A DNA stretch of 43,344 nucleotides, from the NCBI GenBank assembly GCA_035488355.1, contig DATHLI010000251.1, positions 1-43,344 on the forward strand, in the 5' to 3' direction. Positions 1 to 43,344 of the stretch are shown here, piece by piece (positions within the stretch are counted from its first letter, which is position 1; each line of letters starts with the position of its first letter). Source of the stretch: a bacterium (GTDB taxonomy: Bacteria > Sysuimicrobiota > Sysuimicrobiia > Sysuimicrobiales > Segetimicrobiaceae). The position numbers and the translations under genes were made by a program. The notes beneath the pieces were generated by a model that had not been told where the DNA came from, made no database searches, and was given only the letters and a program-made list of their open reading frames with translations.

Positions 1-70
1 GTCCGATGAGCCGGATGTCATCGCGCCGGCGGGCGAGCCAACGTCGCGCTGACGTGGCCTGATCGATCAC

Positions 71-550
71 GTGAAGGCGACGAAGAAACCGACGCCGCAG
101 CAGATCGCCGAAGCCGCCCGCGACGCCATGTGGGCGCAGGACAAGGCCAGCCGCGCGCTCGGCATGAAGATTACCGGGGTCGGCCCGGGCCGTGCGGCCA
201 TCCGCATGGCGGTGCGCCCGGAGATGTGCAACGGCCACCTCATCTGTCACGGCGGCATGATCTTTGCGCTCGCCGACTCGGCCTTCGCATTCGCCTGCAA
301 CTCGCACAACAAAGTGACGGTGGCGAACAACTGCACGATCAGCTTTATTGCGCCCGCGCGCGAGGGCGACACCCTCATCGCGGAGGCCGTTGAACGCCAC
401 CGGGGCGGGCGATCGGGCGTATACGACGTAACGATCACCAACCAGGACGCTGAGCTCATCGCCCTGTTCCGCGGCCACTCCACCCAGGTCAAAGGCGAGC
501 TGGTGCCGGGGCTCACGCCGGAGCCCCCCAAACACGATCGGCGCGAATAG
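71..550 (+). CDS. paaI: PaaI-type hotdog-fold acyl-CoA thioesterase
   Basis: 159-aa ORF with GTG start. The stretch CNGHLICHGGMIFALADSAFAFACNS and the overall size and layout match the PaaI/PaaD thioesterase family as I recall it. Confidence 0.8.
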   Translation: MKATKKPTPQQIAEAARDAMWAQDKASRALGMKITGVGPGRAAIRMAVRPEMCNGHLICHGGMIFALADSAFAFACNSHNKVTVANNCTISFIAPAREGDTLIAEAVERHRGGRSGVYDVTITNQDAELIALFRGHSTQVKGELVPGLTPEPPKHDRRE

Positions 551-569
551 CGGCGGGAAAGGGAAGACC

Positions 570-1181
570 ATGAGCCTGCGTGAGTACCAGCGGAAGCGGC
601 GCTTCGGCGTGACGCCGGAACCGCCCGGGCAGCCCGGCCCGCCCGCCCGGCGAACCGGACGGCTGCGGTACGTCATCCACCAACACCAGGCCAGGCAGCT
701 CCATTACGACCTCCGCCTCGAGTGGAACGGCGTCCTCCTCTCGTGGGCGGTGCCCAAGGGGCCGTCGCCCGATCCGGCGGTCAAGCGCCTGGCGGTGCGC
801 GTGGAAGACCATCCGGTAGACTACGCGGCCTTCGAAGGGATGATCCCGGAGGGCGAGTACGGCGCGGGGGCGGTGCTGGTCTGGGATCGTGGGACCTGGG
901 CTCCTGACGACGAGGACGTGGATGCCGCGCTCCGGCGGGGTGAGCTGAAGTTCACCCTGCACGGGACAAAACTCAAAGGGTCCTGGGTGCTCGTCCGGAC
1001 GCGCAGCGGCTATGGGGGCTCTTCCGGGCGGTCGGCCTGGCTGCTGATCAAGCACCGCGACGCCTACGCTTCCGATCGCCAGCTTACGGCCTCGATGCCG
1101 CGCTCCGTCATTTCGAAGCGGACGCTCGCCGAGATCACAAAAGCCAACAAAGCCGCCGTTGAGCGGGCCCGCGCCCATTGA
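570..1181 (+). CDS. ligD: Stand-alone LigD 3'-phosphoesterase (PE) domain protein
   Basis: 203 aa. Motifs REYQRKRRFGVTPEP, HYDLRLE, SWAVPKGPS and VEDHPVDY are typical of the LigD PE domain. The stop overlaps the next start (TTGA at 1178-1181). Confidence 0.85.
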   Translation: MSLREYQRKRRFGVTPEPPGQPGPPARRTGRLRYVIHQHQARQLHYDLRLEWNGVLLSWAVPKGPSPDPAVKRLAVRVEDHPVDYAAFEGMIPEGEYGAGAVLVWDRGTWAPDDEDVDAALRRGELKFTLHGTKLKGSWVLVRTRSGYGGSSGRSAWLLIKHRDAYASDRQLTASMPRSVISKRTLAEITKANKAAVERARAH

Positions 1182-2104
1182 GCGACCGGATCCCGTTCCG
1201 CGTGCAGCCGATGCTCGCCACCCTGGTGAAGGACCCCTTCCACCGGCCGGGATGGGTCTACGAGGAGAAATACGACGGCGACCGCATCCTGGCGTACAAG
1301 GAAGGGGAGCGGATCCGGCTCCTCTCGAGAAATGCGAAGGACCACACCGCACAGTTCGGGCGGATCGGCGCCGCCATCACGGCGTTGCCATCCCGCACAC
1401 TGCTGCTGGACGGCGAGGTGGTGGTCTTCGATCGCCACGGGGTCTCCCGCTTCCAGCTGTTGCAGCAGGGCCGGGGCGAGCCCACCTATGCGGTCTTCGA
1501 TTGCCTCTACCGGGACGGCGGCGACCTGCGCCGGGAGCCCTTGACCGTCCGCCGGAGGATCCTCGAGAACGCCGTCGGCAGGAGCGAGCGCCTCCTCGTG
1601 GCGCGGCGCCTGGACGAGAACGGGCTCGCCGCCTACGGGGCGGCGAAGGAGAAGGGCTACGAGGGGGTCGTGGCCAAGGACCTGTCCTCGCCCTACATCG
1701 AGAAGCGCTCCACGGCGTGGCTGAAGGTCAAAGTCCGCCAGAAAGACGAATTCGTGATCGTCGGCTACACACCGCCGAGCAGGAACCGCAGGTCCTTCGG
1801 GGCGCTCCTGCTCGGCGCCTACGATCATGGCGCCCTCAGGTACGTGGGCAAGGTCGGGACGGGCTTCAGCGAGAGCACGCTGGCCTCGCTCTTTCGCGCC
1901 TTCCAGCCGCTGGTGCGGAAGACCCCGCCGCTCGCCGACCCCCCACGCGAGCGCGGCGTCACCTACCTGACCCCGCGCCTTGTCGCCCAGATCGCCTATG
2001 AGGAGTGGACGGCGGACCGAAAACTGCGGCAACCGGCGTTCCTCGGGCTGCGCGATGACAAGCGGCCGGGGGATGTCGTGATGCCGGTCGCGGAACCGGC
2101 ATGA
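1178..2104 (+). CDS. ligD: ATP-dependent DNA ligase (LigD ligase domain, stand-alone)
   Basis: 308 aa with TTG start. Contains adenylation motif I EEKYDGDR (KxDG), then LLDGEVVVF and WLKVK. The size fits a minimal NHEJ-type ligase. Confidence 0.88.
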   Translation: MSDRIPFRVQPMLATLVKDPFHRPGWVYEEKYDGDRILAYKEGERIRLLSRNAKDHTAQFGRIGAAITALPSRTLLLDGEVVVFDRHGVSRFQLLQQGRGEPTYAVFDCLYRDGGDLRREPLTVRRRILENAVGRSERLLVARRLDENGLAAYGAAKEKGYEGVVAKDLSSPYIEKRSTAWLKVKVRQKDEFVIVGYTPPSRNRRSFGALLLGAYDHGALRYVGKVGTGFSESTLASLFRAFQPLVRKTPPLADPPRERGVTYLTPRLVAQIAYEEWTADRKLRQPAFLGLRDDKRPGDVVMPVAEPA

Positions 2105-3015
2105 CGAAGCCGGAGGCCGTCAAGGTAGACGTCCGCGGGCTCCCGCTTGGCATCACGCATCCGGACAAGGTGTTCTGGCCCGACGAAGGCTATACGAAGC
2201 TCGACCTCGCGAACTACTACGACCAGGTGTTTCCGCACCTCGTGCCCTACGTCAAGGACCGCCTCCTGACCCTCGAGCGATGCCCCGACGGGATGCGGGG
2301 GGAATGCTTCTATCAACGGGAAGCGCCTCGGGGGATGCCGGCGGGGATCCCGACGAAACGCATCCGAGATAAGACGGGACTGACCAACTACGTCGTGGGC
2401 GGCCTCCGCACGACGCAGCTGGAACTCGTCAACCTGGGGTGCATCGCCGTCCACGTTTGGGGGAGCCGCGCCCAGGCGGCGAAGCGGCCGGACTGGGTCT
2501 GCTTCGATGTCGATCCGGGGTCGGGAAAGTTCGCCGATGCGGCCCGCGCCGGCCATCGGATCAACGACGCGCTGGCCGCGCTAGGGCTGGTCTCCTTTCC
2601 GAAGACGTCGGGGAGCCGGGGGCTCCACGTGCTCGTTCCCATCCGTGTGGGCCCGGACGCTCAGGAGGTCCTGATGTTCGCGGAAGCGTTTGGGCGGCGG
2701 CTCGCGGCCGCCTATCCCAAGGACCTGACGGTTGAGGCGCACATCGCTGAGCGGCGGGGCCGTGTGTACCTCGATCCGTTCCGCAACGGGTTCGCGCAGA
2801 CGGTGGTCGCGCCGTTTTCGGTGCGGCGCCGCCCCAAGGCGCCCATCTCGACCCCACTCCACTGGTCCGAGGTGAGCCCTGCGCTCGTGCCGTCGAACTT
2901 CAACCTGGGGACCTTTGCGAAGCGCCTGGCGGAACCCGACCCCTGGAAGGAGTTCTTCCGGAAGCGCCAGTCGCTCGGACCCGCGATGAAGGCTGTGCAG
3001 GAGGACAATGATTAG
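2101..3015 (+). CDS. ligD: LigD polymerase/primase (AEP) domain protein, stand-alone
   Basis: 304 aa. The ATG overlaps the upstream stop (ATGA 2101-2104). Motifs ITHPDKVFWP, CFDVDPG (DxD) and SGSRGLHVLVP are typical of the LigD Pol domain. Confidence 0.88.
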   Translation: MTKPEAVKVDVRGLPLGITHPDKVFWPDEGYTKLDLANYYDQVFPHLVPYVKDRLLTLERCPDGMRGECFYQREAPRGMPAGIPTKRIRDKTGLTNYVVGGLRTTQLELVNLGCIAVHVWGSRAQAAKRPDWVCFDVDPGSGKFADAARAGHRINDALAALGLVSFPKTSGSRGLHVLVPIRVGPDAQEVLMFAEAFGRRLAAAYPKDLTVEAHIAERRGRVYLDPFRNGFAQTVVAPFSVRRRPKAPISTPLHWSEVSPALVPSNFNLGTFAKRLAEPDPWKEFFRKRQSLGPAMKAVQEDND

Positions 3016-3150
3016 GCGCTCACTGCGCCCAGGACTTGTCTCGGAACGCGCGTCGGTGAGAAGGCACCGGCGGGGTAGGAGGCGCAGCGGGCGCAGGCGA
3101 ATCGCTAGGTCGAGGTGGAGTGTCTCACGCGATTCGAGGGGGGTTAGCTG

Positions 3151-4179
3151 ATGATGAAGGGCGTTGGGCGCGCGGTGGCGGCTGTGGCCGTGTTCGTGAC
3201 GGGATTCGTGGGATTTGGCGCGAACGTGGGGCCGGCGACGGGAGCGATGTCTCCGTCGCAGATGCGCTTTGTCAACATCGTGAAGCTGACGGGCATCAAC
3301 TGGTTCAACCGCATGGACACCGGGCTCCAGGCATTCGCGAAGAAGACGGGGGTGCGGGCGGAGCAAACCGGGCCGGCGCAGGCAACAGCCGAGGGACAGG
3401 TGTCGATCATCCAGAACCTGATCCCGCAGAAGCCGACATTGATCGGTGTGGTGCCGAACAACCAGCAGGCGCTCGAAGGCGTTCTGCAGCGCGCGCAGAC
3501 GGCGCACATCGTCGTCGTCGCCCAGGAGGCGTCGGCGCTTCAACACACGGACATCGATATCGAGGCATTCAGCAATGGCGACTACGGCGCCAGCATGATG
3601 GACGCGCTGGCGCAGTGCATGGGGGGGAAGGGCCAGTACGCAGCGTCCGTGGGCCATCTGACCGCTCAGAGCCACATGGAGTGGGTCCAGGCGGCCCTGG
3701 CCCAGGCGCAGAAAAAATATCCCGGGATCCACCGCGTGAGTGATCCGGTGGAATCGAACGAGGACGCGAACGTGGCCTATCAAAAGACCAAGGCGCTGCT
3801 GGCCAAGTACCCTGGACTCCGCGGGTTCGAGGGGAGCGCGGCCACGGATATTGTGGGCGCCGCGCGGGCGGTCACCGAGGTTGGGCTCGCCGGGAAGGTC
3901 TGCATCGTCGGGACGAGCCTGCCGTCGTTGACCCGGCAGTTCGTCGAGAACGGGACGATCTACAAGATCTTCCTGTGGGACCCGGCGCTTGCCGGCGAGG
4001 CTGCCATGTACGCCGGGCTGATGCTCGCGGAAGGGAAGCATGTCGGCGCCGGAGCGAACCTGGGCGTCCCCGGATACACGAACATTCAGCCATGCGGCGG
4101 GAATACGTCGCCGCACTGTTTCCGCGGCACGGCTCAGCTCGGGCTCGGGAAGGAGACCATCGGCCAGTACAACTTCTGA
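3151..4179 (+). CDS. Sugar ABC transporter substrate-binding protein, LsrB/RhaS-like
   Basis: 342 aa with a GAGGGGGG Shine-Dalgarno upstream and a hydrophobic N-terminal signal-like segment. Collinear resemblance to LsrB/RhaS-type binding proteins (GQVSIIQNLI, KIFLWDP, C-terminal IGQYNF). Confidence 0.8.
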   Translation: MMKGVGRAVAAVAVFVTGFVGFGANVGPATGAMSPSQMRFVNIVKLTGINWFNRMDTGLQAFAKKTGVRAEQTGPAQATAEGQVSIIQNLIPQKPTLIGVVPNNQQALEGVLQRAQTAHIVVVAQEASALQHTDIDIEAFSNGDYGASMMDALAQCMGGKGQYAASVGHLTAQSHMEWVQAALAQAQKKYPGIHRVSDPVESNEDANVAYQKTKALLAKYPGLRGFEGSAATDIVGAARAVTEVGLAGKVCIVGTSLPSLTRQFVENGTIYKIFLWDPALAGEAAMYAGLMLAEGKHVGAGANLGVPGYTNIQPCGGNTSPHCFRGTAQLGLGKETIGQYNF

Positions 4180-4348
4180 CCTCCCCGGAACGCCGGTCCA
4201 CGCTTGGCAGGGGCCGCGGGCCGTCCTCGCCGAGGGATGACGGCCCCGCGCGGCCTCGGCGGGCGGGTGGGCTTCCCAGGAGGCGGGTGCTAGCGTCCCG
4301 GCGTTCGGAGCCGATGCGCTCTCCCCGCGACCCGGCAGGGCGCGTCCC

Positions 4349-5839
4349 GTGACGGTCGAGGTGCTGCGCCTGGGGGGGATCTCCAAGCGCTTCGGCGGCG
4401 TCCAGGCATTGCGCGATGTGGACTTCGCGGTGCAGCAGAGTTCGGTGCACTGCCTGATCGGCGAGAACGGATCGGGGAAGTCCACGCTGATCAAGATCGC
4501 GACCGGCGTGTTCGCGCCGGACGCCGGCACGATCGACATCGCCGGCCGCACCCACGAGATGCTCACGCCGCTGCAGGCGATCCGGTACGGCGTCGAGGTG
4601 ATCCACCAGGATCTCTCCCTGTTCCCGAACCTGACCGCGGCCGAGAATATCGCGATCGCCCCGTATCTCGCGCAGGGCCGGCGGCTGTTCCGGCACCGGC
4701 ACGCTCGGGAGATCGCGGACGGGGTCATCCGCCAGATCGGCATCGCGCTCGACCTCGATGCCGCCGTCGAAGACCTCTCGGTGGCGGACAGGCAACTCAC
4801 CGCGATCTGCCGTGCCCTTGCCCAGGACGCGCGGATCATGTTCATGGACGAGCCCACGGCCGCCCTGACGTGGCGGGAGGTGGAGGCGCTGTTTGCGGCG
4901 GTGCGGCGGCTGACGGCGCGCGGCGTCGCGGTTGTCTTCATCAGCCACAAGCTCGACGAAGTCCTCACGATCGCCGATGACATCACCGTGCTCCGGAACG
5001 GGATGCTGGTGGCGAACGGACCTGCGCGCGACTTCGACCGGGCCGCGCTGATCCGGGCGATGACCGGCCGCGAGATCGTGGACCGCCGCGGCGAGTGGAC
5101 GGTGCCGCCGGACGCGCCGGCCGTGCTCGAGGTCCGGGCGCTGACCGCGCCCCGAGCGTTCGCCGAGGTGTCGTTCACCGTCCGGAAGGGGGAGATCGTG
5201 GGGCTGGCCGGCCTGCTGGGATCCGGCACCATGGACGTCGTCGAGGCGTTGTTTGGGATCGTGCGGACGGCCGGGGGCCAGATCATCGTCGGGGGCAGGG
5301 CGCGGAGGATCCGGCTGCCGACGGATGCGATCGCCGCCGGCATCGGCTACGTGCCGAACGATCGCCTCACCCAGGGGCTGTTCCTCCGGCACCCCATCAG
5401 TTGGAACATTATCGCAGCGCGCGTCGATGCGGTGACCACCCGGTGGGGCTTCATCCGCTGGGGGGCGGTCGCCGCCAACGCGCAGCGCATGATGAACGAG
5501 CTGCACATCGTGTCCGCCTCCCCGGCGACCGTGGTGGGGCATCTCTCGGGCGGAAACCAGCAGCGCGTCGTGCTCGCCAAGTGGCTGTGGACGCAGCCGG
5601 CGCTCCTGCTGCTGAACGGGCCGACGGTGGGGGTGGACGTTGGATCGAAGGAGGAGATCTACCGTCTCCTCCGGAGCCTCAGCGAGCGCGGCACCGCGGC
5701 CGTCGTCGCGTCGGACGACGTCCCCGAGCTGGTGGCCATCTGCCATCGCGTCCTGGTGATGCGCCGCGGGCGCATCGTCACGGAGTTCTCGGGGGCGCGG
5801 GTGACGGAAGATGCCATCTTGCGTGAGCTGCACGCATGA
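4349..5839 (+). CDS. Sugar ABC transporter ATP-binding protein with two fused NBDs (RbsA/LsrA type)
   Basis: 496 aa with GTG start. Walker A GENGSGKST, Walker B IMFMDEPT, and a second-half signature LSGGNQQR. Confidence 0.9.
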   Translation: MTVEVLRLGGISKRFGGVQALRDVDFAVQQSSVHCLIGENGSGKSTLIKIATGVFAPDAGTIDIAGRTHEMLTPLQAIRYGVEVIHQDLSLFPNLTAAENIAIAPYLAQGRRLFRHRHAREIADGVIRQIGIALDLDAAVEDLSVADRQLTAICRALAQDARIMFMDEPTAALTWREVEALFAAVRRLTARGVAVVFISHKLDEVLTIADDITVLRNGMLVANGPARDFDRAALIRAMTGREIVDRRGEWTVPPDAPAVLEVRALTAPRAFAEVSFTVRKGEIVGLAGLLGSGTMDVVEALFGIVRTAGGQIIVGGRARRIRLPTDAIAAGIGYVPNDRLTQGLFLRHPISWNIIAARVDAVTTRWGFIRWGAVAANAQRMMNELHIVSASPATVVGHLSGGNQQRVVLAKWLWTQPALLLLNGPTVGVDVGSKEEIYRLLRSLSERGTAAVVASDDVPELVAICHRVLVMRRGRIVTEFSGARVTEDAILRELHA

Positions 5840-6873
5840 GCGGGCCCGCGCGCGTCCTGCGCGCCGCGTCGCGCCTCCGGGGCCGCAACAACGAAGGGTT
5901 CGTGGCCGCGACGATGGCCCTGGTGGTGGTGCTGGTGGGCGGCATCGACAGCCGGTTCTGGAGCCTCGCCACCGTCTTCAACGTCCTGCACGACTCGTTC
6001 GAGCCGCTCGTGTTTTCCCTCGGCTTCCTCATGGTGCTGCTGACCGGCGGGATCGACGTCTCGTTCGACGCGATCGGCATCTTCGCAGGCTACACCCTCT
6101 CCCTGTCGGCCGGGCGTCCCTGGCTCGCCAGCCACGTGCTCCCGGCGTTTGTCGCGGCGGCGGCCATCGGGCTCGGGCTGGGCGTCGTCAACGCGGCGGC
6201 GACCGCCATTCTGCGCCTTCCCGTGCTGATCGTTACGCTGGGGACGCGGGGGATCATTGCGGGAGTCCTCCTCTCCGCCGTCGGATCGACGTACGTGTCC
6301 GTCCTTCCGGGCGCGCTCGGCGCATTCCCGGGCCGGGACCTCATCCGGGTTCAGGCGGGCGGCGGCCAGTCGGTCGGCCTGCACGTGCTGGTCATCCCGC
6401 TCGTCCTGCTGTGTCTGGGGCTGGCGTTCTTCCTCCGGCAGACGGTCCTGGGGCGCGGCATTTACGCCGTGGGCGGCGACCTCGAGGCGGCGCGCCGGGT
6501 GGGGTTCCCGGTGCGCTGGATCCAGGGGTTCGTGCTCTGCCTTGCGGGCACGTTTGCGGGGCTTGCCGGGATGATCCACGTGTCGCTGATCGGCTACGGG
6601 AATCCCTTTGACCTGGTGGGGTTGGAGCTGAACGTGATCGCCGCGGTCGTGCTGGGTGGCGCGTCGATCTTCGGCGGGAGAGGATCCGTCGTCGGAACGA
6701 TCCTGGGCGTGCTCTTCGTCTCGCTCATCAACTACTCGTTGATCCTGCTGGGCATCCCGAGCACGTGGCAGCAGGTCGCCATCGGCATCCTCCTGGTGTT
6801 GGGGATCCTGGCGCAGACCGTCAGCCGGCGCCGCGCCAGGAGCTTCCTGGCCACCGGCGGGGCGAGCGCATGA
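5836..6873 (+). CDS. Sugar ABC transporter permease (RbsC/LsrC type)
   Basis: 345 aa, multi-pass hydrophobic. ATGA overlap with the ATPase gene at 5836-5839. Confidence 0.88.
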   Translation: MSGPARVLRAASRLRGRNNEGFVAATMALVVVLVGGIDSRFWSLATVFNVLHDSFEPLVFSLGFLMVLLTGGIDVSFDAIGIFAGYTLSLSAGRPWLASHVLPAFVAAAAIGLGLGVVNAAATAILRLPVLIVTLGTRGIIAGVLLSAVGSTYVSVLPGALGAFPGRDLIRVQAGGGQSVGLHVLVIPLVLLCLGLAFFLRQTVLGRGIYAVGGDLEAARRVGFPVRWIQGFVLCLAGTFAGLAGMIHVSLIGYGNPFDLVGLELNVIAAVVLGGASIFGGRGSVVGTILGVLFVSLINYSLILLGIPSTWQQVAIGILLVLGILAQTVSRRRARSFLATGGASA

Positions 6874-7919
6874 TGGCCGGATTCGGGCGCCTGAGCGGGT
6901 GGATGCGGGGCGAGCGCAGCCCACGGCAGCTCTTCATCGCGGCCGCGGCGGTGTTCCTCGTCTTCTCCGCCGCCTCGTCGCGCACGTTCCCGTCGGTCGC
7001 AAATTTACAATCGATGGGATTCCAGTTCCCCGAGATGGGACTCCTCGGCCTCGGCGTGATGCTCTCCATGGTGACGGGCGGCATCGATCTGTCGATGGTG
7101 GCGATCGCCGACCTGGCGGGTTTGACGGCCGCCGAGTTCTTCCACCCCATGGGCGGGGGGGCTCCGCCCGCCGGATCGTGGAGTCAGGTCGTCGTGGGGG
7201 GAACCGTCGCGCTGGCCGTCGGCGCCGGGTGCGGCGCCGTGAACGGCCTGTTGATCGGCGGGCTGCGCATCCCGCCCATTCTCGCGACGCTCGCGACCTC
7301 GGAGCTCTTCGGCGGCCTGGCGATCGCGTGGACGGGCGGACAGGCCATCGTCGGGCTGCCCCAGCGATTCCTCGAGATCGGAAATGCCAGCCCGGCCGGG
7401 GTGCCGGTCCCCGTCGTCTTGTTCGCGGCGGCCGCCGCGGCGACCGCCGTGCTGCTCAACTGGCGCAGGCTGGGGCTCCTGATGACTCTGGTCGGCGCCA
7501 ACCCGGTGGCCGCTCAGTTCTCCGGGATCCGGGCGCTCAGCGTGCTGGTCGGCACTTACGTCGCGAGCGGGCTCCTGGCGGCCCTGGCCGGGGTGATCAT
7601 CATCGCGCGCACCGCGAGCGCGACCCCCGACTACGGCCAATCGTACATCCTCCTGTCGGTCGTGATCGCGGTGCTCGCCGGCGTGGACCCCAACGGCGGG
7701 TTCGGAACCGTCACCGGCGTTGTGCTCGCGACCCTCTGTCTGGTGATGATCCAGGCCGGGTTCATCGGTCTGGGGTTCAGCCAGTTCCTGTACGAGATCG
7801 CGCAGGGCGGCATCCTTATTGCGGTGCTGTCGTTCCAGGCGGCGCGCCAAGGAAGACGACAAGAGCCGCAGCGCCGGCGGGGGCCCGCGCCGGCGCCGCC
7901 GCGGAGCGAGGCGGTGTGA
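6870..7919 (+). CDS. Sugar ABC transporter permease (RbsC/LsrD type)
   Basis: Start moved to the ATG at 6870 (MMAGFGRLSG...), which forms an ATGA overlap with the previous stop. The tracked ORF from 6765 would overlap the first permease. 349 aa, multi-pass hydrophobic. Confidence 0.85.
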   Translation: MMAGFGRLSGWMRGERSPRQLFIAAAAVFLVFSAASSRTFPSVANLQSMGFQFPEMGLLGLGVMLSMVTGGIDLSMVAIADLAGLTAAEFFHPMGGGAPPAGSWSQVVVGGTVALAVGAGCGAVNGLLIGGLRIPPILATLATSELFGGLAIAWTGGQAIVGLPQRFLEIGNASPAGVPVPVVLFAAAAAATAVLLNWRRLGLLMTLVGANPVAAQFSGIRALSVLVGTYVASGLLAALAGVIIIARTASATPDYGQSYILLSVVIAVLAGVDPNGGFGTVTGVVLATLCLVMIQAGFIGLGFSQFLYEIAQGGILIAVLSFQAARQGRRQEPQRRRGPAPAPPRSEAV

Positions 7920-9376
7920 TGTTCCTGGGCGTGGACATCGGAACGTCGAGCAGCAAAGCCGTGCTCGTCTCGGGGTCGGGGAAGGTCGTCGCGAGCGCAA
8001 CCCGGAGTCACGGGGTCTCCACGCCGAAACCTGAATGGTTCGAGCACGACGCGGATGCGACATGGTGGGGCGAAGCCTGCGCGCTGATCCGGGAGCTCGG
8101 GGGGACCGCGGGCGTTTCCGCGATCACGGCGGTCGGCGTGAGCGCCATCGGCCCGGCCCTCCTCGTCTCCGACGCCGCCGGCCGGCCCCTGCGGCCGGCA
8201 ATCCTCTACGGGATCGACACGCGGGCAACGGCGGAGATCGACGAGCTGACGGCACGCTTCGGAGAAGCGACGCTGATGGACGTGGCAGGCAACCGCCTGA
8301 CGAGCCAGGCGGTGGGTCCCAAACTGGCGTGGATTCGCCGGCACGAGCCGGAGACGTGGGGGAAGACCCGGCGGTGGTTTCTGGCGTCGGGCTATCTGGT
8401 GTTCCGGCTCACGGGCGAGTACGTCGCCGACCACTATTCCGCGAGCGCCAGCAGTCCGTTGTACGACCTTCGGGCCCGGACGTGGTGGGATGAAGCCTGG
8501 CATGAAATCGCCCCCGCAGTGCGGCCTCCACGCCTCGCCTGGCCCGGCGAGGTGGTCGGGCGCGTCACCCCGGGAGCGGCCGCGGACACGGGACTCCCGG
8601 AGGGGACGCCGGTGATCGCCGGCACGATTGATGCCCTGGCCGAAGCCTACAGCGCGGGATGCCGCCAGGTAGGCGACACGATGGTGATGTACGGCTCGAC
8701 GCTGTTTTTGATCCAGACCGTTGCCGCCCCGGCTCCTCATCCGGGACTGTGGGCGGCCACCGGGCGCACGCCGGCGACCTATTCGGTGGCCGCCGGAATG
8801 GCGACCTCGGGGTTGATTACGACCTGGTTTGCCGACCTGGTGCAATCCGGTGTGCCCGCGCTGGTCGAGGCGGCCGGGCGCATCCCGCCCGGCAGCGAAG
8901 GTCTCGTGCTCCTTCCGTATTTCGCCGGGGAGCGCACGCCGCTCTTCGATCCCCAGGCGCGCGGCTGCTGGATGGGGCTGACCCTGCGTCACACCCGGGC
9001 GCACCTCTACCGATCGATCCTGGAGGGGGTGGCCTACGGGGCCCGCCACAACCTCGAGACGATGACCGAGGCCGGGGGGCGCCCCCGGCGCCTGTTCGCC
9101 GTCGGCGGCGGCACTCGAGGCTCGCTGTGGACCCAGATCATCAGCGACGTCACGCGGCTCCGTCAGTTTGTCCCGACCATTACGGTCGGCGCGTCCTACG
9201 GGGACGCACAGATGGCTGCGGATGCGGCCGGGGTCGAGACCGGATCATGGAATCCGGTTGCGCACGTCATCGAGCCCGACGGCTCGAACGGCGCCCTCTA
9301 CGACCGCCTGTACGGCATCTACCGCCGGGCGTATCCCGCCTTGCGCGATGACCTGCACACGCTCGGAGCGTCGTAG
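7919..9376 (+). CDS. FGGY-family carbohydrate kinase (xylulokinase/LsrK-like)
   Basis: 485 aa from the ATG at 7919 (TGATG junction with the permease stop). N-terminus MFLGVDIGTSSSKAVL and later GGGTRGSLWTQI are FGGY kinase hallmarks. The tracked ORF start at 6899 is an out-of-gene extension. Confidence 0.88.
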   Translation: MFLGVDIGTSSSKAVLVSGSGKVVASATRSHGVSTPKPEWFEHDADATWWGEACALIRELGGTAGVSAITAVGVSAIGPALLVSDAAGRPLRPAILYGIDTRATAEIDELTARFGEATLMDVAGNRLTSQAVGPKLAWIRRHEPETWGKTRRWFLASGYLVFRLTGEYVADHYSASASSPLYDLRARTWWDEAWHEIAPAVRPPRLAWPGEVVGRVTPGAAADTGLPEGTPVIAGTIDALAEAYSAGCRQVGDTMVMYGSTLFLIQTVAAPAPHPGLWAATGRTPATYSVAAGMATSGLITTWFADLVQSGVPALVEAAGRIPPGSEGLVLLPYFAGERTPLFDPQARGCWMGLTLRHTRAHLYRSILEGVAYGARHNLETMTEAGGRPRRLFAVGGGTRGSLWTQIISDVTRLRQFVPTITVGASYGDAQMAADAAGVETGSWNPVAHVIEPDGSNGALYDRLYGIYRRAYPALRDDLHTLGAS

Positions 9377-9419
9377 CCGCTGAGGGCACCGGGCGAAGAG
9401 GTGGAGGGAGCGTGCTGAG

Positions 9420-10244
9420 ATGAGCTGGGTGAAGGACCTCTTTGGGGTGAACAAGCCAATCATCGCCATGTGCCACCTTCAGGCCCTCCCGGGCGACCCG
9501 GGCTACCTGCCCGACAAAGGGCCGGACTGGGTGGTCACCAGGGCACGGCAGGATCTGCACGCGCTGCAGGACGGCGAAGTCGACGCGATCATGTTCTCCA
9601 ACGAAGCCAGCCTGCCGTATCTGACCAAGGTCGAGCCGATCACGTATGTCACCATGGCGCGGATCATTGGCGAACTGCGTACCGAGGTCAAAGTGCCTTT
9701 CGGCGTCAACGTCCTGTGGGACCCCGTGGCCTCCGTCGACCTGGCCGTGGCCACCGGGGCGCTGTTTGTGCGCGAGATCTTCACCGGCGTCTACGCCAGC
9801 GACTTCGGTCTCTGGAACACAAACTGCGGCGAAGTGGTGCGCCACCAGCATCGCCTTCACGGAGAACGCATCAGGCGCCTGTACAACATCGTGCCTGAGG
9901 CGGCGACCTATCTGGGCACGCGCAGCGTCACAGACATCGCCCGGTCGACCGTCTTCAATACCCGTCCGGATGCGTTGTGTGTCTCGGGGCTGACGGCCGG
10001 GGTGGAGGCCTCGGCCGAGGTGCTGCGGCAGGTCAAGCAGGCGGTCGCGGAGATGCCCGTCTTCGCGAACACCGGGGTTCGCTTGGAAAACGTTGAAGCG
10101 CAGCTCGCCATCGCGGACGGCGCGGTGATCGGGACGACGTTCAAACGCGAGGGGTACATCTGGAACGAGGTCGACGTGGAGCGGGTCAGAGCCTTCATGC
10201 TGAAGGTGCGCGAGTTCCGCAAGAGGCGGCCGGCGAAGGCCTGA
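9420..10244 (+). CDS. BtpA/SgcQ-family predicted TIM-barrel protein
   Basis: 274 aa with a purine-rich GAGGTGGAGGGA upstream. IIAMCHLQALPGDPGY and VDAIMFSNE match my recollection of the BtpA/SgcQ family. Confidence 0.75.
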   Translation: MSWVKDLFGVNKPIIAMCHLQALPGDPGYLPDKGPDWVVTRARQDLHALQDGEVDAIMFSNEASLPYLTKVEPITYVTMARIIGELRTEVKVPFGVNVLWDPVASVDLAVATGALFVREIFTGVYASDFGLWNTNCGEVVRHQHRLHGERIRRLYNIVPEAATYLGTRSVTDIARSTVFNTRPDALCVSGLTAGVEASAEVLRQVKQAVAEMPVFANTGVRLENVEAQLAIADGAVIGTTFKREGYIWNEVDVERVRAFMLKVREFRKRRPAKA

Positions 10245-10260
10245 GGAGGGGACGGTCCGC

Positions 10261-11328
10261 TTGGAGAGACGCTGGAAGCAGCTGGGCGACCTGCTGGTGA
10301 ATTATTCCGCCGGGATCCGGCCGGACGAGAAGGTCATGATCGCCATGGGAGAGGTGGAATCTTTCCCGCTCGTGCAGGCGGTGTACGAGGCCGCCGTGAG
10401 GGCGGGCGCATATCCCCAGGTGCAATTTCTCTCGGAGAAGCTGCGCCGCGCCCTGCTGAAGTTTGGCAGCGAGCGCCAGCTGGCCTGGGTGCCCGAGATC
10501 GAGGCGTATGGGATGGAGTGGGCGGACGTCTACATCGGGCTGCGCGGCGGCTATAACCTCGCCGAGCACTGGGACATCCCGTCCCCCCGGTTGTCGGTGA
10601 ACCAGGCGGCCATGGGGCGGATCTCGGCGTTGCGTTGGGAGAAGACGCGTTGGTGTCTGGTCCGCGTGCCCAATGCGGCATTCGCGCAGCAGGCCAACGT
10701 CGACGAAGACACGGTCACGGAAATGTTCTTTGACGCCTGCCTGCTGGATTGGGAAAGCGAAACGCGGACGTGGCGCGACTGGGCCGGGCGGTTGAACCGG
10801 GCCGACCGCGTCCGCGTCGTCGGACGGGATACCGATCTCAGTTTCTCGGTGCGGGGGCGTGCGTGGGTCGTCGGTGACGGGCGTATCAACATGCCGGATG
10901 GAGAGATCGCCACGGCGCCGGTCGAGAGCACCGTCGACGGGCATATCTACTTCGAGTTCCCCGGCGTTCTGAGCGGACGCCTGGTGCACGACATCCGCCT
11001 GCGCTGGACCCAGGGGACACTGGTGGAAGCCACCGCCTCCCAGAACCAGGATTTCCTTCGCGCGATTCTCAACACCGACCCGGGCGCCAGCATGATCGGG
11101 GAGTTCGGCTTCGGCACCAATCCGCACGTGAATCTCTTCTGCAAGGACATTCTCATCGACGAGAAGATCGGCGGCACCGTCCATACGGCGTTGGGCCGGG
11201 GGTACCCGGAAAGCGGGGGAACAAACCGGTCGGCCATCCACTGGGACATCATCAAGGATTTGCGGGCGGAAGGCACCGTGTATGTGGATGGCCAGGCGGT
11301 GCTGGAAAAGGGCCGGTTCCTCTTCTAG
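10261..11328 (+). CDS. M29-family aminopeptidase (AmpS/PepS/aminopeptidase T-like)
   Basis: 355 aa. TTG start 7 nt after GAGGAGGGG. NMPDGEIATAP, GEFGFGTNP and IHWDII are M29-like stretches. Confidence 0.8.
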   Translation: MERRWKQLGDLLVNYSAGIRPDEKVMIAMGEVESFPLVQAVYEAAVRAGAYPQVQFLSEKLRRALLKFGSERQLAWVPEIEAYGMEWADVYIGLRGGYNLAEHWDIPSPRLSVNQAAMGRISALRWEKTRWCLVRVPNAAFAQQANVDEDTVTEMFFDACLLDWESETRTWRDWAGRLNRADRVRVVGRDTDLSFSVRGRAWVVGDGRINMPDGEIATAPVESTVDGHIYFEFPGVLSGRLVHDIRLRWTQGTLVEATASQNQDFLRAILNTDPGASMIGEFGFGTNPHVNLFCKDILIDEKIGGTVHTALGRGYPESGGTNRSAIHWDIIKDLRAEGTVYVDGQAVLEKGRFLF

Positions 11329-11356
11329 CCTCCCCGAGGAGATCAGACCAGCGAAC

Positions 11357-11617
11357 TCATCTCCGAGACCGAGAGAGAGACTCCGAAAGTCGTGAGGCTT
11401 CCGTAAACGCCGCGACCCAGACTTGCCGGACAAGCGCGCGCTGGATTTTCTCTTGGGTGTCGTCGGGGAACCAAATCTGCTTGTAGGGCAAGATGTCGTT
11501 GCGATCCAACCCAAATGAATCCCACAAGGCCGTGATGGTTTCCGCGACCGTCGCGCCGGGGTGGTCGCGCAGATAGGATTCGCAGCCGGCAACGGCATGC
11601 TGCAGCTTGGTGGGCAC
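11357..11617 (-). CDS. Hypothetical small protein (86 aa)
   Basis: GTG start preceded by GAGGAG at 7-nt spacing. The composition is protein-like, unlike the overlapping Arg-rich 118-aa frame. I recognise no family. It sits in a lower-GC spacer. Confidence 0.45.
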   Translation of the reverse strand: MPTKLQHAVAGCESYLRDHPGATVAETITALWDSFGLDRNDILPYKQIWFPDDTQEKIQRALVRQVWVAAFTEASRLSESLSRSRR

Positions 11618-11739
11618 GGACCTGCTCCTCGTTGGCGTGTTGGATTTGTGAGACTGGAGTGAAATTCGAGGTGAGGTCCGCCTTCCTGCCGAACAGCAAC
11701 GAATTTCTCTTGTTCGTTCGGTAGTTTACTCAGGGATGC

Positions 11740-11769
11740 GAGCGGGGGCTCCACAACGTGCCCCCGCTC
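11740..11769 (-). terminator. GC-rich hairpin just downstream of the orphan binding-protein gene
   Basis: Perfect 10-bp inverted repeat gagcgggggc (11740-11749) / gcccccgctc (11760-11769) with a 10-nt loop, 17 nt past the stop at 11787. No clear U-tract follows. Confidence 0.4.
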
Positions 11770-11786
11770 CGCCGCCTCACCCAGAT

Positions 11787-13091
11787 CTACTTGTACTGAC
11801 TGAGGATTGCCGTTGCATCTCGCTGGGCTTGGTTCAACGCCGCTTTAACGGTGAGACGGCCCGTCTGCGCGGCTTGAACTGCTGTCACAAGGAGCAAGCC
11901 GACCCGATCCACCTCGTGGATCGTCATCTGCTCCCCCGCGTATTGCAGCTGCTCTGTCGCCGTCAACGCTTGAGGCGCTACCTTGAGGTAATCGCTAAAG
12001 GCGGGCAGTGACAATTCGCTTTTGCGGATGGGCACGTACCCGGTGCCGATGGTCCAGCGCGCTGCGGTCGCCGGTTCGGTCATCCAGCGAATGAATGTCC
12101 ATGCGGATTTTTGGTGCTCCGGTGGAATCTTCTTGAAGATATAGAAGCTCCCGCCGCCCGTGGGAGCGCCGTACCGCTTATCTCCGGGCATGAACGCCGC
12201 CCCCCACTGGAAGGTCGCGTTCTTCCGGATAAATGTCATTGCGCCGGTGGACAAATAGATCATCGCCACCTTCTGCTGAATGAAGTCCTGGCTCGTTTGG
12301 TCCCAGAAGGCCTCGCTCGATGCCCCCGGAGGATGCACCTTGTATTTGTTCTGCAAATCGAGGATGAACTGGACCGCTCGCTCGGCCTGCGGAGAGTTGA
12401 ACTTCACCCACTTGCCGTCCGGGTCGGCCAGGTCCCCACCCGCTTGAATGATGAACCCCTGGATGATCCACGGCGAGGTGTCCACTACGGGAATCTGGAC
12501 GCCCCACTGCGTCACCTGCCCATTCTGATCCCGCACCGTCAGCTTCTGGGCGTCGGCGACGAGTTCCGTCCAGTTCTTGGGGGGCTGGTTCGGATCCAGC
12601 CCGGCCTTCTGAAAGAGATCTTTGTTGTAGTAGAAGATCGGCGTGCTGCGCTGCCAGGGAATACTCCAAATGTGGCCGTTCGCGCGTGCGTTCAATAGGA
12701 AGGCGCCGTAGAAATCGTCCAGCCAGGCCTTGCCGCCGCTTTGAGCGATCATGTCGTCCAGGGGAATGATGGCGTCCCGGTCAAGGAGCGAGAAGAGCTC
12801 GGGCGTGTCCAGCACCGCCACGTCGGGCGGGTTGCCGCCCATAACGCCCGTCATCGCCTTGGCCATGGCCTCAACGTAGTTTCCGGCGAACACCGGCTCG
12901 ACCTTAATATCTGGGTGGGTGGTATTGAAGTCGTTCACCATCTCGGTCATGAGCTTGTTCAGTGGCCCGGAGACACCCACCGGGTAATAGTACTTTAGCT
13001 GCACCGCTCCCTGAGCATTGATAGCGGCCGGCAGCGCGGCGACAACCAAGGCTACTGCCACTGCGCAAGCCATCGTCCGAGTCGAAAGCAT
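11787..13091 (-). CDS. Family-1 extracellular solute-binding protein (CUT1 sugar type), orphan paralog
   Basis: 434 aa. GGGAGGG Shine-Dalgarno, signal-like N-terminus, YYYPVGVSGPLNKLMT. Collinear with and about three-quarters identical by eye to the binding protein at 35464-36804. No adjacent permeases. Confidence 0.88.
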   Translation of the reverse strand: MLSTRTMACAVAVALVVAALPAAINAQGAVQLKYYYPVGVSGPLNKLMTEMVNDFNTTHPDIKVEPVFAGNYVEAMAKAMTGVMGGNPPDVAVLDTPELFSLLDRDAIIPLDDMIAQSGGKAWLDDFYGAFLLNARANGHIWSIPWQRSTPIFYYNKDLFQKAGLDPNQPPKNWTELVADAQKLTVRDQNGQVTQWGVQIPVVDTSPWIIQGFIIQAGGDLADPDGKWVKFNSPQAERAVQFILDLQNKYKVHPPGASSEAFWDQTSQDFIQQKVAMIYLSTGAMTFIRKNATFQWGAAFMPGDKRYGAPTGGGSFYIFKKIPPEHQKSAWTFIRWMTEPATAARWTIGTGYVPIRKSELSLPAFSDYLKVAPQALTATEQLQYAGEQMTIHEVDRVGLLLVTAVQAAQTGRLTVKAALNQAQRDATAILSQYK

Positions 13092-13174
13092 TCCGCACCC
13101 TCCCTTTCACGATAATGGCAGTCCCGGAGCCGTGTCTCCTTCACCGAAGAAACACGCCTTCCCTTGTCGATGAA

Positions 13175-13212
13175 GCGCCGGTCCTCAGTTGCCTCGACGA
13201 GCGGGGAAGATA
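13175..13212. repeat. Short direct repeat R2, copy a (3' end of a ParE/RelE-like gene plus trailer)
   Basis: The 35-nt core 13178-13212 recurs at 13787-13821 with 2 substitutions. On the minus strand it reads IFPARRGN-stop. Confidence 0.85.
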
Positions 13213-13301
13213 GCCAAAACGATGATCGTATCGTCCGCGAAGACGTAACTAATGCAGTAGGGCTCGACCCAAGAAGAAGCGAAGCCGGCGTACGGTTCGC
13301 G
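13185..13301 (-). pseudogene. RelE/ParE-like toxin, C-terminal fragment only
   Basis: The last ~38 codons (REPYAGFASSWVEPYCISYVFADDTIIVLAIFPARRGN) resemble a ParE/RelE C-terminus. There is no start codon or N-terminal half, and the upstream part of the frame overlaps the antitoxin gene. Confidence 0.35.
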
Positions 13302-13386
13302 CCGCCGCGATCCATCTCTGCAAACTCGGCGATCATCTCGGCATGCTACTATGTAGATGCAAGTCACTACAATAGGAGCGATCACC

Positions 13387-13653
13387 GTGAAGCTTGGGCT
13401 CCGAGAGGCCAACCAGCAGTTCTCGAAGGCGATGCGGGCCATTCGTGATGGCGAGGAGGTCATCCTGACCGATCGCGGCCGTCCCTTCGCCATCATCGCC
13501 CCGCTGCGACCAGAGACGGCCCTCGACCGGTTTGCGCGCGCGGGCCTGATCCGGCCGGCGGCGAAGACTGACACGCTCCCTCCGGCACACCCTGTCTCGG
13601 CGCGAGGACGTCCCGCAGGACAAATTATCAGTGACCAGCGGGACGAGCGATGA
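13387..13653 (+). CDS. Phd/YefM-type (VapB-like) antitoxin
   Basis: KLGLREANQQFSKAMRAIRDGEEVILTDRGRPFAIIAP is a typical Phd/YefM N-domain. GTG at 13387 follows AGGAG (13374-13378). The tracked ORF starts at ATG 13357 without a Shine-Dalgarno. The stop overlaps a downstream ATG (ATGA 13650-13653). Confidence 0.7.
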   Translation: MKLGLREANQQFSKAMRAIRDGEEVILTDRGRPFAIIAPLRPETALDRFARAGLIRPAAKTDTLPPAHPVSARGRPAGQIISDQRDER

Positions 13654-13684
13654 TCGGATTGTCCTGGGCCTACATTGAAACGAG

Positions 13685-13778
13685 CATTTCTCGTGACCAT
13701 GCGATGAAACCGAACACGCTCGACCTGGTGGGCGAGGCAGGGGTCGAACCCGCGACCTCCTCGGCGTAAGCGAGGCGC
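13685..13778 (-). repeat. Direct repeat R1, left copy: 5'-truncated tRNA-Val fragment (13726-13778) plus 41-nt tRNA trailer
   Basis: 94 nt identical to 31416-31509 except for one mismatch (13765 c vs 31496 t). Covers tRNA positions 24-76 including CCA. The 5' part of the tRNA is absent. Confidence 0.9.
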
Positions 13779-13782
13779 CCCA

Positions 13783-13821
13783 GCGGCCGGTCCTCAGCTG
13801 CCTCGACGAGCAGGGAAGATA
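13783..13821. repeat. Short direct repeat R2, copy b
   Basis: Matches 13175-13212 with 2 substitutions and 1 extra g. It reads IFPARRGS-stop on the minus strand and abuts the isomerase stop codon (13822-13824). Confidence 0.85.
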
Positions 13822-14595
13822 CTAGAGCTCCAGGGTCTCGCGAATGAAGCGCAGGCTCTCGACGGAGCTTGTCTTGGGCGTCAGGACCGTCCCATTCTGC
13901 TCGACGACGATCCACCCTTGATAGTCCAGTTCGCGGAGCGCTTGGGCAACGGCGGGCCAGTGACAGCGGCCGCGACCGACTTCGGTCCGAAGATCAGTTT
14001 CAGGTGTCCAGTCCTTGAATTCCACGTACGCGATCCGGTCTCGATTCCGGCGGAAGAACTCCTCGGCCGAATGACCAACGAAATCCTTCGTCGCGTGTCC
14101 ACAATCCAGCATCGCGCCGATCGCCTTCGGATTCGTGTCGGCAAGGAGACGCTCGGTCTGCTCCATCGTTTCGGCGATCCAACCGGTGTGGTGGTGGTAG
14201 ACGGCGCGGATGCCGGCGCGCGCAGCGATCTTCCCGTGATGCTCGAGAGCGGGAACGACGACATCCCAATCGCCCTCGCTCCCACAGTACCCAGACAGAA
14301 TCATGATCTTGCCGCCGCCGACGGCCGCCATGAACCTTGCCAGGCGATCGGTGAACACGTAATCCAACCCCGGTCGCAAAATCACCCCAACGAGCTCCAG
14401 GTGGCGGCGCCCCAAACGCGCAAGAAAATCGTCCGGACGATCAATCCATGGACTGACGGTCGTGTCAAAGCACACGATGCCTTGGAACCCGATGTCCGTC
14501 GCATCATCAAGAAATCCTTCCAGGCGATCGATCGGCGAGACATCAAAACCCCAGGCCAAGTGGCTGACGCCCACGGGCAGTCGCGGCGTCGTCAT
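13822..14595 (-). CDS. Sugar phosphate isomerase/epimerase (xylose isomerase-like TIM barrel)
   Basis: 257 aa. Overall resemblance to the AP endonuclease 2 / xylose-isomerase-like TIM family. ATGA overlap with the upstream oxidoreductase gene at 14592-14595. Confidence 0.75.
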   Translation of the reverse strand: MTTPRLPVGVSHLAWGFDVSPIDRLEGFLDDATDIGFQGIVCFDTTVSPWIDRPDDFLARLGRRHLELVGVILRPGLDYVFTDRLARFMAAVGGGKIMILSGYCGSEGDWDVVVPALEHHGKIAARAGIRAVYHHHTGWIAETMEQTERLLADTNPKAIGAMLDCGHATKDFVGHSAEEFFRRNRDRIAYVEFKDWTPETDLRTEVGRGRCHWPAVAQALRELDYQGWIVVEQNGTVLTPKTSSVESLRFIRETLEL

Positions 14596-15662
14596 GAGCG
14601 CACCTCCGGGTGCCTCAGCTCGATCGTCTTGCCGGTCCGAATCGACTCGACGATCGCCAGACAGATCCGCACGTTCTCCCGGCCATCTCGCCCAGTGACA
14701 ACCGGAGGACGATCGTTGAGGACATTGTCGACAAAATTGGCGAGGCTGGGCCGGATCAAGGAGTAGGCCACGTATGGTCCCTCCCTGTAGATGAGAGTTT
14801 TGGGCCCCCCGTAGTCCTTGTCGACGACCGGGCCGCCGCGACGGGCCCAGACCAGCCGGTGGAACTCATGGTGAATCCCCTCGAGGTAGGCCTGACCCTC
14901 CGTGCCGTACAGGCTGAGGCGTGGGCGGACCGCCATCTCGTCGGTGGCGATGGCCCCACCGCTCACCGCCGCGACGGCGCCGGAGTCAAAGTGGAGAGTG
15001 CACACCGCGCCATCCGGTGTCGGCGCGCCTCGGCCGGTAAAGTTACCGCCCTCCGCGCGGACACGATTGGCATCACGAAGCAGGAAGCCAATCGTATCGA
15101 TAATGTGGCAGGTGTTCTCGTTGATCGGACTCGAGCCATCGCCCATCTTCCAGATCCAGGGGTGGTCGGCCGGCCGCAACCCGCCCACGTACTCACCGGA
15201 GACGAGGATCGGCCGCCCAACCTTCCCCTCGTCAATCACCCGACGGAGCTCAACCAGAGCGGGAAGCTGGCGCATCGGGAACTCCATGTGCAGGGGGACT
15301 CCCGCCCGCTCGCACGCGGCGATCATCGCATCGCAGTCCTCCACCGTCCCGGCCATGGGCTTCTCGACGAGGACCGCCACCCCTTTTCTGGCCGCCGCCT
15401 CGACCATGGGCCGGTGAAGGGCTGGGTTCGTGCACACCGAGACGGCATCGAGCCGTTCGTTCTCGAGCATCTCGACCCCGTCGTGGTATGGTCGAGCACT
15501 GTAATGCCGGCAGAGTTCCTCGAAGGGGACGGGGAGGTGGGTAGGGTCCGGCTCGGCCATTGCCACGATCCGGACCTGGGGGATTCCTACGTAGGTACTG
15601 GCATGCCGGATCCCGAAGCCAAGACCGATTATGCCGACCTTGAGCGTGCGGATCCCCGCCAC
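14592..15662 (-). CDS. Gfo/Idh/MocA-family NAD(P)-dependent oxidoreductase
   Basis: 356 aa. N-terminal Rossmann motif KVGIIGLGFG and the family-typical length and layout. Confidence 0.85.
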   Translation of the reverse strand: MAGIRTLKVGIIGLGFGIRHASTYVGIPQVRIVAMAEPDPTHLPVPFEELCRHYSARPYHDGVEMLENERLDAVSVCTNPALHRPMVEAAARKGVAVLVEKPMAGTVEDCDAMIAACERAGVPLHMEFPMRQLPALVELRRVIDEGKVGRPILVSGEYVGGLRPADHPWIWKMGDGSSPINENTCHIIDTIGFLLRDANRVRAEGGNFTGRGAPTPDGAVCTLHFDSGAVAAVSGGAIATDEMAVRPRLSLYGTEGQAYLEGIHHEFHRLVWARRGGPVVDKDYGGPKTLIYREGPYVAYSLIRPSLANFVDNVLNDRPPVVTGRDGRENVRICLAIVESIRTGKTIELRHPEVRS

Positions 15663-15809
15663 CGCATCCTCCAGGTATTGCCCCTGCAGCGAACAATGCT
15701 TGCGGTTCTTTAGGAGTACCTGAAAGCGTGGCGCTCGTCAAGAGCAGACGGTGTGGGCCTCGTGTCCCTTGGCGCGACGGGCCCTTGAGGTATTTCTGAG
15801 GGGGGAGCC

Positions 15810-16565
15810 ATGGCAGCCATGAAGATCCTGGTCGCGGGTGAATCCTGGATGACGGCGGCGACGCACTTTAAGGGATGGGATTTCTTCTCCAGCACGACAT
15901 TTCACACCGGGATCGACCATTTGCGCCGCGCGCTGGAAGGGCAGGCGATCGAGGTCGTTCACATGCCGTCACACGAAGCCGCGACGGCGTTTCCCCTTCG
16001 ACTCGCCGAGCTCCAAGCCTACAATGCCATCATCTTGAGCGACATTGGATCAAACACCCTGCTGCTTCATCCAGACACCTGGCTTCATGGGAAGACGATG
16101 CCGAATCGATTGAAGCTCCTGGCCGAATACGTCACCCAGGGCGGCGGCCTGGCCATGGCGGGGGGATATTACAGTTTCCAAGGGGTCTACGGCGCCGCCC
16201 GATATCATGGCACGGCGGTCGAGGAGGTGTTGCCGGTAGAGATCTCCCCGAACGACGATCGCGTTGAAGTCCCTGAAGGGTTCACACCTCGCGTGGTCGC
16301 GCCCACCCACCCCGTCACGCAGGGCATCCCTCGAGAGTGGCCGGCGCTGCTCGGATATAATGCGGTCCGGATCAAGCCTGAGGCGACGGTCCTGGCACTC
16401 GTTGGCGAGCATCCCATTCTCGCGGTGAGAACCGTCGGGGCCGGACGCACGCTGGCTTGGACATCTGATATCGGCCCGCATTGGTGCCCCGAGCCGTTTC
16501 TCACATGGCCGGGATACGCGCGACTCTGGGGACAAGCCATTCGATGGCTCGCCCGTCAAGCCTGA
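15810..16565 (+). CDS. GATase1-like domain protein (putative glutamine amidotransferase-like, DUF-type)
   Basis: 251 aa with GAGGGGGGA upstream. MKILVAGESW...ILSDIGSNTLLL...WTSDIGPHW matches my recollection of the GATase1-like cytoplasmic protein family found next to sugar genes. Confidence 0.55.
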   Translation: MAAMKILVAGESWMTAATHFKGWDFFSSTTFHTGIDHLRRALEGQAIEVVHMPSHEAATAFPLRLAELQAYNAIILSDIGSNTLLLHPDTWLHGKTMPNRLKLLAEYVTQGGGLAMAGGYYSFQGVYGAARYHGTAVEEVLPVEISPNDDRVEVPEGFTPRVVAPTHPVTQGIPREWPALLGYNAVRIKPEATVLALVGEHPILAVRTVGAGRTLAWTSDIGPHWCPEPFLTWPGYARLWGQAIRWLARQA

Positions 16566-16655
16566 GCGCAGGCCGGGGTTTGCGCGCGCAGGTTCCCGCC
16601 GGGGACGCCAGATCGGGCGGACAGCGGCTGGAGGGAATCTAGGAGGAAGGCGACT

Positions 16656-17978
16656 GTGGAGATCAGACGAGAGCGGGTATTGAAGTGGATCGACCTCCAC
16701 CACGAAGATATCGTGGATTTCCTCCAGGAACTTGTGCGCATCCCCAGCGTGAACCCGTGGTTTCATGAAACCCCGGGACCGTCTCGAGAGAACGACGTTC
16801 AAGCGGTGATCGCCGAGCGCCTGAAAACACTGGGGGCGATGGTGGAGCAGTGGGAACCTGACTCAGGGAAGCTGGCCAAGTACGAAGGGTATCCAGGGTA
16901 CTACGCCGGGCGCGACTTCCACGGACGCCCCAACCTGGCGGCAACACTCGCGGGAACCGGCCGTGGGCGCTCCCTCTTGCTCTTCGGCCACATCGATGTC
17001 GTCAAGGCGGGCGCGGGGTGGAGCACCGACCCGTTCGGCGGCGCGCGCCAGGACGGCCACATCTATGGACGCGGCACCGTAGACATGAAAGGCGGCGTCG
17101 CCGCGATGGTGATGGCCGTGGAGGCCGTCGTTCGAGCGGGGGTCCGGCCCACCGGGACGATTTTGCTGGGGACGGTCGTGGACGAGGAAGCCGGAGGCAT
17201 GGGCACCCTCGCGTTCGTCGATCGCGGCTATCATGCCGACGCCTGCATCCTCACAGAACCGACCGATTTGGTGGTCTCGCCCCTGTGTCGCGGGATCTTG
17301 TGGGGGAAGCTCATTCTCCGCGGACGGAGCGGGCACATTGAGATGCCCCAGGGGGACTGGCGGACCGGCGGGGCGGTGGACGCCATCGACAAGGCCCATC
17401 TATTTCTCGACTACTTCAGCCGTCTGAACGCCGACTGGGCGCGACGAAAGATCCACCCCCTGCTGCCCATCCCCTGCCAGCTCCACGTGGCCCAGATTCA
17501 GGCAGGGGAATACCCGACGACCTTCGCCAACCGGGCGGAACTCATCTTCAACGCGCAGTACCTTCCGTCGGAGCGGGACTCCTTCGGTCTCGGCGGCGCA
17601 GTCAAGCGGGAGATCCACGACGGCGTGCAGCAGGTCGCCGTGACGGATCCGTGGTTACGCGAGCATCCTCCGGAGATTGAGTGGCTGGTGGATGCCGACT
17701 GCGGTGAAACCCCGGCCGGTCATACGTTCGTCCAGCTCTGCCTGGAGAACCTCAAACACCTCGGGCATGAGGGACGGGTCGAAGGCATTTGCTCCCACAC
17801 AGACATGGGGTGGCTCGTCAACGCGGGAATTCCCACAATCAATCTAGGCCCCGGCGATCCACGGCTCGCCCACCAGAGCGACGAGAATCTCAGGGAAGCC
17901 AGCCTGCTCGATGCCGTCCGCGTGATCGCCCTGGTGATCCTGGACTGGTGCGGAGATAACGACGGACCCTCCGGCTGA
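16656..17978 (+). CDS. M20-family metallopeptidase/deacylase (ArgE/DapE/ACY1 type)
   Basis: 440 aa. GTG start after AGGAGGA. LLFGHIDVV, GRGTVDMKGG and VVDEEAGG are M20 metal-site motifs. Confidence 0.88.
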   Translation: MEIRRERVLKWIDLHHEDIVDFLQELVRIPSVNPWFHETPGPSRENDVQAVIAERLKTLGAMVEQWEPDSGKLAKYEGYPGYYAGRDFHGRPNLAATLAGTGRGRSLLLFGHIDVVKAGAGWSTDPFGGARQDGHIYGRGTVDMKGGVAAMVMAVEAVVRAGVRPTGTILLGTVVDEEAGGMGTLAFVDRGYHADACILTEPTDLVVSPLCRGILWGKLILRGRSGHIEMPQGDWRTGGAVDAIDKAHLFLDYFSRLNADWARRKIHPLLPIPCQLHVAQIQAGEYPTTFANRAELIFNAQYLPSERDSFGLGGAVKREIHDGVQQVAVTDPWLREHPPEIEWLVDADCGETPAGHTFVQLCLENLKHLGHEGRVEGICSHTDMGWLVNAGIPTINLGPGDPRLAHQSDENLREASLLDAVRVIALVILDWCGDNDGPSG

Positions 17979-17996
17979 CCGCCGAAGAGAGAACGG

Positions 17997-19055
17997 TCAC
18001 ATGCTCATCCCCTCCCCGGCGGAGGCGTCCGGCGCGAACACCCGCCGAGGATTGTCGACCAGGATCGTCCGGATTTGAGCGTCCGTGACCTGGTGCCGAC
18101 GGAGCCGCGGCACGAAATGCCGTAGGATGTACCCGTAGCCGAAGCCGCCGTACCGCGTCAGCATCATCTTGAGGAAGACGTCCTGGGAGAGCAGGAGCCG
18201 CTCCAGGTACCCGTGGTTGATAAGCCGGCACAGGGCCCGGGCATTTTCCTCGTCGCACGGCGACTGGGCGTGCTGGTCCGCATAGTAGTAGTCCATCCCG
18301 ATCATGTCGTACTCGAGATAGACCCCGCGCTCCGCGAGGCTCATCTGATAATCGGGGTCGTCGAGGCTGGGGTTCATGTGATCCAGAATGACGGACCGCA
18401 GGGCCCCGGCCTCCTCGGCGACCAGGTCCAGCACGCGGTGCCCGTGACGTTCCCACCCGGGCAGATGGATGGACAGGGGCACGCTCGTGGCCCGCTGCGC
18501 CCGCGCCGCGCCCCGGAGCACTTTCTGCTCCTCTGCGGTGAACGCGGCGCTCACTCCAATTTCGCCGATCAGGCCCGCGCGCACACCCTCCAGGCCCTCC
18601 AGGACGTCCGCCGCGATCACCTCGGACACCGCCTGGGCAGACATGCGCTTGACCTCGGGCGGATGCGCCGGCTCCAGGTAGTAGCCCGTCCCCATCACGA
18701 TGTGAAGCCCCGTCGCCCGCGCGATGCCCTGCAAGGCCTGCGGCGCCCGTCCGATGCCGCGGCAGGTCGGATCGACCACGGTCCCGCCTCCCAGGGAGCG
18801 GAACTGCGCCACCTCTTCGATGGCTGCCTGCACATCGCTGAGCCGGCAGTTGTCGATATTCGCGAACGGGTCCATACGGAGCTCGCCGTAGATTGCGCTG
18901 GAGAGGGGGGCGTCTCCCAGATGGCGGCGATGCGCTTCCACGGGCTTGTGCCACCACGTGGTCGCGTCCAGAAGGAGGTGCTCGTGCATCAAGGTGATCC
19001 CGAGGGTGTCCACCGGGACCGGACCCAGCACCGTCTGCACGATCGCGGGCCTCAT
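17997..19055 (-). CDS. Phosphotriesterase-related protein (amidohydrolase superfamily, Php-like)
   Basis: Start placed at ATG 19055 (MRPAIVQTVLGPV...), 352 aa, with the HxH motif in TLMHEHLLLD. The 71-codon upstream extension of the tracked ORF is Arg/Gly-rich and would overlap the nucleoside hydrolase gene. Confidence 0.82.
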   Translation of the reverse strand: MRPAIVQTVLGPVPVDTLGITLMHEHLLLDATTWWHKPVEAHRRHLGDAPLSSAIYGELRMDPFANIDNCRLSDVQAAIEEVAQFRSLGGGTVVDPTCRGIGRAPQALQGIARATGLHIVMGTGYYLEPAHPPEVKRMSAQAVSEVIAADVLEGLEGVRAGLIGEIGVSAAFTAEEQKVLRGAARAQRATSVPLSIHLPGWERHGHRVLDLVAEEAGALRSVILDHMNPSLDDPDYQMSLAERGVYLEYDMIGMDYYYADQHAQSPCDEENARALCRLINHGYLERLLLSQDVFLKMMLTRYGGFGYGYILRHFVPRLRRHQVTDAQIRTILVDNPRRVFAPDASAGEGMSM

Positions 19056-19114
19056 CCAGGGCGTCCCGCGCGTATCGCCCTGCTGCCCTCGCCCGCCGGA
19101 GCCCCGCACGCCCG

Positions 19115-20074
19115 TCACGGATACTGGGCCAGAGTCCCGATCAGCAGGTCGAAGAAGCGGGGGGCATCCAGGCGGAGTCCGACCTCCGCATTGGGCGGTT
19201 GCCCGCGCCGGATCCCTTCCATCCCGGTCATGCCGGTGACGGACGCCCGAAGGTGGCGATAGTCGCACACGGTCATGCCGCGCGTCTGCTCTCCCCGGAG
19301 CTCGACGCCCACATGCAACGGTCGCGCGTCAATCAACGTCGGATCAATGAGCCATGCCACAGCGCATGGATCATGCAAGTGTGCCCCTTCCAGGCCGAAC
19401 AGTGTGCGGAGCTGGCGGGTGAAAAAGTCCAGGAGTTCGACCACGATGTGTCCGGTGCGGTTGCCACGATCGCGGATACGCCCGATCTCCGCCGCCCCGG
19501 CCTCGGCCTGATGGGTGAGATTGAGGCCGACCATCTTGATCGGCACCCCGCTGGTGAAGACAATGTGCGCGGCCTCCGGATCACACAAGATATTGAACTC
19601 AGCCGCCGGAGTAGCGTTTCCCAAGGTCAACGAGCCGCCCATCAGGCTGATCTGGGTCAGGCGACCCGCCAGGCGGGGCTCGCGGCGCAGGGCCAGGCCG
19701 ACGTTGGTCAGGGGTCCGGTGGCCACCAGCGTGATCCCGTCGGTCTTCATCACCGTCTCGATGATCCACTCCACCGCGTGCTCCGGTTGCGGCTGAGTGG
19801 CTGGATCGGGCAGCGTCGGACCATCCAACCCACTCTGCCCGTGGATTTCAGGAGCATGCCTCGCGGGCTGAGCCAGCGGCCGGTCGCACCCCTTGCGCAC
19901 CGGAATCGCCGTCAACCCGCTAAACTCCAGGACCTTCAGGGCATTCGCCGTGACCTTCTCCAACGTCTGGTTCCCGTGGACGGTGGTAATGCCCATGACG
20001 TCAAGGTGCCGGGCGGCCAGCAGGATAGCCAGCGCATCGTCGTGGCCGGGATCGCAGTCGAGGATGATCTTCAT
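19115..20074 (-). CDS. Nucleoside hydrolase (IUNH family)
   Basis: 319 aa with the N-terminal aspartate cluster ILDCDPGHDDALAI. ATGA overlap with the upstream gene at 20071-20074. Confidence 0.9.
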   Translation of the reverse strand: MKIILDCDPGHDDALAILLAARHLDVMGITTVHGNQTLEKVTANALKVLEFSGLTAIPVRKGCDRPLAQPARHAPEIHGQSGLDGPTLPDPATQPQPEHAVEWIIETVMKTDGITLVATGPLTNVGLALRREPRLAGRLTQISLMGGSLTLGNATPAAEFNILCDPEAAHIVFTSGVPIKMVGLNLTHQAEAGAAEIGRIRDRGNRTGHIVVELLDFFTRQLRTLFGLEGAHLHDPCAVAWLIDPTLIDARPLHVGVELRGEQTRGMTVCDYRHLRASVTGMTGMEGIRRGQPPNAEVGLRLDAPRFFDLLIGTLAQYP

Positions 20075-21153
20075 GATCGTGTCCGATTCTCGGTGCCGGC
20101 GGCCCTCCGCCGGAGGGCAATCTCCGTCAGCCCCCGGGCAATGCCCTCCAGGTCGAACTGGTTGGCTGCCCGGAACACCGCATAGAGGTCTTGCGGCACA
20201 CGGGAGAAACCCCGCAGGGCACCTGCCAATGCTCCAGCCATCGTCGCAATCGTGTCGGTATCGTTCCCGATGTTGGCCCCCGCGACGATGGATTCCAGCG
20301 GATCCCCACGTGCGAAGACGAACAGCCCGATCGCCGTGGGGACCGATTCGGAGATCTCTACGGAATTCCCGATATAGCTCTCCAGCGTCCCCATCGCTTC
20401 TTCCCGGCTCCTGGCCTTCAGGGCCAAGGTGGCGGCGAGTTCGATTCGGGACTCAATGCGGGGCCCGGGCACCAAACGAATCCGTGAATCGTGGCGAGCC
20501 AGTTCCTCACCCCGGGCAGCGCCATCCAGACAGGCGCGGACCACCGAGAACACATCTGCATCGTCCGTGAGCGCATGGGCCACGCCGGCGGCGAGCGCAC
20601 AGGCCGCCGAGACCGCACGCTGAGTGTTGTGCGCAGGAAGACAGGTCACGACGGCATCACGGCATGCTTCCGCGGGATTTCCAGGATGGACCAATCCTAC
20701 AGGGGCGATCCGCATCGCGGCGCCATTGGTGACGCCCATGTGGGTGGTTTGCCGGTCTGATTGCCCGACGGTATTGACCTTATAGGGATCCCGGCCCGCG
20801 CGGACGGCTTCAATGACCGCTCGCGTGCTGGGGCCCATGTTCGCCACCTTGGGAGACTCCGCCGCCCAGCGCAGGAGGCACGAGATCCATGCCTCCTCGG
20901 TCACTCTCCCGCCCGTCTCGATGATCATCTGAGCCAGGTAGAGCATCTGGCTCGCATCATCGGTCACCTCGCCCGCCTCGTTGCGAGCCATTGCCGCAAA
21001 GGTATCGGGCGGCGGCTTGTGAAACGTTCGGATGGGACCGTGATACTGGGCGTAGATCTCCGCGGTGGTCCACTGCTCCGTTGCGGCCCCCAAGGCGTCG
21101 CCCATCGCCGCAGTACTCAAGCAGCCCAAGACGCGGTCGTAGAGGTCCATCAC
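20071..21153 (-). CDS. ADP-ribosylglycohydrolase-family protein (YegU-like)
   Basis: 360 aa. N-terminal AAMGDALGA and family-typical length. Confidence 0.85.
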   Translation of the reverse strand: MMDLYDRVLGCLSTAAMGDALGAATEQWTTAEIYAQYHGPIRTFHKPPPDTFAAMARNEAGEVTDDASQMLYLAQMIIETGGRVTEEAWISCLLRWAAESPKVANMGPSTRAVIEAVRAGRDPYKVNTVGQSDRQTTHMGVTNGAAMRIAPVGLVHPGNPAEACRDAVVTCLPAHNTQRAVSAACALAAGVAHALTDDADVFSVVRACLDGAARGEELARHDSRIRLVPGPRIESRIELAATLALKARSREEAMGTLESYIGNSVEISESVPTAIGLFVFARGDPLESIVAGANIGNDTDTIATMAGALAGALRGFSRVPQDLYAVFRAANQFDLEGIARGLTEIALRRRAAGTENRTRS

Positions 21154-21168
21154 GTCCCCTTTACGAGA

Positions 21169-22122
21169 TTAGGCGCGGGGCAGCAGGTCATCGGCCCTCA
21201 CCCCCTGGGTCTTCAGGAACGCGAAGACTTCCTCGCGCGTGGGAAGACGCGTCCCCGTCCCCAGTTTCGACACCGCCACCGCCCCGACGCCGTTGGCGAG
21301 ACTCACAGCCTGTCGGACGCCGAGACCGTTGGCGAGCCCGGCGATGAACGCCGCATCGAACGCATCGCCCGCTCCACTGGTGTCCCGCACCTGGACAGGA
21401 AACGCCGGCTGGCTAAAGGTGTCGGCGGGCGTCGCGACCACCGCCCCCTGGCCCCCCCGCTTCAGGCACACGAGGCGAGGACCGCGCGCCAGCAAGGCCC
21501 GGGCCATCTCGGCGGGAGCACCTCGTTCGACCAGCATCGCGGCTTCGTCTTCCGTGAGCAGCACGATCGACGAGTCCCGGAGCATCGTCGCCATGACGGA
21601 CGGTCGTGTCTGAGGAATCAGAGGGCCGGGATCAAAGACGGTCGTGACCCCTCCCGCGTCACGGGCCAGCGCGAACGCTTCCAGAGCGAGATCGGGATTC
21701 GCGACGAGCGTGTACCCATCGCTGAGGACCCAGGGGACTCCCCTCAACACGGTCCGCCAGGACTGAGGGGCCCGCTCGGGGCCGGGAAGACCTGCCACTC
21801 CCAGGAAGACATGACGGCCGGCTGAGTCTACCAGCACGAGGCACACTCTCGACGACCCCACCCGCTCCACGCGGCTGACATCCACGCCCTCCCCCGCCAG
21901 GAGCGCGAGCGCCCTCTCACCGTAGAAATCATCGCCGACCCACCCCAGGGCGGCGGCCTGCATGCCGAGCCTGGCGGCCGTCACCAAGACGTTCCCCAAT
22001 CCCCCGGGCTCGATCCAGAGCGCCTCGCCCGCTTGATGCTCAAACGGCCGCACCGGCAGCTCCGGGATCGGAACGATCAGGTCGACCACCAGGCTTCCCA
22101 CAGTGGCGATGGCAGGGGCCAT
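21169..22122 (-). CDS. PfkB-family carbohydrate/nucleoside kinase (YegV-like)
   Basis: PfkB signature DTSGAGDAF near the C-terminus. ATG at 22122 chosen (317 aa). An alternative GTG at 22140 would overlap the upstream gene by 10 nt. Confidence 0.85.
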   Translation of the reverse strand: MAPAIATVGSLVVDLIVPIPELPVRPFEHQAGEALWIEPGGLGNVLVTAARLGMQAAALGWVGDDFYGERALALLAGEGVDVSRVERVGSSRVCLVLVDSAGRHVFLGVAGLPGPERAPQSWRTVLRGVPWVLSDGYTLVANPDLALEAFALARDAGGVTTVFDPGPLIPQTRPSVMATMLRDSSIVLLTEDEAAMLVERGAPAEMARALLARGPRLVCLKRGGQGAVVATPADTFSQPAFPVQVRDTSGAGDAFDAAFIAGLANGLGVRQAVSLANGVGAVAVSKLGTGTRLPTREEVFAFLKTQGVRADDLLPRA

Positions 22123-22130
22123 TCGTGGAC

Positions 22131-23429
22131 CTACCCCCACCCCGGCGGCCGTTCCCGCCGGATCCGGGAGACGCGCTCGCGCCGCCAGGACGCCACCGTA
22201 AAGCCCAACGCCACAGGGATGAACGGGATCAGGAACAGCGCCCGGGATGACCCCGAACGGGGGACACGGATCAGGCGGGCGCTCCCGGCCAGCGGCCGGC
22301 CCTGTTCGTCGACCAGGCGCAGCAGGGACGCGGATGTTCTGATTGACAGCCTGAATCCCTCGAAATCCGGCGGCCGGCCGCCGTGATGCTCGACGACCTC
22401 ATACCCGAGGGCTTCGCCGGACATCTGCACCACGCGAAACGGGCGCCGCGTCACTGTTTCGATGACCGTCTTGCCCCTGATCACCTCGAGGCGCGACATC
22501 TGCAACGGTTGCACGTACTCCCAGCGCCACGCCCCCGGCCGGCCCTCGCGACTCTGAGGGTTCTCCAGGCGCGTGTAGGCCAGATCGCTGTACTCGCGTT
22601 CCACGAATGGCTGCAGGTAAACGACCTGATCGGGACGGGCGTACACCGTCGCCGCCGGATCGTCGGCCGGCTCGGGCACCGTCCACCGGCGCTCGGGCAG
22701 GATGGTGAATCCCACCGACTCCCGCCGGTGGGTGAACACCACGAGTGAACGCTCGCTGCCGGGAACACCACGCCCGTCCCGCGTCCGGAGCCGGAGGCGA
22801 TACCGTCCGGCAGGGAGGTTCATGACGAATCCGTCGTGGATCTCTGTGCCCGCGAGCAGGAACGGCGCCGGCTCTCGCGGGGGTTGCGGGAGCACGACCT
22901 TCGCCCCCCGCTGGTGCGCCACGACCGCCCGGTCGAGGGCCTCCTGGTAGCGCCGCCGGGCTTCCGCATACTGCCCCAAAGCGTCACGAAACTGCGCCCG
23001 GGCCTCGAGGAAGGCCTGGTAGCGCTTCTCGGCTTCCGCGCCGGTGTAGAGCACCGACTGACTGCCGCCCGGGCCCTCGGGATATTGAAGCACATACTTG
23101 ACGCGGGTGAGTCGCTCGGGCTGCGCACCGGGACCGAAAAGTTCCAGCGTCCCCGGCACCGTCTCGTCGAGCGACCCCCAGTCCGCGCGGTAGTCGCCGG
23201 TCGTCGGCCAGAAATAGACCAGCGTCTCCCGGGGCGAGATGATGCTCGGGTGCCCCGCGAGCAGGTAGATCGTCCGCGCCGTTGACGGGGAGAGCGCGCC
23301 CGCATAGCCCTTCCACGTGAAGGCATTGATGCCGTAGACGAACTGCCGTTCCTTGGGCGGACCCTGGGCCGTGGCGATCTCCGCGCCGAGCAGAGACAGC
23401 ACGAGGAGCAGCGGCGCCGCGTACCTCAC
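22131..23429 (-). CDS. Hypothetical secreted, C-terminally membrane-anchored protein (432 aa)
   Basis: GTG at 23429 forms a GTGA overlap with the ABC-2 permease stop. Signal-like RYAAPLLLVLSLLGAEIATAQG and a C-terminal hydrophobic helix LFLIPFIPVALGFTVASW followed by an RRER-rich tail. I recognise no family. Confidence 0.6.
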   Translation of the reverse strand: MRYAAPLLLVLSLLGAEIATAQGPPKERQFVYGINAFTWKGYAGALSPSTARTIYLLAGHPSIISPRETLVYFWPTTGDYRADWGSLDETVPGTLELFGPGAQPERLTRVKYVLQYPEGPGGSQSVLYTGAEAEKRYQAFLEARAQFRDALGQYAEARRRYQEALDRAVVAHQRGAKVVLPQPPREPAPFLLAGTEIHDGFVMNLPAGRYRLRLRTRDGRGVPGSERSLVVFTHRRESVGFTILPERRWTVPEPADDPAATVYARPDQVVYLQPFVEREYSDLAYTRLENPQSREGRPGAWRWEYVQPLQMSRLEVIRGKTVIETVTRRPFRVVQMSGEALGYEVVEHHGGRPPDFEGFRLSIRTSASLLRLVDEQGRPLAGSARLIRVPRSGSSRALFLIPFIPVALGFTVASWRRERVSRIRRERPPGWG

Positions 23430-24298
23430 CGCCGCGCCCCGGTTCTGTCCAATCCGATCCAAGCGGCGCCCAGCATGGCCATCGCATAGGCCCCGCAGGC
23501 TCCCAGGGTGCCGAGATACGAGAGCGCATCGCCCCTGAGAAGAGCGCTCAGCCCGCGGTTGAAGTAGGCAAACGGCAGCACCCATCCCGTCACGGCCGAC
23601 AGCGTGAGCGCGGTGACGCGCATCACCTGCACGGGGCTCACGTGGAACTCCGACGTGGGCACACGCGCCAGGACCTCGACCACCACCTGCAGGCCGATGG
23701 AGAGGGTCGTCAGACCCAGGACGGCGAGGACCACCGCGCGGAGCCGCCGGATGACTGCGGCCACGGCCAGGGCCAGGCTGATCGCGGCGGCGGCCGTGCC
23801 CACCGAGAGGATGACGGCCCAGACCACGGTGCCGCCGACTCTCAATCCGGTCACCGCCATGAACAGCAGATCGCAGACCCCGACGAGCACGGTGAGCCAG
23901 AGGTAGAGGACGATGTGTGCGCCGAGTTTCGCCACCATGTACGTCTGCGAACTGACGGGCCCGTAGAAGAGGAGTTCAATCGCCCCCTGCTCGCGATCCC
24001 GCGCCACCGTGATCGCCGCCGATACGGCCTGGAACACCGACAGGAGTAGCGTCCCCAGGTAGACGGGGAGGCCGAAGGGCTCAGCAAGCACGAGCAGGCC
24101 ATCGTGCTCCACCCGGTAGAGGTCATTCTTCAGGATGAACCCTGTCATCGCCGCGATGCCCCCAACGACGACATAGGGTGGCAGGGCGCTCACCGAGGTG
24201 ACGAGATCCACGCGCACCAAGGCCCGCACAATCGTGAGGGGAAGAGCCCACCGCCGGACGCCACGCCTCCAGACCGCGCCGGACGCTACGAGGTCCAC
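23426..24298 (-). CDS. ABC-2-type transporter permease
   Basis: 290 aa with about six hydrophobic segments. Overlaps the upstream ATPase gene by 13 nt. Confidence 0.75.
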   Translation of the reverse strand: MDLVASGAVWRRGVRRWALPLTIVRALVRVDLVTSVSALPPYVVVGGIAAMTGFILKNDLYRVEHDGLLVLAEPFGLPVYLGTLLLSVFQAVSAAITVARDREQGAIELLFYGPVSSQTYMVAKLGAHIVLYLWLTVLVGVCDLLFMAVTGLRVGGTVVWAVILSVGTAAAAISLALAVAAVIRRLRAVVLAVLGLTTLSIGLQVVVEVLARVPTSEFHVSPVQVMRVTALTLSAVTGWVLPFAYFNRGLSALLRGDALSYLGTLGACGAYAMAMLGAAWIGLDRTGARR

Positions 24299-25230
24299 TG
24301 GTCAACGTCTCTCTCGGTCAACGTGAGAAATGCGTCTTCCAGGCTCGGTTCGCGCAGGCGCATGCCGACGATCACGCCGCCGCGCGCGGAGATGGTCCGG
24401 GACAGCACTCCGCGCATGTCCGTTTCCCCCTCGACGGTCACGGACAACCGATCGCCGGCGCCGGCCACGTGACGCACGCACGGCAGCGCGGCAAGCATGT
24501 CCGCCGCCCCGGGCACCGGTTCCAGCAACTGAATCTCGACCTCGGCGTCCCGGCGGAGCATGACCCGAAGGCCGGCGATCGAATCCTCGCGGATGAGGCG
24601 CCCGTGGTGGAGAATCCCCACCCGGTGCGCGGTGCGCTCCACTTCGGACAACAGGTGCGAGGAGATCAAGATCGTCATACCTCGCTGGTTCCGCTCCAAG
24701 AGGAGCCGGCGGACCTCCACGATCCCGTGGGGGTCCAGTCCGGACACGGGTTCGTCGAGGACGAGGAGCTCCGGTTCATGCAGCAGCGCCCGCGCCAGAC
24801 TCAACTTCTGCTTCATCCCCCGCGAGAAATCGCGGGCGGGGAGTGACCGGAACCCCTGGAGGCCGAGGCGTTCCAACAGGCTGCCGATCCGCTCTCGCTT
24901 CCCGCGCACCTCGTACAGATCGGCAAAGACCGACAAATATTCCTCGGCCGTCAGATGATCGTAAAAGTAGTCCTGTTCTCCCACGACGCCAATGCGCCGC
25001 TTGAGGGGGCACGGGTCCTCGCGCAGACGACGGCCCCACAAATACACCTCTCCCGTCGTCGGCGTGACGATCCCGAGCAGCATGAGCAGCGTCGTGGTCT
25101 TCCCGGCGCCATTGGGCCCGAGGAATCCGTAGATCTCCCCCCGCTCAACGCTCAGGGTCAGATCCTGCACCGCGGCGAGACCGCGATAGCATCGTGTCAG
25201 GTGTGTGGTGTGGATTACCGGCTCACTCAT
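24286..25230 (-). CDS. ABC transporter ATP-binding protein (ABC-2/DrrA-CcmA-like exporter type)
   Basis: 314 aa. Walker A GPNGAGKTT, degenerate signature SRGMKQKL, Walker B LLVLDEP. Confidence 0.88.
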   Translation of the reverse strand: MSEPVIHTTHLTRCYRGLAAVQDLTLSVERGEIYGFLGPNGAGKTTTLLMLLGIVTPTTGEVYLWGRRLREDPCPLKRRIGVVGEQDYFYDHLTAEEYLSVFADLYEVRGKRERIGSLLERLGLQGFRSLPARDFSRGMKQKLSLARALLHEPELLVLDEPVSGLDPHGIVEVRRLLLERNQRGMTILISSHLLSEVERTAHRVGILHHGRLIREDSIAGLRVMLRRDAEVEIQLLEPVPGAADMLAALPCVRHVAGAGDRLSVTVEGETDMRGVLSRTISARGGVIVGMRLREPSLEDAFLTLTERDVDQWTS

Positions 25231-25249
25231 CGTCTGCGGGTGTGCGCGG

Positions 25250-26185
25250 CTAGCCTTTCAGCCCGGACATGACCACACCTTTGATGTAATAGCGCTGCAG
25301 AAGCAAAAAGAGAATGATCACGGGGACCGACGCCAGCACCGATCCCGCGAAGATACGGCCCCAGTAGACCTGGGTCTGCGTGGTCTGCTGGGCGATGGCC
25401 ACCTGGATCGTCTGCAGGTCCTTCCGGCCCACGGCAATCAGCGGCCAGTAGAAGAGGTTCCAAATGAACTGAAACTCGAGCAAGGCGGTCGTGATGAGCC
25501 CCGGGAGAGCGTTCGGCACGATGACATGGCGCAGGATCCCGAGGTGCGAGGCCCCATCCATGGTCGCGGCCTCGTCCAGCTCCCGGGGAATCTCCTTGAA
25601 GAACTGGATGAGCGCAAAAATGACGAACGGGCTCGCATACCATGGGAGGACCAGCGCCCAATAGGTATCCTGCAGGTGCAACGTCCGGACGACGATATAG
25701 AGCGGCACCATCACCGCCTCGAATGGAATCAGCAGGGTGGCGATCACAAAAAGGAGCACCAAATCCTTTCGCGGGAACTCCAGCCGCGCGAAAAAGTAGG
25801 CGCCCATGGTGTTGAAAATCAGCGAAGACACCACGACCCCGGCGGACACCAGGGCCGTGAAGCCCAGCGCGCGGCCAAAATCGAGCCCAAACGATCGGCC
25901 CTCCGGTGACAGCCCAAGGATATCCAGGAAATTCTTCACCGACCACACCACGGGCACAAACGTGTGCCAGGAGAGCGGATACGTGAACTGAAAGATCTCG
26001 GTTTCCAGGCGGAGACTTCCCAGGATCATCCAGGCGAACGGGACGATGTAGACGATGAGGAGGGCCACCCCCAGCGCATACTGGACTCCCCGGGCGGCCA
26101 CGTTCCGGGCCCGCCGGGGGACCGCCACCCGCCAGGGACGCAGCGGGAGGGGTTCTATGGCGAGGGAGGGGCGGTTCACCTGCAT
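25250..26185 (-). CDS. Carbohydrate ABC transporter permease (MalG/CUT1 type)
   Basis: 311 aa, multi-pass, EAA loop EAATMDGAS. Confidence 0.88.
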   Translation of the reverse strand: MQVNRPSLAIEPLPLRPWRVAVPRRARNVAARGVQYALGVALLIVYIVPFAWMILGSLRLETEIFQFTYPLSWHTFVPVVWSVKNFLDILGLSPEGRSFGLDFGRALGFTALVSAGVVVSSLIFNTMGAYFFARLEFPRKDLVLLFVIATLLIPFEAVMVPLYIVVRTLHLQDTYWALVLPWYASPFVIFALIQFFKEIPRELDEAATMDGASHLGILRHVIVPNALPGLITTALLEFQFIWNLFYWPLIAVGRKDLQTIQVAIAQQTTQTQVYWGRIFAGSVLASVPVIILFLLLQRYYIKGVVMSGLKG

Positions 26186-26218
26186 CGCTGCCGGCCCCGA
26201 GCCGCCTTCATGCGCCCC

Positions 26219-27142
26219 TCAATACTCCACTTCGGATCGCAACCAGCGCATCTGCGCGGTACTCACGCCGAGGAGCACGATGAGCGTAATCATCGAGAGC
26301 GCACTGGCGTAGCCCATATCCTGGAACAGAAATCCATTCTGGTAGATGTAATAGACGATCACTTTCGTCGAATCGAGCGGGCCCCCCTTGGTCATCGTGT
26401 AAACGGGAACGAACACCTGAAAGGAAAAAATCGTCTGGGTGACGACCACGAACATGAGCACCCGGCGGAGCAGAGGCAGCGTGATGCTCCGGAACTGTTG
26501 CCAACTGCTGGCCCCATCGATCCGGGCGGCCTCGTGAAACGTGTCGGGAATGCCCTTCAGCCCCGCCATCAGAACAATCAAGCTGAATCCGATCTCTTTC
26601 CACACCATCATGATGACAATGGCCACCAGAGCCACCCGGGCGTTCGACAAGAAGACGACGCGCGGCAATCCCGCGCTCGTCAAGATGCTGTTGAACAGGC
26701 CCAATTGCACGTGGTACATCAGCGACCAGATCACCGAGATCACCACGATCGACGTGACCACAGGCGCGAAGATTGCCGAACGCACGGCGGCGGAAAACCG
26801 GTCCTCCCGTTGGAGGAGAATCGCCAGGGCAAGCGACAGCACAATTTGCGCAGGGACTTTGAGGAGAACATATTGCACGGTGACGGTCAGAGACTTCCAA
26901 AAGACCGGGTCTTGGAGCAAACGACCATAGGCCTGCAGGCCGATAAATTTGCCATAGCCCCCCAGCAGGCTATACTGCCACAGGCTGGACCTGATCGCGG
27001 CCAGGATGGGGACGTACCGGAAGAGAAGAAAGTTCACAACAGCGGGGGCAACGAATAGGAACGCAATGAGATAGCTCCGTCGCCGCCTGGTCCACCATCC
27101 CCGCGGGGATGGATAGGCGGGGGCCACCACCGCGCTCGACAT
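26219..27142 (-). CDS. Carbohydrate ABC transporter permease (MalF/CUT1 type)
   Basis: 307 aa, multi-pass, EAA loop EAARIDGAS. Confidence 0.88.
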   Translation of the reverse strand: MSSAVVAPAYPSPRGWWTRRRRSYLIAFLFVAPAVVNFLLFRYVPILAAIRSSLWQYSLLGGYGKFIGLQAYGRLLQDPVFWKSLTVTVQYVLLKVPAQIVLSLALAILLQREDRFSAAVRSAIFAPVVTSIVVISVIWSLMYHVQLGLFNSILTSAGLPRVVFLSNARVALVAIVIMMVWKEIGFSLIVLMAGLKGIPDTFHEAARIDGASSWQQFRSITLPLLRRVLMFVVVTQTIFSFQVFVPVYTMTKGGPLDSTKVIVYYIYQNGFLFQDMGYASALSMITLIVLLGVSTAQMRWLRSEVEY

Positions 27143-27207
27143 CAGCCCCTCCGGTCAGTTGACTGCCGGGGGCGCCGGGCTGCCCGGCGCCCCCGGCATG
27201 CGACCGC

Positions 27208-28575
27208 CTACTTCCAGCCTTTGTACTTCGCGAGCAACCCCTGGATTCGCTGAGCGCCCGCTTTCATCTGCTCGGCGACGTTCGCGCCGGCCATGATGTT
27301 GAGGGTCACTTCGGCAAACACTTGCTGATACTCGGTATAGCCCGGTGTCTGGATCCGAGGGGCGCCGATCTTGTTCATCGCCTCGATCCAGATGGTCTGC
27401 TTTCCCCCGGGCCGATACTCCGGCAGGGTGTTCAGGAGGCTGATGTTCGCGGGGAGCTGGCGCACATGCTTGTACCAAATGCGCGCACCCGCATCGCTGC
27501 TGGCGTACTTCACGAAGGCCAGACTCTCATTGAAATGTTTGGTATTGGGGGAAATGCCGTAGGCCCAACTGCCGGTGTGGCACAATTGCGTCTTAAAGTA
27601 CGGGATCCCCGTCACGCCCCAAGGGAACTTGCCTTCCCCGTAAAGGCGGTTGAGCTCGCCAATGCGGTTGTCGGGCGTGACCATGAACGCGGCCTTCTTT
27701 GTCTCGAAGATCTGCGGAATCGCTTCAATCGGAGTCACCTTATACTTCCGGTGGAGATCTTGGTAAAATTGCATGGCCTCGACAGCCTCGGGCGTGTCGA
27801 AATACCCCACGAAGGTGACGCCGTCAGGACCCATCCCCTCGTAGGTCGCGCTGCCTTTCGCGCCGTTGGAACGCCGGAAAATCCCGTGCTCGTAGTCCCC
27901 CACCCAGGTGCCCTGCCCCCACCGAAGCCCCCACACAGAGGGGATGCTGCTGCCGGAGGGATGGGCGGTGGTCTTCTGCCACGCGGTCAACGCCTCGGCC
28001 ATTGTCCAGCTCTTGTCCAGCGTCGCGGGGGGCTTGATGCCCGCGGCATCCGTCATCTCCCTGTTGTAGACCATCAACGAGCACGATTGCATCATCGGCG
28101 GACCGTACAGCTGGCCGCGGAAGCTCCCTTCCTCGACGGATTGCGGAAGCCATTGCTTCATCTCCGCATCCGTGAAGTACTTGCCCAGTGGCAAGAGGCT
28201 GCGGTAGAACGCGTAGTGCTTCATATCAGGACCATCGGACTGCACGATGTCCATCGCGGCGCCCGCGGCGACCGCGCTCTCAATCTTCGGGAACAGGTCC
28301 TGGAAGGGGACGGTCTCAAAGGCAATGTCGACGGACGACCACTTGCCGCCATCGATCTTGCGGAACTCCTGCAGGATTTCTTTCCAGGCTTGAATCTGCG
28401 CATCGTCGGTAATGGCGAGCAACTTCAGCACGACCGGTGGCTTTGTGGCTTGCGCTCTGAGGGGCACCGTCGGCGAGGGGGACCCGGCGACCGGTGCGAG
28501 GTCTCCGGTGGCCACGGACTCCAGCACCGCAAGGACGAGCAAAACGGTGACGCTGGCCCATATTCGAATCCACAT
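27208..28575 (-). CDS. Family-1 extracellular solute-binding protein (sugar)
   Basis: 455 aa. AGGAGG Shine-Dalgarno, signal-like N-terminus. First gene of a long minus-strand gene chain. Confidence 0.85.
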   Translation of the reverse strand: MWIRIWASVTVLLVLAVLESVATGDLAPVAGSPSPTVPLRAQATKPPVVLKLLAITDDAQIQAWKEILQEFRKIDGGKWSSVDIAFETVPFQDLFPKIESAVAAGAAMDIVQSDGPDMKHYAFYRSLLPLGKYFTDAEMKQWLPQSVEEGSFRGQLYGPPMMQSCSLMVYNREMTDAAGIKPPATLDKSWTMAEALTAWQKTTAHPSGSSIPSVWGLRWGQGTWVGDYEHGIFRRSNGAKGSATYEGMGPDGVTFVGYFDTPEAVEAMQFYQDLHRKYKVTPIEAIPQIFETKKAAFMVTPDNRIGELNRLYGEGKFPWGVTGIPYFKTQLCHTGSWAYGISPNTKHFNESLAFVKYASSDAGARIWYKHVRQLPANISLLNTLPEYRPGGKQTIWIEAMNKIGAPRIQTPGYTEYQQVFAEVTLNIMAGANVAEQMKAGAQRIQGLLAKYKGWK

Positions 28576-28869
28576 CTTCCTTCCTCCTCTCGCGCCTTAA
28601 GTCTCGTTCATCCCATATGTGACTTCCGGGATTCCCTGCCACGAGATCGTGCACCTTCTGTCGGGGCGAGGATGCGCCGCTTCGCGGAGGACTCCGGGCT
28701 CCTGGGCACGCTTCGCCGGAGACGATGGGCCAGGACTTGCATAGCGCTCGACGAAGCTCATGCGATGGAGATCCATCCCGCACAAGAACCCGCACCCGAT
28801 TGGGATCTCTCGCAGGCGGGCCGGGCCGCGGTCCGGAACCAGGTGCGGGGGAGGGGGCCGGGAGGACGG

Positions 28870-29286
28870 ATGATGAACAAAATTGATCCGAATGTCGTGC
28901 CGACTCAAACGTTCGAGTGGGGAGCCATCAAATGGCTCGTGAGTGCCAGGAACATCGCCGGAGCGGGGCTCACGTTTGGGGAGGTCGTGCTCCTGCCGGG
29001 GAAGGGCCATGCCCGGCACAATCATCCCACGTCTGAAGAAGTTCTGTACGTCCTGTCGGGCCACGCCGTCCAGATGCTCAATGACGAAAAGCCGTTTTCG
29101 GTTGGGCCCGGCGATACCATCTATGTCCCGCGAGGCGTGTTTCATTCAACCGTGAACGTGGGGTGGGAGCCGATGCGACTGATCGCCCTCTATAATCCTC
29201 AGGGGGCAGAGAAGGCGCTGGAGGGGTTGCCCGACTTCGCCGAGGTTCCAGCCGGGAGGGCGCCCTCCTGGTCCCGAGCCCTGTAG
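28870..29286 (+). CDS. Cupin-domain protein
   Basis: 138 aa from the ATG at 28870 after GGAGGA. Both cupin motifs are present: HARHNHPTSEEVLYVLSG and GDTIYVPRGVFHS. The tracked ORF start at 27322 lies antisense to the binding-protein gene and is rejected. Confidence 0.82.
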   Translation: MMNKIDPNVVPTQTFEWGAIKWLVSARNIAGAGLTFGEVVLLPGKGHARHNHPTSEEVLYVLSGHAVQMLNDEKPFSVGPGDTIYVPRGVFHSTVNVGWEPMRLIALYNPQGAEKALEGLPDFAEVPAGRAPSWSRAL

Positions 29287-29317
29287 GGAGCATCCTGGAG
29301 CCTCCCGGGAGGGGCGG

Positions 29318-30568
29318 ATGGCAACCATCGTGCTCATCGGAACACTCGACACGAAGGGAATCGAGTACGAGTACATGCGCCGGTGCCTCCGCGCAGAGGG
29401 GTGCGAAGTGATCCTGGTCGACGCGGGGGTGATGGGAACGCCGCTGGCTGTGCCCGACATCCCCCGGGAAGACGTGGCGAACGCCGCCAGCGAAACCATC
29501 GCCAACCTCGCGACCCGGGGTGACCGTGGGTTGGCCGTGGAGACGATGGCGGCCGGGGCGGCGAAGATCGCGATCGACCTGTTCCAGCGGGGCAGGCTGC
29601 ACGGCGTCCTTGGGCTCGGCGGGTCCGGCGGGTCCACGGTGGTGACCCGGGCGATGCGTGAGCTCCCGGTCGGCGTCCCCAAGTTCATGGTCTCGACCCT
29701 GGCCTCCGGCGACACCCGGCCATACGTCGGAGCCAGCGACATCGCGATGATGTACTCTGTGGTCGATATCGCAGGAATAAACAGGATTTCAGAGCGGATC
29801 TTGACGAACGCCGCAGCGGGGATCGCCGGCATGGCTCGCGCGTATGAGGTGTTTCAGCCTGCTCCCGGGGCCAAGGCATTGATTGGCGCGACGATGTTCG
29901 GAGTGACCACCCCGTGTGTCACCGCAGCTCGGCACCGCCTGGAAGGAAAGGGCTACGAGCCCCTCGTGTTCCATGCCACCGGCACCGGTGGACAGTCGAT
30001 GGAAGCGCTCGTCAGGGGCGGCTATCTCGCCGGCGTGCTCGACATCACCACCACCGAACTTGCTGATGAGCTCGTGGGGGGCGTGCTCTCCGCGGGCCCG
30101 GAACGGCTCGAGGCGGCAGGCGCCCGCGGGATCCCGCAGGTCGTTTCACTCGGAGCACTCGACATGGTCAACTTCGGCCCGGCGGATACCGTGCCCGAGA
30201 GATTCCTGGGCCGCCTCCTCTACAAACACAACCCGAGTGTAACGCTGATGCGGACGACGGCGGCCGAGTGTGCCGAGTTGGGCCGCACCATCGCACGGAA
30301 GTTGAACGCGGCCAGGGGGCCGGTGGCGGTGTTCATCCCGCTGCGGGGCGTGTCGGCGATTTCGACGAGGGGCGGCCCCTTTTATGATCCGGACGCCGAC
30401 CGGGCGCTCATCGGCGGCCTCAAGGCCAACCTGCGCGCCGGCATCGAGGTGCGCGAGTGGGAGACCGACATCAACGATCCTGACTTTGCCCACGCGATGG
30501 CCGACCGCCTCGATGAGCTCATCCGGGAGGCGAAGACGCACGCGGCACCGGGAGGGGCATCGCGATGA
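29318..30568 (+). CDS. UPF0261 / Tm-1-like ATP-binding protein
   Basis: 416 aa. N-terminus [11 protein letters not shown] and overall resemblance to the UPF0261 family (N-terminal module of plant Tm-1). Confidence 0.8.
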
Positions 30569-31389
30569 CACGGGCCGACACGCTGGAGCGCTTCCGCTCC
30601 ACGGTCGCGACCGGCGGCGCGCTGATCGGCGCAGGCGCCGGGACGGGACTCTCAGCGAAGTGCGCGGAGGCGGGAGGCGCCGATCTCATCATCATCTACA
30701 ATTCCGGCCGGTATCGGATGGCCGGGCGCGGCTCGCTCGCGGGTCTGATGCCCTACGGAGATGCGAATGCGATTGTCGTCGAGATGGCCGCGGAGGTCCT
30801 CCCGGTTGCCAGGAAGACACCCGTGCTCGCCGGGGTGTGCGGCACAGATCCGTTCCGCCTCATGCCCATCTTCCTGCGCCGGTTGAAAGACATCGGCTTT
30901 GCCGGAGTGCAGAACTTCCCCACGGTGGGCATCATCGATGGAATCTTCCGCCAGAACCTGGAGGAGACCGGGATGGGATTTGCCCTCGAGGTGGAGATGA
31001 TCCGTCTCGCGCACGATCTCGATATGTTGACGGCGCCGTACGTCTTCGATCCAGATCAGGCGCGGACCATGGCCGGGGCGGGCGCAGATATCCTCGTGCC
31101 GCACGTGGGGCTCACGACGAAGGGCACGATCGGGGCGAAGACCGCGGTGAGCCTTGATGAGGCCGCCAAACGCGTCCAGGCGATGTGCGATGCGGCGAAA
31201 GCTGTCAGCCCTCAGATCATCGTGCTCTGCCACGGCGGTCCAATTGCCGAGCCGGAGGACGTCCAGTACCTACTCGAACGCACCCGCGGGGTCGCCGGCT
31301 TCTTCGGAGCGTCGAGCGTGGAGAGACTGCCCACCGAGCGGGCCATGATCGATACCATGCGGCGGTTCAAGAGGTTGACCCGCTCTTGA
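30565..31389 (+). CDS. Phosphoenolpyruvate hydrolase-like TIM-barrel protein (partner of UPF0261)
   Basis: 274 aa. ATGA overlap at 30565-30568. [20 protein letters not shown] is typical of this family. Confidence 0.8.
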
Positions 31390-31415
31390 CGCGCAGATTG
31401 CCGGCATGGCATGTC

Positions 31416-31509
31416 CATTTCTCGTGACCATGCGATGAAACCGAACACGCTCGACCTGGTGGGCGAGGCAGGGGTCGAACCCGCGACCTCCTCGGTGTAA
31501 GCGAGGCGC
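31416..31509 (-). repeat. Direct repeat R1, right copy (within and 3' of the intact tRNA-Val)
   Basis: Same 94 nt as 13685-13778 in the same orientation with one mismatch. Confidence 0.9.
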
Positions 31510-31531
31510 TCTACCGCTGAGCTACTCGCCC
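31457..31531 (-). tRNA. tRNA-Val (anticodon TAC), CCA encoded
   Basis: Hand-folded 75-nt cloverleaf. Acceptor GGGCGAG/CTCGCCC, D arm GCTC-AGCGGTA-GAGC, anticodon arm CCTCG-CTTACAC-CGAGG, variable AGGTC, T arm GCGGG-TTCGACC-CCTGC (one G-U pair), then A-CCA. Confidence 0.9.
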
Positions 31532-31566
31532 CCGCATCAGTATACCAAAGCCGCCCAGACGAGCGA

Positions 31567-32940
31567 TCACACATCGATCGTCTGGCCGCGCGTGGGGACG
31601 TCGGCCGCGTACCCGGCCGCGGCGAGCCGCTGCGCCAGCGCAAGGGACTGGCCCTCTTCCCCGTGCACGCAATAGACGTGTCCCACCCGCGGAATGGCTC
31701 GAATCCACGCCAGAAGCTCGGACCCATCGGCGTGGCCGCTGAGCGCCGGCAGCACTTTGACCTCGAGCCGCACGTCGTACGACTCGCCGAGGATGCGGAC
31801 GGGCGACACGCCGTCTTCCAGGCGCCTGCCCAGGGTATTGGCGGCCTGGAACGAGACGAGGAGCAGCGTGGCGCGGGGGTCCCCGATGTGGCGGCTCAGA
31901 TGGTAGAGAATCCTCCCCGACTCGCACATGCCGGATGTCGCGATCACGATGAAAGGATCCGTCCGGCTGTTGAGGGCCTTCGACTCCTCGATGTCTCGAA
32001 TGTAGTGAATGGCCTTCGACCCGAACGGGTCTTCGCGGCGCTCGAGTTCGGCCCGGATCGCGTCGTTGAGGCCCTCCGGGTGGCGGCGGTAGATTTCGGT
32101 CGCGTTGACGGCCATCGGGCTGTCGACGAATGTGGGCACCGCCGCAACCTGCCCCGCCTCCCCCAAGCGGTACAGCGCGTTGGCGATATCCTGCGTCCGA
32201 TCGACCGCGAACGCGGGGATCATCAGCGCGCCGCCGCGCGCAACGGTCTGCCGCACGGCGTCGATGAGCTGTGGCACGGCCGCGTCGTACGCATCGTGGT
32301 TCCGGTCCCCGTATGTGGACTCCGTGATCAACACATCCAGGGCGGGTGGGATCTCGGGAGGGCGGAGGAGCGGAGTCTGCGGGCGGCCGAGATCGCCCGT
32401 GAATCCCAGCACCCGTCCGTCCGCCTCGACAACCGTGATGGCCGAGCCGAGGATGTGACCGGCGTTCTCGAAGGTGATTCGGACGGCGCCCACCTGCACG
32501 GGGGCGCCGTACGCCACCCCCGTGAACCGGCCGACCGTCCGGTCGACATCGGGGGTGGTGTAGAGCGGAGCGACCGGCGGCAGGCCCTGCCGGCCCCGGA
32601 TCTTGTTGACGCTGCGCGCGTCCTGGTGCTGGATCTTGGCGCTGTCGTGCAGCACGAGCGCGGCCAGATCCTGGGTGGCGGGGGTGCAGTAGATCGGCCC
32701 CCGAAATCCGGCGCTGACGAGCGTGGGCAGGTTCCCGCAGTGGTCGAGGTGGGCATGCGAGAGCACAACGGCATCGATGGTCGGTGGTGGGAACGGAAAG
32801 TGGCTGTTGATGTCGGCGGCCTGCGCCCGGGAGCCCTGAAACAGGCCGCAGTCGAGCAACAACCGCGCGCCACCGGCCTCGATAAGGTGCATCGAGCCCG
32901 TGACCGTCCGGGCCGCCCCGAAGAACGTGCAGCGAAACAC
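31567..32940 (-). CDS. MBL-fold metallo-hydrolase with beta-CASP/RNA-metabolising architecture
   Basis: 457 aa. HxHxDH motif VVLSHAHLDHCG. The length and C-terminal part are consistent with the beta-CASP family. Confidence 0.82.
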   Translation of the reverse strand: MFRCTFFGAARTVTGSMHLIEAGGARLLLDCGLFQGSRAQAADINSHFPFPPPTIDAVVLSHAHLDHCGNLPTLVSAGFRGPIYCTPATQDLAALVLHDSAKIQHQDARSVNKIRGRQGLPPVAPLYTTPDVDRTVGRFTGVAYGAPVQVGAVRITFENAGHILGSAITVVEADGRVLGFTGDLGRPQTPLLRPPEIPPALDVLITESTYGDRNHDAYDAAVPQLIDAVRQTVARGGALMIPAFAVDRTQDIANALYRLGEAGQVAAVPTFVDSPMAVNATEIYRRHPEGLNDAIRAELERREDPFGSKAIHYIRDIEESKALNSRTDPFIVIATSGMCESGRILYHLSRHIGDPRATLLLVSFQAANTLGRRLEDGVSPVRILGESYDVRLEVKVLPALSGHADGSELLAWIRAIPRVGHVYCVHGEEGQSLALAQRLAAAGYAADVPTRGQTIDV

Positions 32941-32982
32941 GGCGTCAGACGTTGCGTGGGGCCCTGCGGGCCGCCCGGCGGG

Positions 32983-34239
32983 TCAGGCGGGGATGCGCTG
33001 GATCCGAGCCCCGAGCGAACGGAGTTTCTGCTCGAGGCCTTCGTACCCCCGGTCGATGTGCTCGAGGCCCGTGATCTCGGTCGAGCCCCTGGCCTCCAGC
33101 GCCGCGACCACCATGGCCGCGCCGGCCCGGAGGTCCATGGCCTCCACGGGAGCGCCGGAGAGGGTCGGGACGCCGGTCATCGTGACGGTGTCGCCCTCGA
33201 CCCGGATGTCGGCGCCCATGCGGCGCAGCTCGTCCGCGTAGCCGAACCGCTTCTCGAAGATGGTCTCCCGGATCGCGCTGCGCCCCGCGGCCATCGTGAG
33301 CAGCGCCGCGAGCTGTGGGTGCAGGTCGGTCGCGAACCCCGGATACGGCGCCGTGTCCACCTCGACGGCCCGCAGCCCGGTCTCCGCCCTGACCCGGATC
33401 CCGGTGGGGTCGGCGTCCACGGTCGCCCCCGCTTCGGTCAGCTTGGTGAGGAGCGCCGTGATGTGCTCGCTGATCATGTCCACGATCACCACATCCCCGT
33501 GCGTCGCCGCGCCGGCGATCAGGTAGGTCCCCGCTTCGATCCGGTCGGGGATGATCGTGTAGGTGGCGCCGTGCAGATCTCTGCTGCCCTCAATCATGAT
33601 CGTGCTGGTGCCCGCTCCCCTGATGCGGACGCCCAGCAGCGAGAGCAGCACGGCGGTGTCGACGATCTCCGGCTCCCGCGCGGCGTTTTGGAGCACCGTG
33701 ACGCCGGGGATGCGAGAGGACGCCAGCATCATGTTGATGGTCGTCCCCACGCTGCTCCGCGGGACGTAGAAGGTCGCCGGGGTCAGCCGCGGCGCGTACG
33801 CCTTCAGGAAGCCGTGTTGGGTGACCACCTGCGCGCCGAGGGTCTCGAAGCCGCGAATGTGGAAGTCGACCGGCCGGCTGCCGATCACGCACCCGCCCGG
33901 GAGCGGGACTTCGGCGCGCCCCAGGCGTCCCAGCAGCATCCCGGCCACGTAGATGGACGCGCGCATCTGCCGGCAGAGTTCGTAGGGCGCCACGTGATCG
34001 GTCATGCTGCGGGCGTCCAGTTCCAGCCGGCCCGGGCCGGTGAACTCCGCCGCCACGCCGAGGGCGCGGAGGATGTCGAGCAAGGTCAGGACATCGCGGC
34101 AGCGCGGAACGTTTTCCAGCACCGAGTGATCCGGGGCGAGGGCGGCGGCCGCGATGATCGCCAGCGAACTGTTCTTCCCTCCGGCGACCCGCAGGCGGCC
34201 CCGGAGGGGCCGGCCCCCCTCGATGAGGAATTTCTCCAT
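32983..34239 (-). CDS. murA: UDP-N-acetylglucosamine 1-carboxyvinyltransferase
   Basis: 418 aa from the ATG at 34239 (MEKFLIEGG...). GGKNSSL and active-site region LPGGCVIGSRPVDFH. Confidence 0.92.
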   Translation of the reverse strand: MEKFLIEGGRPLRGRLRVAGGKNSSLAIIAAAALAPDHSVLENVPRCRDVLTLLDILRALGVAAEFTGPGRLELDARSMTDHVAPYELCRQMRASIYVAGMLLGRLGRAEVPLPGGCVIGSRPVDFHIRGFETLGAQVVTQHGFLKAYAPRLTPATFYVPRSSVGTTINMMLASSRIPGVTVLQNAAREPEIVDTAVLLSLLGVRIRGAGTSTIMIEGSRDLHGATYTIIPDRIEAGTYLIAGAATHGDVVIVDMISEHITALLTKLTEAGATVDADPTGIRVRAETGLRAVEVDTAPYPGFATDLHPQLAALLTMAAGRSAIRETIFEKRFGYADELRRMGADIRVEGDTVTMTGVPTLSGAPVEAMDLRAGAAMVVAALEARGSTEITGLEHIDRGYEGLEQKLRSLGARIQRIPA

Positions 34240-34261
34240 CTTGCGTTCGGTGGCGATCGCG

Positions 34262-34540
34262 TCAGCGCGGATCAACGGTTCCCCCAAGCGTTACGCGGAC
34301 GTAGCAGCGAACGAGCTCCTCGAGCAGCAGGTCGCGATCGATCTGCCGGATCAGCGTGCGGGCGTCCTTATGGCTGGTGATGTAGGTCGGATCCCCCGAC
34401 ACCAAATACCCGACAATCTGGTCCACCGGATTATACCCACGTTCGACCAAGGCGCCGTAGACGTAGCGGAGCGCCTCCTCGACGTCCCGAAGCTGGCGCC
34501 CTCCAACCTGGAACACCCCGGTCTTCTCGCGCTCTCCCAT
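34262..34540 (-). CDS. ireB: IreB-family regulatory phosphoprotein (UPF0297)
   Basis: 92 aa from the ATG at 34540. [27 protein letters not shown] is nearly the canonical UPF0297 core (compare B. subtilis YrzL, from memory). Confidence 0.88.
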
Positions 34541-34563
34541 ACTGTACCCCCGTCGGCCGGATC

Positions 34564-35346
34564 CTAGCGGAGGGCGGACGGCCGAACGCCGGTGTGGACA
34601 GCCGCGACGCCGCCGAGCAGGTTGCGGTACCGCACCTGCGCGAACCCCGCCTGCGCCATCATCCCGGCAAATCCCTCCTGATCCGGCCACGCCCGGATCG
34701 ACGTTGGCAGGTACAGGTACGCATCCAGATGCCTGGACACGAGGCGCCCCACCCACGGCATCAGCGTGTACGAGTACCCGTCGTACAGCCCACGGACGAA
34801 GAGGTTGCGGGGCCTGCTGAACTCCAGCACCGCCAGCCGGCTCCCGGGACGAAGCACCCGCAGGATCTCCCGGAGCGCCGCATCCGGATGCACGGTGTTC
34901 CGCATCCCAAACCCCACGGTGGCCCCGTCAAAGGCGGCATCCGGCAGCCCCAAGGCCTCGGCGTTTCCCAGGGTGAACTTCACCCGCGCCTCCAGCCCCG
35001 CCGCAACGGTCTTCCGGCGGGCTACCGCGAGCATCTCCTCGCTGATATCTACCCCCAGCACCCGGCCCTCAGGACCGGCCCGGCGGGCCAGGAGCAGCGC
35101 GAGGTCCCCGGTCCCGCAACAGATGTCCACGGCCAGGCCGCCCGGAGGCACCTGAACGAGGGCTGCGGCAACGCGCTTCCACCCTTGGTGGAGACCGGCG
35201 CTGATCAGGAGGTTGATGAGGTCATAGCGGGGCGCGATGGCCCCGAACATCCGGCGGATGTACCGCGCCTTCTCGTCCTCCGAGACCTGGCCGCGGCCGA
35301 CGCGCTCGCCGGAGGGCGGCGGCGCGACGGTGTCCGGTGGGGTCAC
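34564..35346 (-). CDS. menG: Demethylmenaquinone/ubiquinone C-methyltransferase (UbiE/MenG family)
   Basis: 260 aa with GTG start. [16 protein letters not shown] plus SAM motif CCGTGDLA. Confidence 0.85.
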
Positions 35347-35463
35347 AAGGTAGGGTTCGCGCGCGCGAAGAACCTTTCCTGTGGAGTGTGGCGCCCCGGC
35401 GCGCGGTCACGCAGGCTCGGCCCGCGGGAGGCTCCTGGTCTGAGGCGGAACAGGAGGTGCGCA

Positions 35464-36804
35464 ATGCGGATTTGCCGGCGCCACGGAGCGCTGGGACGAC
35501 CCGTGGTCCCACTCCTCGCTTCGATCGGCCTTGTCATGCTGGTGGCGGTCACCGTGCCCCCCGGCCACGTGGGCGCCCAGGCGCCGGTGGCGCTGACCTA
35601 CTACTATCCCGTGGGGGTCTCGGGGCCGCTCAACAAGCTCATGACCGACATGGTCAACGACTTCAACGGCGCGCACCCCGGGATCCGGGTCGAGCCCGTG
35701 TTTGCCGGCAACTACGTGCAGACGATGGCGAAGGCCATGACCGCCGTGCTCGGAGGGACTCCCCCCGACGTCGCCGTCCTGGACACACCTGAGCTCTTCT
35801 CGCTCCTCGACCGCGACGCCATCATCCCGCTGGACGATTTCATCGCCCAGAGCGGCGGAAAGGCGTGGCTCGACGACTTCTACCAGGCGCTGCTCCTCAA
35901 CGCGCAGGCCGGCGGGCACGTCTACAGCATCCCCTGGCAGCGCAGCACGCCGATCTTCTATTACAACAGGGACATGTTCAGCAAGGCGGGGTTGGACCCA
36001 AGCCGGGCGCCGAAGAGCTGGACGGAACTCGTGGAGTACGCGCAGAAGCTGACGATCCGCGACGCGGGCGGCACCGTCACGCAGTGGGGGGTCGAAGCGC
36101 CGGTCGCGGACACCTCCCCCTGGGTCTTCCAGGGGTTCCTGATCGAGGCGGGGGCGCCGTTCTTCGATCCCAACGGCAAGTGGGTAAAGTTCAACTCCCC
36201 CGAGGCCGTTCACGCCCTCCAGTTCATCCTGGATCTCCAGAACAAGTACCAGGTGCACCCGCCGGGGCCGACCGGCGCGGCCTTCTGGAGCCAGGTCCCC
36301 CAGGACTTCATTCAGGAGAAGGTGGCGATGATCTACTCGACCACCGGGAACATGACGTTCATCCGGACGAACGCGAAGTTTGACTGGAACGCCGGCTTCA
36401 TGCCCGCCGACAAGCAGTACGGCGCGCCGACCGGCGGCGGGAGCTTCTACGTCTTCAACAAGACCTCGGCGGCCAGGCAGGCGGCCGCCTGGACGTTCAT
36501 CCACTGGATGACCGAGCCCCAGCAGGCCGCCCGATGGAGCATCGGCACCGGGTACGTCCCGATCCGGAAGACCGAGCTCTCGGCGCCCGCCTTCAAGGAC
36601 TACCTGAAGCAGGTCCCCCAGGCGCTGACCGCGACCCTGCAGCTCCGGGTGGCCGGGGAGCAGATGACGATCCACGACGTCGACGAGATCGGCCTGCTGC
36701 TCGTCACCGCGATCCAGGCGGCGCAGACGGGCCGCCTGACCCCGCAGGCCGCGCTCGACCAGGCGCAGCGCAACGCGACGGCGATCCTCGCCAAGTACCA
36801 GTAG
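35464..36804 (+). CDS. Family-1 extracellular solute-binding protein (CUT1 sugar type)
   Basis: 446 aa from the ATG at 35464 after AGGAGG (35452-35457). Signal-like N-terminus. Paralog of 11787-13091. The tracked ORF start at 34594 is antisense to menG and is rejected. Confidence 0.88.
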   Translation: MRICRRHGALGRPVVPLLASIGLVMLVAVTVPPGHVGAQAPVALTYYYPVGVSGPLNKLMTDMVNDFNGAHPGIRVEPVFAGNYVQTMAKAMTAVLGGTPPDVAVLDTPELFSLLDRDAIIPLDDFIAQSGGKAWLDDFYQALLLNAQAGGHVYSIPWQRSTPIFYYNRDMFSKAGLDPSRAPKSWTELVEYAQKLTIRDAGGTVTQWGVEAPVADTSPWVFQGFLIEAGAPFFDPNGKWVKFNSPEAVHALQFILDLQNKYQVHPPGPTGAAFWSQVPQDFIQEKVAMIYSTTGNMTFIRTNAKFDWNAGFMPADKQYGAPTGGGSFYVFNKTSAARQAAAWTFIHWMTEPQQAARWSIGTGYVPIRKTELSAPAFKDYLKQVPQALTATLQLRVAGEQMTIHDVDEIGLLLVTAIQAAQTGRLTPQAALDQAQRNATAILAKYQ

Positions 36805-36812
36805 GCCCGGGC

Positions 36813-37703
36813 ATGGCGCTCCGCCGCGGGCGAAGGCGCCGGCGGGTCCAGCCCTTCCTGTTCCTTCTCCCCTCGCTCGTCTTCCTGGCGGCGTTCACCT
36901 ACTACCCGATCCTCGCGTCCCTGGAACGCAGCCTGTACCGGGCGAGCGCGACGGTGGCGCACCCCACGTTCATCGGGCTGGGGAACTACGCGGCCCTGGG
37001 GACCGACCCGATTTTCCGGCAGGTCCTCGAAAACAGCGGGCAGTTCCTGATCGGCACGGTCCCGGTGACCGTGGGCGTGGCGCTGGCGCTCGCGCTCCTG
37101 CTCAACCGCGCGCACGTCCTCACGACGCCCTTCCGGACGGCGTTCTTCTATCCGACGCTCCTGCCCTTGGTCGGGGCCGCGGCGATCTGGCTCTTCGTGT
37201 ACACGCCCGGCTACGGCTTGATCGACGTCTATCTCCGCCGCATCGTCGGCGGCGGGACCAACTGGCTGGGGAGCCCCACGCTCGCGCTCCCCGCGGTGAT
37301 GATCCTGACCGTCTGGAAGAACGCGGGCTACTACATGCTCTTCTACCTGGCCGGCCTGCAGACGATCTCCGCGGAGCTCTACGAAGCGGCCCGGATCGAA
37401 GGGGCCGCATGGGCGCAGCAGTTCCGAGCGATCACCTGGCCGCTGCTGGGCCCGACCACGCTCTTCGTCGTGGTGATCGCCAGCATCAACGCGTTCCAAG
37501 CCGTCGACCAGATCTTCCTGATGACCGGAGGCGGGCCCGACAATCGCACCAACCTGCTCCTCTTCTATATCTATCAGGTGGGGTTCCAGTTCTTCGACCT
37601 CGGCAGGGCGGCCACGCTCACCGTCTTCCTGCTGGCCGTCCTGATGGCCATCGCCGCCGCGAGTTTCGGTTTCCTGGAGCGGCGGGTCCACTACGAGGTC
37701 TAG
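36813..37703 (+). CDS. Carbohydrate ABC transporter permease (MalF/UgpA type)
   Basis: 296 aa from the ATG at 36813 (MALRRGRRRRR...). EAA loop EAARIEGAAWAQQF. Confidence 0.88.
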   Translation: MALRRGRRRRRVQPFLFLLPSLVFLAAFTYYPILASLERSLYRASATVAHPTFIGLGNYAALGTDPIFRQVLENSGQFLIGTVPVTVGVALALALLLNRAHVLTTPFRTAFFYPTLLPLVGAAAIWLFVYTPGYGLIDVYLRRIVGGGTNWLGSPTLALPAVMILTVWKNAGYYMLFYLAGLQTISAELYEAARIEGAAWAQQFRAITWPLLGPTTLFVVVIASINAFQAVDQIFLMTGGGPDNRTNLLLFYIYQVGFQFFDLGRAATLTVFLLAVLMAIAAASFGFLERRVHYEV

Positions 37704-37704
37704 G

Positions 37705-38544
37705 ATGGGGCGGCGTCCGCGGCGGATCCTCGGCACGTGGCTGTGGGCGCTCGTGGTGGGCGCGCTGGCGTTCATCTGGGTGTTCCCACTGCTCTGGGCG
37801 TTCACCACGTCGTTTCGGCCCCCGGGGCAACTCGGGACCGAAATCGCCTCGCTGTGGGTCCACCACCCGTCCCTCGCCAATTTCACCGAGGCCTGGTCGG
37901 ACGCGCCGTTCCTGCGCCTGTACTACAACACCGCCGTCGTGGTCTTCGGGATCCTGGGCGTCCAGCTGGTCACGACCACGCTGGCCGCGTACGCGTTCGC
38001 GCGGATGGAGTTCTGGGGCCGGGACCTGTTGTTCCGGGTGTTCCTCCTCCAACTGATGGTCGCGCCCTCCGCGCTCATCTTCCCCAACTTCCAGACCATC
38101 AGGAGCCTCGGCCTGCTCAACACCCGGCTCGGCATCATGATCCCGTACTTCGCGTCCGCCTTCGGGACGTTTCTCCTGCGGCAGACCTTTCGGTCGGTTC
38201 CCCGGGATCTGGAGGACGCCGCCGTGATCGACGGCTGCGGCACCCTGCAGACGATCTGGAACGTCTTTCTCCCCCTGGCGAAGCCCACGCTGGTCGCCTT
38301 CTCGATCGTGAGCGTGGTCTACCACTACAACGAGTTCCTGTGGCCGCTCATCATCACCGACACCGAGCGGGCGCGGACGGTGACGGTCGGCCTCGCCTCA
38401 TTTACCCAGTCCGCGGAGTCCGGGGCGCAGTGGAACCTCATCGCCGCGGGGACGGTGATCGTGATCCTGCCGCTGCTGGTGATCTTCGTGCTGTTCCAGC
38501 GGCGGTTCGTGGAGAGCTTCATGTACTCGGGGCTCAAGGGGTGA
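37705..38544 (+). CDS. Carbohydrate ABC transporter permease (MalG/UgpE type)
   Basis: 279 aa, multi-pass, EAA-like loop EDAAVIDGCG. Confidence 0.88.
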   Translation: MGRRPRRILGTWLWALVVGALAFIWVFPLLWAFTTSFRPPGQLGTEIASLWVHHPSLANFTEAWSDAPFLRLYYNTAVVVFGILGVQLVTTTLAAYAFARMEFWGRDLLFRVFLLQLMVAPSALIFPNFQTIRSLGLLNTRLGIMIPYFASAFGTFLLRQTFRSVPRDLEDAAVIDGCGTLQTIWNVFLPLAKPTLVAFSIVSVVYHYNEFLWPLIITDTERARTVTVGLASFTQSAESGAQWNLIAAGTVIVILPLLVIFVLFQRRFVESFMYSGLKG

Positions 38545-38586
38545 TGCAACGTATGCGTAATACGACGGCGATGCTGAACGGCGGCC

Positions 38587-38784
38587 TCACCGATCGGCGA
38601 GACGGCGCAGGAGTCCCTGATCTTCCTCAATGATTCCGGTGGCGAGGTCAAGAATCCGCCTATCGGACGGGCCCAGACCGGCGGCTCGCCTCGGGGTGGT
38701 ATGGACGGCCCGCGCCTTACGGCGGGTTGCGATCCGGCCGGGCGCGGCAGCCCTGCGATTGCGTAACGGCTTTTTCTTGGCCAC
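38587..38784 (-). CDS. Hypothetical small basic protein (65 aa)
   Basis: GTG start 7 nt after GGAGGAAG. Lys/Arg-rich N-terminal half and a helical-looking C-terminus (ILDLATGIIEEDQGLLRRLA). I recognise no family. Confidence 0.4.
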   Translation of the reverse strand: MAKKKPLRNRRAAAPGRIATRRKARAVHTTPRRAAGLGPSDRRILDLATGIIEEDQGLLRRLADR

Positions 38785-38844
38785 GATTCACTTCCTCCTA
38801 ATAAACTATAGCATCTGGGCAAAGCCTCGGAAACGCCTGGGATG

Positions 38845-38853
38845 TGATAAAAT
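38845..38853 (+). promoter_or_regulatory. Putative extended -10 promoter element for tRNA(CAT)
   Basis: TG-a-TAAAAT at 38845-38853 in an AT-rich patch, ending 10 nt before the tRNA 5' end (38863). No convincing -35. Confidence 0.35.
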
Positions 38854-38862
38854 GTCGCACGA

Positions 38863-38936
38863 GGGCCTGTAGCTCAAGGGTAGAGCACCCGGCTCATAAC
38901 CGGCTGATCCAGGTTCGAGACCTGGCGGGCCCACCA
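38863..38936 (+). tRNA. tRNA with CAT anticodon (elongator Met or lysidine-dependent Ile2), CCA encoded
   Basis: Hand-folded 74-nt cloverleaf. Acceptor GGGCCTG/CGGGCCC (one U-G pair), D arm GCTC-AAGGGTA-GAGC, anticodon loop CTCATAA, T arm CCAGG-TTCGAGA-CCTGG. G1-C72 is paired, so it is not an initiator. Confidence 0.85.
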
Positions 38937-39023
38937 AGGCAAGCGTTTCCCTACAGACTCCTCCGGGTCGCTCCTTTCGATCTGCATCCGACCAACGCGC
39001 GTGTTACGACGCAGAGGCGCCGG

Positions 39024-40076
39024 TTAGGGAGGACCGGGCGTTGTGGCAGGCGGAGGAGGTGCGATCACAGGACGCCGCCCTGGCTGCGGCGTCGGTTGTT
39101 GCTGCATGTGGATATGAGGCTGGGGGCTGCTCTTGATGAAGGCCTTGCCGAGGTGGTTTTCGATAATCTTGAGAGCGGGGGTTGAGTTGAAGCTGTGTGC
39201 TGTGGCATGGAACACCGAAAGGACCGCGTCCTGGAGCGCCTGATCGGCCTCCAGATCGTCCACCACCAGCCCGAATCCCTTGGCCGAGGTCCGGTCGATG
39301 AAGCGAGAGTGACTCTTGAAGTTCGCATGATCGGCCAGCCTCGCCGCGATCTGCAACGCGGAATCGTGTCTCACCGGTGATGCGGGCAGCATGTATCGCT
39401 CCAGCCAGGTGGCGACGAGGGACTCCGACAATTCGCGAGCGAGCTTGCATTGAATAATGAGCGCCGGCCCGTACTGGCGCAGAATCGGGAGCCACGCGCC
39501 CAGAAGCGCGGGATTCTGGCATTCCTGCTTCGCGAGGGCAAACTGCTCCTCGATGGCATGAGCGGCAACCGCGAAACGCCCCAAGTCGCCCTGCACGAAG
39601 AATTGAGGGTCGATCGGGCCGAGAAAAGAATGGCTGCCCATGACAATACGGTTGGCAGAGCATGCGAACATCGTTGCCGCAGACAACGCGGCATGCGGGA
39701 CAAAGACCCGCACCTCGTTGAACTTGGACCGGATGTACGAGACGAGAGATTCCGCGGCTTCAGCCGATCCGCCCGGCAGATGCATGACCATATCAAGGGG
39801 AGCGTCACCAAGGCCGTGCATGACCTCCATGAACCCTTGAACGTCTTCGGCGGTGATGCTGATGAGCTCGGGTTCGGTGCCGGGCGTCCATTGGGTCCAC
39901 TTCGAGGCATAGAGAATCACGTTGCGCCCGGTCTGCTGGTGAAGAGCCGTCAGATATTTCCGTCTGACGATATCGAAAGGGGATGCCGTGGGGGGGAATT
40001 GTCCGGTCTGGACTCCTTGCGCGACTTGCTGGGACGTCTGTTGTAGTTCGACGAGAATATCGCCCCACGTAGGCAG
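39024..40076 (-). CDS. SDH-family Clp-fold (S49/ClpP-like) serine proteinase, probable non-canonical CTG start
   Basis: HLPGGSAEAAESL and the nucleophile region LSAATMFACSANRIVMG fit the ClpP/SppA fold. The tracked ORF starts at GTG 39920, but the frame stays open 61 codons further upstream. That stretch encodes family-like N-terminal sequence (PTWGDILVELQQ...FDIVRRKYLTALHQQTGRNVILYASKW). CTG at 40076 follows a G-run. Pro-rich C-terminal tail. Confidence 0.7.
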   Translation of the reverse strand: MPTWGDILVELQQTSQQVAQGVQTGQFPPTASPFDIVRRKYLTALHQQTGRNVILYASKWTQWTPGTEPELISITAEDVQGFMEVMHGLGDAPLDMVMHLPGGSAEAAESLVSYIRSKFNEVRVFVPHAALSAATMFACSANRIVMGSHSFLGPIDPQFFVQGDLGRFAVAAHAIEEQFALAKQECQNPALLGAWLPILRQYGPALIIQCKLARELSESLVATWLERYMLPASPVRHDSALQIAARLADHANFKSHSRFIDRTSAKGFGLVVDDLEADQALQDAVLSVFHATAHSFNSTPALKIIENHLGKAFIKSSPQPHIHMQQQPTPQPGRRPVIAPPPPATTPGPP

Positions 40077-40103
40077 CGGGGAGCCCCCCTGCTTCGGAGA
40101 CCC

Positions 40104-40307
40104 TTAGGAAGAGCGCTCCGTCGTGTAGAACGTGGGTCGAGGCTTCAACCCGGTGAGATACGCCTCCGCCTGACGAATCGCCGCCTCATAGGTACCGTAG
40201 ACTTGAATAACGTCCAGCGCTCCAGGGTTCAACGCGGCCATCGCCTGTTCCAAAGCCTGGAGCTCGGCTTCGACCTGGTTCTTCACATCTTCGCGGCGGT
40301 CAGACAC
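40104..40307 (-). CDS. Hypothetical small helical protein (67 aa), upstream partner of the protease
   Basis: GTG start after AGGAGGGAGG. Predicted helical/coiled N-terminus (VKNQVEAELQALEQAMAAL). Same reading frame as the protease, separated from it by one TAA. Confidence 0.55.
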   Translation of the reverse strand: MSDRREDVKNQVEAELQALEQAMAALNPGALDVIQVYGTYEAAIRQAEAYLTGLKPRPTFYTTERSS

Positions 40308-40347
40308 AGCCTCCCTCCTGCATTCGGGAAACCCGCGTCACACCATG

Positions 40348-40356
40348 ATAATACCA
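40348..40356 (-). promoter_or_regulatory. Putative extended -10 promoter for the small-protein/protease pair
   Basis: The minus strand reads TG-g-TATTAT (reverse complement of 40348-40356), about 40 nt upstream of the GTG at 40307, in a locally AT-rich patch. Confidence 0.35.
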
Positions 40357-40493
40357 CACGGTGCTGGAGAAGTTCGCGGCGGCGGCGACGATGCGGGAGA
40401 AGACTTTCCGCCACGCCCCCCGGGAGACGACCCCGTCCTGGACCACCCAGGCTTCCCCTGAGCCGCCCTCTTCCCTTCGACCCCCCCGCGGAT

Positions 40494-41249
40494 TCAGGGC
40501 GCATAGTCCACGCGCACCAGGTACAGCCCGTGCGCGGGGAGGTTGGGACCGGTTCGGCGATTATCGGGGTCGCTCAGGAAGGCGGCGGGGGCCTCCGCGG
40601 GCAGACGGCCCGTCCCCACCCGTACCAGCGTGCCCACTAAGATACGCACCATGTGCCGGAGGAACCAGTCCGCGGTGACCGTCACACGGACGCGCGCGCC
40701 GGTCCGCCGGCACTCGGCGCGGGTGATGGTGCAGAGGGTCGTGCGGGTCTGGGTCCCGGCGCCCCGGTAGGCCGCAAAGTCGTGCCGGCCGAGGAACGGG
40801 GTGAGCGACCGCTGCATCGCATCCATATCCAGCGGGTCCGGAACATGGTATGCCCGGAAGCGGAGCAGCGCGGACGGAGCGGGACGATTCAGGATCTCGT
40901 AGCGGTAGGTCCGCGAGACGGCGTCGAACCTGGCGTGAAACCCGGCGGGCGCCTCCTCGGCTTCGAGGACCCGGATGTCCGCGGGAAGATGCGCGTTCAG
41001 GGCTCCGGGAAACCGGCCGGCCGCAATCCGGCTGCCGGTCACAAGGTGCGCGACCTGCCCGAGCGCGTGCACGCCCGCGTCGGTCCGGCCGGCTCCCACC
41101 ACCGCCACCGGTTCGCCCGTGACCGCGCGGACCGCCGCCTCGATCGTGGCCTGCACGGAGGGAGCGCCGGCCGCCGCGGACCCCCGCTGCCGCTGCCACC
41201 CGCAGTACCCCGTCCCATCGTATTCGAGCACCAGCCTGAGGGTCCGCAC
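40494..41249 (-). CDS. truA: tRNA pseudouridine(38-40) synthase
   Basis: 251 aa. LEYDGTGYCGWQRQ and catalytic-Asp motif GAGRTDAGVHA. Confidence 0.92.
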   Translation of the reverse strand: MRTLRLVLEYDGTGYCGWQRQRGSAAAGAPSVQATIEAAVRAVTGEPVAVVGAGRTDAGVHALGQVAHLVTGSRIAAGRFPGALNAHLPADIRVLEAEEAPAGFHARFDAVSRTYRYEILNRPAPSALLRFRAYHVPDPLDMDAMQRSLTPFLGRHDFAAYRGAGTQTRTTLCTITRAECRRTGARVRVTVTADWFLRHMVRILVGTLVRVGTGRLPAEAPAAFLSDPDNRRTGPNLPAHGLYLVRVDYAP

Positions 41250-41303
41250 GGCGCCGCGGTCCTCCAGGGGCCCCGGCCTTGGCGCCCGCCCCAGCGCCCC
41301 GCC

Positions 41304-42125
41304 TCAACGCCCCCGCCAGGCGGCGGGGGAGACGAGGGCGAGCGCGGCCGCGGCGGCGACCAGGAACAGGGCGGTATAATCCCGCGGGCGCAGGCGCAGT
41401 TCGCGCATCCGTGTCCGGTGTTCGCCTCCGCGGTAGCATCGGGCTTCCATCGCCACGGCGAGCGCGTCCGCGCGGCGGAAGGCGCTGACGAAGAGCGGCA
41501 CGAGCAGGGGAAGCAGGGCGCGGGCCCGGCGGGGGAGACTGCCGCGCGCGAATTCCGCTCCGCGCGCCATCTGCGCGTTCATGATCTTCTCCGCCTCCTC
41601 CAGCAGCGTCGGGATGAACCGGAGCGCGATCGTCATCATCATCGCCAAATCGTGCGCGGGGACCCCGACGCGCTGGAAGGGACGCAGGAGGCGCTCCAGG
41701 CCGTCCGTGAACTCGACCGGAGAGGTCGTCAGCGTCATCAGCGTCGTCGAGAAAACCAGGAGCAAGAGCCGCCACCCGTAGAACGCCGCCTGGGAGAGAT
41801 TCTCCCGGGTCACCACCAGCGGCCCCCAGCGGACAACCGGATGCCCCGCCTCCTCCCCGAAGAACACCTGCAGGGCGAACGCGAACACCAGCAGCCAGAA
41901 CAGGGGGCGCACGCCCCGGATGACGTACCCCGGCCGAACGCGGGCGGCCAGGGTCGCCGCGGCGAGGGCGGCGGTCAACACGGCGAGGCCGGCGAATCCC
42001 CGAATGGCAAAGATCACGCTGAGCAGTCCCAGCGCCGCCAGGATCTTGGTCCGCGGATCGAGCCGGTGGACGGCGGAGTCCACCGGGACGTACTGGCCGA
42101 GGACGAGCCCCTTAAAGAGCTCCAT
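41304..42125 (-). CDS. ecfT: Energy-coupling factor transporter transmembrane component
   Basis: 273 aa. N-terminus MELFKGLVLGQYVPVDSAVHRLDPRTKIL is typical of EcfT/CbiQ. Positioned after two ECF ATPase genes. Confidence 0.88.
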   Translation of the reverse strand: MELFKGLVLGQYVPVDSAVHRLDPRTKILAALGLLSVIFAIRGFAGLAVLTAALAAATLAARVRPGYVIRGVRPLFWLLVFAFALQVFFGEEAGHPVVRWGPLVVTRENLSQAAFYGWRLLLLVFSTTLMTLTTSPVEFTDGLERLLRPFQRVGVPAHDLAMMMTIALRFIPTLLEEAEKIMNAQMARGAEFARGSLPRRARALLPLLVPLFVSAFRRADALAVAMEARCYRGGEHRTRMRELRLRPRDYTALFLVAAAAALALVSPAAWRGR

Positions 42126-42984
42126 GGCTCCGGCCTCGCACCCGCAGCGCCTCGAGGATGGCGGTCCGCGCTTCGCCCACCGTCAGGATATCGGGCCGGA
42201 CCGGCAGCCCGCGCTCCCGCAGCCGCTGGGCCAGCAGCGCCATCTGCGGCACCCCAAGCCCGAGGGCCTGGAGCCGAGCCGGGTCGGCGAAGATCTCCCG
42301 GGGGCCGCCCTCGGCCACGAGCCGCCCCCGGTCCAGCACGAGCACGCGGCCGGCGAGCCGCGCCACGGCGTCCATGCTGTGGGTGATCAGCACGATGGCC
42401 AGCCCCCGTTCGCGGTGGAGCCGGCCGACGTGCCCCAGGATCTCGCGGCGGCCCGTGGGGTCGAGGCCAGCCGTCGGCTCGTCGAGGATCAGCATGCGGG
42501 GTTCCATCGACAGGACCCCGGCCAGCGCCGCCCGCCGCATCTCGCCTCCGCTGAGCTCGAACGGCGAGCGGGGACCAAACCGATCCGGGTCCAGCCCCAC
42601 CAGCGTCAGGGCGCGGCGCACCCGTCCGCGGACCTCGTCGTCATCCAGCCCCAGGTTCCGCGGGCCAAACGCCACATCCGCGGAGACCGTCTCTTCGAAG
42701 AGCTGCTGTTCGGGATACTGGAACAGCAGGCCGACCAGCTGGCGGACGCGCCGGCGGTCCACCCCGCGGGCGTGGATGTCGGCGCCATCGAGGTAGACGT
42801 GTCCCGCCGTGGGGCGGAGCAGCCCGTCGAAGTGCTGGACCAGCGTCGACTTGCCCGAGCCGGTGGCGCCGATGATCCCGACGAACTCGCCCGCCGCAAT
42901 GGTAAGCGAGACGTCGGTGAGCGCCTGGGTCTCGAGCGGCGTCCCGCGGCCGTAGATGTGGGTGAGGTGCTCGCAGCGGATCAC
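42112..42984 (-). CDS. ecfA2: Energy-coupling factor transporter ATPase (second ATPase)
   Basis: 290 aa from the GTG at 42984 (GTGA overlap with the upstream stop). GATGSGKST, LSGGEMRR and LILDEPTAGLD. The tracked start at 43332 would overlap ecfA1. Confidence 0.88.
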   Translation of the reverse strand: MIRCEHLTHIYGRGTPLETQALTDVSLTIAAGEFVGIIGATGSGKSTLVQHFDGLLRPTAGHVYLDGADIHARGVDRRRVRQLVGLLFQYPEQQLFEETVSADVAFGPRNLGLDDDEVRGRVRRALTLVGLDPDRFGPRSPFELSGGEMRRAALAGVLSMEPRMLILDEPTAGLDPTGRREILGHVGRLHRERGLAIVLITHSMDAVARLAGRVLVLDRGRLVAEGGPREIFADPARLQALGLGVPQMALLAQRLRERGLPVRPDILTVGEARTAILEALRVRGRSHGAL

Positions 42985-43344
42985 GGAGGCGGGGCCAGGA
43001 TCTCGACCAACTGGTCGATGGTGATCACCCCGGGGGGAACGGCCAGCCCCGCGGCGGCCAGCTCGCGGGCGAGGGTTGCCGCCTCCGGCGGCTCGAGGTG
43101 GAGGCGGGCCAAGGCGCTCCCGCGGCTGAAGATCTCCGCCGGAGACCCCTGGAGGACGATCCGCCCCTCGGCCAGCACCAGGATCCGGTCCGCCTGGGCG
43201 GCCTCCTCCATCCAGTGGGTGATGAGGACGAGCGCCAGCCCCTCCTGGCGGCTCAGCCTGAGCGCCGTCCCCAGCACCTCCCGCTGCCCCTCGGGGTCGA
43301 GCATGGACGTGGCCTCGTCGAGCACCAGGCACCGCGGCCGCATG
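42981..43344 (-). CDS. ecfA1: Energy-coupling factor transporter ATPase (first ATPase), 5'-truncated by the window edge
   Basis: The C-terminal ~120 aa include Walker B/D-loop LVLDEATSMLDPEG. The frame runs off the window end. Confidence 0.85.
   Translation of the reverse strand, partial: MRPRCLVLDEATSMLDPEGQREVLGTALRLSRQEGLALVLITHWMEEAAQADRILVLAEGRIVLQGSPAEIFSRGSALARLHLEPPEAATLARELAAAGLAVPPGVITIDQLVEILAPPP

Follow-up and report, generated by a model that had tools for sequence, protein, structure and literature searches.

A metabolic gene block between repeats of a tRNA-Val(TAC) gene in an uncultured soil bacterium, probably an ordinary, decayed and immobile island

Gene content and borders of the block

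The window, that is, the whole stretch of 43,344 nucleotides that was analysed, belongs to an uncultured soil bacterium. It contains a block of about 17.7 kb that consists of genes for the uptake and breakdown of sugars and nucleosides. The region that varies between lineages is larger than this block and layered, and begins at about 11.3 kb. The features of the locus are as follows.

11787-13091, minus strand: flanking gene for a solute-binding protein (SBP), which holds the crossover interval 12378-12412
13177-13212, no strand: R1, one copy of a 36-nt repeat, at the left end of a 159-nt segment (13177-13335)
13272-13308, no strand: 37-mer, 84% identical to positions 15751-15787 of contig L015, beside tRNA-Val fragment 2 of the sister lineage
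13387-13653, plus strand: Phd/YefM-type antitoxin gene, intact, its toxin gone (Pfam PF02604)
13650-13687, plus strand: first 12 codons of a PIN (VapC-like) toxin gene, fused to the last 4 codons of the gene within A1
13685-13778, no strand: A1, left (distal) repeat copy, a 5'-truncated tRNA-Val fragment plus the same 41 nt as in A2
13786-13821, no strand: R2, the other 36-nt copy, bounded by the truncated A1 end on one side and the TIM-barrel stop codon on the other
13786-31415, no strand: island proper, R2 plus 17 cargo genes (from Pfam, the sister-lineage locus without the block, and the GC3 shift)
31409-31430, plus strand: 3' end of a PIN-toxin gene, namely 7 nt outside the repeat, the last 4 codons and the stop (alignment with L015), adjoining the intact tRNA gene
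31416-31509, no strand: A2, right (tRNA-proximal) repeat copy, tRNA nt 23-75 plus 41 nt downstream
31457-31531, minus strand: intact tRNA-Val(TAC), the integration target (ARAGORN), identical in sequence in the sister lineage

According to Pfam, the cargo comprises a TIM-barrel isomerase, a Gfo/Idh/MocA protein, a GATase1-like protein, an M20 protein, a PTE protein, a nucleoside hydrolase, an ADP-ribosylglycohydrolase with a PfkB kinase, an ABC-2 exporter, a CUT1 importer, a cupin, and a UPF0261 protein with a PEP-hydrolase-like protein. This is the same purely metabolic and transport-related content that the original prediction had listed. Homologues of the cargo ends, 88-92% identical at the nucleotide level, occupy other contexts in other genomes, and the similarity of cargo homologues to the window stops at the stop codons of the terminal genes. 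The last cargo gene is separated from A2 by a spacer of only 26 nt, and the final two to three codons of the PEP-hydrolase-like gene, from about 31381, are unlike those of its closest homologues. A comparison of composition, which the prediction had proposed, gave a lower GC3 in the island genes than in the flanks (0.81 vs 0.88; Mann-Whitney p = 7e-5).

Pfam, applied to all gene-sized open reading frames of the window, found no integrase, transposase or phage gene, and a tyrosine integrase from the tRNA-Val locus of a relative, used as a phmmer query, had no match in the six-frame translation of the window. Both searches agree with the predicted absence of such genes. Open reading frames that overlie the repeats had no similarity to integrases. 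Since Pfam annotation of every gene between the repeats found no phage structural, conjugation or relaxase gene and no integrase of the block's own, a prophage, an ICE and an IME were ruled out; no ICE or IME relatives of the cargo were found. An SSV-type element, whose integrase gene is split by its own attP, was ruled out because the genes nearest to the borders, 36 nt (R2) and 26 nt away, are complete metabolic genes.

The repeat pair and the remnants of a toxin-antitoxin pair

ARAGORN detected a single intact tRNA-Val(tac) in the window, at 31457-31531 on the minus strand. Pairwise alignment of A1 with A2 gave 94 nt with one mismatch (13765 C vs 31496 T). The repeat search returned the pair as 101 nt at 96%, with a start-to-start distance of 17,731, the weaker similarity of A1 continuing to 13785. 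The pair is far beyond chance, because the second-longest direct repeat in the window is only 36 nt. No third copy was found within the window. In A2, positions 31457-31509 are tRNA nt 23-75 (canonical 24-76) and positions 31416-31456 lie 3' of the tRNA. The mismatch falls 3' of the anticodon at sequence nt 36, which is canonical position 37. A1 is a partial match to the Rfam tRNA model (23.7 bits), and A2 is 100% identical in L007, a contig from another sample. Thus the alignment, the repeat search and ARAGORN reproduced what had been predicted for the two same-oriented copies, their spacing, the origin of the right copy from canonical positions 24-76 and the mismatch in the anticodon loop.

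The prediction had further described the repeat as a tRNA piece with its 3' trailer. The tRNA piece stood, whereas the 41-nt "trailer" did not: judged from the alignment with L015, most of it comes from the 3' end of an ancestral PIN-toxin gene, and the remainder is a spacer. L015 holds an intact toxin of 146 aa, whose stop codon TGA aligns to window positions 31428-31430; the equivalent in the left copy is 13697-13699. The heptamer GCATGTC at 31409-31415, just outside A2, also matches the end of the L015 toxin gene, and toxin homology leftward beyond those 7 nt was not significant (p about 0.05).

The left repeat is preceded by the other remnants of this pair. The antitoxin matches Pfam PF02604 with E = 3.6e-6 and 27.1 bits, slightly under the cut-off of 29.8 bits, and falls in the same 90% cluster as the antitoxin of the intact pair in the sister lineage. 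The toxin homology between L015 and the window reaches 13687, and the aligned N-termini read MTGLPWAYIDTS in L015 and MIGLSWAYIETS in the window. At 13685-13687 the joint shows a 3-nt microhomology, CAT. By the toxin alignment, the outer edge of A1 is a deletion scar within the toxin gene and not an att boundary.

The 36-nt repeat R occurs at 13177-13212 (R1) and 13786-13821 (R2) with 2 mismatches, and its right-hand copy directly abuts A1. R2 occurs in window-type loci only and is possibly the terminal (P'-arm) sequence of the island. The 159-nt segment that begins with R1 stands in place of 46 nt in the sister lineage. The 37-mer inside this segment is probably a leftover of the arm of an older element; its alignment score was reached by 0 of 500 and 0 of 1000 shuffles.

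The tRNA-Val locus in relatives and in independent samples

In the sister lineage (Ca. Segetimicrobium genomatis, ANGP1; contigs L015-L024), both flanks are 89-95% identical to those of the window, and the locus contains neither the 17.6-kb block nor an integrase. It carries, in order, the intact antitoxin and PIN toxin, an 18-nt tRNA-Val fragment, a 4.9-kb transporter/arabinofuranosidase module, a 72-nt tRNA-Val fragment, a module with a TumE toxin and an HTH protein, and then tRNA-Val. That is, these integrase-less modules each terminate in a 3' fragment of tRNA-Val. A tRNA pattern with one degenerate base retrieved 30 JGI loci that have the identical tRNA-Val, and their downstream content is highly diverse.

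Two of the relatives carry islands of the same kind, of 5.2 kb (L057) and 11 kb (L053), in which Pfam on the main open reading frames and six-frame phmmer found no integrase. The repeat begins at tRNA nt 22 in L057 and at nt 30 in L053; the agreement with nt 23 in the window is based on one other island, L057. L047 has, downstream of the same tRNA, a group II intron and a frameshifted tyrosine integrase (with Arm-binding, SAM-like and C-terminal catalytic motifs), and L045 has an integrase reduced to its C-terminal 100 or so codons, about 80 nt from the tRNA. Because these genes are frameshifted or truncated beside the tRNA, it can be said that integrases target tRNA-Val and decay there. In this clade (ANGP1 / Ca. 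Segetimicrobium relatives), tRNA-Val(TAC) is thus a gene at which islands accrete, a hot spot.

These comparisons bear on whether the block is native, with the left tRNA fragment made by a local duplication or rearrangement unrelated to gene transfer. The composition shift is modest (tetranucleotide correlation between island and flanks, 0.965-0.969), the cargo is purely metabolic, and one MAG (proteins HEX9245979-89) also has the SBP gene and the TIM-barrel end of the block six genes apart. However, the sister lineage fills the same flanks differently, cargo homologues are found in other contexts, the same architecture with other cargo recurs at tRNA-Val in several lineages, and the start of the repeat coincides with the anticodon-stem boundary, which is also the case in L057. 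We consider a native origin very unlikely and already largely refuted. The sister locus, the homologues elsewhere and the GC3 shift support the predicted scar of integration into a tRNA gene around foreign cargo.

An error of the assembler, which would have made one repeat copy or one joint, is conceivable for a metagenome-assembled contig, the more so as the window lineage and a related lineage co-occur in the same samples. Yet the arrangement SBP-R1-antitoxin-A1-R2-cargo recurs, colinear and gap-free (99.2-99.99%), in ten contigs, each from a different JGI/ENA sample. These contigs reproduce the left junction exactly, and the right junction (cargo, tRNA-Val, beta-CASP) is covered at 99.1% by L007, which comes from another sample. 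In addition, the A copies differ by one base and the R copies by two. An artefact, for which the prediction had suggested a check, is practically excluded by these ten contigs and the one at the right junction. All ten window-type contigs share the identical structure, with A1 unchanged in each. No empty site (attB) or circular junction (attP) was seen, in look-ups biased against finding either, and pattern scans of metagenome and viral collections returned not a single copy of the junction.

In contig L026, every one of the 107 informative sites up to 12378 is S-type, and from 12412 to the end of the aligned stretch the sequence is window-type. By its sequence, it is a clean recombinant of the two lineages with a crossover in a 34-nt interval of the SBP gene. 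Contigs L028 and L034, from other samples, begin at 12379, one base past the last S-type site of L026, and a 400-bp imported tract lies inside the last cargo gene. The present-day spread of the block between sister lineages appears to proceed by homologous recombination in the flanking gene.

Origin of the block and comparison with known islands

We think, with a probability of roughly 0.6, that the block arrived by horizontal transfer as a metabolic genomic island, lies in the 3' half of tRNA-Val(TAC), has lost its integrase and is now immobile. A circular DNA would have entered with a copy of the tRNA from nt 23 to the 3' end and the sequence downstream of it. A single crossover in this copy would insert the island, rebuild the tRNA and displace the old 3' part, thereby producing the direct repeat. 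The most likely catalyst of this first event is a tyrosine integrase of the anticodon-stem/loop class, whose module would subsequently have been lost. A later deletion may then have taken most of the PIN toxin gene and trimmed the distal repeat to 94 nt. The island would now be fixed in the chromosome, probably immobile, and reach sister lineages through homologous recombination in flanking genes. Of the three options in the original prediction, the decayed, immobilised island fits best, given the decayed integrases and similar islands at the same tRNA. The prediction had called the missing integrase unusual, but its absence is not unusual at such hot spots (PMC3146451, PMC5635113).

Several points count against this reading, among them the absence of an integrase from the window, the failure to see an empty site or a circular junction (in look-ups biased against them) and the single island behind the agreement in repeat start. 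The reading also gives no account of the 36-nt repeat R. Moreover, a AAATCAAGGCTTTCCGC-type sequence adjoins tRNA-Val in most relatives, lying in L045 between the integrase stop and the tRNA, whereas the tRNA-proximal junction of the window lacks it and is of host type, consisting of the 41 nt and at least 7 nt from the toxin 3' end. If an integrase module had simply been deleted, this structure could not have resulted.

The signature by which tDNA islands are defined is an intact tDNA accompanied by a 3' fragment in direct orientation (Islander; Hudson, Lau and Williams, PMC4383910). Islander looks for a tRNA or tmRNA gene with a cognate direct 3' fragment at 2-200 kb, a tyrosine integrase inside or overlapping, and foreign origin. 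The block has the tRNA and the fragment, 17.7 kb apart, and is foreign, but carries no tyrosine integrase. As in Islander islands, the tRNA and its displaced fragment mark both ends, the tRNA is restored, the cargo is metabolic, and the start of the repeat lies in the anticodon-stem region, which is the common "anticodon-centred" class of site. Unlike in these islands, the repeat continues past the tRNA for at least 48 nt, into the host-specific toxin 3' end.

The ssrA islands of Dehalococcoides follow a single small-RNA gene in tandem, and the 3' end of this gene is repeated where each island ends; 15 of them, which lack an integration module, were proposed to be CIMEs or fixed (McMurdie et al., PMC3146451). 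Tandem islands at a small-RNA gene and catabolic or respiratory cargo are shared traits. The differences are a tmRNA target, a 20-bp repeat and a serine integrase in Dehalococcoides, against repeats of 18-101 nt and tyrosine recombinases (decayed, in relatives) at the tRNA-Val locus.

CIMEs (Pavlovic 2004; Bellanger 2011; reviewed in PMC5704250) resemble the block in their att-type flanks, in lacking integration and transfer genes, and in standing in tandem with further decayed modules where a target gene ends. As a CIME, the block would have kept working attL and attR sites, and a tyrosine integrase specific for tRNA-Val, encoded at another place in the genome or by an incoming element, would excise and integrate it, perhaps following tandem accretion. 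The repeat copies are identical at 93 of 94 positions, the sister lineage has tandem modules each closed by a tRNA-Val fragment, integrases that target tRNA-Val exist in the clade, and both CIMEs and integrase-less tandem islands, such as the 15 of Dehalococcoides, are documented. But the element-side arm by the tRNA has apparently been replaced with host sequence. Since the 26-nt spacer and the first part of the repeat are host toxin sequence, the arm needed by lambda-type integrases is missing or inside the coding region, and the integrity of the att sites is doubtful. The structure is also invariant in ten samples, no attB or attP junction turned up, and the sole traceable transfer between lineages used homologous recombination in the flank. 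We judge a CIME unlikely.

In recombination-driven flexible islands, alternative gene sets lie between the same flanks without mobility genes. When the locus was tested as such an island or hot spot of horizontal transfer, alternative contents, conserved flanks and a breakpoint in a flanking gene (L026) were all present, together with the tract imported into the cargo. Unlike such islands, the tRNA-Val hot spot keeps tRNA fragments as scars of site-specific events and so bears the marks of both mechanisms. Taken comprehensively, the decayed island is probably of a kind already known.

Homologous recombination, which is demonstrably active at this locus, might also have placed the island there. 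An aberrantly excised circle, carrying the distal att region with neighbouring host DNA (toxin 3' end, spacer and tRNA nt 23-75) and leaving the integrase module behind, would insert in a naive relative by a RecA-dependent single crossover in at least 101 nt of homology, thereby restoring the tRNA and creating the repeat as it now stands; in a variant, a linear fragment would enter by homology-facilitated illegitimate recombination. This would account for the host-type proximal junction and for a repeat running so far past the tRNA. The altered last codons of the PEP-hydrolase-like gene would be expected at an illegitimate joint, and the order SBP-R1-Y-A1/R2-cargo-A2 equals the Campbell insertion product of a circle (R-cargo-A). 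Nevertheless, an earlier integrase-type event would still be required for the joint at nt 23, no intermediate was seen (neither an island with an intact toxin nor an integrase-bearing donor), the C-terminal tail of the PEP-hydrolase-like family is variable anyway, and the toxin homology past the 7 nt is not significant.

We therefore regard such docking, for this block, as a tentative possibility with the odds against it, and we hold with similar reserve that tRNA-fragment-flanked islands of this clade can be made or re-made without an integrase, by RecA-dependent docking at tRNA-Val. If this is true, integrase-less islands would remain transferable, and homologous, not site-specific, recombination would have made some of the tRNA-fragment scars that genomes carry.

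Direct repeats at tRNA-Val and the cargo between them

The two copies of the repeat and the tRNA gene lie at these positions.

13685-13778: A1, the left copy of the repeat
31416-31509: A2, the right copy of the repeat
31457-31531, minus strand: intact tRNA-Val(tac), found by ARAGORN

In a pairwise alignment, A1 and A2 matched over 94 nt with a single mismatch (13765 C, 31496 T), which is the base 3' of the tRNA-Val anticodon. In a direct-repeat search of the window the pair grew to 101 nt (96%, spacing 17,731), and the runner-up direct repeat in the 43-kb window was only 36 nt long. The alignment and the search confirm the original prediction of 94-nt repeats in the same orientation, with one mismatch and starts 17,731 apart. 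ARAGORN and the alignment also agree with its placement of the right copy within an intact tRNA-Val(TAC) at canonical positions 24-76. That is, A2 consists of tRNA nt 23-75 (canonical 24-76) and 41 nt beyond the tRNA, and A1 is therefore a 5'-truncated tRNA-Val fragment in the same orientation, as the original prediction also stated. A third tRNA-Val repeat copy was found nowhere in the window, including the region left of the flanking solute-binding-protein (SBP) gene, and the search for a tRNA-like relic in 13213-13271 gave no Rfam match and a T-arm similarity that was not significant.

The window is an NCBI MAG contig (proteins HTD47282-HTD47300). An exact look-up of the 39-aa ORF across the joint 13684|13685 found it in ten contigs, each from a different JGI or ENA sample. 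All ten are colinear with the order SBP, R1, antitoxin, A1, R2 and cargo (R1 and R2 being copies of a 36-nt repeat R) at 99.2-99.99% without gaps, and all share the single difference of A1 from the right copy. The population is represented in ENA ERZ27315227, ERZ27315238, ERZ28573625, ERZ27286355, ERZ27286203 and ERZ27285964 and in JGI 3300026552, 3300005177, 3300026317 and 3300006800. A further assembly, L007, spans the stretch from the cargo end through tRNA-Val to the beta-CASP gene (99.1% identity), with no difference at the junction. An assembly artefact is thus ruled out by ten independent contigs at the left junction and L007 at the right. A 32-mer across the trailer/tRNA joint had 0 matches in metagenome_contigs and viral_contigs, and the 53-nt tRNA part had 0 in viral_contigs; these collections evidently lack this population, which is present in other sources, so that the absence is uninformative.

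Pfam analysis of every gene-sized ORF reproduced the predicted list of cargo genes; integrases, excisionases, transposases and phage genes were absent from the whole window. When the six-frame translation was searched by phmmer with a tyrosine integrase from a relative's tRNA-Val locus, nothing matched. Both searches were empty, in accord with the predicted absence of mobility genes. A prophage, ICE or IME is ruled out by the Pfam result, and an SSV-type split integrase by Pfam and phmmer together. The absence had been called unusual, but such hot spots commonly have no integrase. Exact look-up of the beta-CASP protein sequence found no record.

The closest homologues of the cargo ends sit in other contexts, and their homology goes no further than the terminal genes' stop codons. 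Beyond the PEP-hydrolase-like gene, two relatives (L006, 92% nt; L008, 88-90%) run into other genes with no tRNA, and a third (L009, 90%) diverges directly after the TIM-barrel gene. GFO, TIM barrel, cupin, UPF0261, a PEP-hydrolase-like gene, a PfkB kinase and a CUT1 transporter also stay together in more distant genomes, which marks the cargo as a coherent cluster for uptake and catabolism. The comparison of composition with the flanks, which had been proposed as a check, found a difference: mean GC3 was 0.81 in island genes and 0.88 in the flanks (Mann-Whitney p = 7e-5), and GC was 0.650 and 0.683, respectively.

Two side observations concern the left cargo end. Right after the 90%-identical TIM-barrel homologue, L009 carries a 170-nt tmRNA-like element (1477-1646) with a G3:U acceptor stem, a T arm and ACCA. 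The element, a possible mark of a different integration site of a related island, scores under the 47-bit Rfam tmRNA threshold (21 bits, E = 4e-6), and we did not use it as evidence. In another MAG, accessions HEX9245979-HEX9245989 appear to run GATase1-like, GFO, TIM barrel, six unknown genes, SBP and small ORF, which would be a further variant of the left junction, the gene order being read from the accession numbers.

The tRNA-Val locus in relatives

In both flanks the window shares 88-95% identity with a sister lineage represented by L015-L024, of which L015 is a MAG of 'Bacillati bacterium ANGP1' / Ca. Segetimicrobium genomatis. The sister lineage has the following order at the locus.

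1: 4HBT, small ORF, SBP gene
2: Phd antitoxin and an intact 146-aa PIN toxin
3: spacer of ~30 nt, then an 18-nt tRNA-Val 3' fragment
4: 4.9-kb module of two permeases, SBP and arabinofuranosidase
5: 72-nt fragment of 30 nt trailer and tRNA nt 34-75
6: 0.94-kb TumE toxin/HTH module
7: tRNA-Val, then EPSP synthase

The 17.6-kb block is missing there. The same tRNA-Val thus bears several other integrase-less modules in tandem, and a tRNA-Val fragment closes each one. A native block with a local duplication is rejected, because the sister lineage is without the block and the cargo homologues lie in other contexts. Together with the GC3 shift, these two results support the predicted tRNA-integration scar around foreign cargo.

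The locus varies in other ways. The beta-CASP/MBL gene between tRNA-Val and EPSP synthase is absent in the sister lineage (L015 16725-16843 against window 31457-32983) and present in the more distant relatives L001 and L003. Loci L002, L004 and L005 yielded nothing informative. Extra ORFs of 300 aa (L020 5203-6105) and 108 aa (L024 1613-1939) with no Pfam match interrupt the arabinofuranosidase and permease gene of the sister module, each in a single sample.

Thirty JGI loci (L035-L064) match the tRNA-Val pattern, identical save one degenerate base, and their downstream sequence is highly diverse. Two of them hold islands, one of 5.2 kb with a repeat that starts at tRNA nt 22 (L057) and one of 11 kb with a repeat that starts at nt 30 (L053); six-frame phmmer found no integrase in either, and Pfam on the main ORFs found only metabolic and regulatory genes. 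Downstream of tRNA-Val in L047 lies a tyrosine integrase that is broken up among three frames and shows Arm-binding, SAM-like and C-terminal catalytic motifs, and a group II intron reverse transcriptase/maturase lies between the broken integrase and the tRNA. L045 retains only a C-terminal integrase remnant (2063-2332), ~80 nt from the tRNA. Integrases thus use this tRNA and decay there. L046 and L048 appear, from sequence motifs, to carry IS transposases.

The repeat starts at nt 22 or 23, the 5' edge of the anticodon stem, in two unrelated islands. This fits the anticodon-centred class of tyrosine-integrase sites, a common class reportedly set out by Williams (2002).

A common trailer type, A(G)TAAATCAAGGCTTTCCGCTCGGTG, occurs within the 30-40 nt that follow tRNA-Val in many unrelated downstream contexts among L035-L064. 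Its position in L045, flanked by the integrase stop codon on one side and the tRNA on the other, makes it the probable conserved tRNA-proximal arm of a single element family.

Toxin remnants and the origin of the junctions

The L015 toxin stop codon aligns with TCTCGTGA inside the 41 nt beyond the window tRNA. The toxin's last four codons and stop, plus a 29-nt spacer, thus make up these 41 nt, which the original prediction had called a 3' trailer. At A1, the first 12 codons of the toxin (MIGLSWAYIETS against MTGLPWAYIDTS) are joined straight to its last codons with a 3-nt CAT microhomology at the joint, and the L015 homology extends to 13687. At A2, 7 nt more (GCATGTC, 31409-31415) match the toxin 3' end, and homology to the L015 toxin further left of 31409 was not significant (p about 0.05). 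It follows that the outer edge of the left repeat is a deletion scar, so that the duplicated block was initially at least 101 nt, and that the sequence adjoining the rebuilt tRNA is host-type, not element-type.

R2 (13786-13821, 36 nt) adjoins A1, and R1 (13177-13212) begins at the exact start of a 159-nt window-specific segment that replaces 46 nt of the sister lineage. R showed no significant similarity to tRNA-Val or to the arms beside the sister-lineage fragments. The 159-nt segment contains a 37-mer 84% identical to the arm beside sister-lineage fragment 2, so the segment may be a graveyard for the ends of older elements.

We think that the island most likely arrived as a circle bearing tRNA nt 23-75 and downstream sequence, and that a single crossover would have inserted it and rebuilt the tRNA. 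The joint at nt 23 was most likely first made by a tyrosine integrase, whose module would then have been lost; the neighbouring toxin would later have been deleted with its antitoxin kept, and the structure would have become fixed. We give this explanation as a whole a probability of roughly 0.6. Simple integration followed by deletion of the integrase does not fit two features: the tRNA-proximal junction, which carries host-type toxin and spacer sequence, and repeat R beside A1, which recurs at 13177-13212. The 'AAATCAAGGCTTTCCGC'-type trailer, which adjoins tRNA-Val in most relatives and in L045 separates the integrase stop from the tRNA, is not at the window's tRNA-proximal junction. An integrase-free route, in which an aberrantly excised circle took the distal att region with adjacent host DNA, shed its integrase and re-inserted by homology, would account for the host-type sequence at this junction; the last codons of the PEP-hydrolase-like gene are altered from about 31381, which fits an illegitimate joint there. 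We regard this route as unlikely. The missing inner arm argues against putative att sites that still work.

Recombination at the locus today

L026 (ENA ERZ27315238, contig k141_1008257) is a clean mosaic of sister lineage on the left and window lineage on the right. All informative sites up to window 12378 (107/107) are sister-type, and those from 12412 on are window-type, save two ambiguous sites where the alignment runs out; from about 12,500 onwards there are just 2 mismatches in 11 kb. The crossover interval is thus 34 nt (12378-12412), within the SBP gene (11787-13091, minus strand). A chimeric assembly is unlikely. Two window-type contigs from two other samples (L028, L034) start exactly at 12379, one base past the last sister-type site, and this is the branch point that an assembly graph requires if pure and recombinant haplotypes co-occur. 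Other contigs start at 12360 (L030), 12314 (L032) and 12259 (L033). Between the window and L007, a contig of the same species, 36 of the 49 differences fall within 30800-31200. This 400-bp part of the PEP-hydrolase-like gene resembles a tract imported by recombination. Homologous, not site-specific, recombination is the process with direct evidence at the locus today, and integrase-free hot spots give the same picture (PMC5635113).

A 10.8-kb block (585-11387) lies between the 4HBT gene and the small ORF, with genes for LigD phosphoesterase, ligase, primase-polymerase, a sugar ABC transporter, FGGY kinase, BtpA and M29 peptidase. The sister lineage and L026 have no such block there; in L025, L027 and L031 its right-hand part is joined to the small ORF as in the window, and in L012 (85% nt) the synteny stops exactly at the M29 stop codon. 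The window also holds inverted paralogous SBP genes (11773-13016 and 35575-36818, 72-76% nt), of which the left has no adjoining permease genes. L003 is without the right-hand SBP, and L001 without SBP and both permeases.

The general signature of tDNA islands has been described (PMC4383910). The window structure has the signature used by Islander, the database of such islands, but lacks the integrase that Islander asks for (PMC4383910). The island resembles CIMEs, cis-mobilizable elements (PMC5704250), and the 15 Dehalococcoides ssrA islands without an integration module (PMC3146451). It belongs to a known type in a little-studied lineage, and no new mechanism is indicated.

For annotation, these results mean that tools requiring an integrase overlook such islands, and that an 'att repeat' can owe its outer limit to a later deletion, whose scar is then not a recombination boundary. 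In ANGP1 / Ca. Segetimicrobium, an uncultured phylum-level lineage from soil, this locus gives a clean case, seen in multiple samples, of a tRNA gene as a long-lived loading dock, where site-specific events leave tRNA-fragment scars, integrases decay, toxin-antitoxin and transporter/catabolic modules pile up, and entire modules are finally exchanged among sister lineages via homologous recombination.

Follow-up and report, generated by a model that had tools for sequence, protein, structure and literature searches.

Two genes on the minus strand, one for a 67-aa protein and one for an SDH/ClpP-fold protease, separate tRNA-Met(CAT) from truA in the bacterial DNA considered here. What kind of unit do they form, and what could a serine protease with so small a neighbour be doing beside a tRNA gene? 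Comparison with homologous loci suggests an answer. The region looks like a single representative of a cassette of two genes that is widespread, horizontally mobile and undescribed and that, by analogy with known modules, is probably put to use in phage-host or addiction-type conflict.

The window (the whole stretch of 43,344 nt that was analysed) holds both genes where an earlier note, made from the sequence alone, had seen them beside the tRNA (ORF 40307..40104 and an SDH_protease ORF ending at 39024; Table 1). The tRNA-Met gene and the protease gene converge, and the tRNA lies outside the cassette, as context. The extended -10-like element TGgTATTAT named in that note is found exactly (minus strand, 40356..40348). 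It is kept as TGgTATAAC in L001 and L002, and its distance to the start codon is 36 nt in the closest relative, L001, versus 40 nt in the window. A generic sigma-70 scan of the region, with a -35 box required, reported no promoter, and the results of terminator and promoter scans are at chance level. The tRNA is the only Rfam match over the region, and the cassette sequence is absent from the RNA runs of one source study.

Table 1. Features of the cassette and its borders (window coordinates)
Feature	Position	Strand	Basis
tRNA-Met (anticodon CAT)	38863..38936	+	ARAGORN; Rfam tRNA 63.3 bits
Block 99.9% identical to contig L090	38925..40382	-	Contig comparison
Spacer, 87 nt, from protease stop codon to tRNA 3' end	38937..39023	-	No Rfam match; inside the L090 block
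SDH/ClpP-fold serine protease, corrected model, 350 codons + TAA	39024..40076	-	PF01972, phrog_11747, homologs, AF2
Pro/Gln-rich C-terminal tail of protease, residues ~317-350, predicted disordered	39027..39128	-	AF2 model
His149 codon, candidate general base (MGSHSFLGPIDPQ)	39630..39632	-	Invariant in 112 homologs
Ser132 codon, predicted nucleophile (AALSAAT)	39681..39683	-	Invariant in 112 homologs
CTG, inferred near-cognate start codon of protease	40074..40076	-	Aligns with initiator Met of homologs
AGGGGGG, Shine-Dalgarno-like, 7 nt upstream of CTG	40084..40090	-	Read from sequence
Small partner gene, 67 aa, GTG start, motif NPGALDVIQVYGTY	40104..40307	-	Profile matches upstream of homologous proteases
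Shine-Dalgarno GGAGGGAGG of small gene	40310..40318	-	Read from sequence
TGgTATTAT, extended -10-like, candidate bicistron promoter	40348..40356	-	Consensus match only

Protease gene model and start codon

The model of the protease given in the earlier note, 298 aa (39920..39024), has to be replaced, as it lacks the first 52 codons and missed a CTG start. The corrected protein, of 350 aa, starts at the CTG at 40076-40074. Homologs of 330-360 aa begin with MPTWG, and their Met aligns with this codon; no in-frame ATG, GTG or TTG occurs between the upstream TAA and the GTG at 39920. The CTG is identical in four independent soil-metagenome contigs and is also found at the start position in L001, a relative with 78% identity, where GGGAG stands at a spacing equivalent to that of the AGGGGGG of the window.

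The starts found at the aligned M1 position are ATG (50), GTG (17), TTG (8) and CTG/ATT/ATA (6), in addition to the CTG of the window. Near-cognate starts amount to 7/83 non-redundant loci (P ~2e-7 against a background of 0.5%), and the loci that carry them have no canonical in-frame start upstream. Near-cognate starts recur independently in the family. Some of the copies could be decaying, and the weak or near-cognate starts may well serve to throttle translation of the protease.

In model bacteria, CTG initiates translation very weakly. The window protease might then be an inactive remnant in which ATG was lost to CTG, yielding a truncated 298-aa product from the GTG at 39920, or none. The ORF list and public gene calls do give 298 aa, a product without the invariant residues D35, R38 and R39. 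Such decay is nevertheless hardly credible for this copy. Between the two CTG-bearing lineages, codons 2-52 have a dN/dS of 0.12 with dS ~1.4, the reading frame is unbroken and retains every invariant residue, and a Shine-Dalgarno-like element stands 7 nt upstream of the CTG in the window and in L001. The identity of the sequence in four metagenomes and the independent recurrence of such starts in the family likewise argue against loss of function.

The TAA of the small ORF (40106-40104) is in frame with the protease in the window. This is a coincidence, because the two genes of L001 lie in different frames. Stop-codon read-through giving a fusion protein was considered and rejected: no homolog spans both parts (coverage ≤82% of the read-through), the frames differ in L001, and in-frame gaps occur at 37/85 loci, near chance. 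Natural fusions fared no better, the N-terminal extensions of two candidate homologs (P0165 and P0265) being unrelated sequence.

Protease fold and candidate active site

Assignment to the SDH family, as proposed in the earlier note, is supported by Pfam PF01972 (SDH_protease), matched at 55.7 bits (E = 5e-15) against a gathering score of 31.3, with the match limited to profile positions 90-159 of 286. The NCBIfam equivalog NF047768 (Clp_like_SDH) gives 68.3 bits, below its cut-off of 250, and the protease therefore represents a divergent subfamily. A full-length match is obtained with phrog_11747 (E = 4.3e-83, residues 32-315 on profile positions 2-286 of 290). The protease of one homolog (P0114) is named ‘SDH family Clp fold serine proteinase’ by NCBI.

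The AF2 model (pLDDT 93.4, pTM 0.88) combines a ClpP-like core with additional helical domains; the alpha/beta core of the ClpP/crotonase fold (clan SK) is present in it, with Foldseek probability 1.0 to 1510-N and to many ClpP chains. In the 112 homologs aligned, Ser132 is invariant, and profile alignment places it on the nucleophile Ser of the AASAG motif of 1510-N. His149 and Asp156 are invariant as well, and no invariant Lys occurs within ~170 residues after Ser132. By analogy with the Ser-His arrangement of ClpP, His149 is a candidate general base that would act together with Ser132, the predicted nucleophile. The nucleophile region noticed at first reading (LSAATMFACSANRIVMG) and the Pro-rich C-terminus are both present in the sequence. 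The last 30 residues have pLDDT 68-73 and no secondary structure in the AF2 model, and the C-terminal tails of homologs are similarly of low complexity. Neither protein has a signal peptide or membrane segment in sequence or model; the protease is predicted to be soluble, with ~340 aa in the family. Purifying selection acts on its gene (dN/dS 0.07-0.12).

Partner gene, distribution and genomic contexts

The 67-aa protein had been described as predicted helical and of no assignable family. This description holds, with no family match in Pfam, PHROG, NCBIfam or PADLOC; the AF2 model, of low confidence (pLDDT 62), places helices at residues 2-26, 30-36 and 39-51, ahead of a disordered tail. Neither HTH nor RHH nor any other DNA-binding family was matched. 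The protein has the core motif PG[IV]x[DE][LV][ML]xVYGxY and ends in the window with a Ser/Thr-rich tail, PTFYTTERSS. Across the family the partner has around 65 aa (52-78), and its 12 C-terminal residues are 43% Ser/Thr versus 9% elsewhere in the protein. A conserved P-[KR]-x-hydrophobic stretch comes before the Ser/Thr tail, whose last residue is Cys in some copies. The helical core, not the tail, is the best-conserved part. The small gene is under purifying selection (dN/dS 0.24 versus L001).

Queried on its own in a word-indexed protein search, the small ORF returns two proteins only, and its conservation is seen only by neighbourhood-based profile building. With a four-sequence HMM, a partner ORF is found directly upstream of the protease, on the same strand, at 67/86 loci, and after iteration at 85/86; at the remaining locus (L073) the ORF upstream shows the same layout. 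Elsewhere in the 86 homolog loci the partner profile has no match. The small ORF is thus a strictly conserved partner of this protease subfamily in bacteria, archaea and phages. The gap between the two genes is mostly 1-30 nt (85 loci). No third gene is conserved, as no other cluster occurs in more than 4/82 loci, and the pair is an autonomous cassette, in line with the two-gene module of the earlier note. Protease and partner are co-inherited (Mantel r = 0.80; 0/999 permutations as high), and the partner evolves faster (mean pairwise identity 26% versus 58% for the protease).

Loci occur in many bacterial phyla and in Methanosarcinales, Halobacteria, Thermoplasmata, Thaumarchaeota and Asgard archaea. 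A peptide-pattern scan of 185,579 GTDB species genomes gives at least 324 loci, a lower bound, and the library holds 761 protease clusters at 50% identity with E ≤ 1e-30; at E ≤ 1e-10 the homologs amount to 3,315 clusters. Identities of 50-68% between archaeal and bacterial copies imply transfer. For the copy in Klebsiella, no DNA-level match exists in 5,426 E. coli genomes. These data bear on the most conventional reading, i.e. a housekeeping enzyme in the manner of SppA/S49 signal-peptide peptidases or of quality-control peptidases, with a small neighbour by chance. Pfam SDH_protease is S49-related and some records say periplasmic serine protease or ClpP, but the distribution is rare and patchy, split into many clusters and marked by transfer between domains of life; the partner gene is obligatory, signal peptide and membrane anchor are missing, the NCBIfam equivalog score is 68 for a cut-off of 250, and the protease is absent beside truA in 80 other organisms. 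A housekeeping role is accordingly given scarcely any weight.

The genomic surroundings are diverse and frequently belong to mobile elements; in temperate phages and prophages the cassette takes accessory positions. In Gordonia phage BeeGee the cassette (gp31 and the ORF upstream of it) lies between tail/lysis genes and the integrase; another copy is found in a Shewanella Mu-like phage, and in P. gingivalis phages the cassette stands beside HicAB. In a K. pneumoniae lambdoid prophage the pair (WP_032426283.1 and WP_008807825.1) occupies the nin region, and in a P. aeruginosa element it comes right after the integrase. Elsewhere it follows a type I RM system, with a transposase adjacent, shares a prophage with AAA_21/15 and HipA genes, or has a resolvase and HEPN_AbiU2 as neighbours. 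At many homolog loci the surroundings are housekeeping genes, and defence genes are only modestly represented among the sampled neighbours. The accessory context suspected in the earlier note is supported by prophage, RM, HicAB, HipA and HEPN-AbiU2 neighbours; the many housekeeping loci weaken it.

Adjacency to a tRNA is no trait of the family, since a tRNA lies within 300 nt in only 1/60 other loci. The region does not have the marks of a tRNA-integrated genomic island: the window contains no integrase ORF, including in the interval from tRNA-Met to truA, and no att-like direct repeat of the tRNA 3' end. The protease is found near truA in 0/80 loci from other organisms (flanks up to 4 kb), and the closest relatives (L100 and L101) do not share the gene order downstream of truA. 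A block of 1.46 kb is shared with contig L090 at 99.9% identity, with flanks that differ on both sides and a breakpoint marked by a 12-nt overlap with the tRNA end. This block may give the limits of the transferred unit, and the cassette appears, from these comparisons, to be an accessory insertion between truA and tRNA-Met in this genome. The foreign composition claimed at first reading stands only in part. The region 38937-40360 has a G+C of 0.607 versus a window mean of 0.664 (sd 0.034) and 0.66-0.73 in flanking genes. The GC3 of the pair is 0.71-0.72 (0.72 for the protease) versus 0.87-0.95 in flanking genes. The pair is thus lower than its neighbours without being exceptional in the window, where the region comes 53rd from the bottom among 839 sliding windows in G+C and the protease 5th from the bottom among 34 genes in GC3 (median 0.83).

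Copies in bona fide phage genomes and in early or accessory regions of prophages, together with the match to the phage family phrog_11747 (E = 4e-83) and with giant-virus SDH proteases as nearest viral folds, would also suit a cassette that serves the mobile element. The protease would then be a phage accessory enzyme degrading host proteins, e.g. immunity or repressor proteins, in counter-defence or as a lysogeny switch, with the small protein as specificity adaptor or timer and the window copy as the remnant of an element. This is possible but rather unlikely. Only 7 of 50,697 phage records carry the protease. Many loci, among them the window, L096 and numerous archaeal ones, have no phage genes nearby, and a standalone, purifying-selected copy in a core chromosome better fits a host-beneficial or selfish addiction module.

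Possible function and relation to known systems

The pair is seen here as a putative mobile toxin-antitoxin-like or abortive-infection cassette, an interpretation drawn by analogy and held with middling confidence. The protease would be the effector. The small protein would be made in excess over it, since its strong Shine-Dalgarno sequence is followed, probably through translational coupling, by poor initiation of the protease. It would bind the protease and restrain its activity, its extended C-terminal tail most likely occupying the active-site cleft like a bait or pseudosubstrate. Were the small protein lost, titrated or modified, e.g. upon phage shut-off of host expression, the protease would be freed and would cleave cellular or phage targets. 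It is tempting to propose, though more speculatively, that the pair forms a new protease-based abortive-infection or defence family of bacteria, archaea and temperate viruses, combining bait-tail inhibition, start-codon throttling and phage-triggered release; this wider proposal is a tentative one.

The same tail could also be a substrate. The small protein would then be matured by its dedicated protease, either as a precursor whose Ser/Thr-rich C-terminal peptide is released or trimmed to give a signalling or RiPP-like peptide, or as a protein processed in the way stomatin is by the NfeD protease. The enrichment of the partner tail in Ser/Thr (43% versus 9%), the Cys at some of its ends and the habit of 1510-N, the nearest solved structure, of cleaving the C-terminal region of its operon partner agree with this. 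It is improbable all the same, as the 6 kb on each side contain no conserved gene for a modification enzyme, an exporter or a receptor (82 loci), neither protein has a signal peptide or membrane segment, and the helical core rather than the tail is best conserved in the partner.

Should the cassette be a conflict module, it would add a compact two-gene protease-effector system with an unusually broad range, including phage copies. Copies in cultured hosts make it tractable (the K. pneumoniae lambdoid prophage, the P. aeruginosa integrative element, Gordonia phage BeeGee and the P. gingivalis phages). The small partner constitutes a protein family annotated by no database. The CTG, ATT and ATA starts of the protease gene may offer a natural case of expression throttling, and standard gene callers mis-annotate such starts (here as a truncated 298-aa product), which is relevant to annotation pipelines. 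If the genes are merely a processing pair, the smaller value would lie in the correction of the gene model and the definition of a new pair of families.

Among known proteases, the related families are PF01972 (ClpP-like ‘serine dehydrogenase proteinase’, MEROPS S49-related) and NF047768; the Pfam match takes in the PGGS motif of the oxyanion region and the stretch around the nucleophile Ser. The window protease differs from them by its own N-terminal helical hairpin, C-terminal helical domain and Pro-rich tail, and from PF01972 also by an obligatory small partner unmentioned in the family description. By sequence profile as well as by fold, the solved structure nearest to the window protease is the NfeD protease 1510-N (PH1510), although the match is weak (E = 6e-4, TM 0.22-0.35). 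This ClpP-fold Ser protease is encoded beside a stomatin partner, PH1511, whose C-terminal tail it binds and cleaves (title of PDB 3VIV). Unlike the NfeD-stomatin operon, the cassette has no membrane anchor, OB domain or SPFH/stomatin partner, and it falls outside that group. The Lys of the Ser-Lys dyad of 1510-N has no invariant counterpart in the cassette protease, which has the invariant His149 instead. With ClpP (S14) the alpha/beta core is common, but the query-normalised TM is only 0.26-0.36, the ~180 extra residues of the cassette protease form helical domains, and no ATPase partner is conserved nearby. Phage head-maturation proteases give weak HMM matches (phrog_53, E = 3.8e-5; NCBIfam models). 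The cassette does not belong with them, as no portal or capsid genes are conserved (82 loci) and phage copies stand at accessory positions. The family phrog_11747 has no functional annotation, and the partner gene is unrecorded there; the ORFs upstream of the phage copies are more divergent, and the one in BeeGee is unannotated. Neither protein matches any family of PADLOC-DB v2.0 at E ≤ 1, and no description of this protease and small-protein pair was found in the literature, in agreement with the impression at first reading that no system of this composition had been described.

Type II toxin-antitoxin and two-gene abortive-infection modules resemble the cassette in architecture rather than in sequence. 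There is no homology to known toxins or antitoxins, and no DNA-binding fold can be recognised in the partner, whereas most type II antitoxins have one. The cassette nevertheless has the layout of a type II bicistron, with a small upstream gene and a larger downstream gene that are co-inherited. It likewise shares with these modules the tight spacing, HicAB, HipA and RM genes as neighbours, the better conservation of the downstream gene, the faster-evolving partner and a patchy, mobile spread in phages, prophages and chromosomes.

The partner family and its linkage to the protease

Two ORFs, both on the minus strand, lie between tRNA-Met(CAT) and truA. The TGgTATTAT element picked out in the earlier note is found at 40356..40348, and the nucleophile-region peptide and Pro-rich tail described for the protease are both in the sequence.

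Features of the window cassette, its protease model and related loci
Feature	Position	Strand	Details
tRNA-Met(CAT)	38863-38936	+	ARAGORN, Rfam
truA	40494-41249	minus
Small ORF (partner)	40307..40104	minus	67 aa, GTG start
Shine-Dalgarno of small ORF	2 nt upstream of its GTG start	minus	GGAGGGAGG
Protease ORF	ends 39024	minus	Pfam SDH_protease 55.7 bits, gathering score 31.3
N-terminal helical hairpin	residues 4-49		AF2 model
ClpP-like alpha/beta core	residues 52-171		AF2 model
Helical domain	residues 172-298		AF2 model
Beta-hairpin	residues 301-316		AF2 model
Disordered Pro-rich tail	after beta-hairpin		AF2 model
Near-cognate loci, aligned start	window 40074-40076; L001:870-872; L017, L029, L032, L052, L057
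tRNAs of L103	4790-4865 and 6534-6609

In a word-indexed protein search, the 67-aa query matched only itself and one relative; a 60-70-aa ORF stands just upstream of the protease in every homolog locus inspected. An HMM seeded with four of these ORFs and then iterated twice was searched against 86 loci. Its four-sequence form matched directly upstream and on the same strand in 67 of them and the iterated form in 85, with no match elsewhere in about 1.2 Mb of six-frame ORFs; L073, the locus left without a match, has an ORF of the same layout. The small ORF is thus a conserved partner of the protease, as had been supposed. The family consensus is EYEELEKLAEAQPGIAELMRVYGQYEEALRQSEAYLAATKPKPVISTSDSS, with conserved Gly (96%), Tyr (93%) and Pro (85%). 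The partner combines a conserved helical core with a disordered Ser/Thr-rich C-terminus (43% Ser/Thr in the last 12 residues versus 9% elsewhere), which usually ends 1-3 residues past S-S. Every copy in the databases goes under the name ‘hypothetical protein’ and lacks a Pfam domain.

The small gene has a dN/dS of 0.24 against L001 (with L002, the nearest relative). Pairwise identities of partner and protease are correlated (Mantel r = 0.80, 0/999 permutations), the partner evolving faster (mean identity 26% versus 58%). There is no conserved third gene: within 6 kb on each side, every other cluster is confined to at most 4 of the 82 loci. The cassette is an obligate, co-inherited, mobile two-gene unit. 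In Gordonia phage BeeGee (genes 30/31), an unannotated 59-aa ORF (L091:4823-5002, MANPASHLEQ...HVRYSTSATR) directly upstream of gp31 has a partner-like layout, helical and then Ser/Thr-rich, and is too divergent to match the HMM.

Fold and initiation of the protease

Against phrog_11747 the protease gives a match along its whole length (E = 4e-83). Its AF2 model, built with 112 homologs, has a pLDDT of 93.4 and a pTM of 0.88. Among solved structures, the 1510-N NfeD stomatin-specific protease and ClpP come closest, at query-normalised TM scores of only 0.2-0.36; among viral models, giant-virus ‘serine dehydrogenase proteinases’ do. Ser132, with which the 1510-N nucleophile motif aligns, is invariant among the 112 homologs, as are His149, Ser150 and Asp156 (numbering of the corrected 350-aa protease). 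An invariant Lys equivalent to that of the S49 dyad is lacking, so a ClpP-like Ser-His arrangement is presumed. Every invariant residue is kept in the window protease, an intact ClpP-fold serine protease. There is only a slim chance that, in this genome, the protease gene is a remnant without activity. The family is of moderate size, with 761 clusters at 50% identity (E <= 1e-30) or 3,315 at E <= 1e-10; a peptide-pattern scan of 185,579 GTDB species genomes gave at least 324 loci. Two members, in L058 (a Kofleriaceae MAG) and protein record P0138, carry an extra C-terminal domain of ~150 aa (…LDAGWLDGSGPAYS…PTPDGEIRAEW…) absent from the rest of the family. In a proteobacterial MAG (L012:10001-10953), similarity fades near the C-terminus (…DDLEPIKSSKMRSFQYST…), as would fit a copy that is decaying or carries a frameshift.

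Mechanical ORF calling places the start at GTG 39920, for a product of 298 aa, in agreement with public gene calls (P0001), whereas homologs have 330-360 aa and begin with MPTWG[DE]IL. Because this N-terminus aligns with LPTWGDIL in the window, the initiator position would be CTG 40076-40074. No in-frame ATG, GTG or TTG occurs between the TAA of the small ORF and GTG 39920, and an AGGGGGG precedes the CTG by 7 nt. The sequence at this start is identical in four independent soil-metagenome contigs, and L001 and L002 (78% nucleotide, 82% amino acid identity) have CTG at the same position, with GGGAG upstream. Between the two CTG lineages, dN/dS is 0.12 at dS ~1.4 for the 51 codons absent from the 298-aa model, which argues that they are translated. 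On these comparisons, the 298-aa gene model needs correcting to the predicted CTG start.

At the aligned start, 82 non-redundant loci have ATG (50), GTG (17), TTG (8), ATT (3), CTG (2) or ATA (1). Near-cognate starts (CTG, ATT, ATA) occur in 7 of 83 non-redundant loci, window included, far above plausible background (P about 2e-7 at 0.5%). None of these loci has a canonical in-frame start upstream, the nearest lying 10-54 codons downstream, so gene callers truncate these proteases (P0001, at 298 aa; P0002, starting at an internal TTG). Initiation of the protease gene is weak or near-cognate, a few to about 30 nt past the partner's stop. The TAA of the small ORF (40104-40106) shares the reading frame of the protease and precedes the CTG by 9 codons, and the pair forms one ORF with a single stop; this is coincidental, since L001 has the two genes in different frames and the gap is of variable length among loci.

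Composition, tRNA adjacency and genomic contexts

The composition had been described as foreign. G+C is 0.607 at 38937-40360 against a window mean of 0.664, and GC3 of the cassette is 0.71-0.72 versus 0.87-0.95 in truA, ecfT, ecfA and, on the opposite flank, the ABC-transporter genes; these contrasts with the neighbours hold, but across the whole window the deviation is moderate (the region has the 53rd lowest G+C among 839 sliding windows, the protease the 5th lowest GC3 among 34 genes). GC3 as low or lower (0.64-0.72; median 0.83) is found in window genes 13185-13700, 28597-29145, 15810-16565 and 6899-9376, and the lowest-G+C stretches (about 11000-12100 and 25650-26400) are ordinary ABC-transporter component genes (SBP_bac_8, BPD_transp_1).

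The cassette follows a core region, secY...rpoA-rplQ-ecfA-ecfA-ecfT-truA. The protease is near truA in none of 80 truA loci of other organisms (available flanks, up to 4 kb), nearest relatives with 71-75% TruA identity included. The proposed tRNA hotspot was not supported: of 60 other loci, just 1 has a tRNA no more than 300 nt from the cassette, and neither integrase nor att-like repeat was found at the window locus. That sole case is a deltaproteobacterial MAG with tRNA-Ala ~230 nt downstream of the protease (L008:11215-11290), convergent like tRNA-Met in the window. In L103, a distant relative (54% TruA identity), tRNA-Met(CAT) lies 58 nt after truA and tRNA-Val(TAC) 1.7 kb further; the window has both of these tRNA species too (38863 and 31457).

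In L090, a 1,603-bp soil-metagenome contig (1-1603), block 40382..38925 recurs at 99.9% identity with unrelated sequence either side. The right-hand break falls 12 nt into the tRNA-Met 3' end, and ARAGORN detects no tRNA there. This 1.46-kb block hints at a transferred unit, and L090 may represent a second insertion context or mark the limits of the mobile unit.

Homolog loci span many bacterial phyla, and about a quarter are archaeal (Methanosarcinales, Methanomicrobiales, Halobacteria, Thermoplasmata, Nitrosotenuis, Heimdall- and Sigyn-archaea). Temperate phages carry the cassette at accessory positions: between tail/lysis genes and integrase in BeeGee, after late regulator C in a Shewanella Mu-like phage, adjoining HicAB in P. 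gingivalis phages, in a K. pneumoniae lambdoid prophage, where it occupies the nin region between DnaB-like helicase and RusA/Q, and immediately following the integrase in a P. aeruginosa 44-kb element. A protease serving the element itself, in counter-defence or as a lysogeny switch, is an unlikely reading, though one to be reckoned with. In metagenomic/MAG loci the cassette is flanked by a type I RM system on its upstream side and a transposase on its downstream side, lies in a prophage that also has AAA_21/15, HipA and HIRAN genes, is accompanied by a resolvase, HEPN_AbiU2 and a DnaB/AAA_25 helicase, or has plain chromosomal surroundings. Among 124 sampled ORFs (5 kb either side) and 139 nearest neighbours, there are 2-3 type IIG RM enzymes, 2-3 DUF1156 methylases, 2 integrases and 2 AAA_15/21 ATPases, the remainder being mostly housekeeping genes. 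RM, HicAB, HipA or HEPN_AbiU2 genes adjoin some loci, and the neighbourhoods are suggestive rather than decisive for a defence/mobile context.

Proposed mechanism and known systems

It is tempting to propose that the partner, made in excess, would restrain the protease, probably by placing its C-terminal tail in the substrate cleft; the analogy is with 1510-N, a protease that both binds and cuts the tail of its operon partner. Loss of the partner would then release the protease. Because of this presumed restraint and release, there is about an even chance that the cassette follows the logic of a toxin-antitoxin or abortive-infection module. A precursor-processing pair has a small chance, and that the protease is a housekeeping peptidase is very improbable; it is not a prohead protease.

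The protease belongs to both Pfam SDH_protease and phrog_11747, but is not an NCBIfam SDH equivalog (score 68, cut-off 250), and the cassette is not an NfeD/stomatin pair. The earlier claim that no described system has this composition agrees with our searches: the protease has no PADLOC match and is a component of no PADLOC system, and no description of the pair was found in the literature covered, subscription journals lying outside it. The cassette, whose conservation is striking and lends itself to direct testing, is thus a mobile module of two genes in which the protease would be the effector and the partner family is unannotated.
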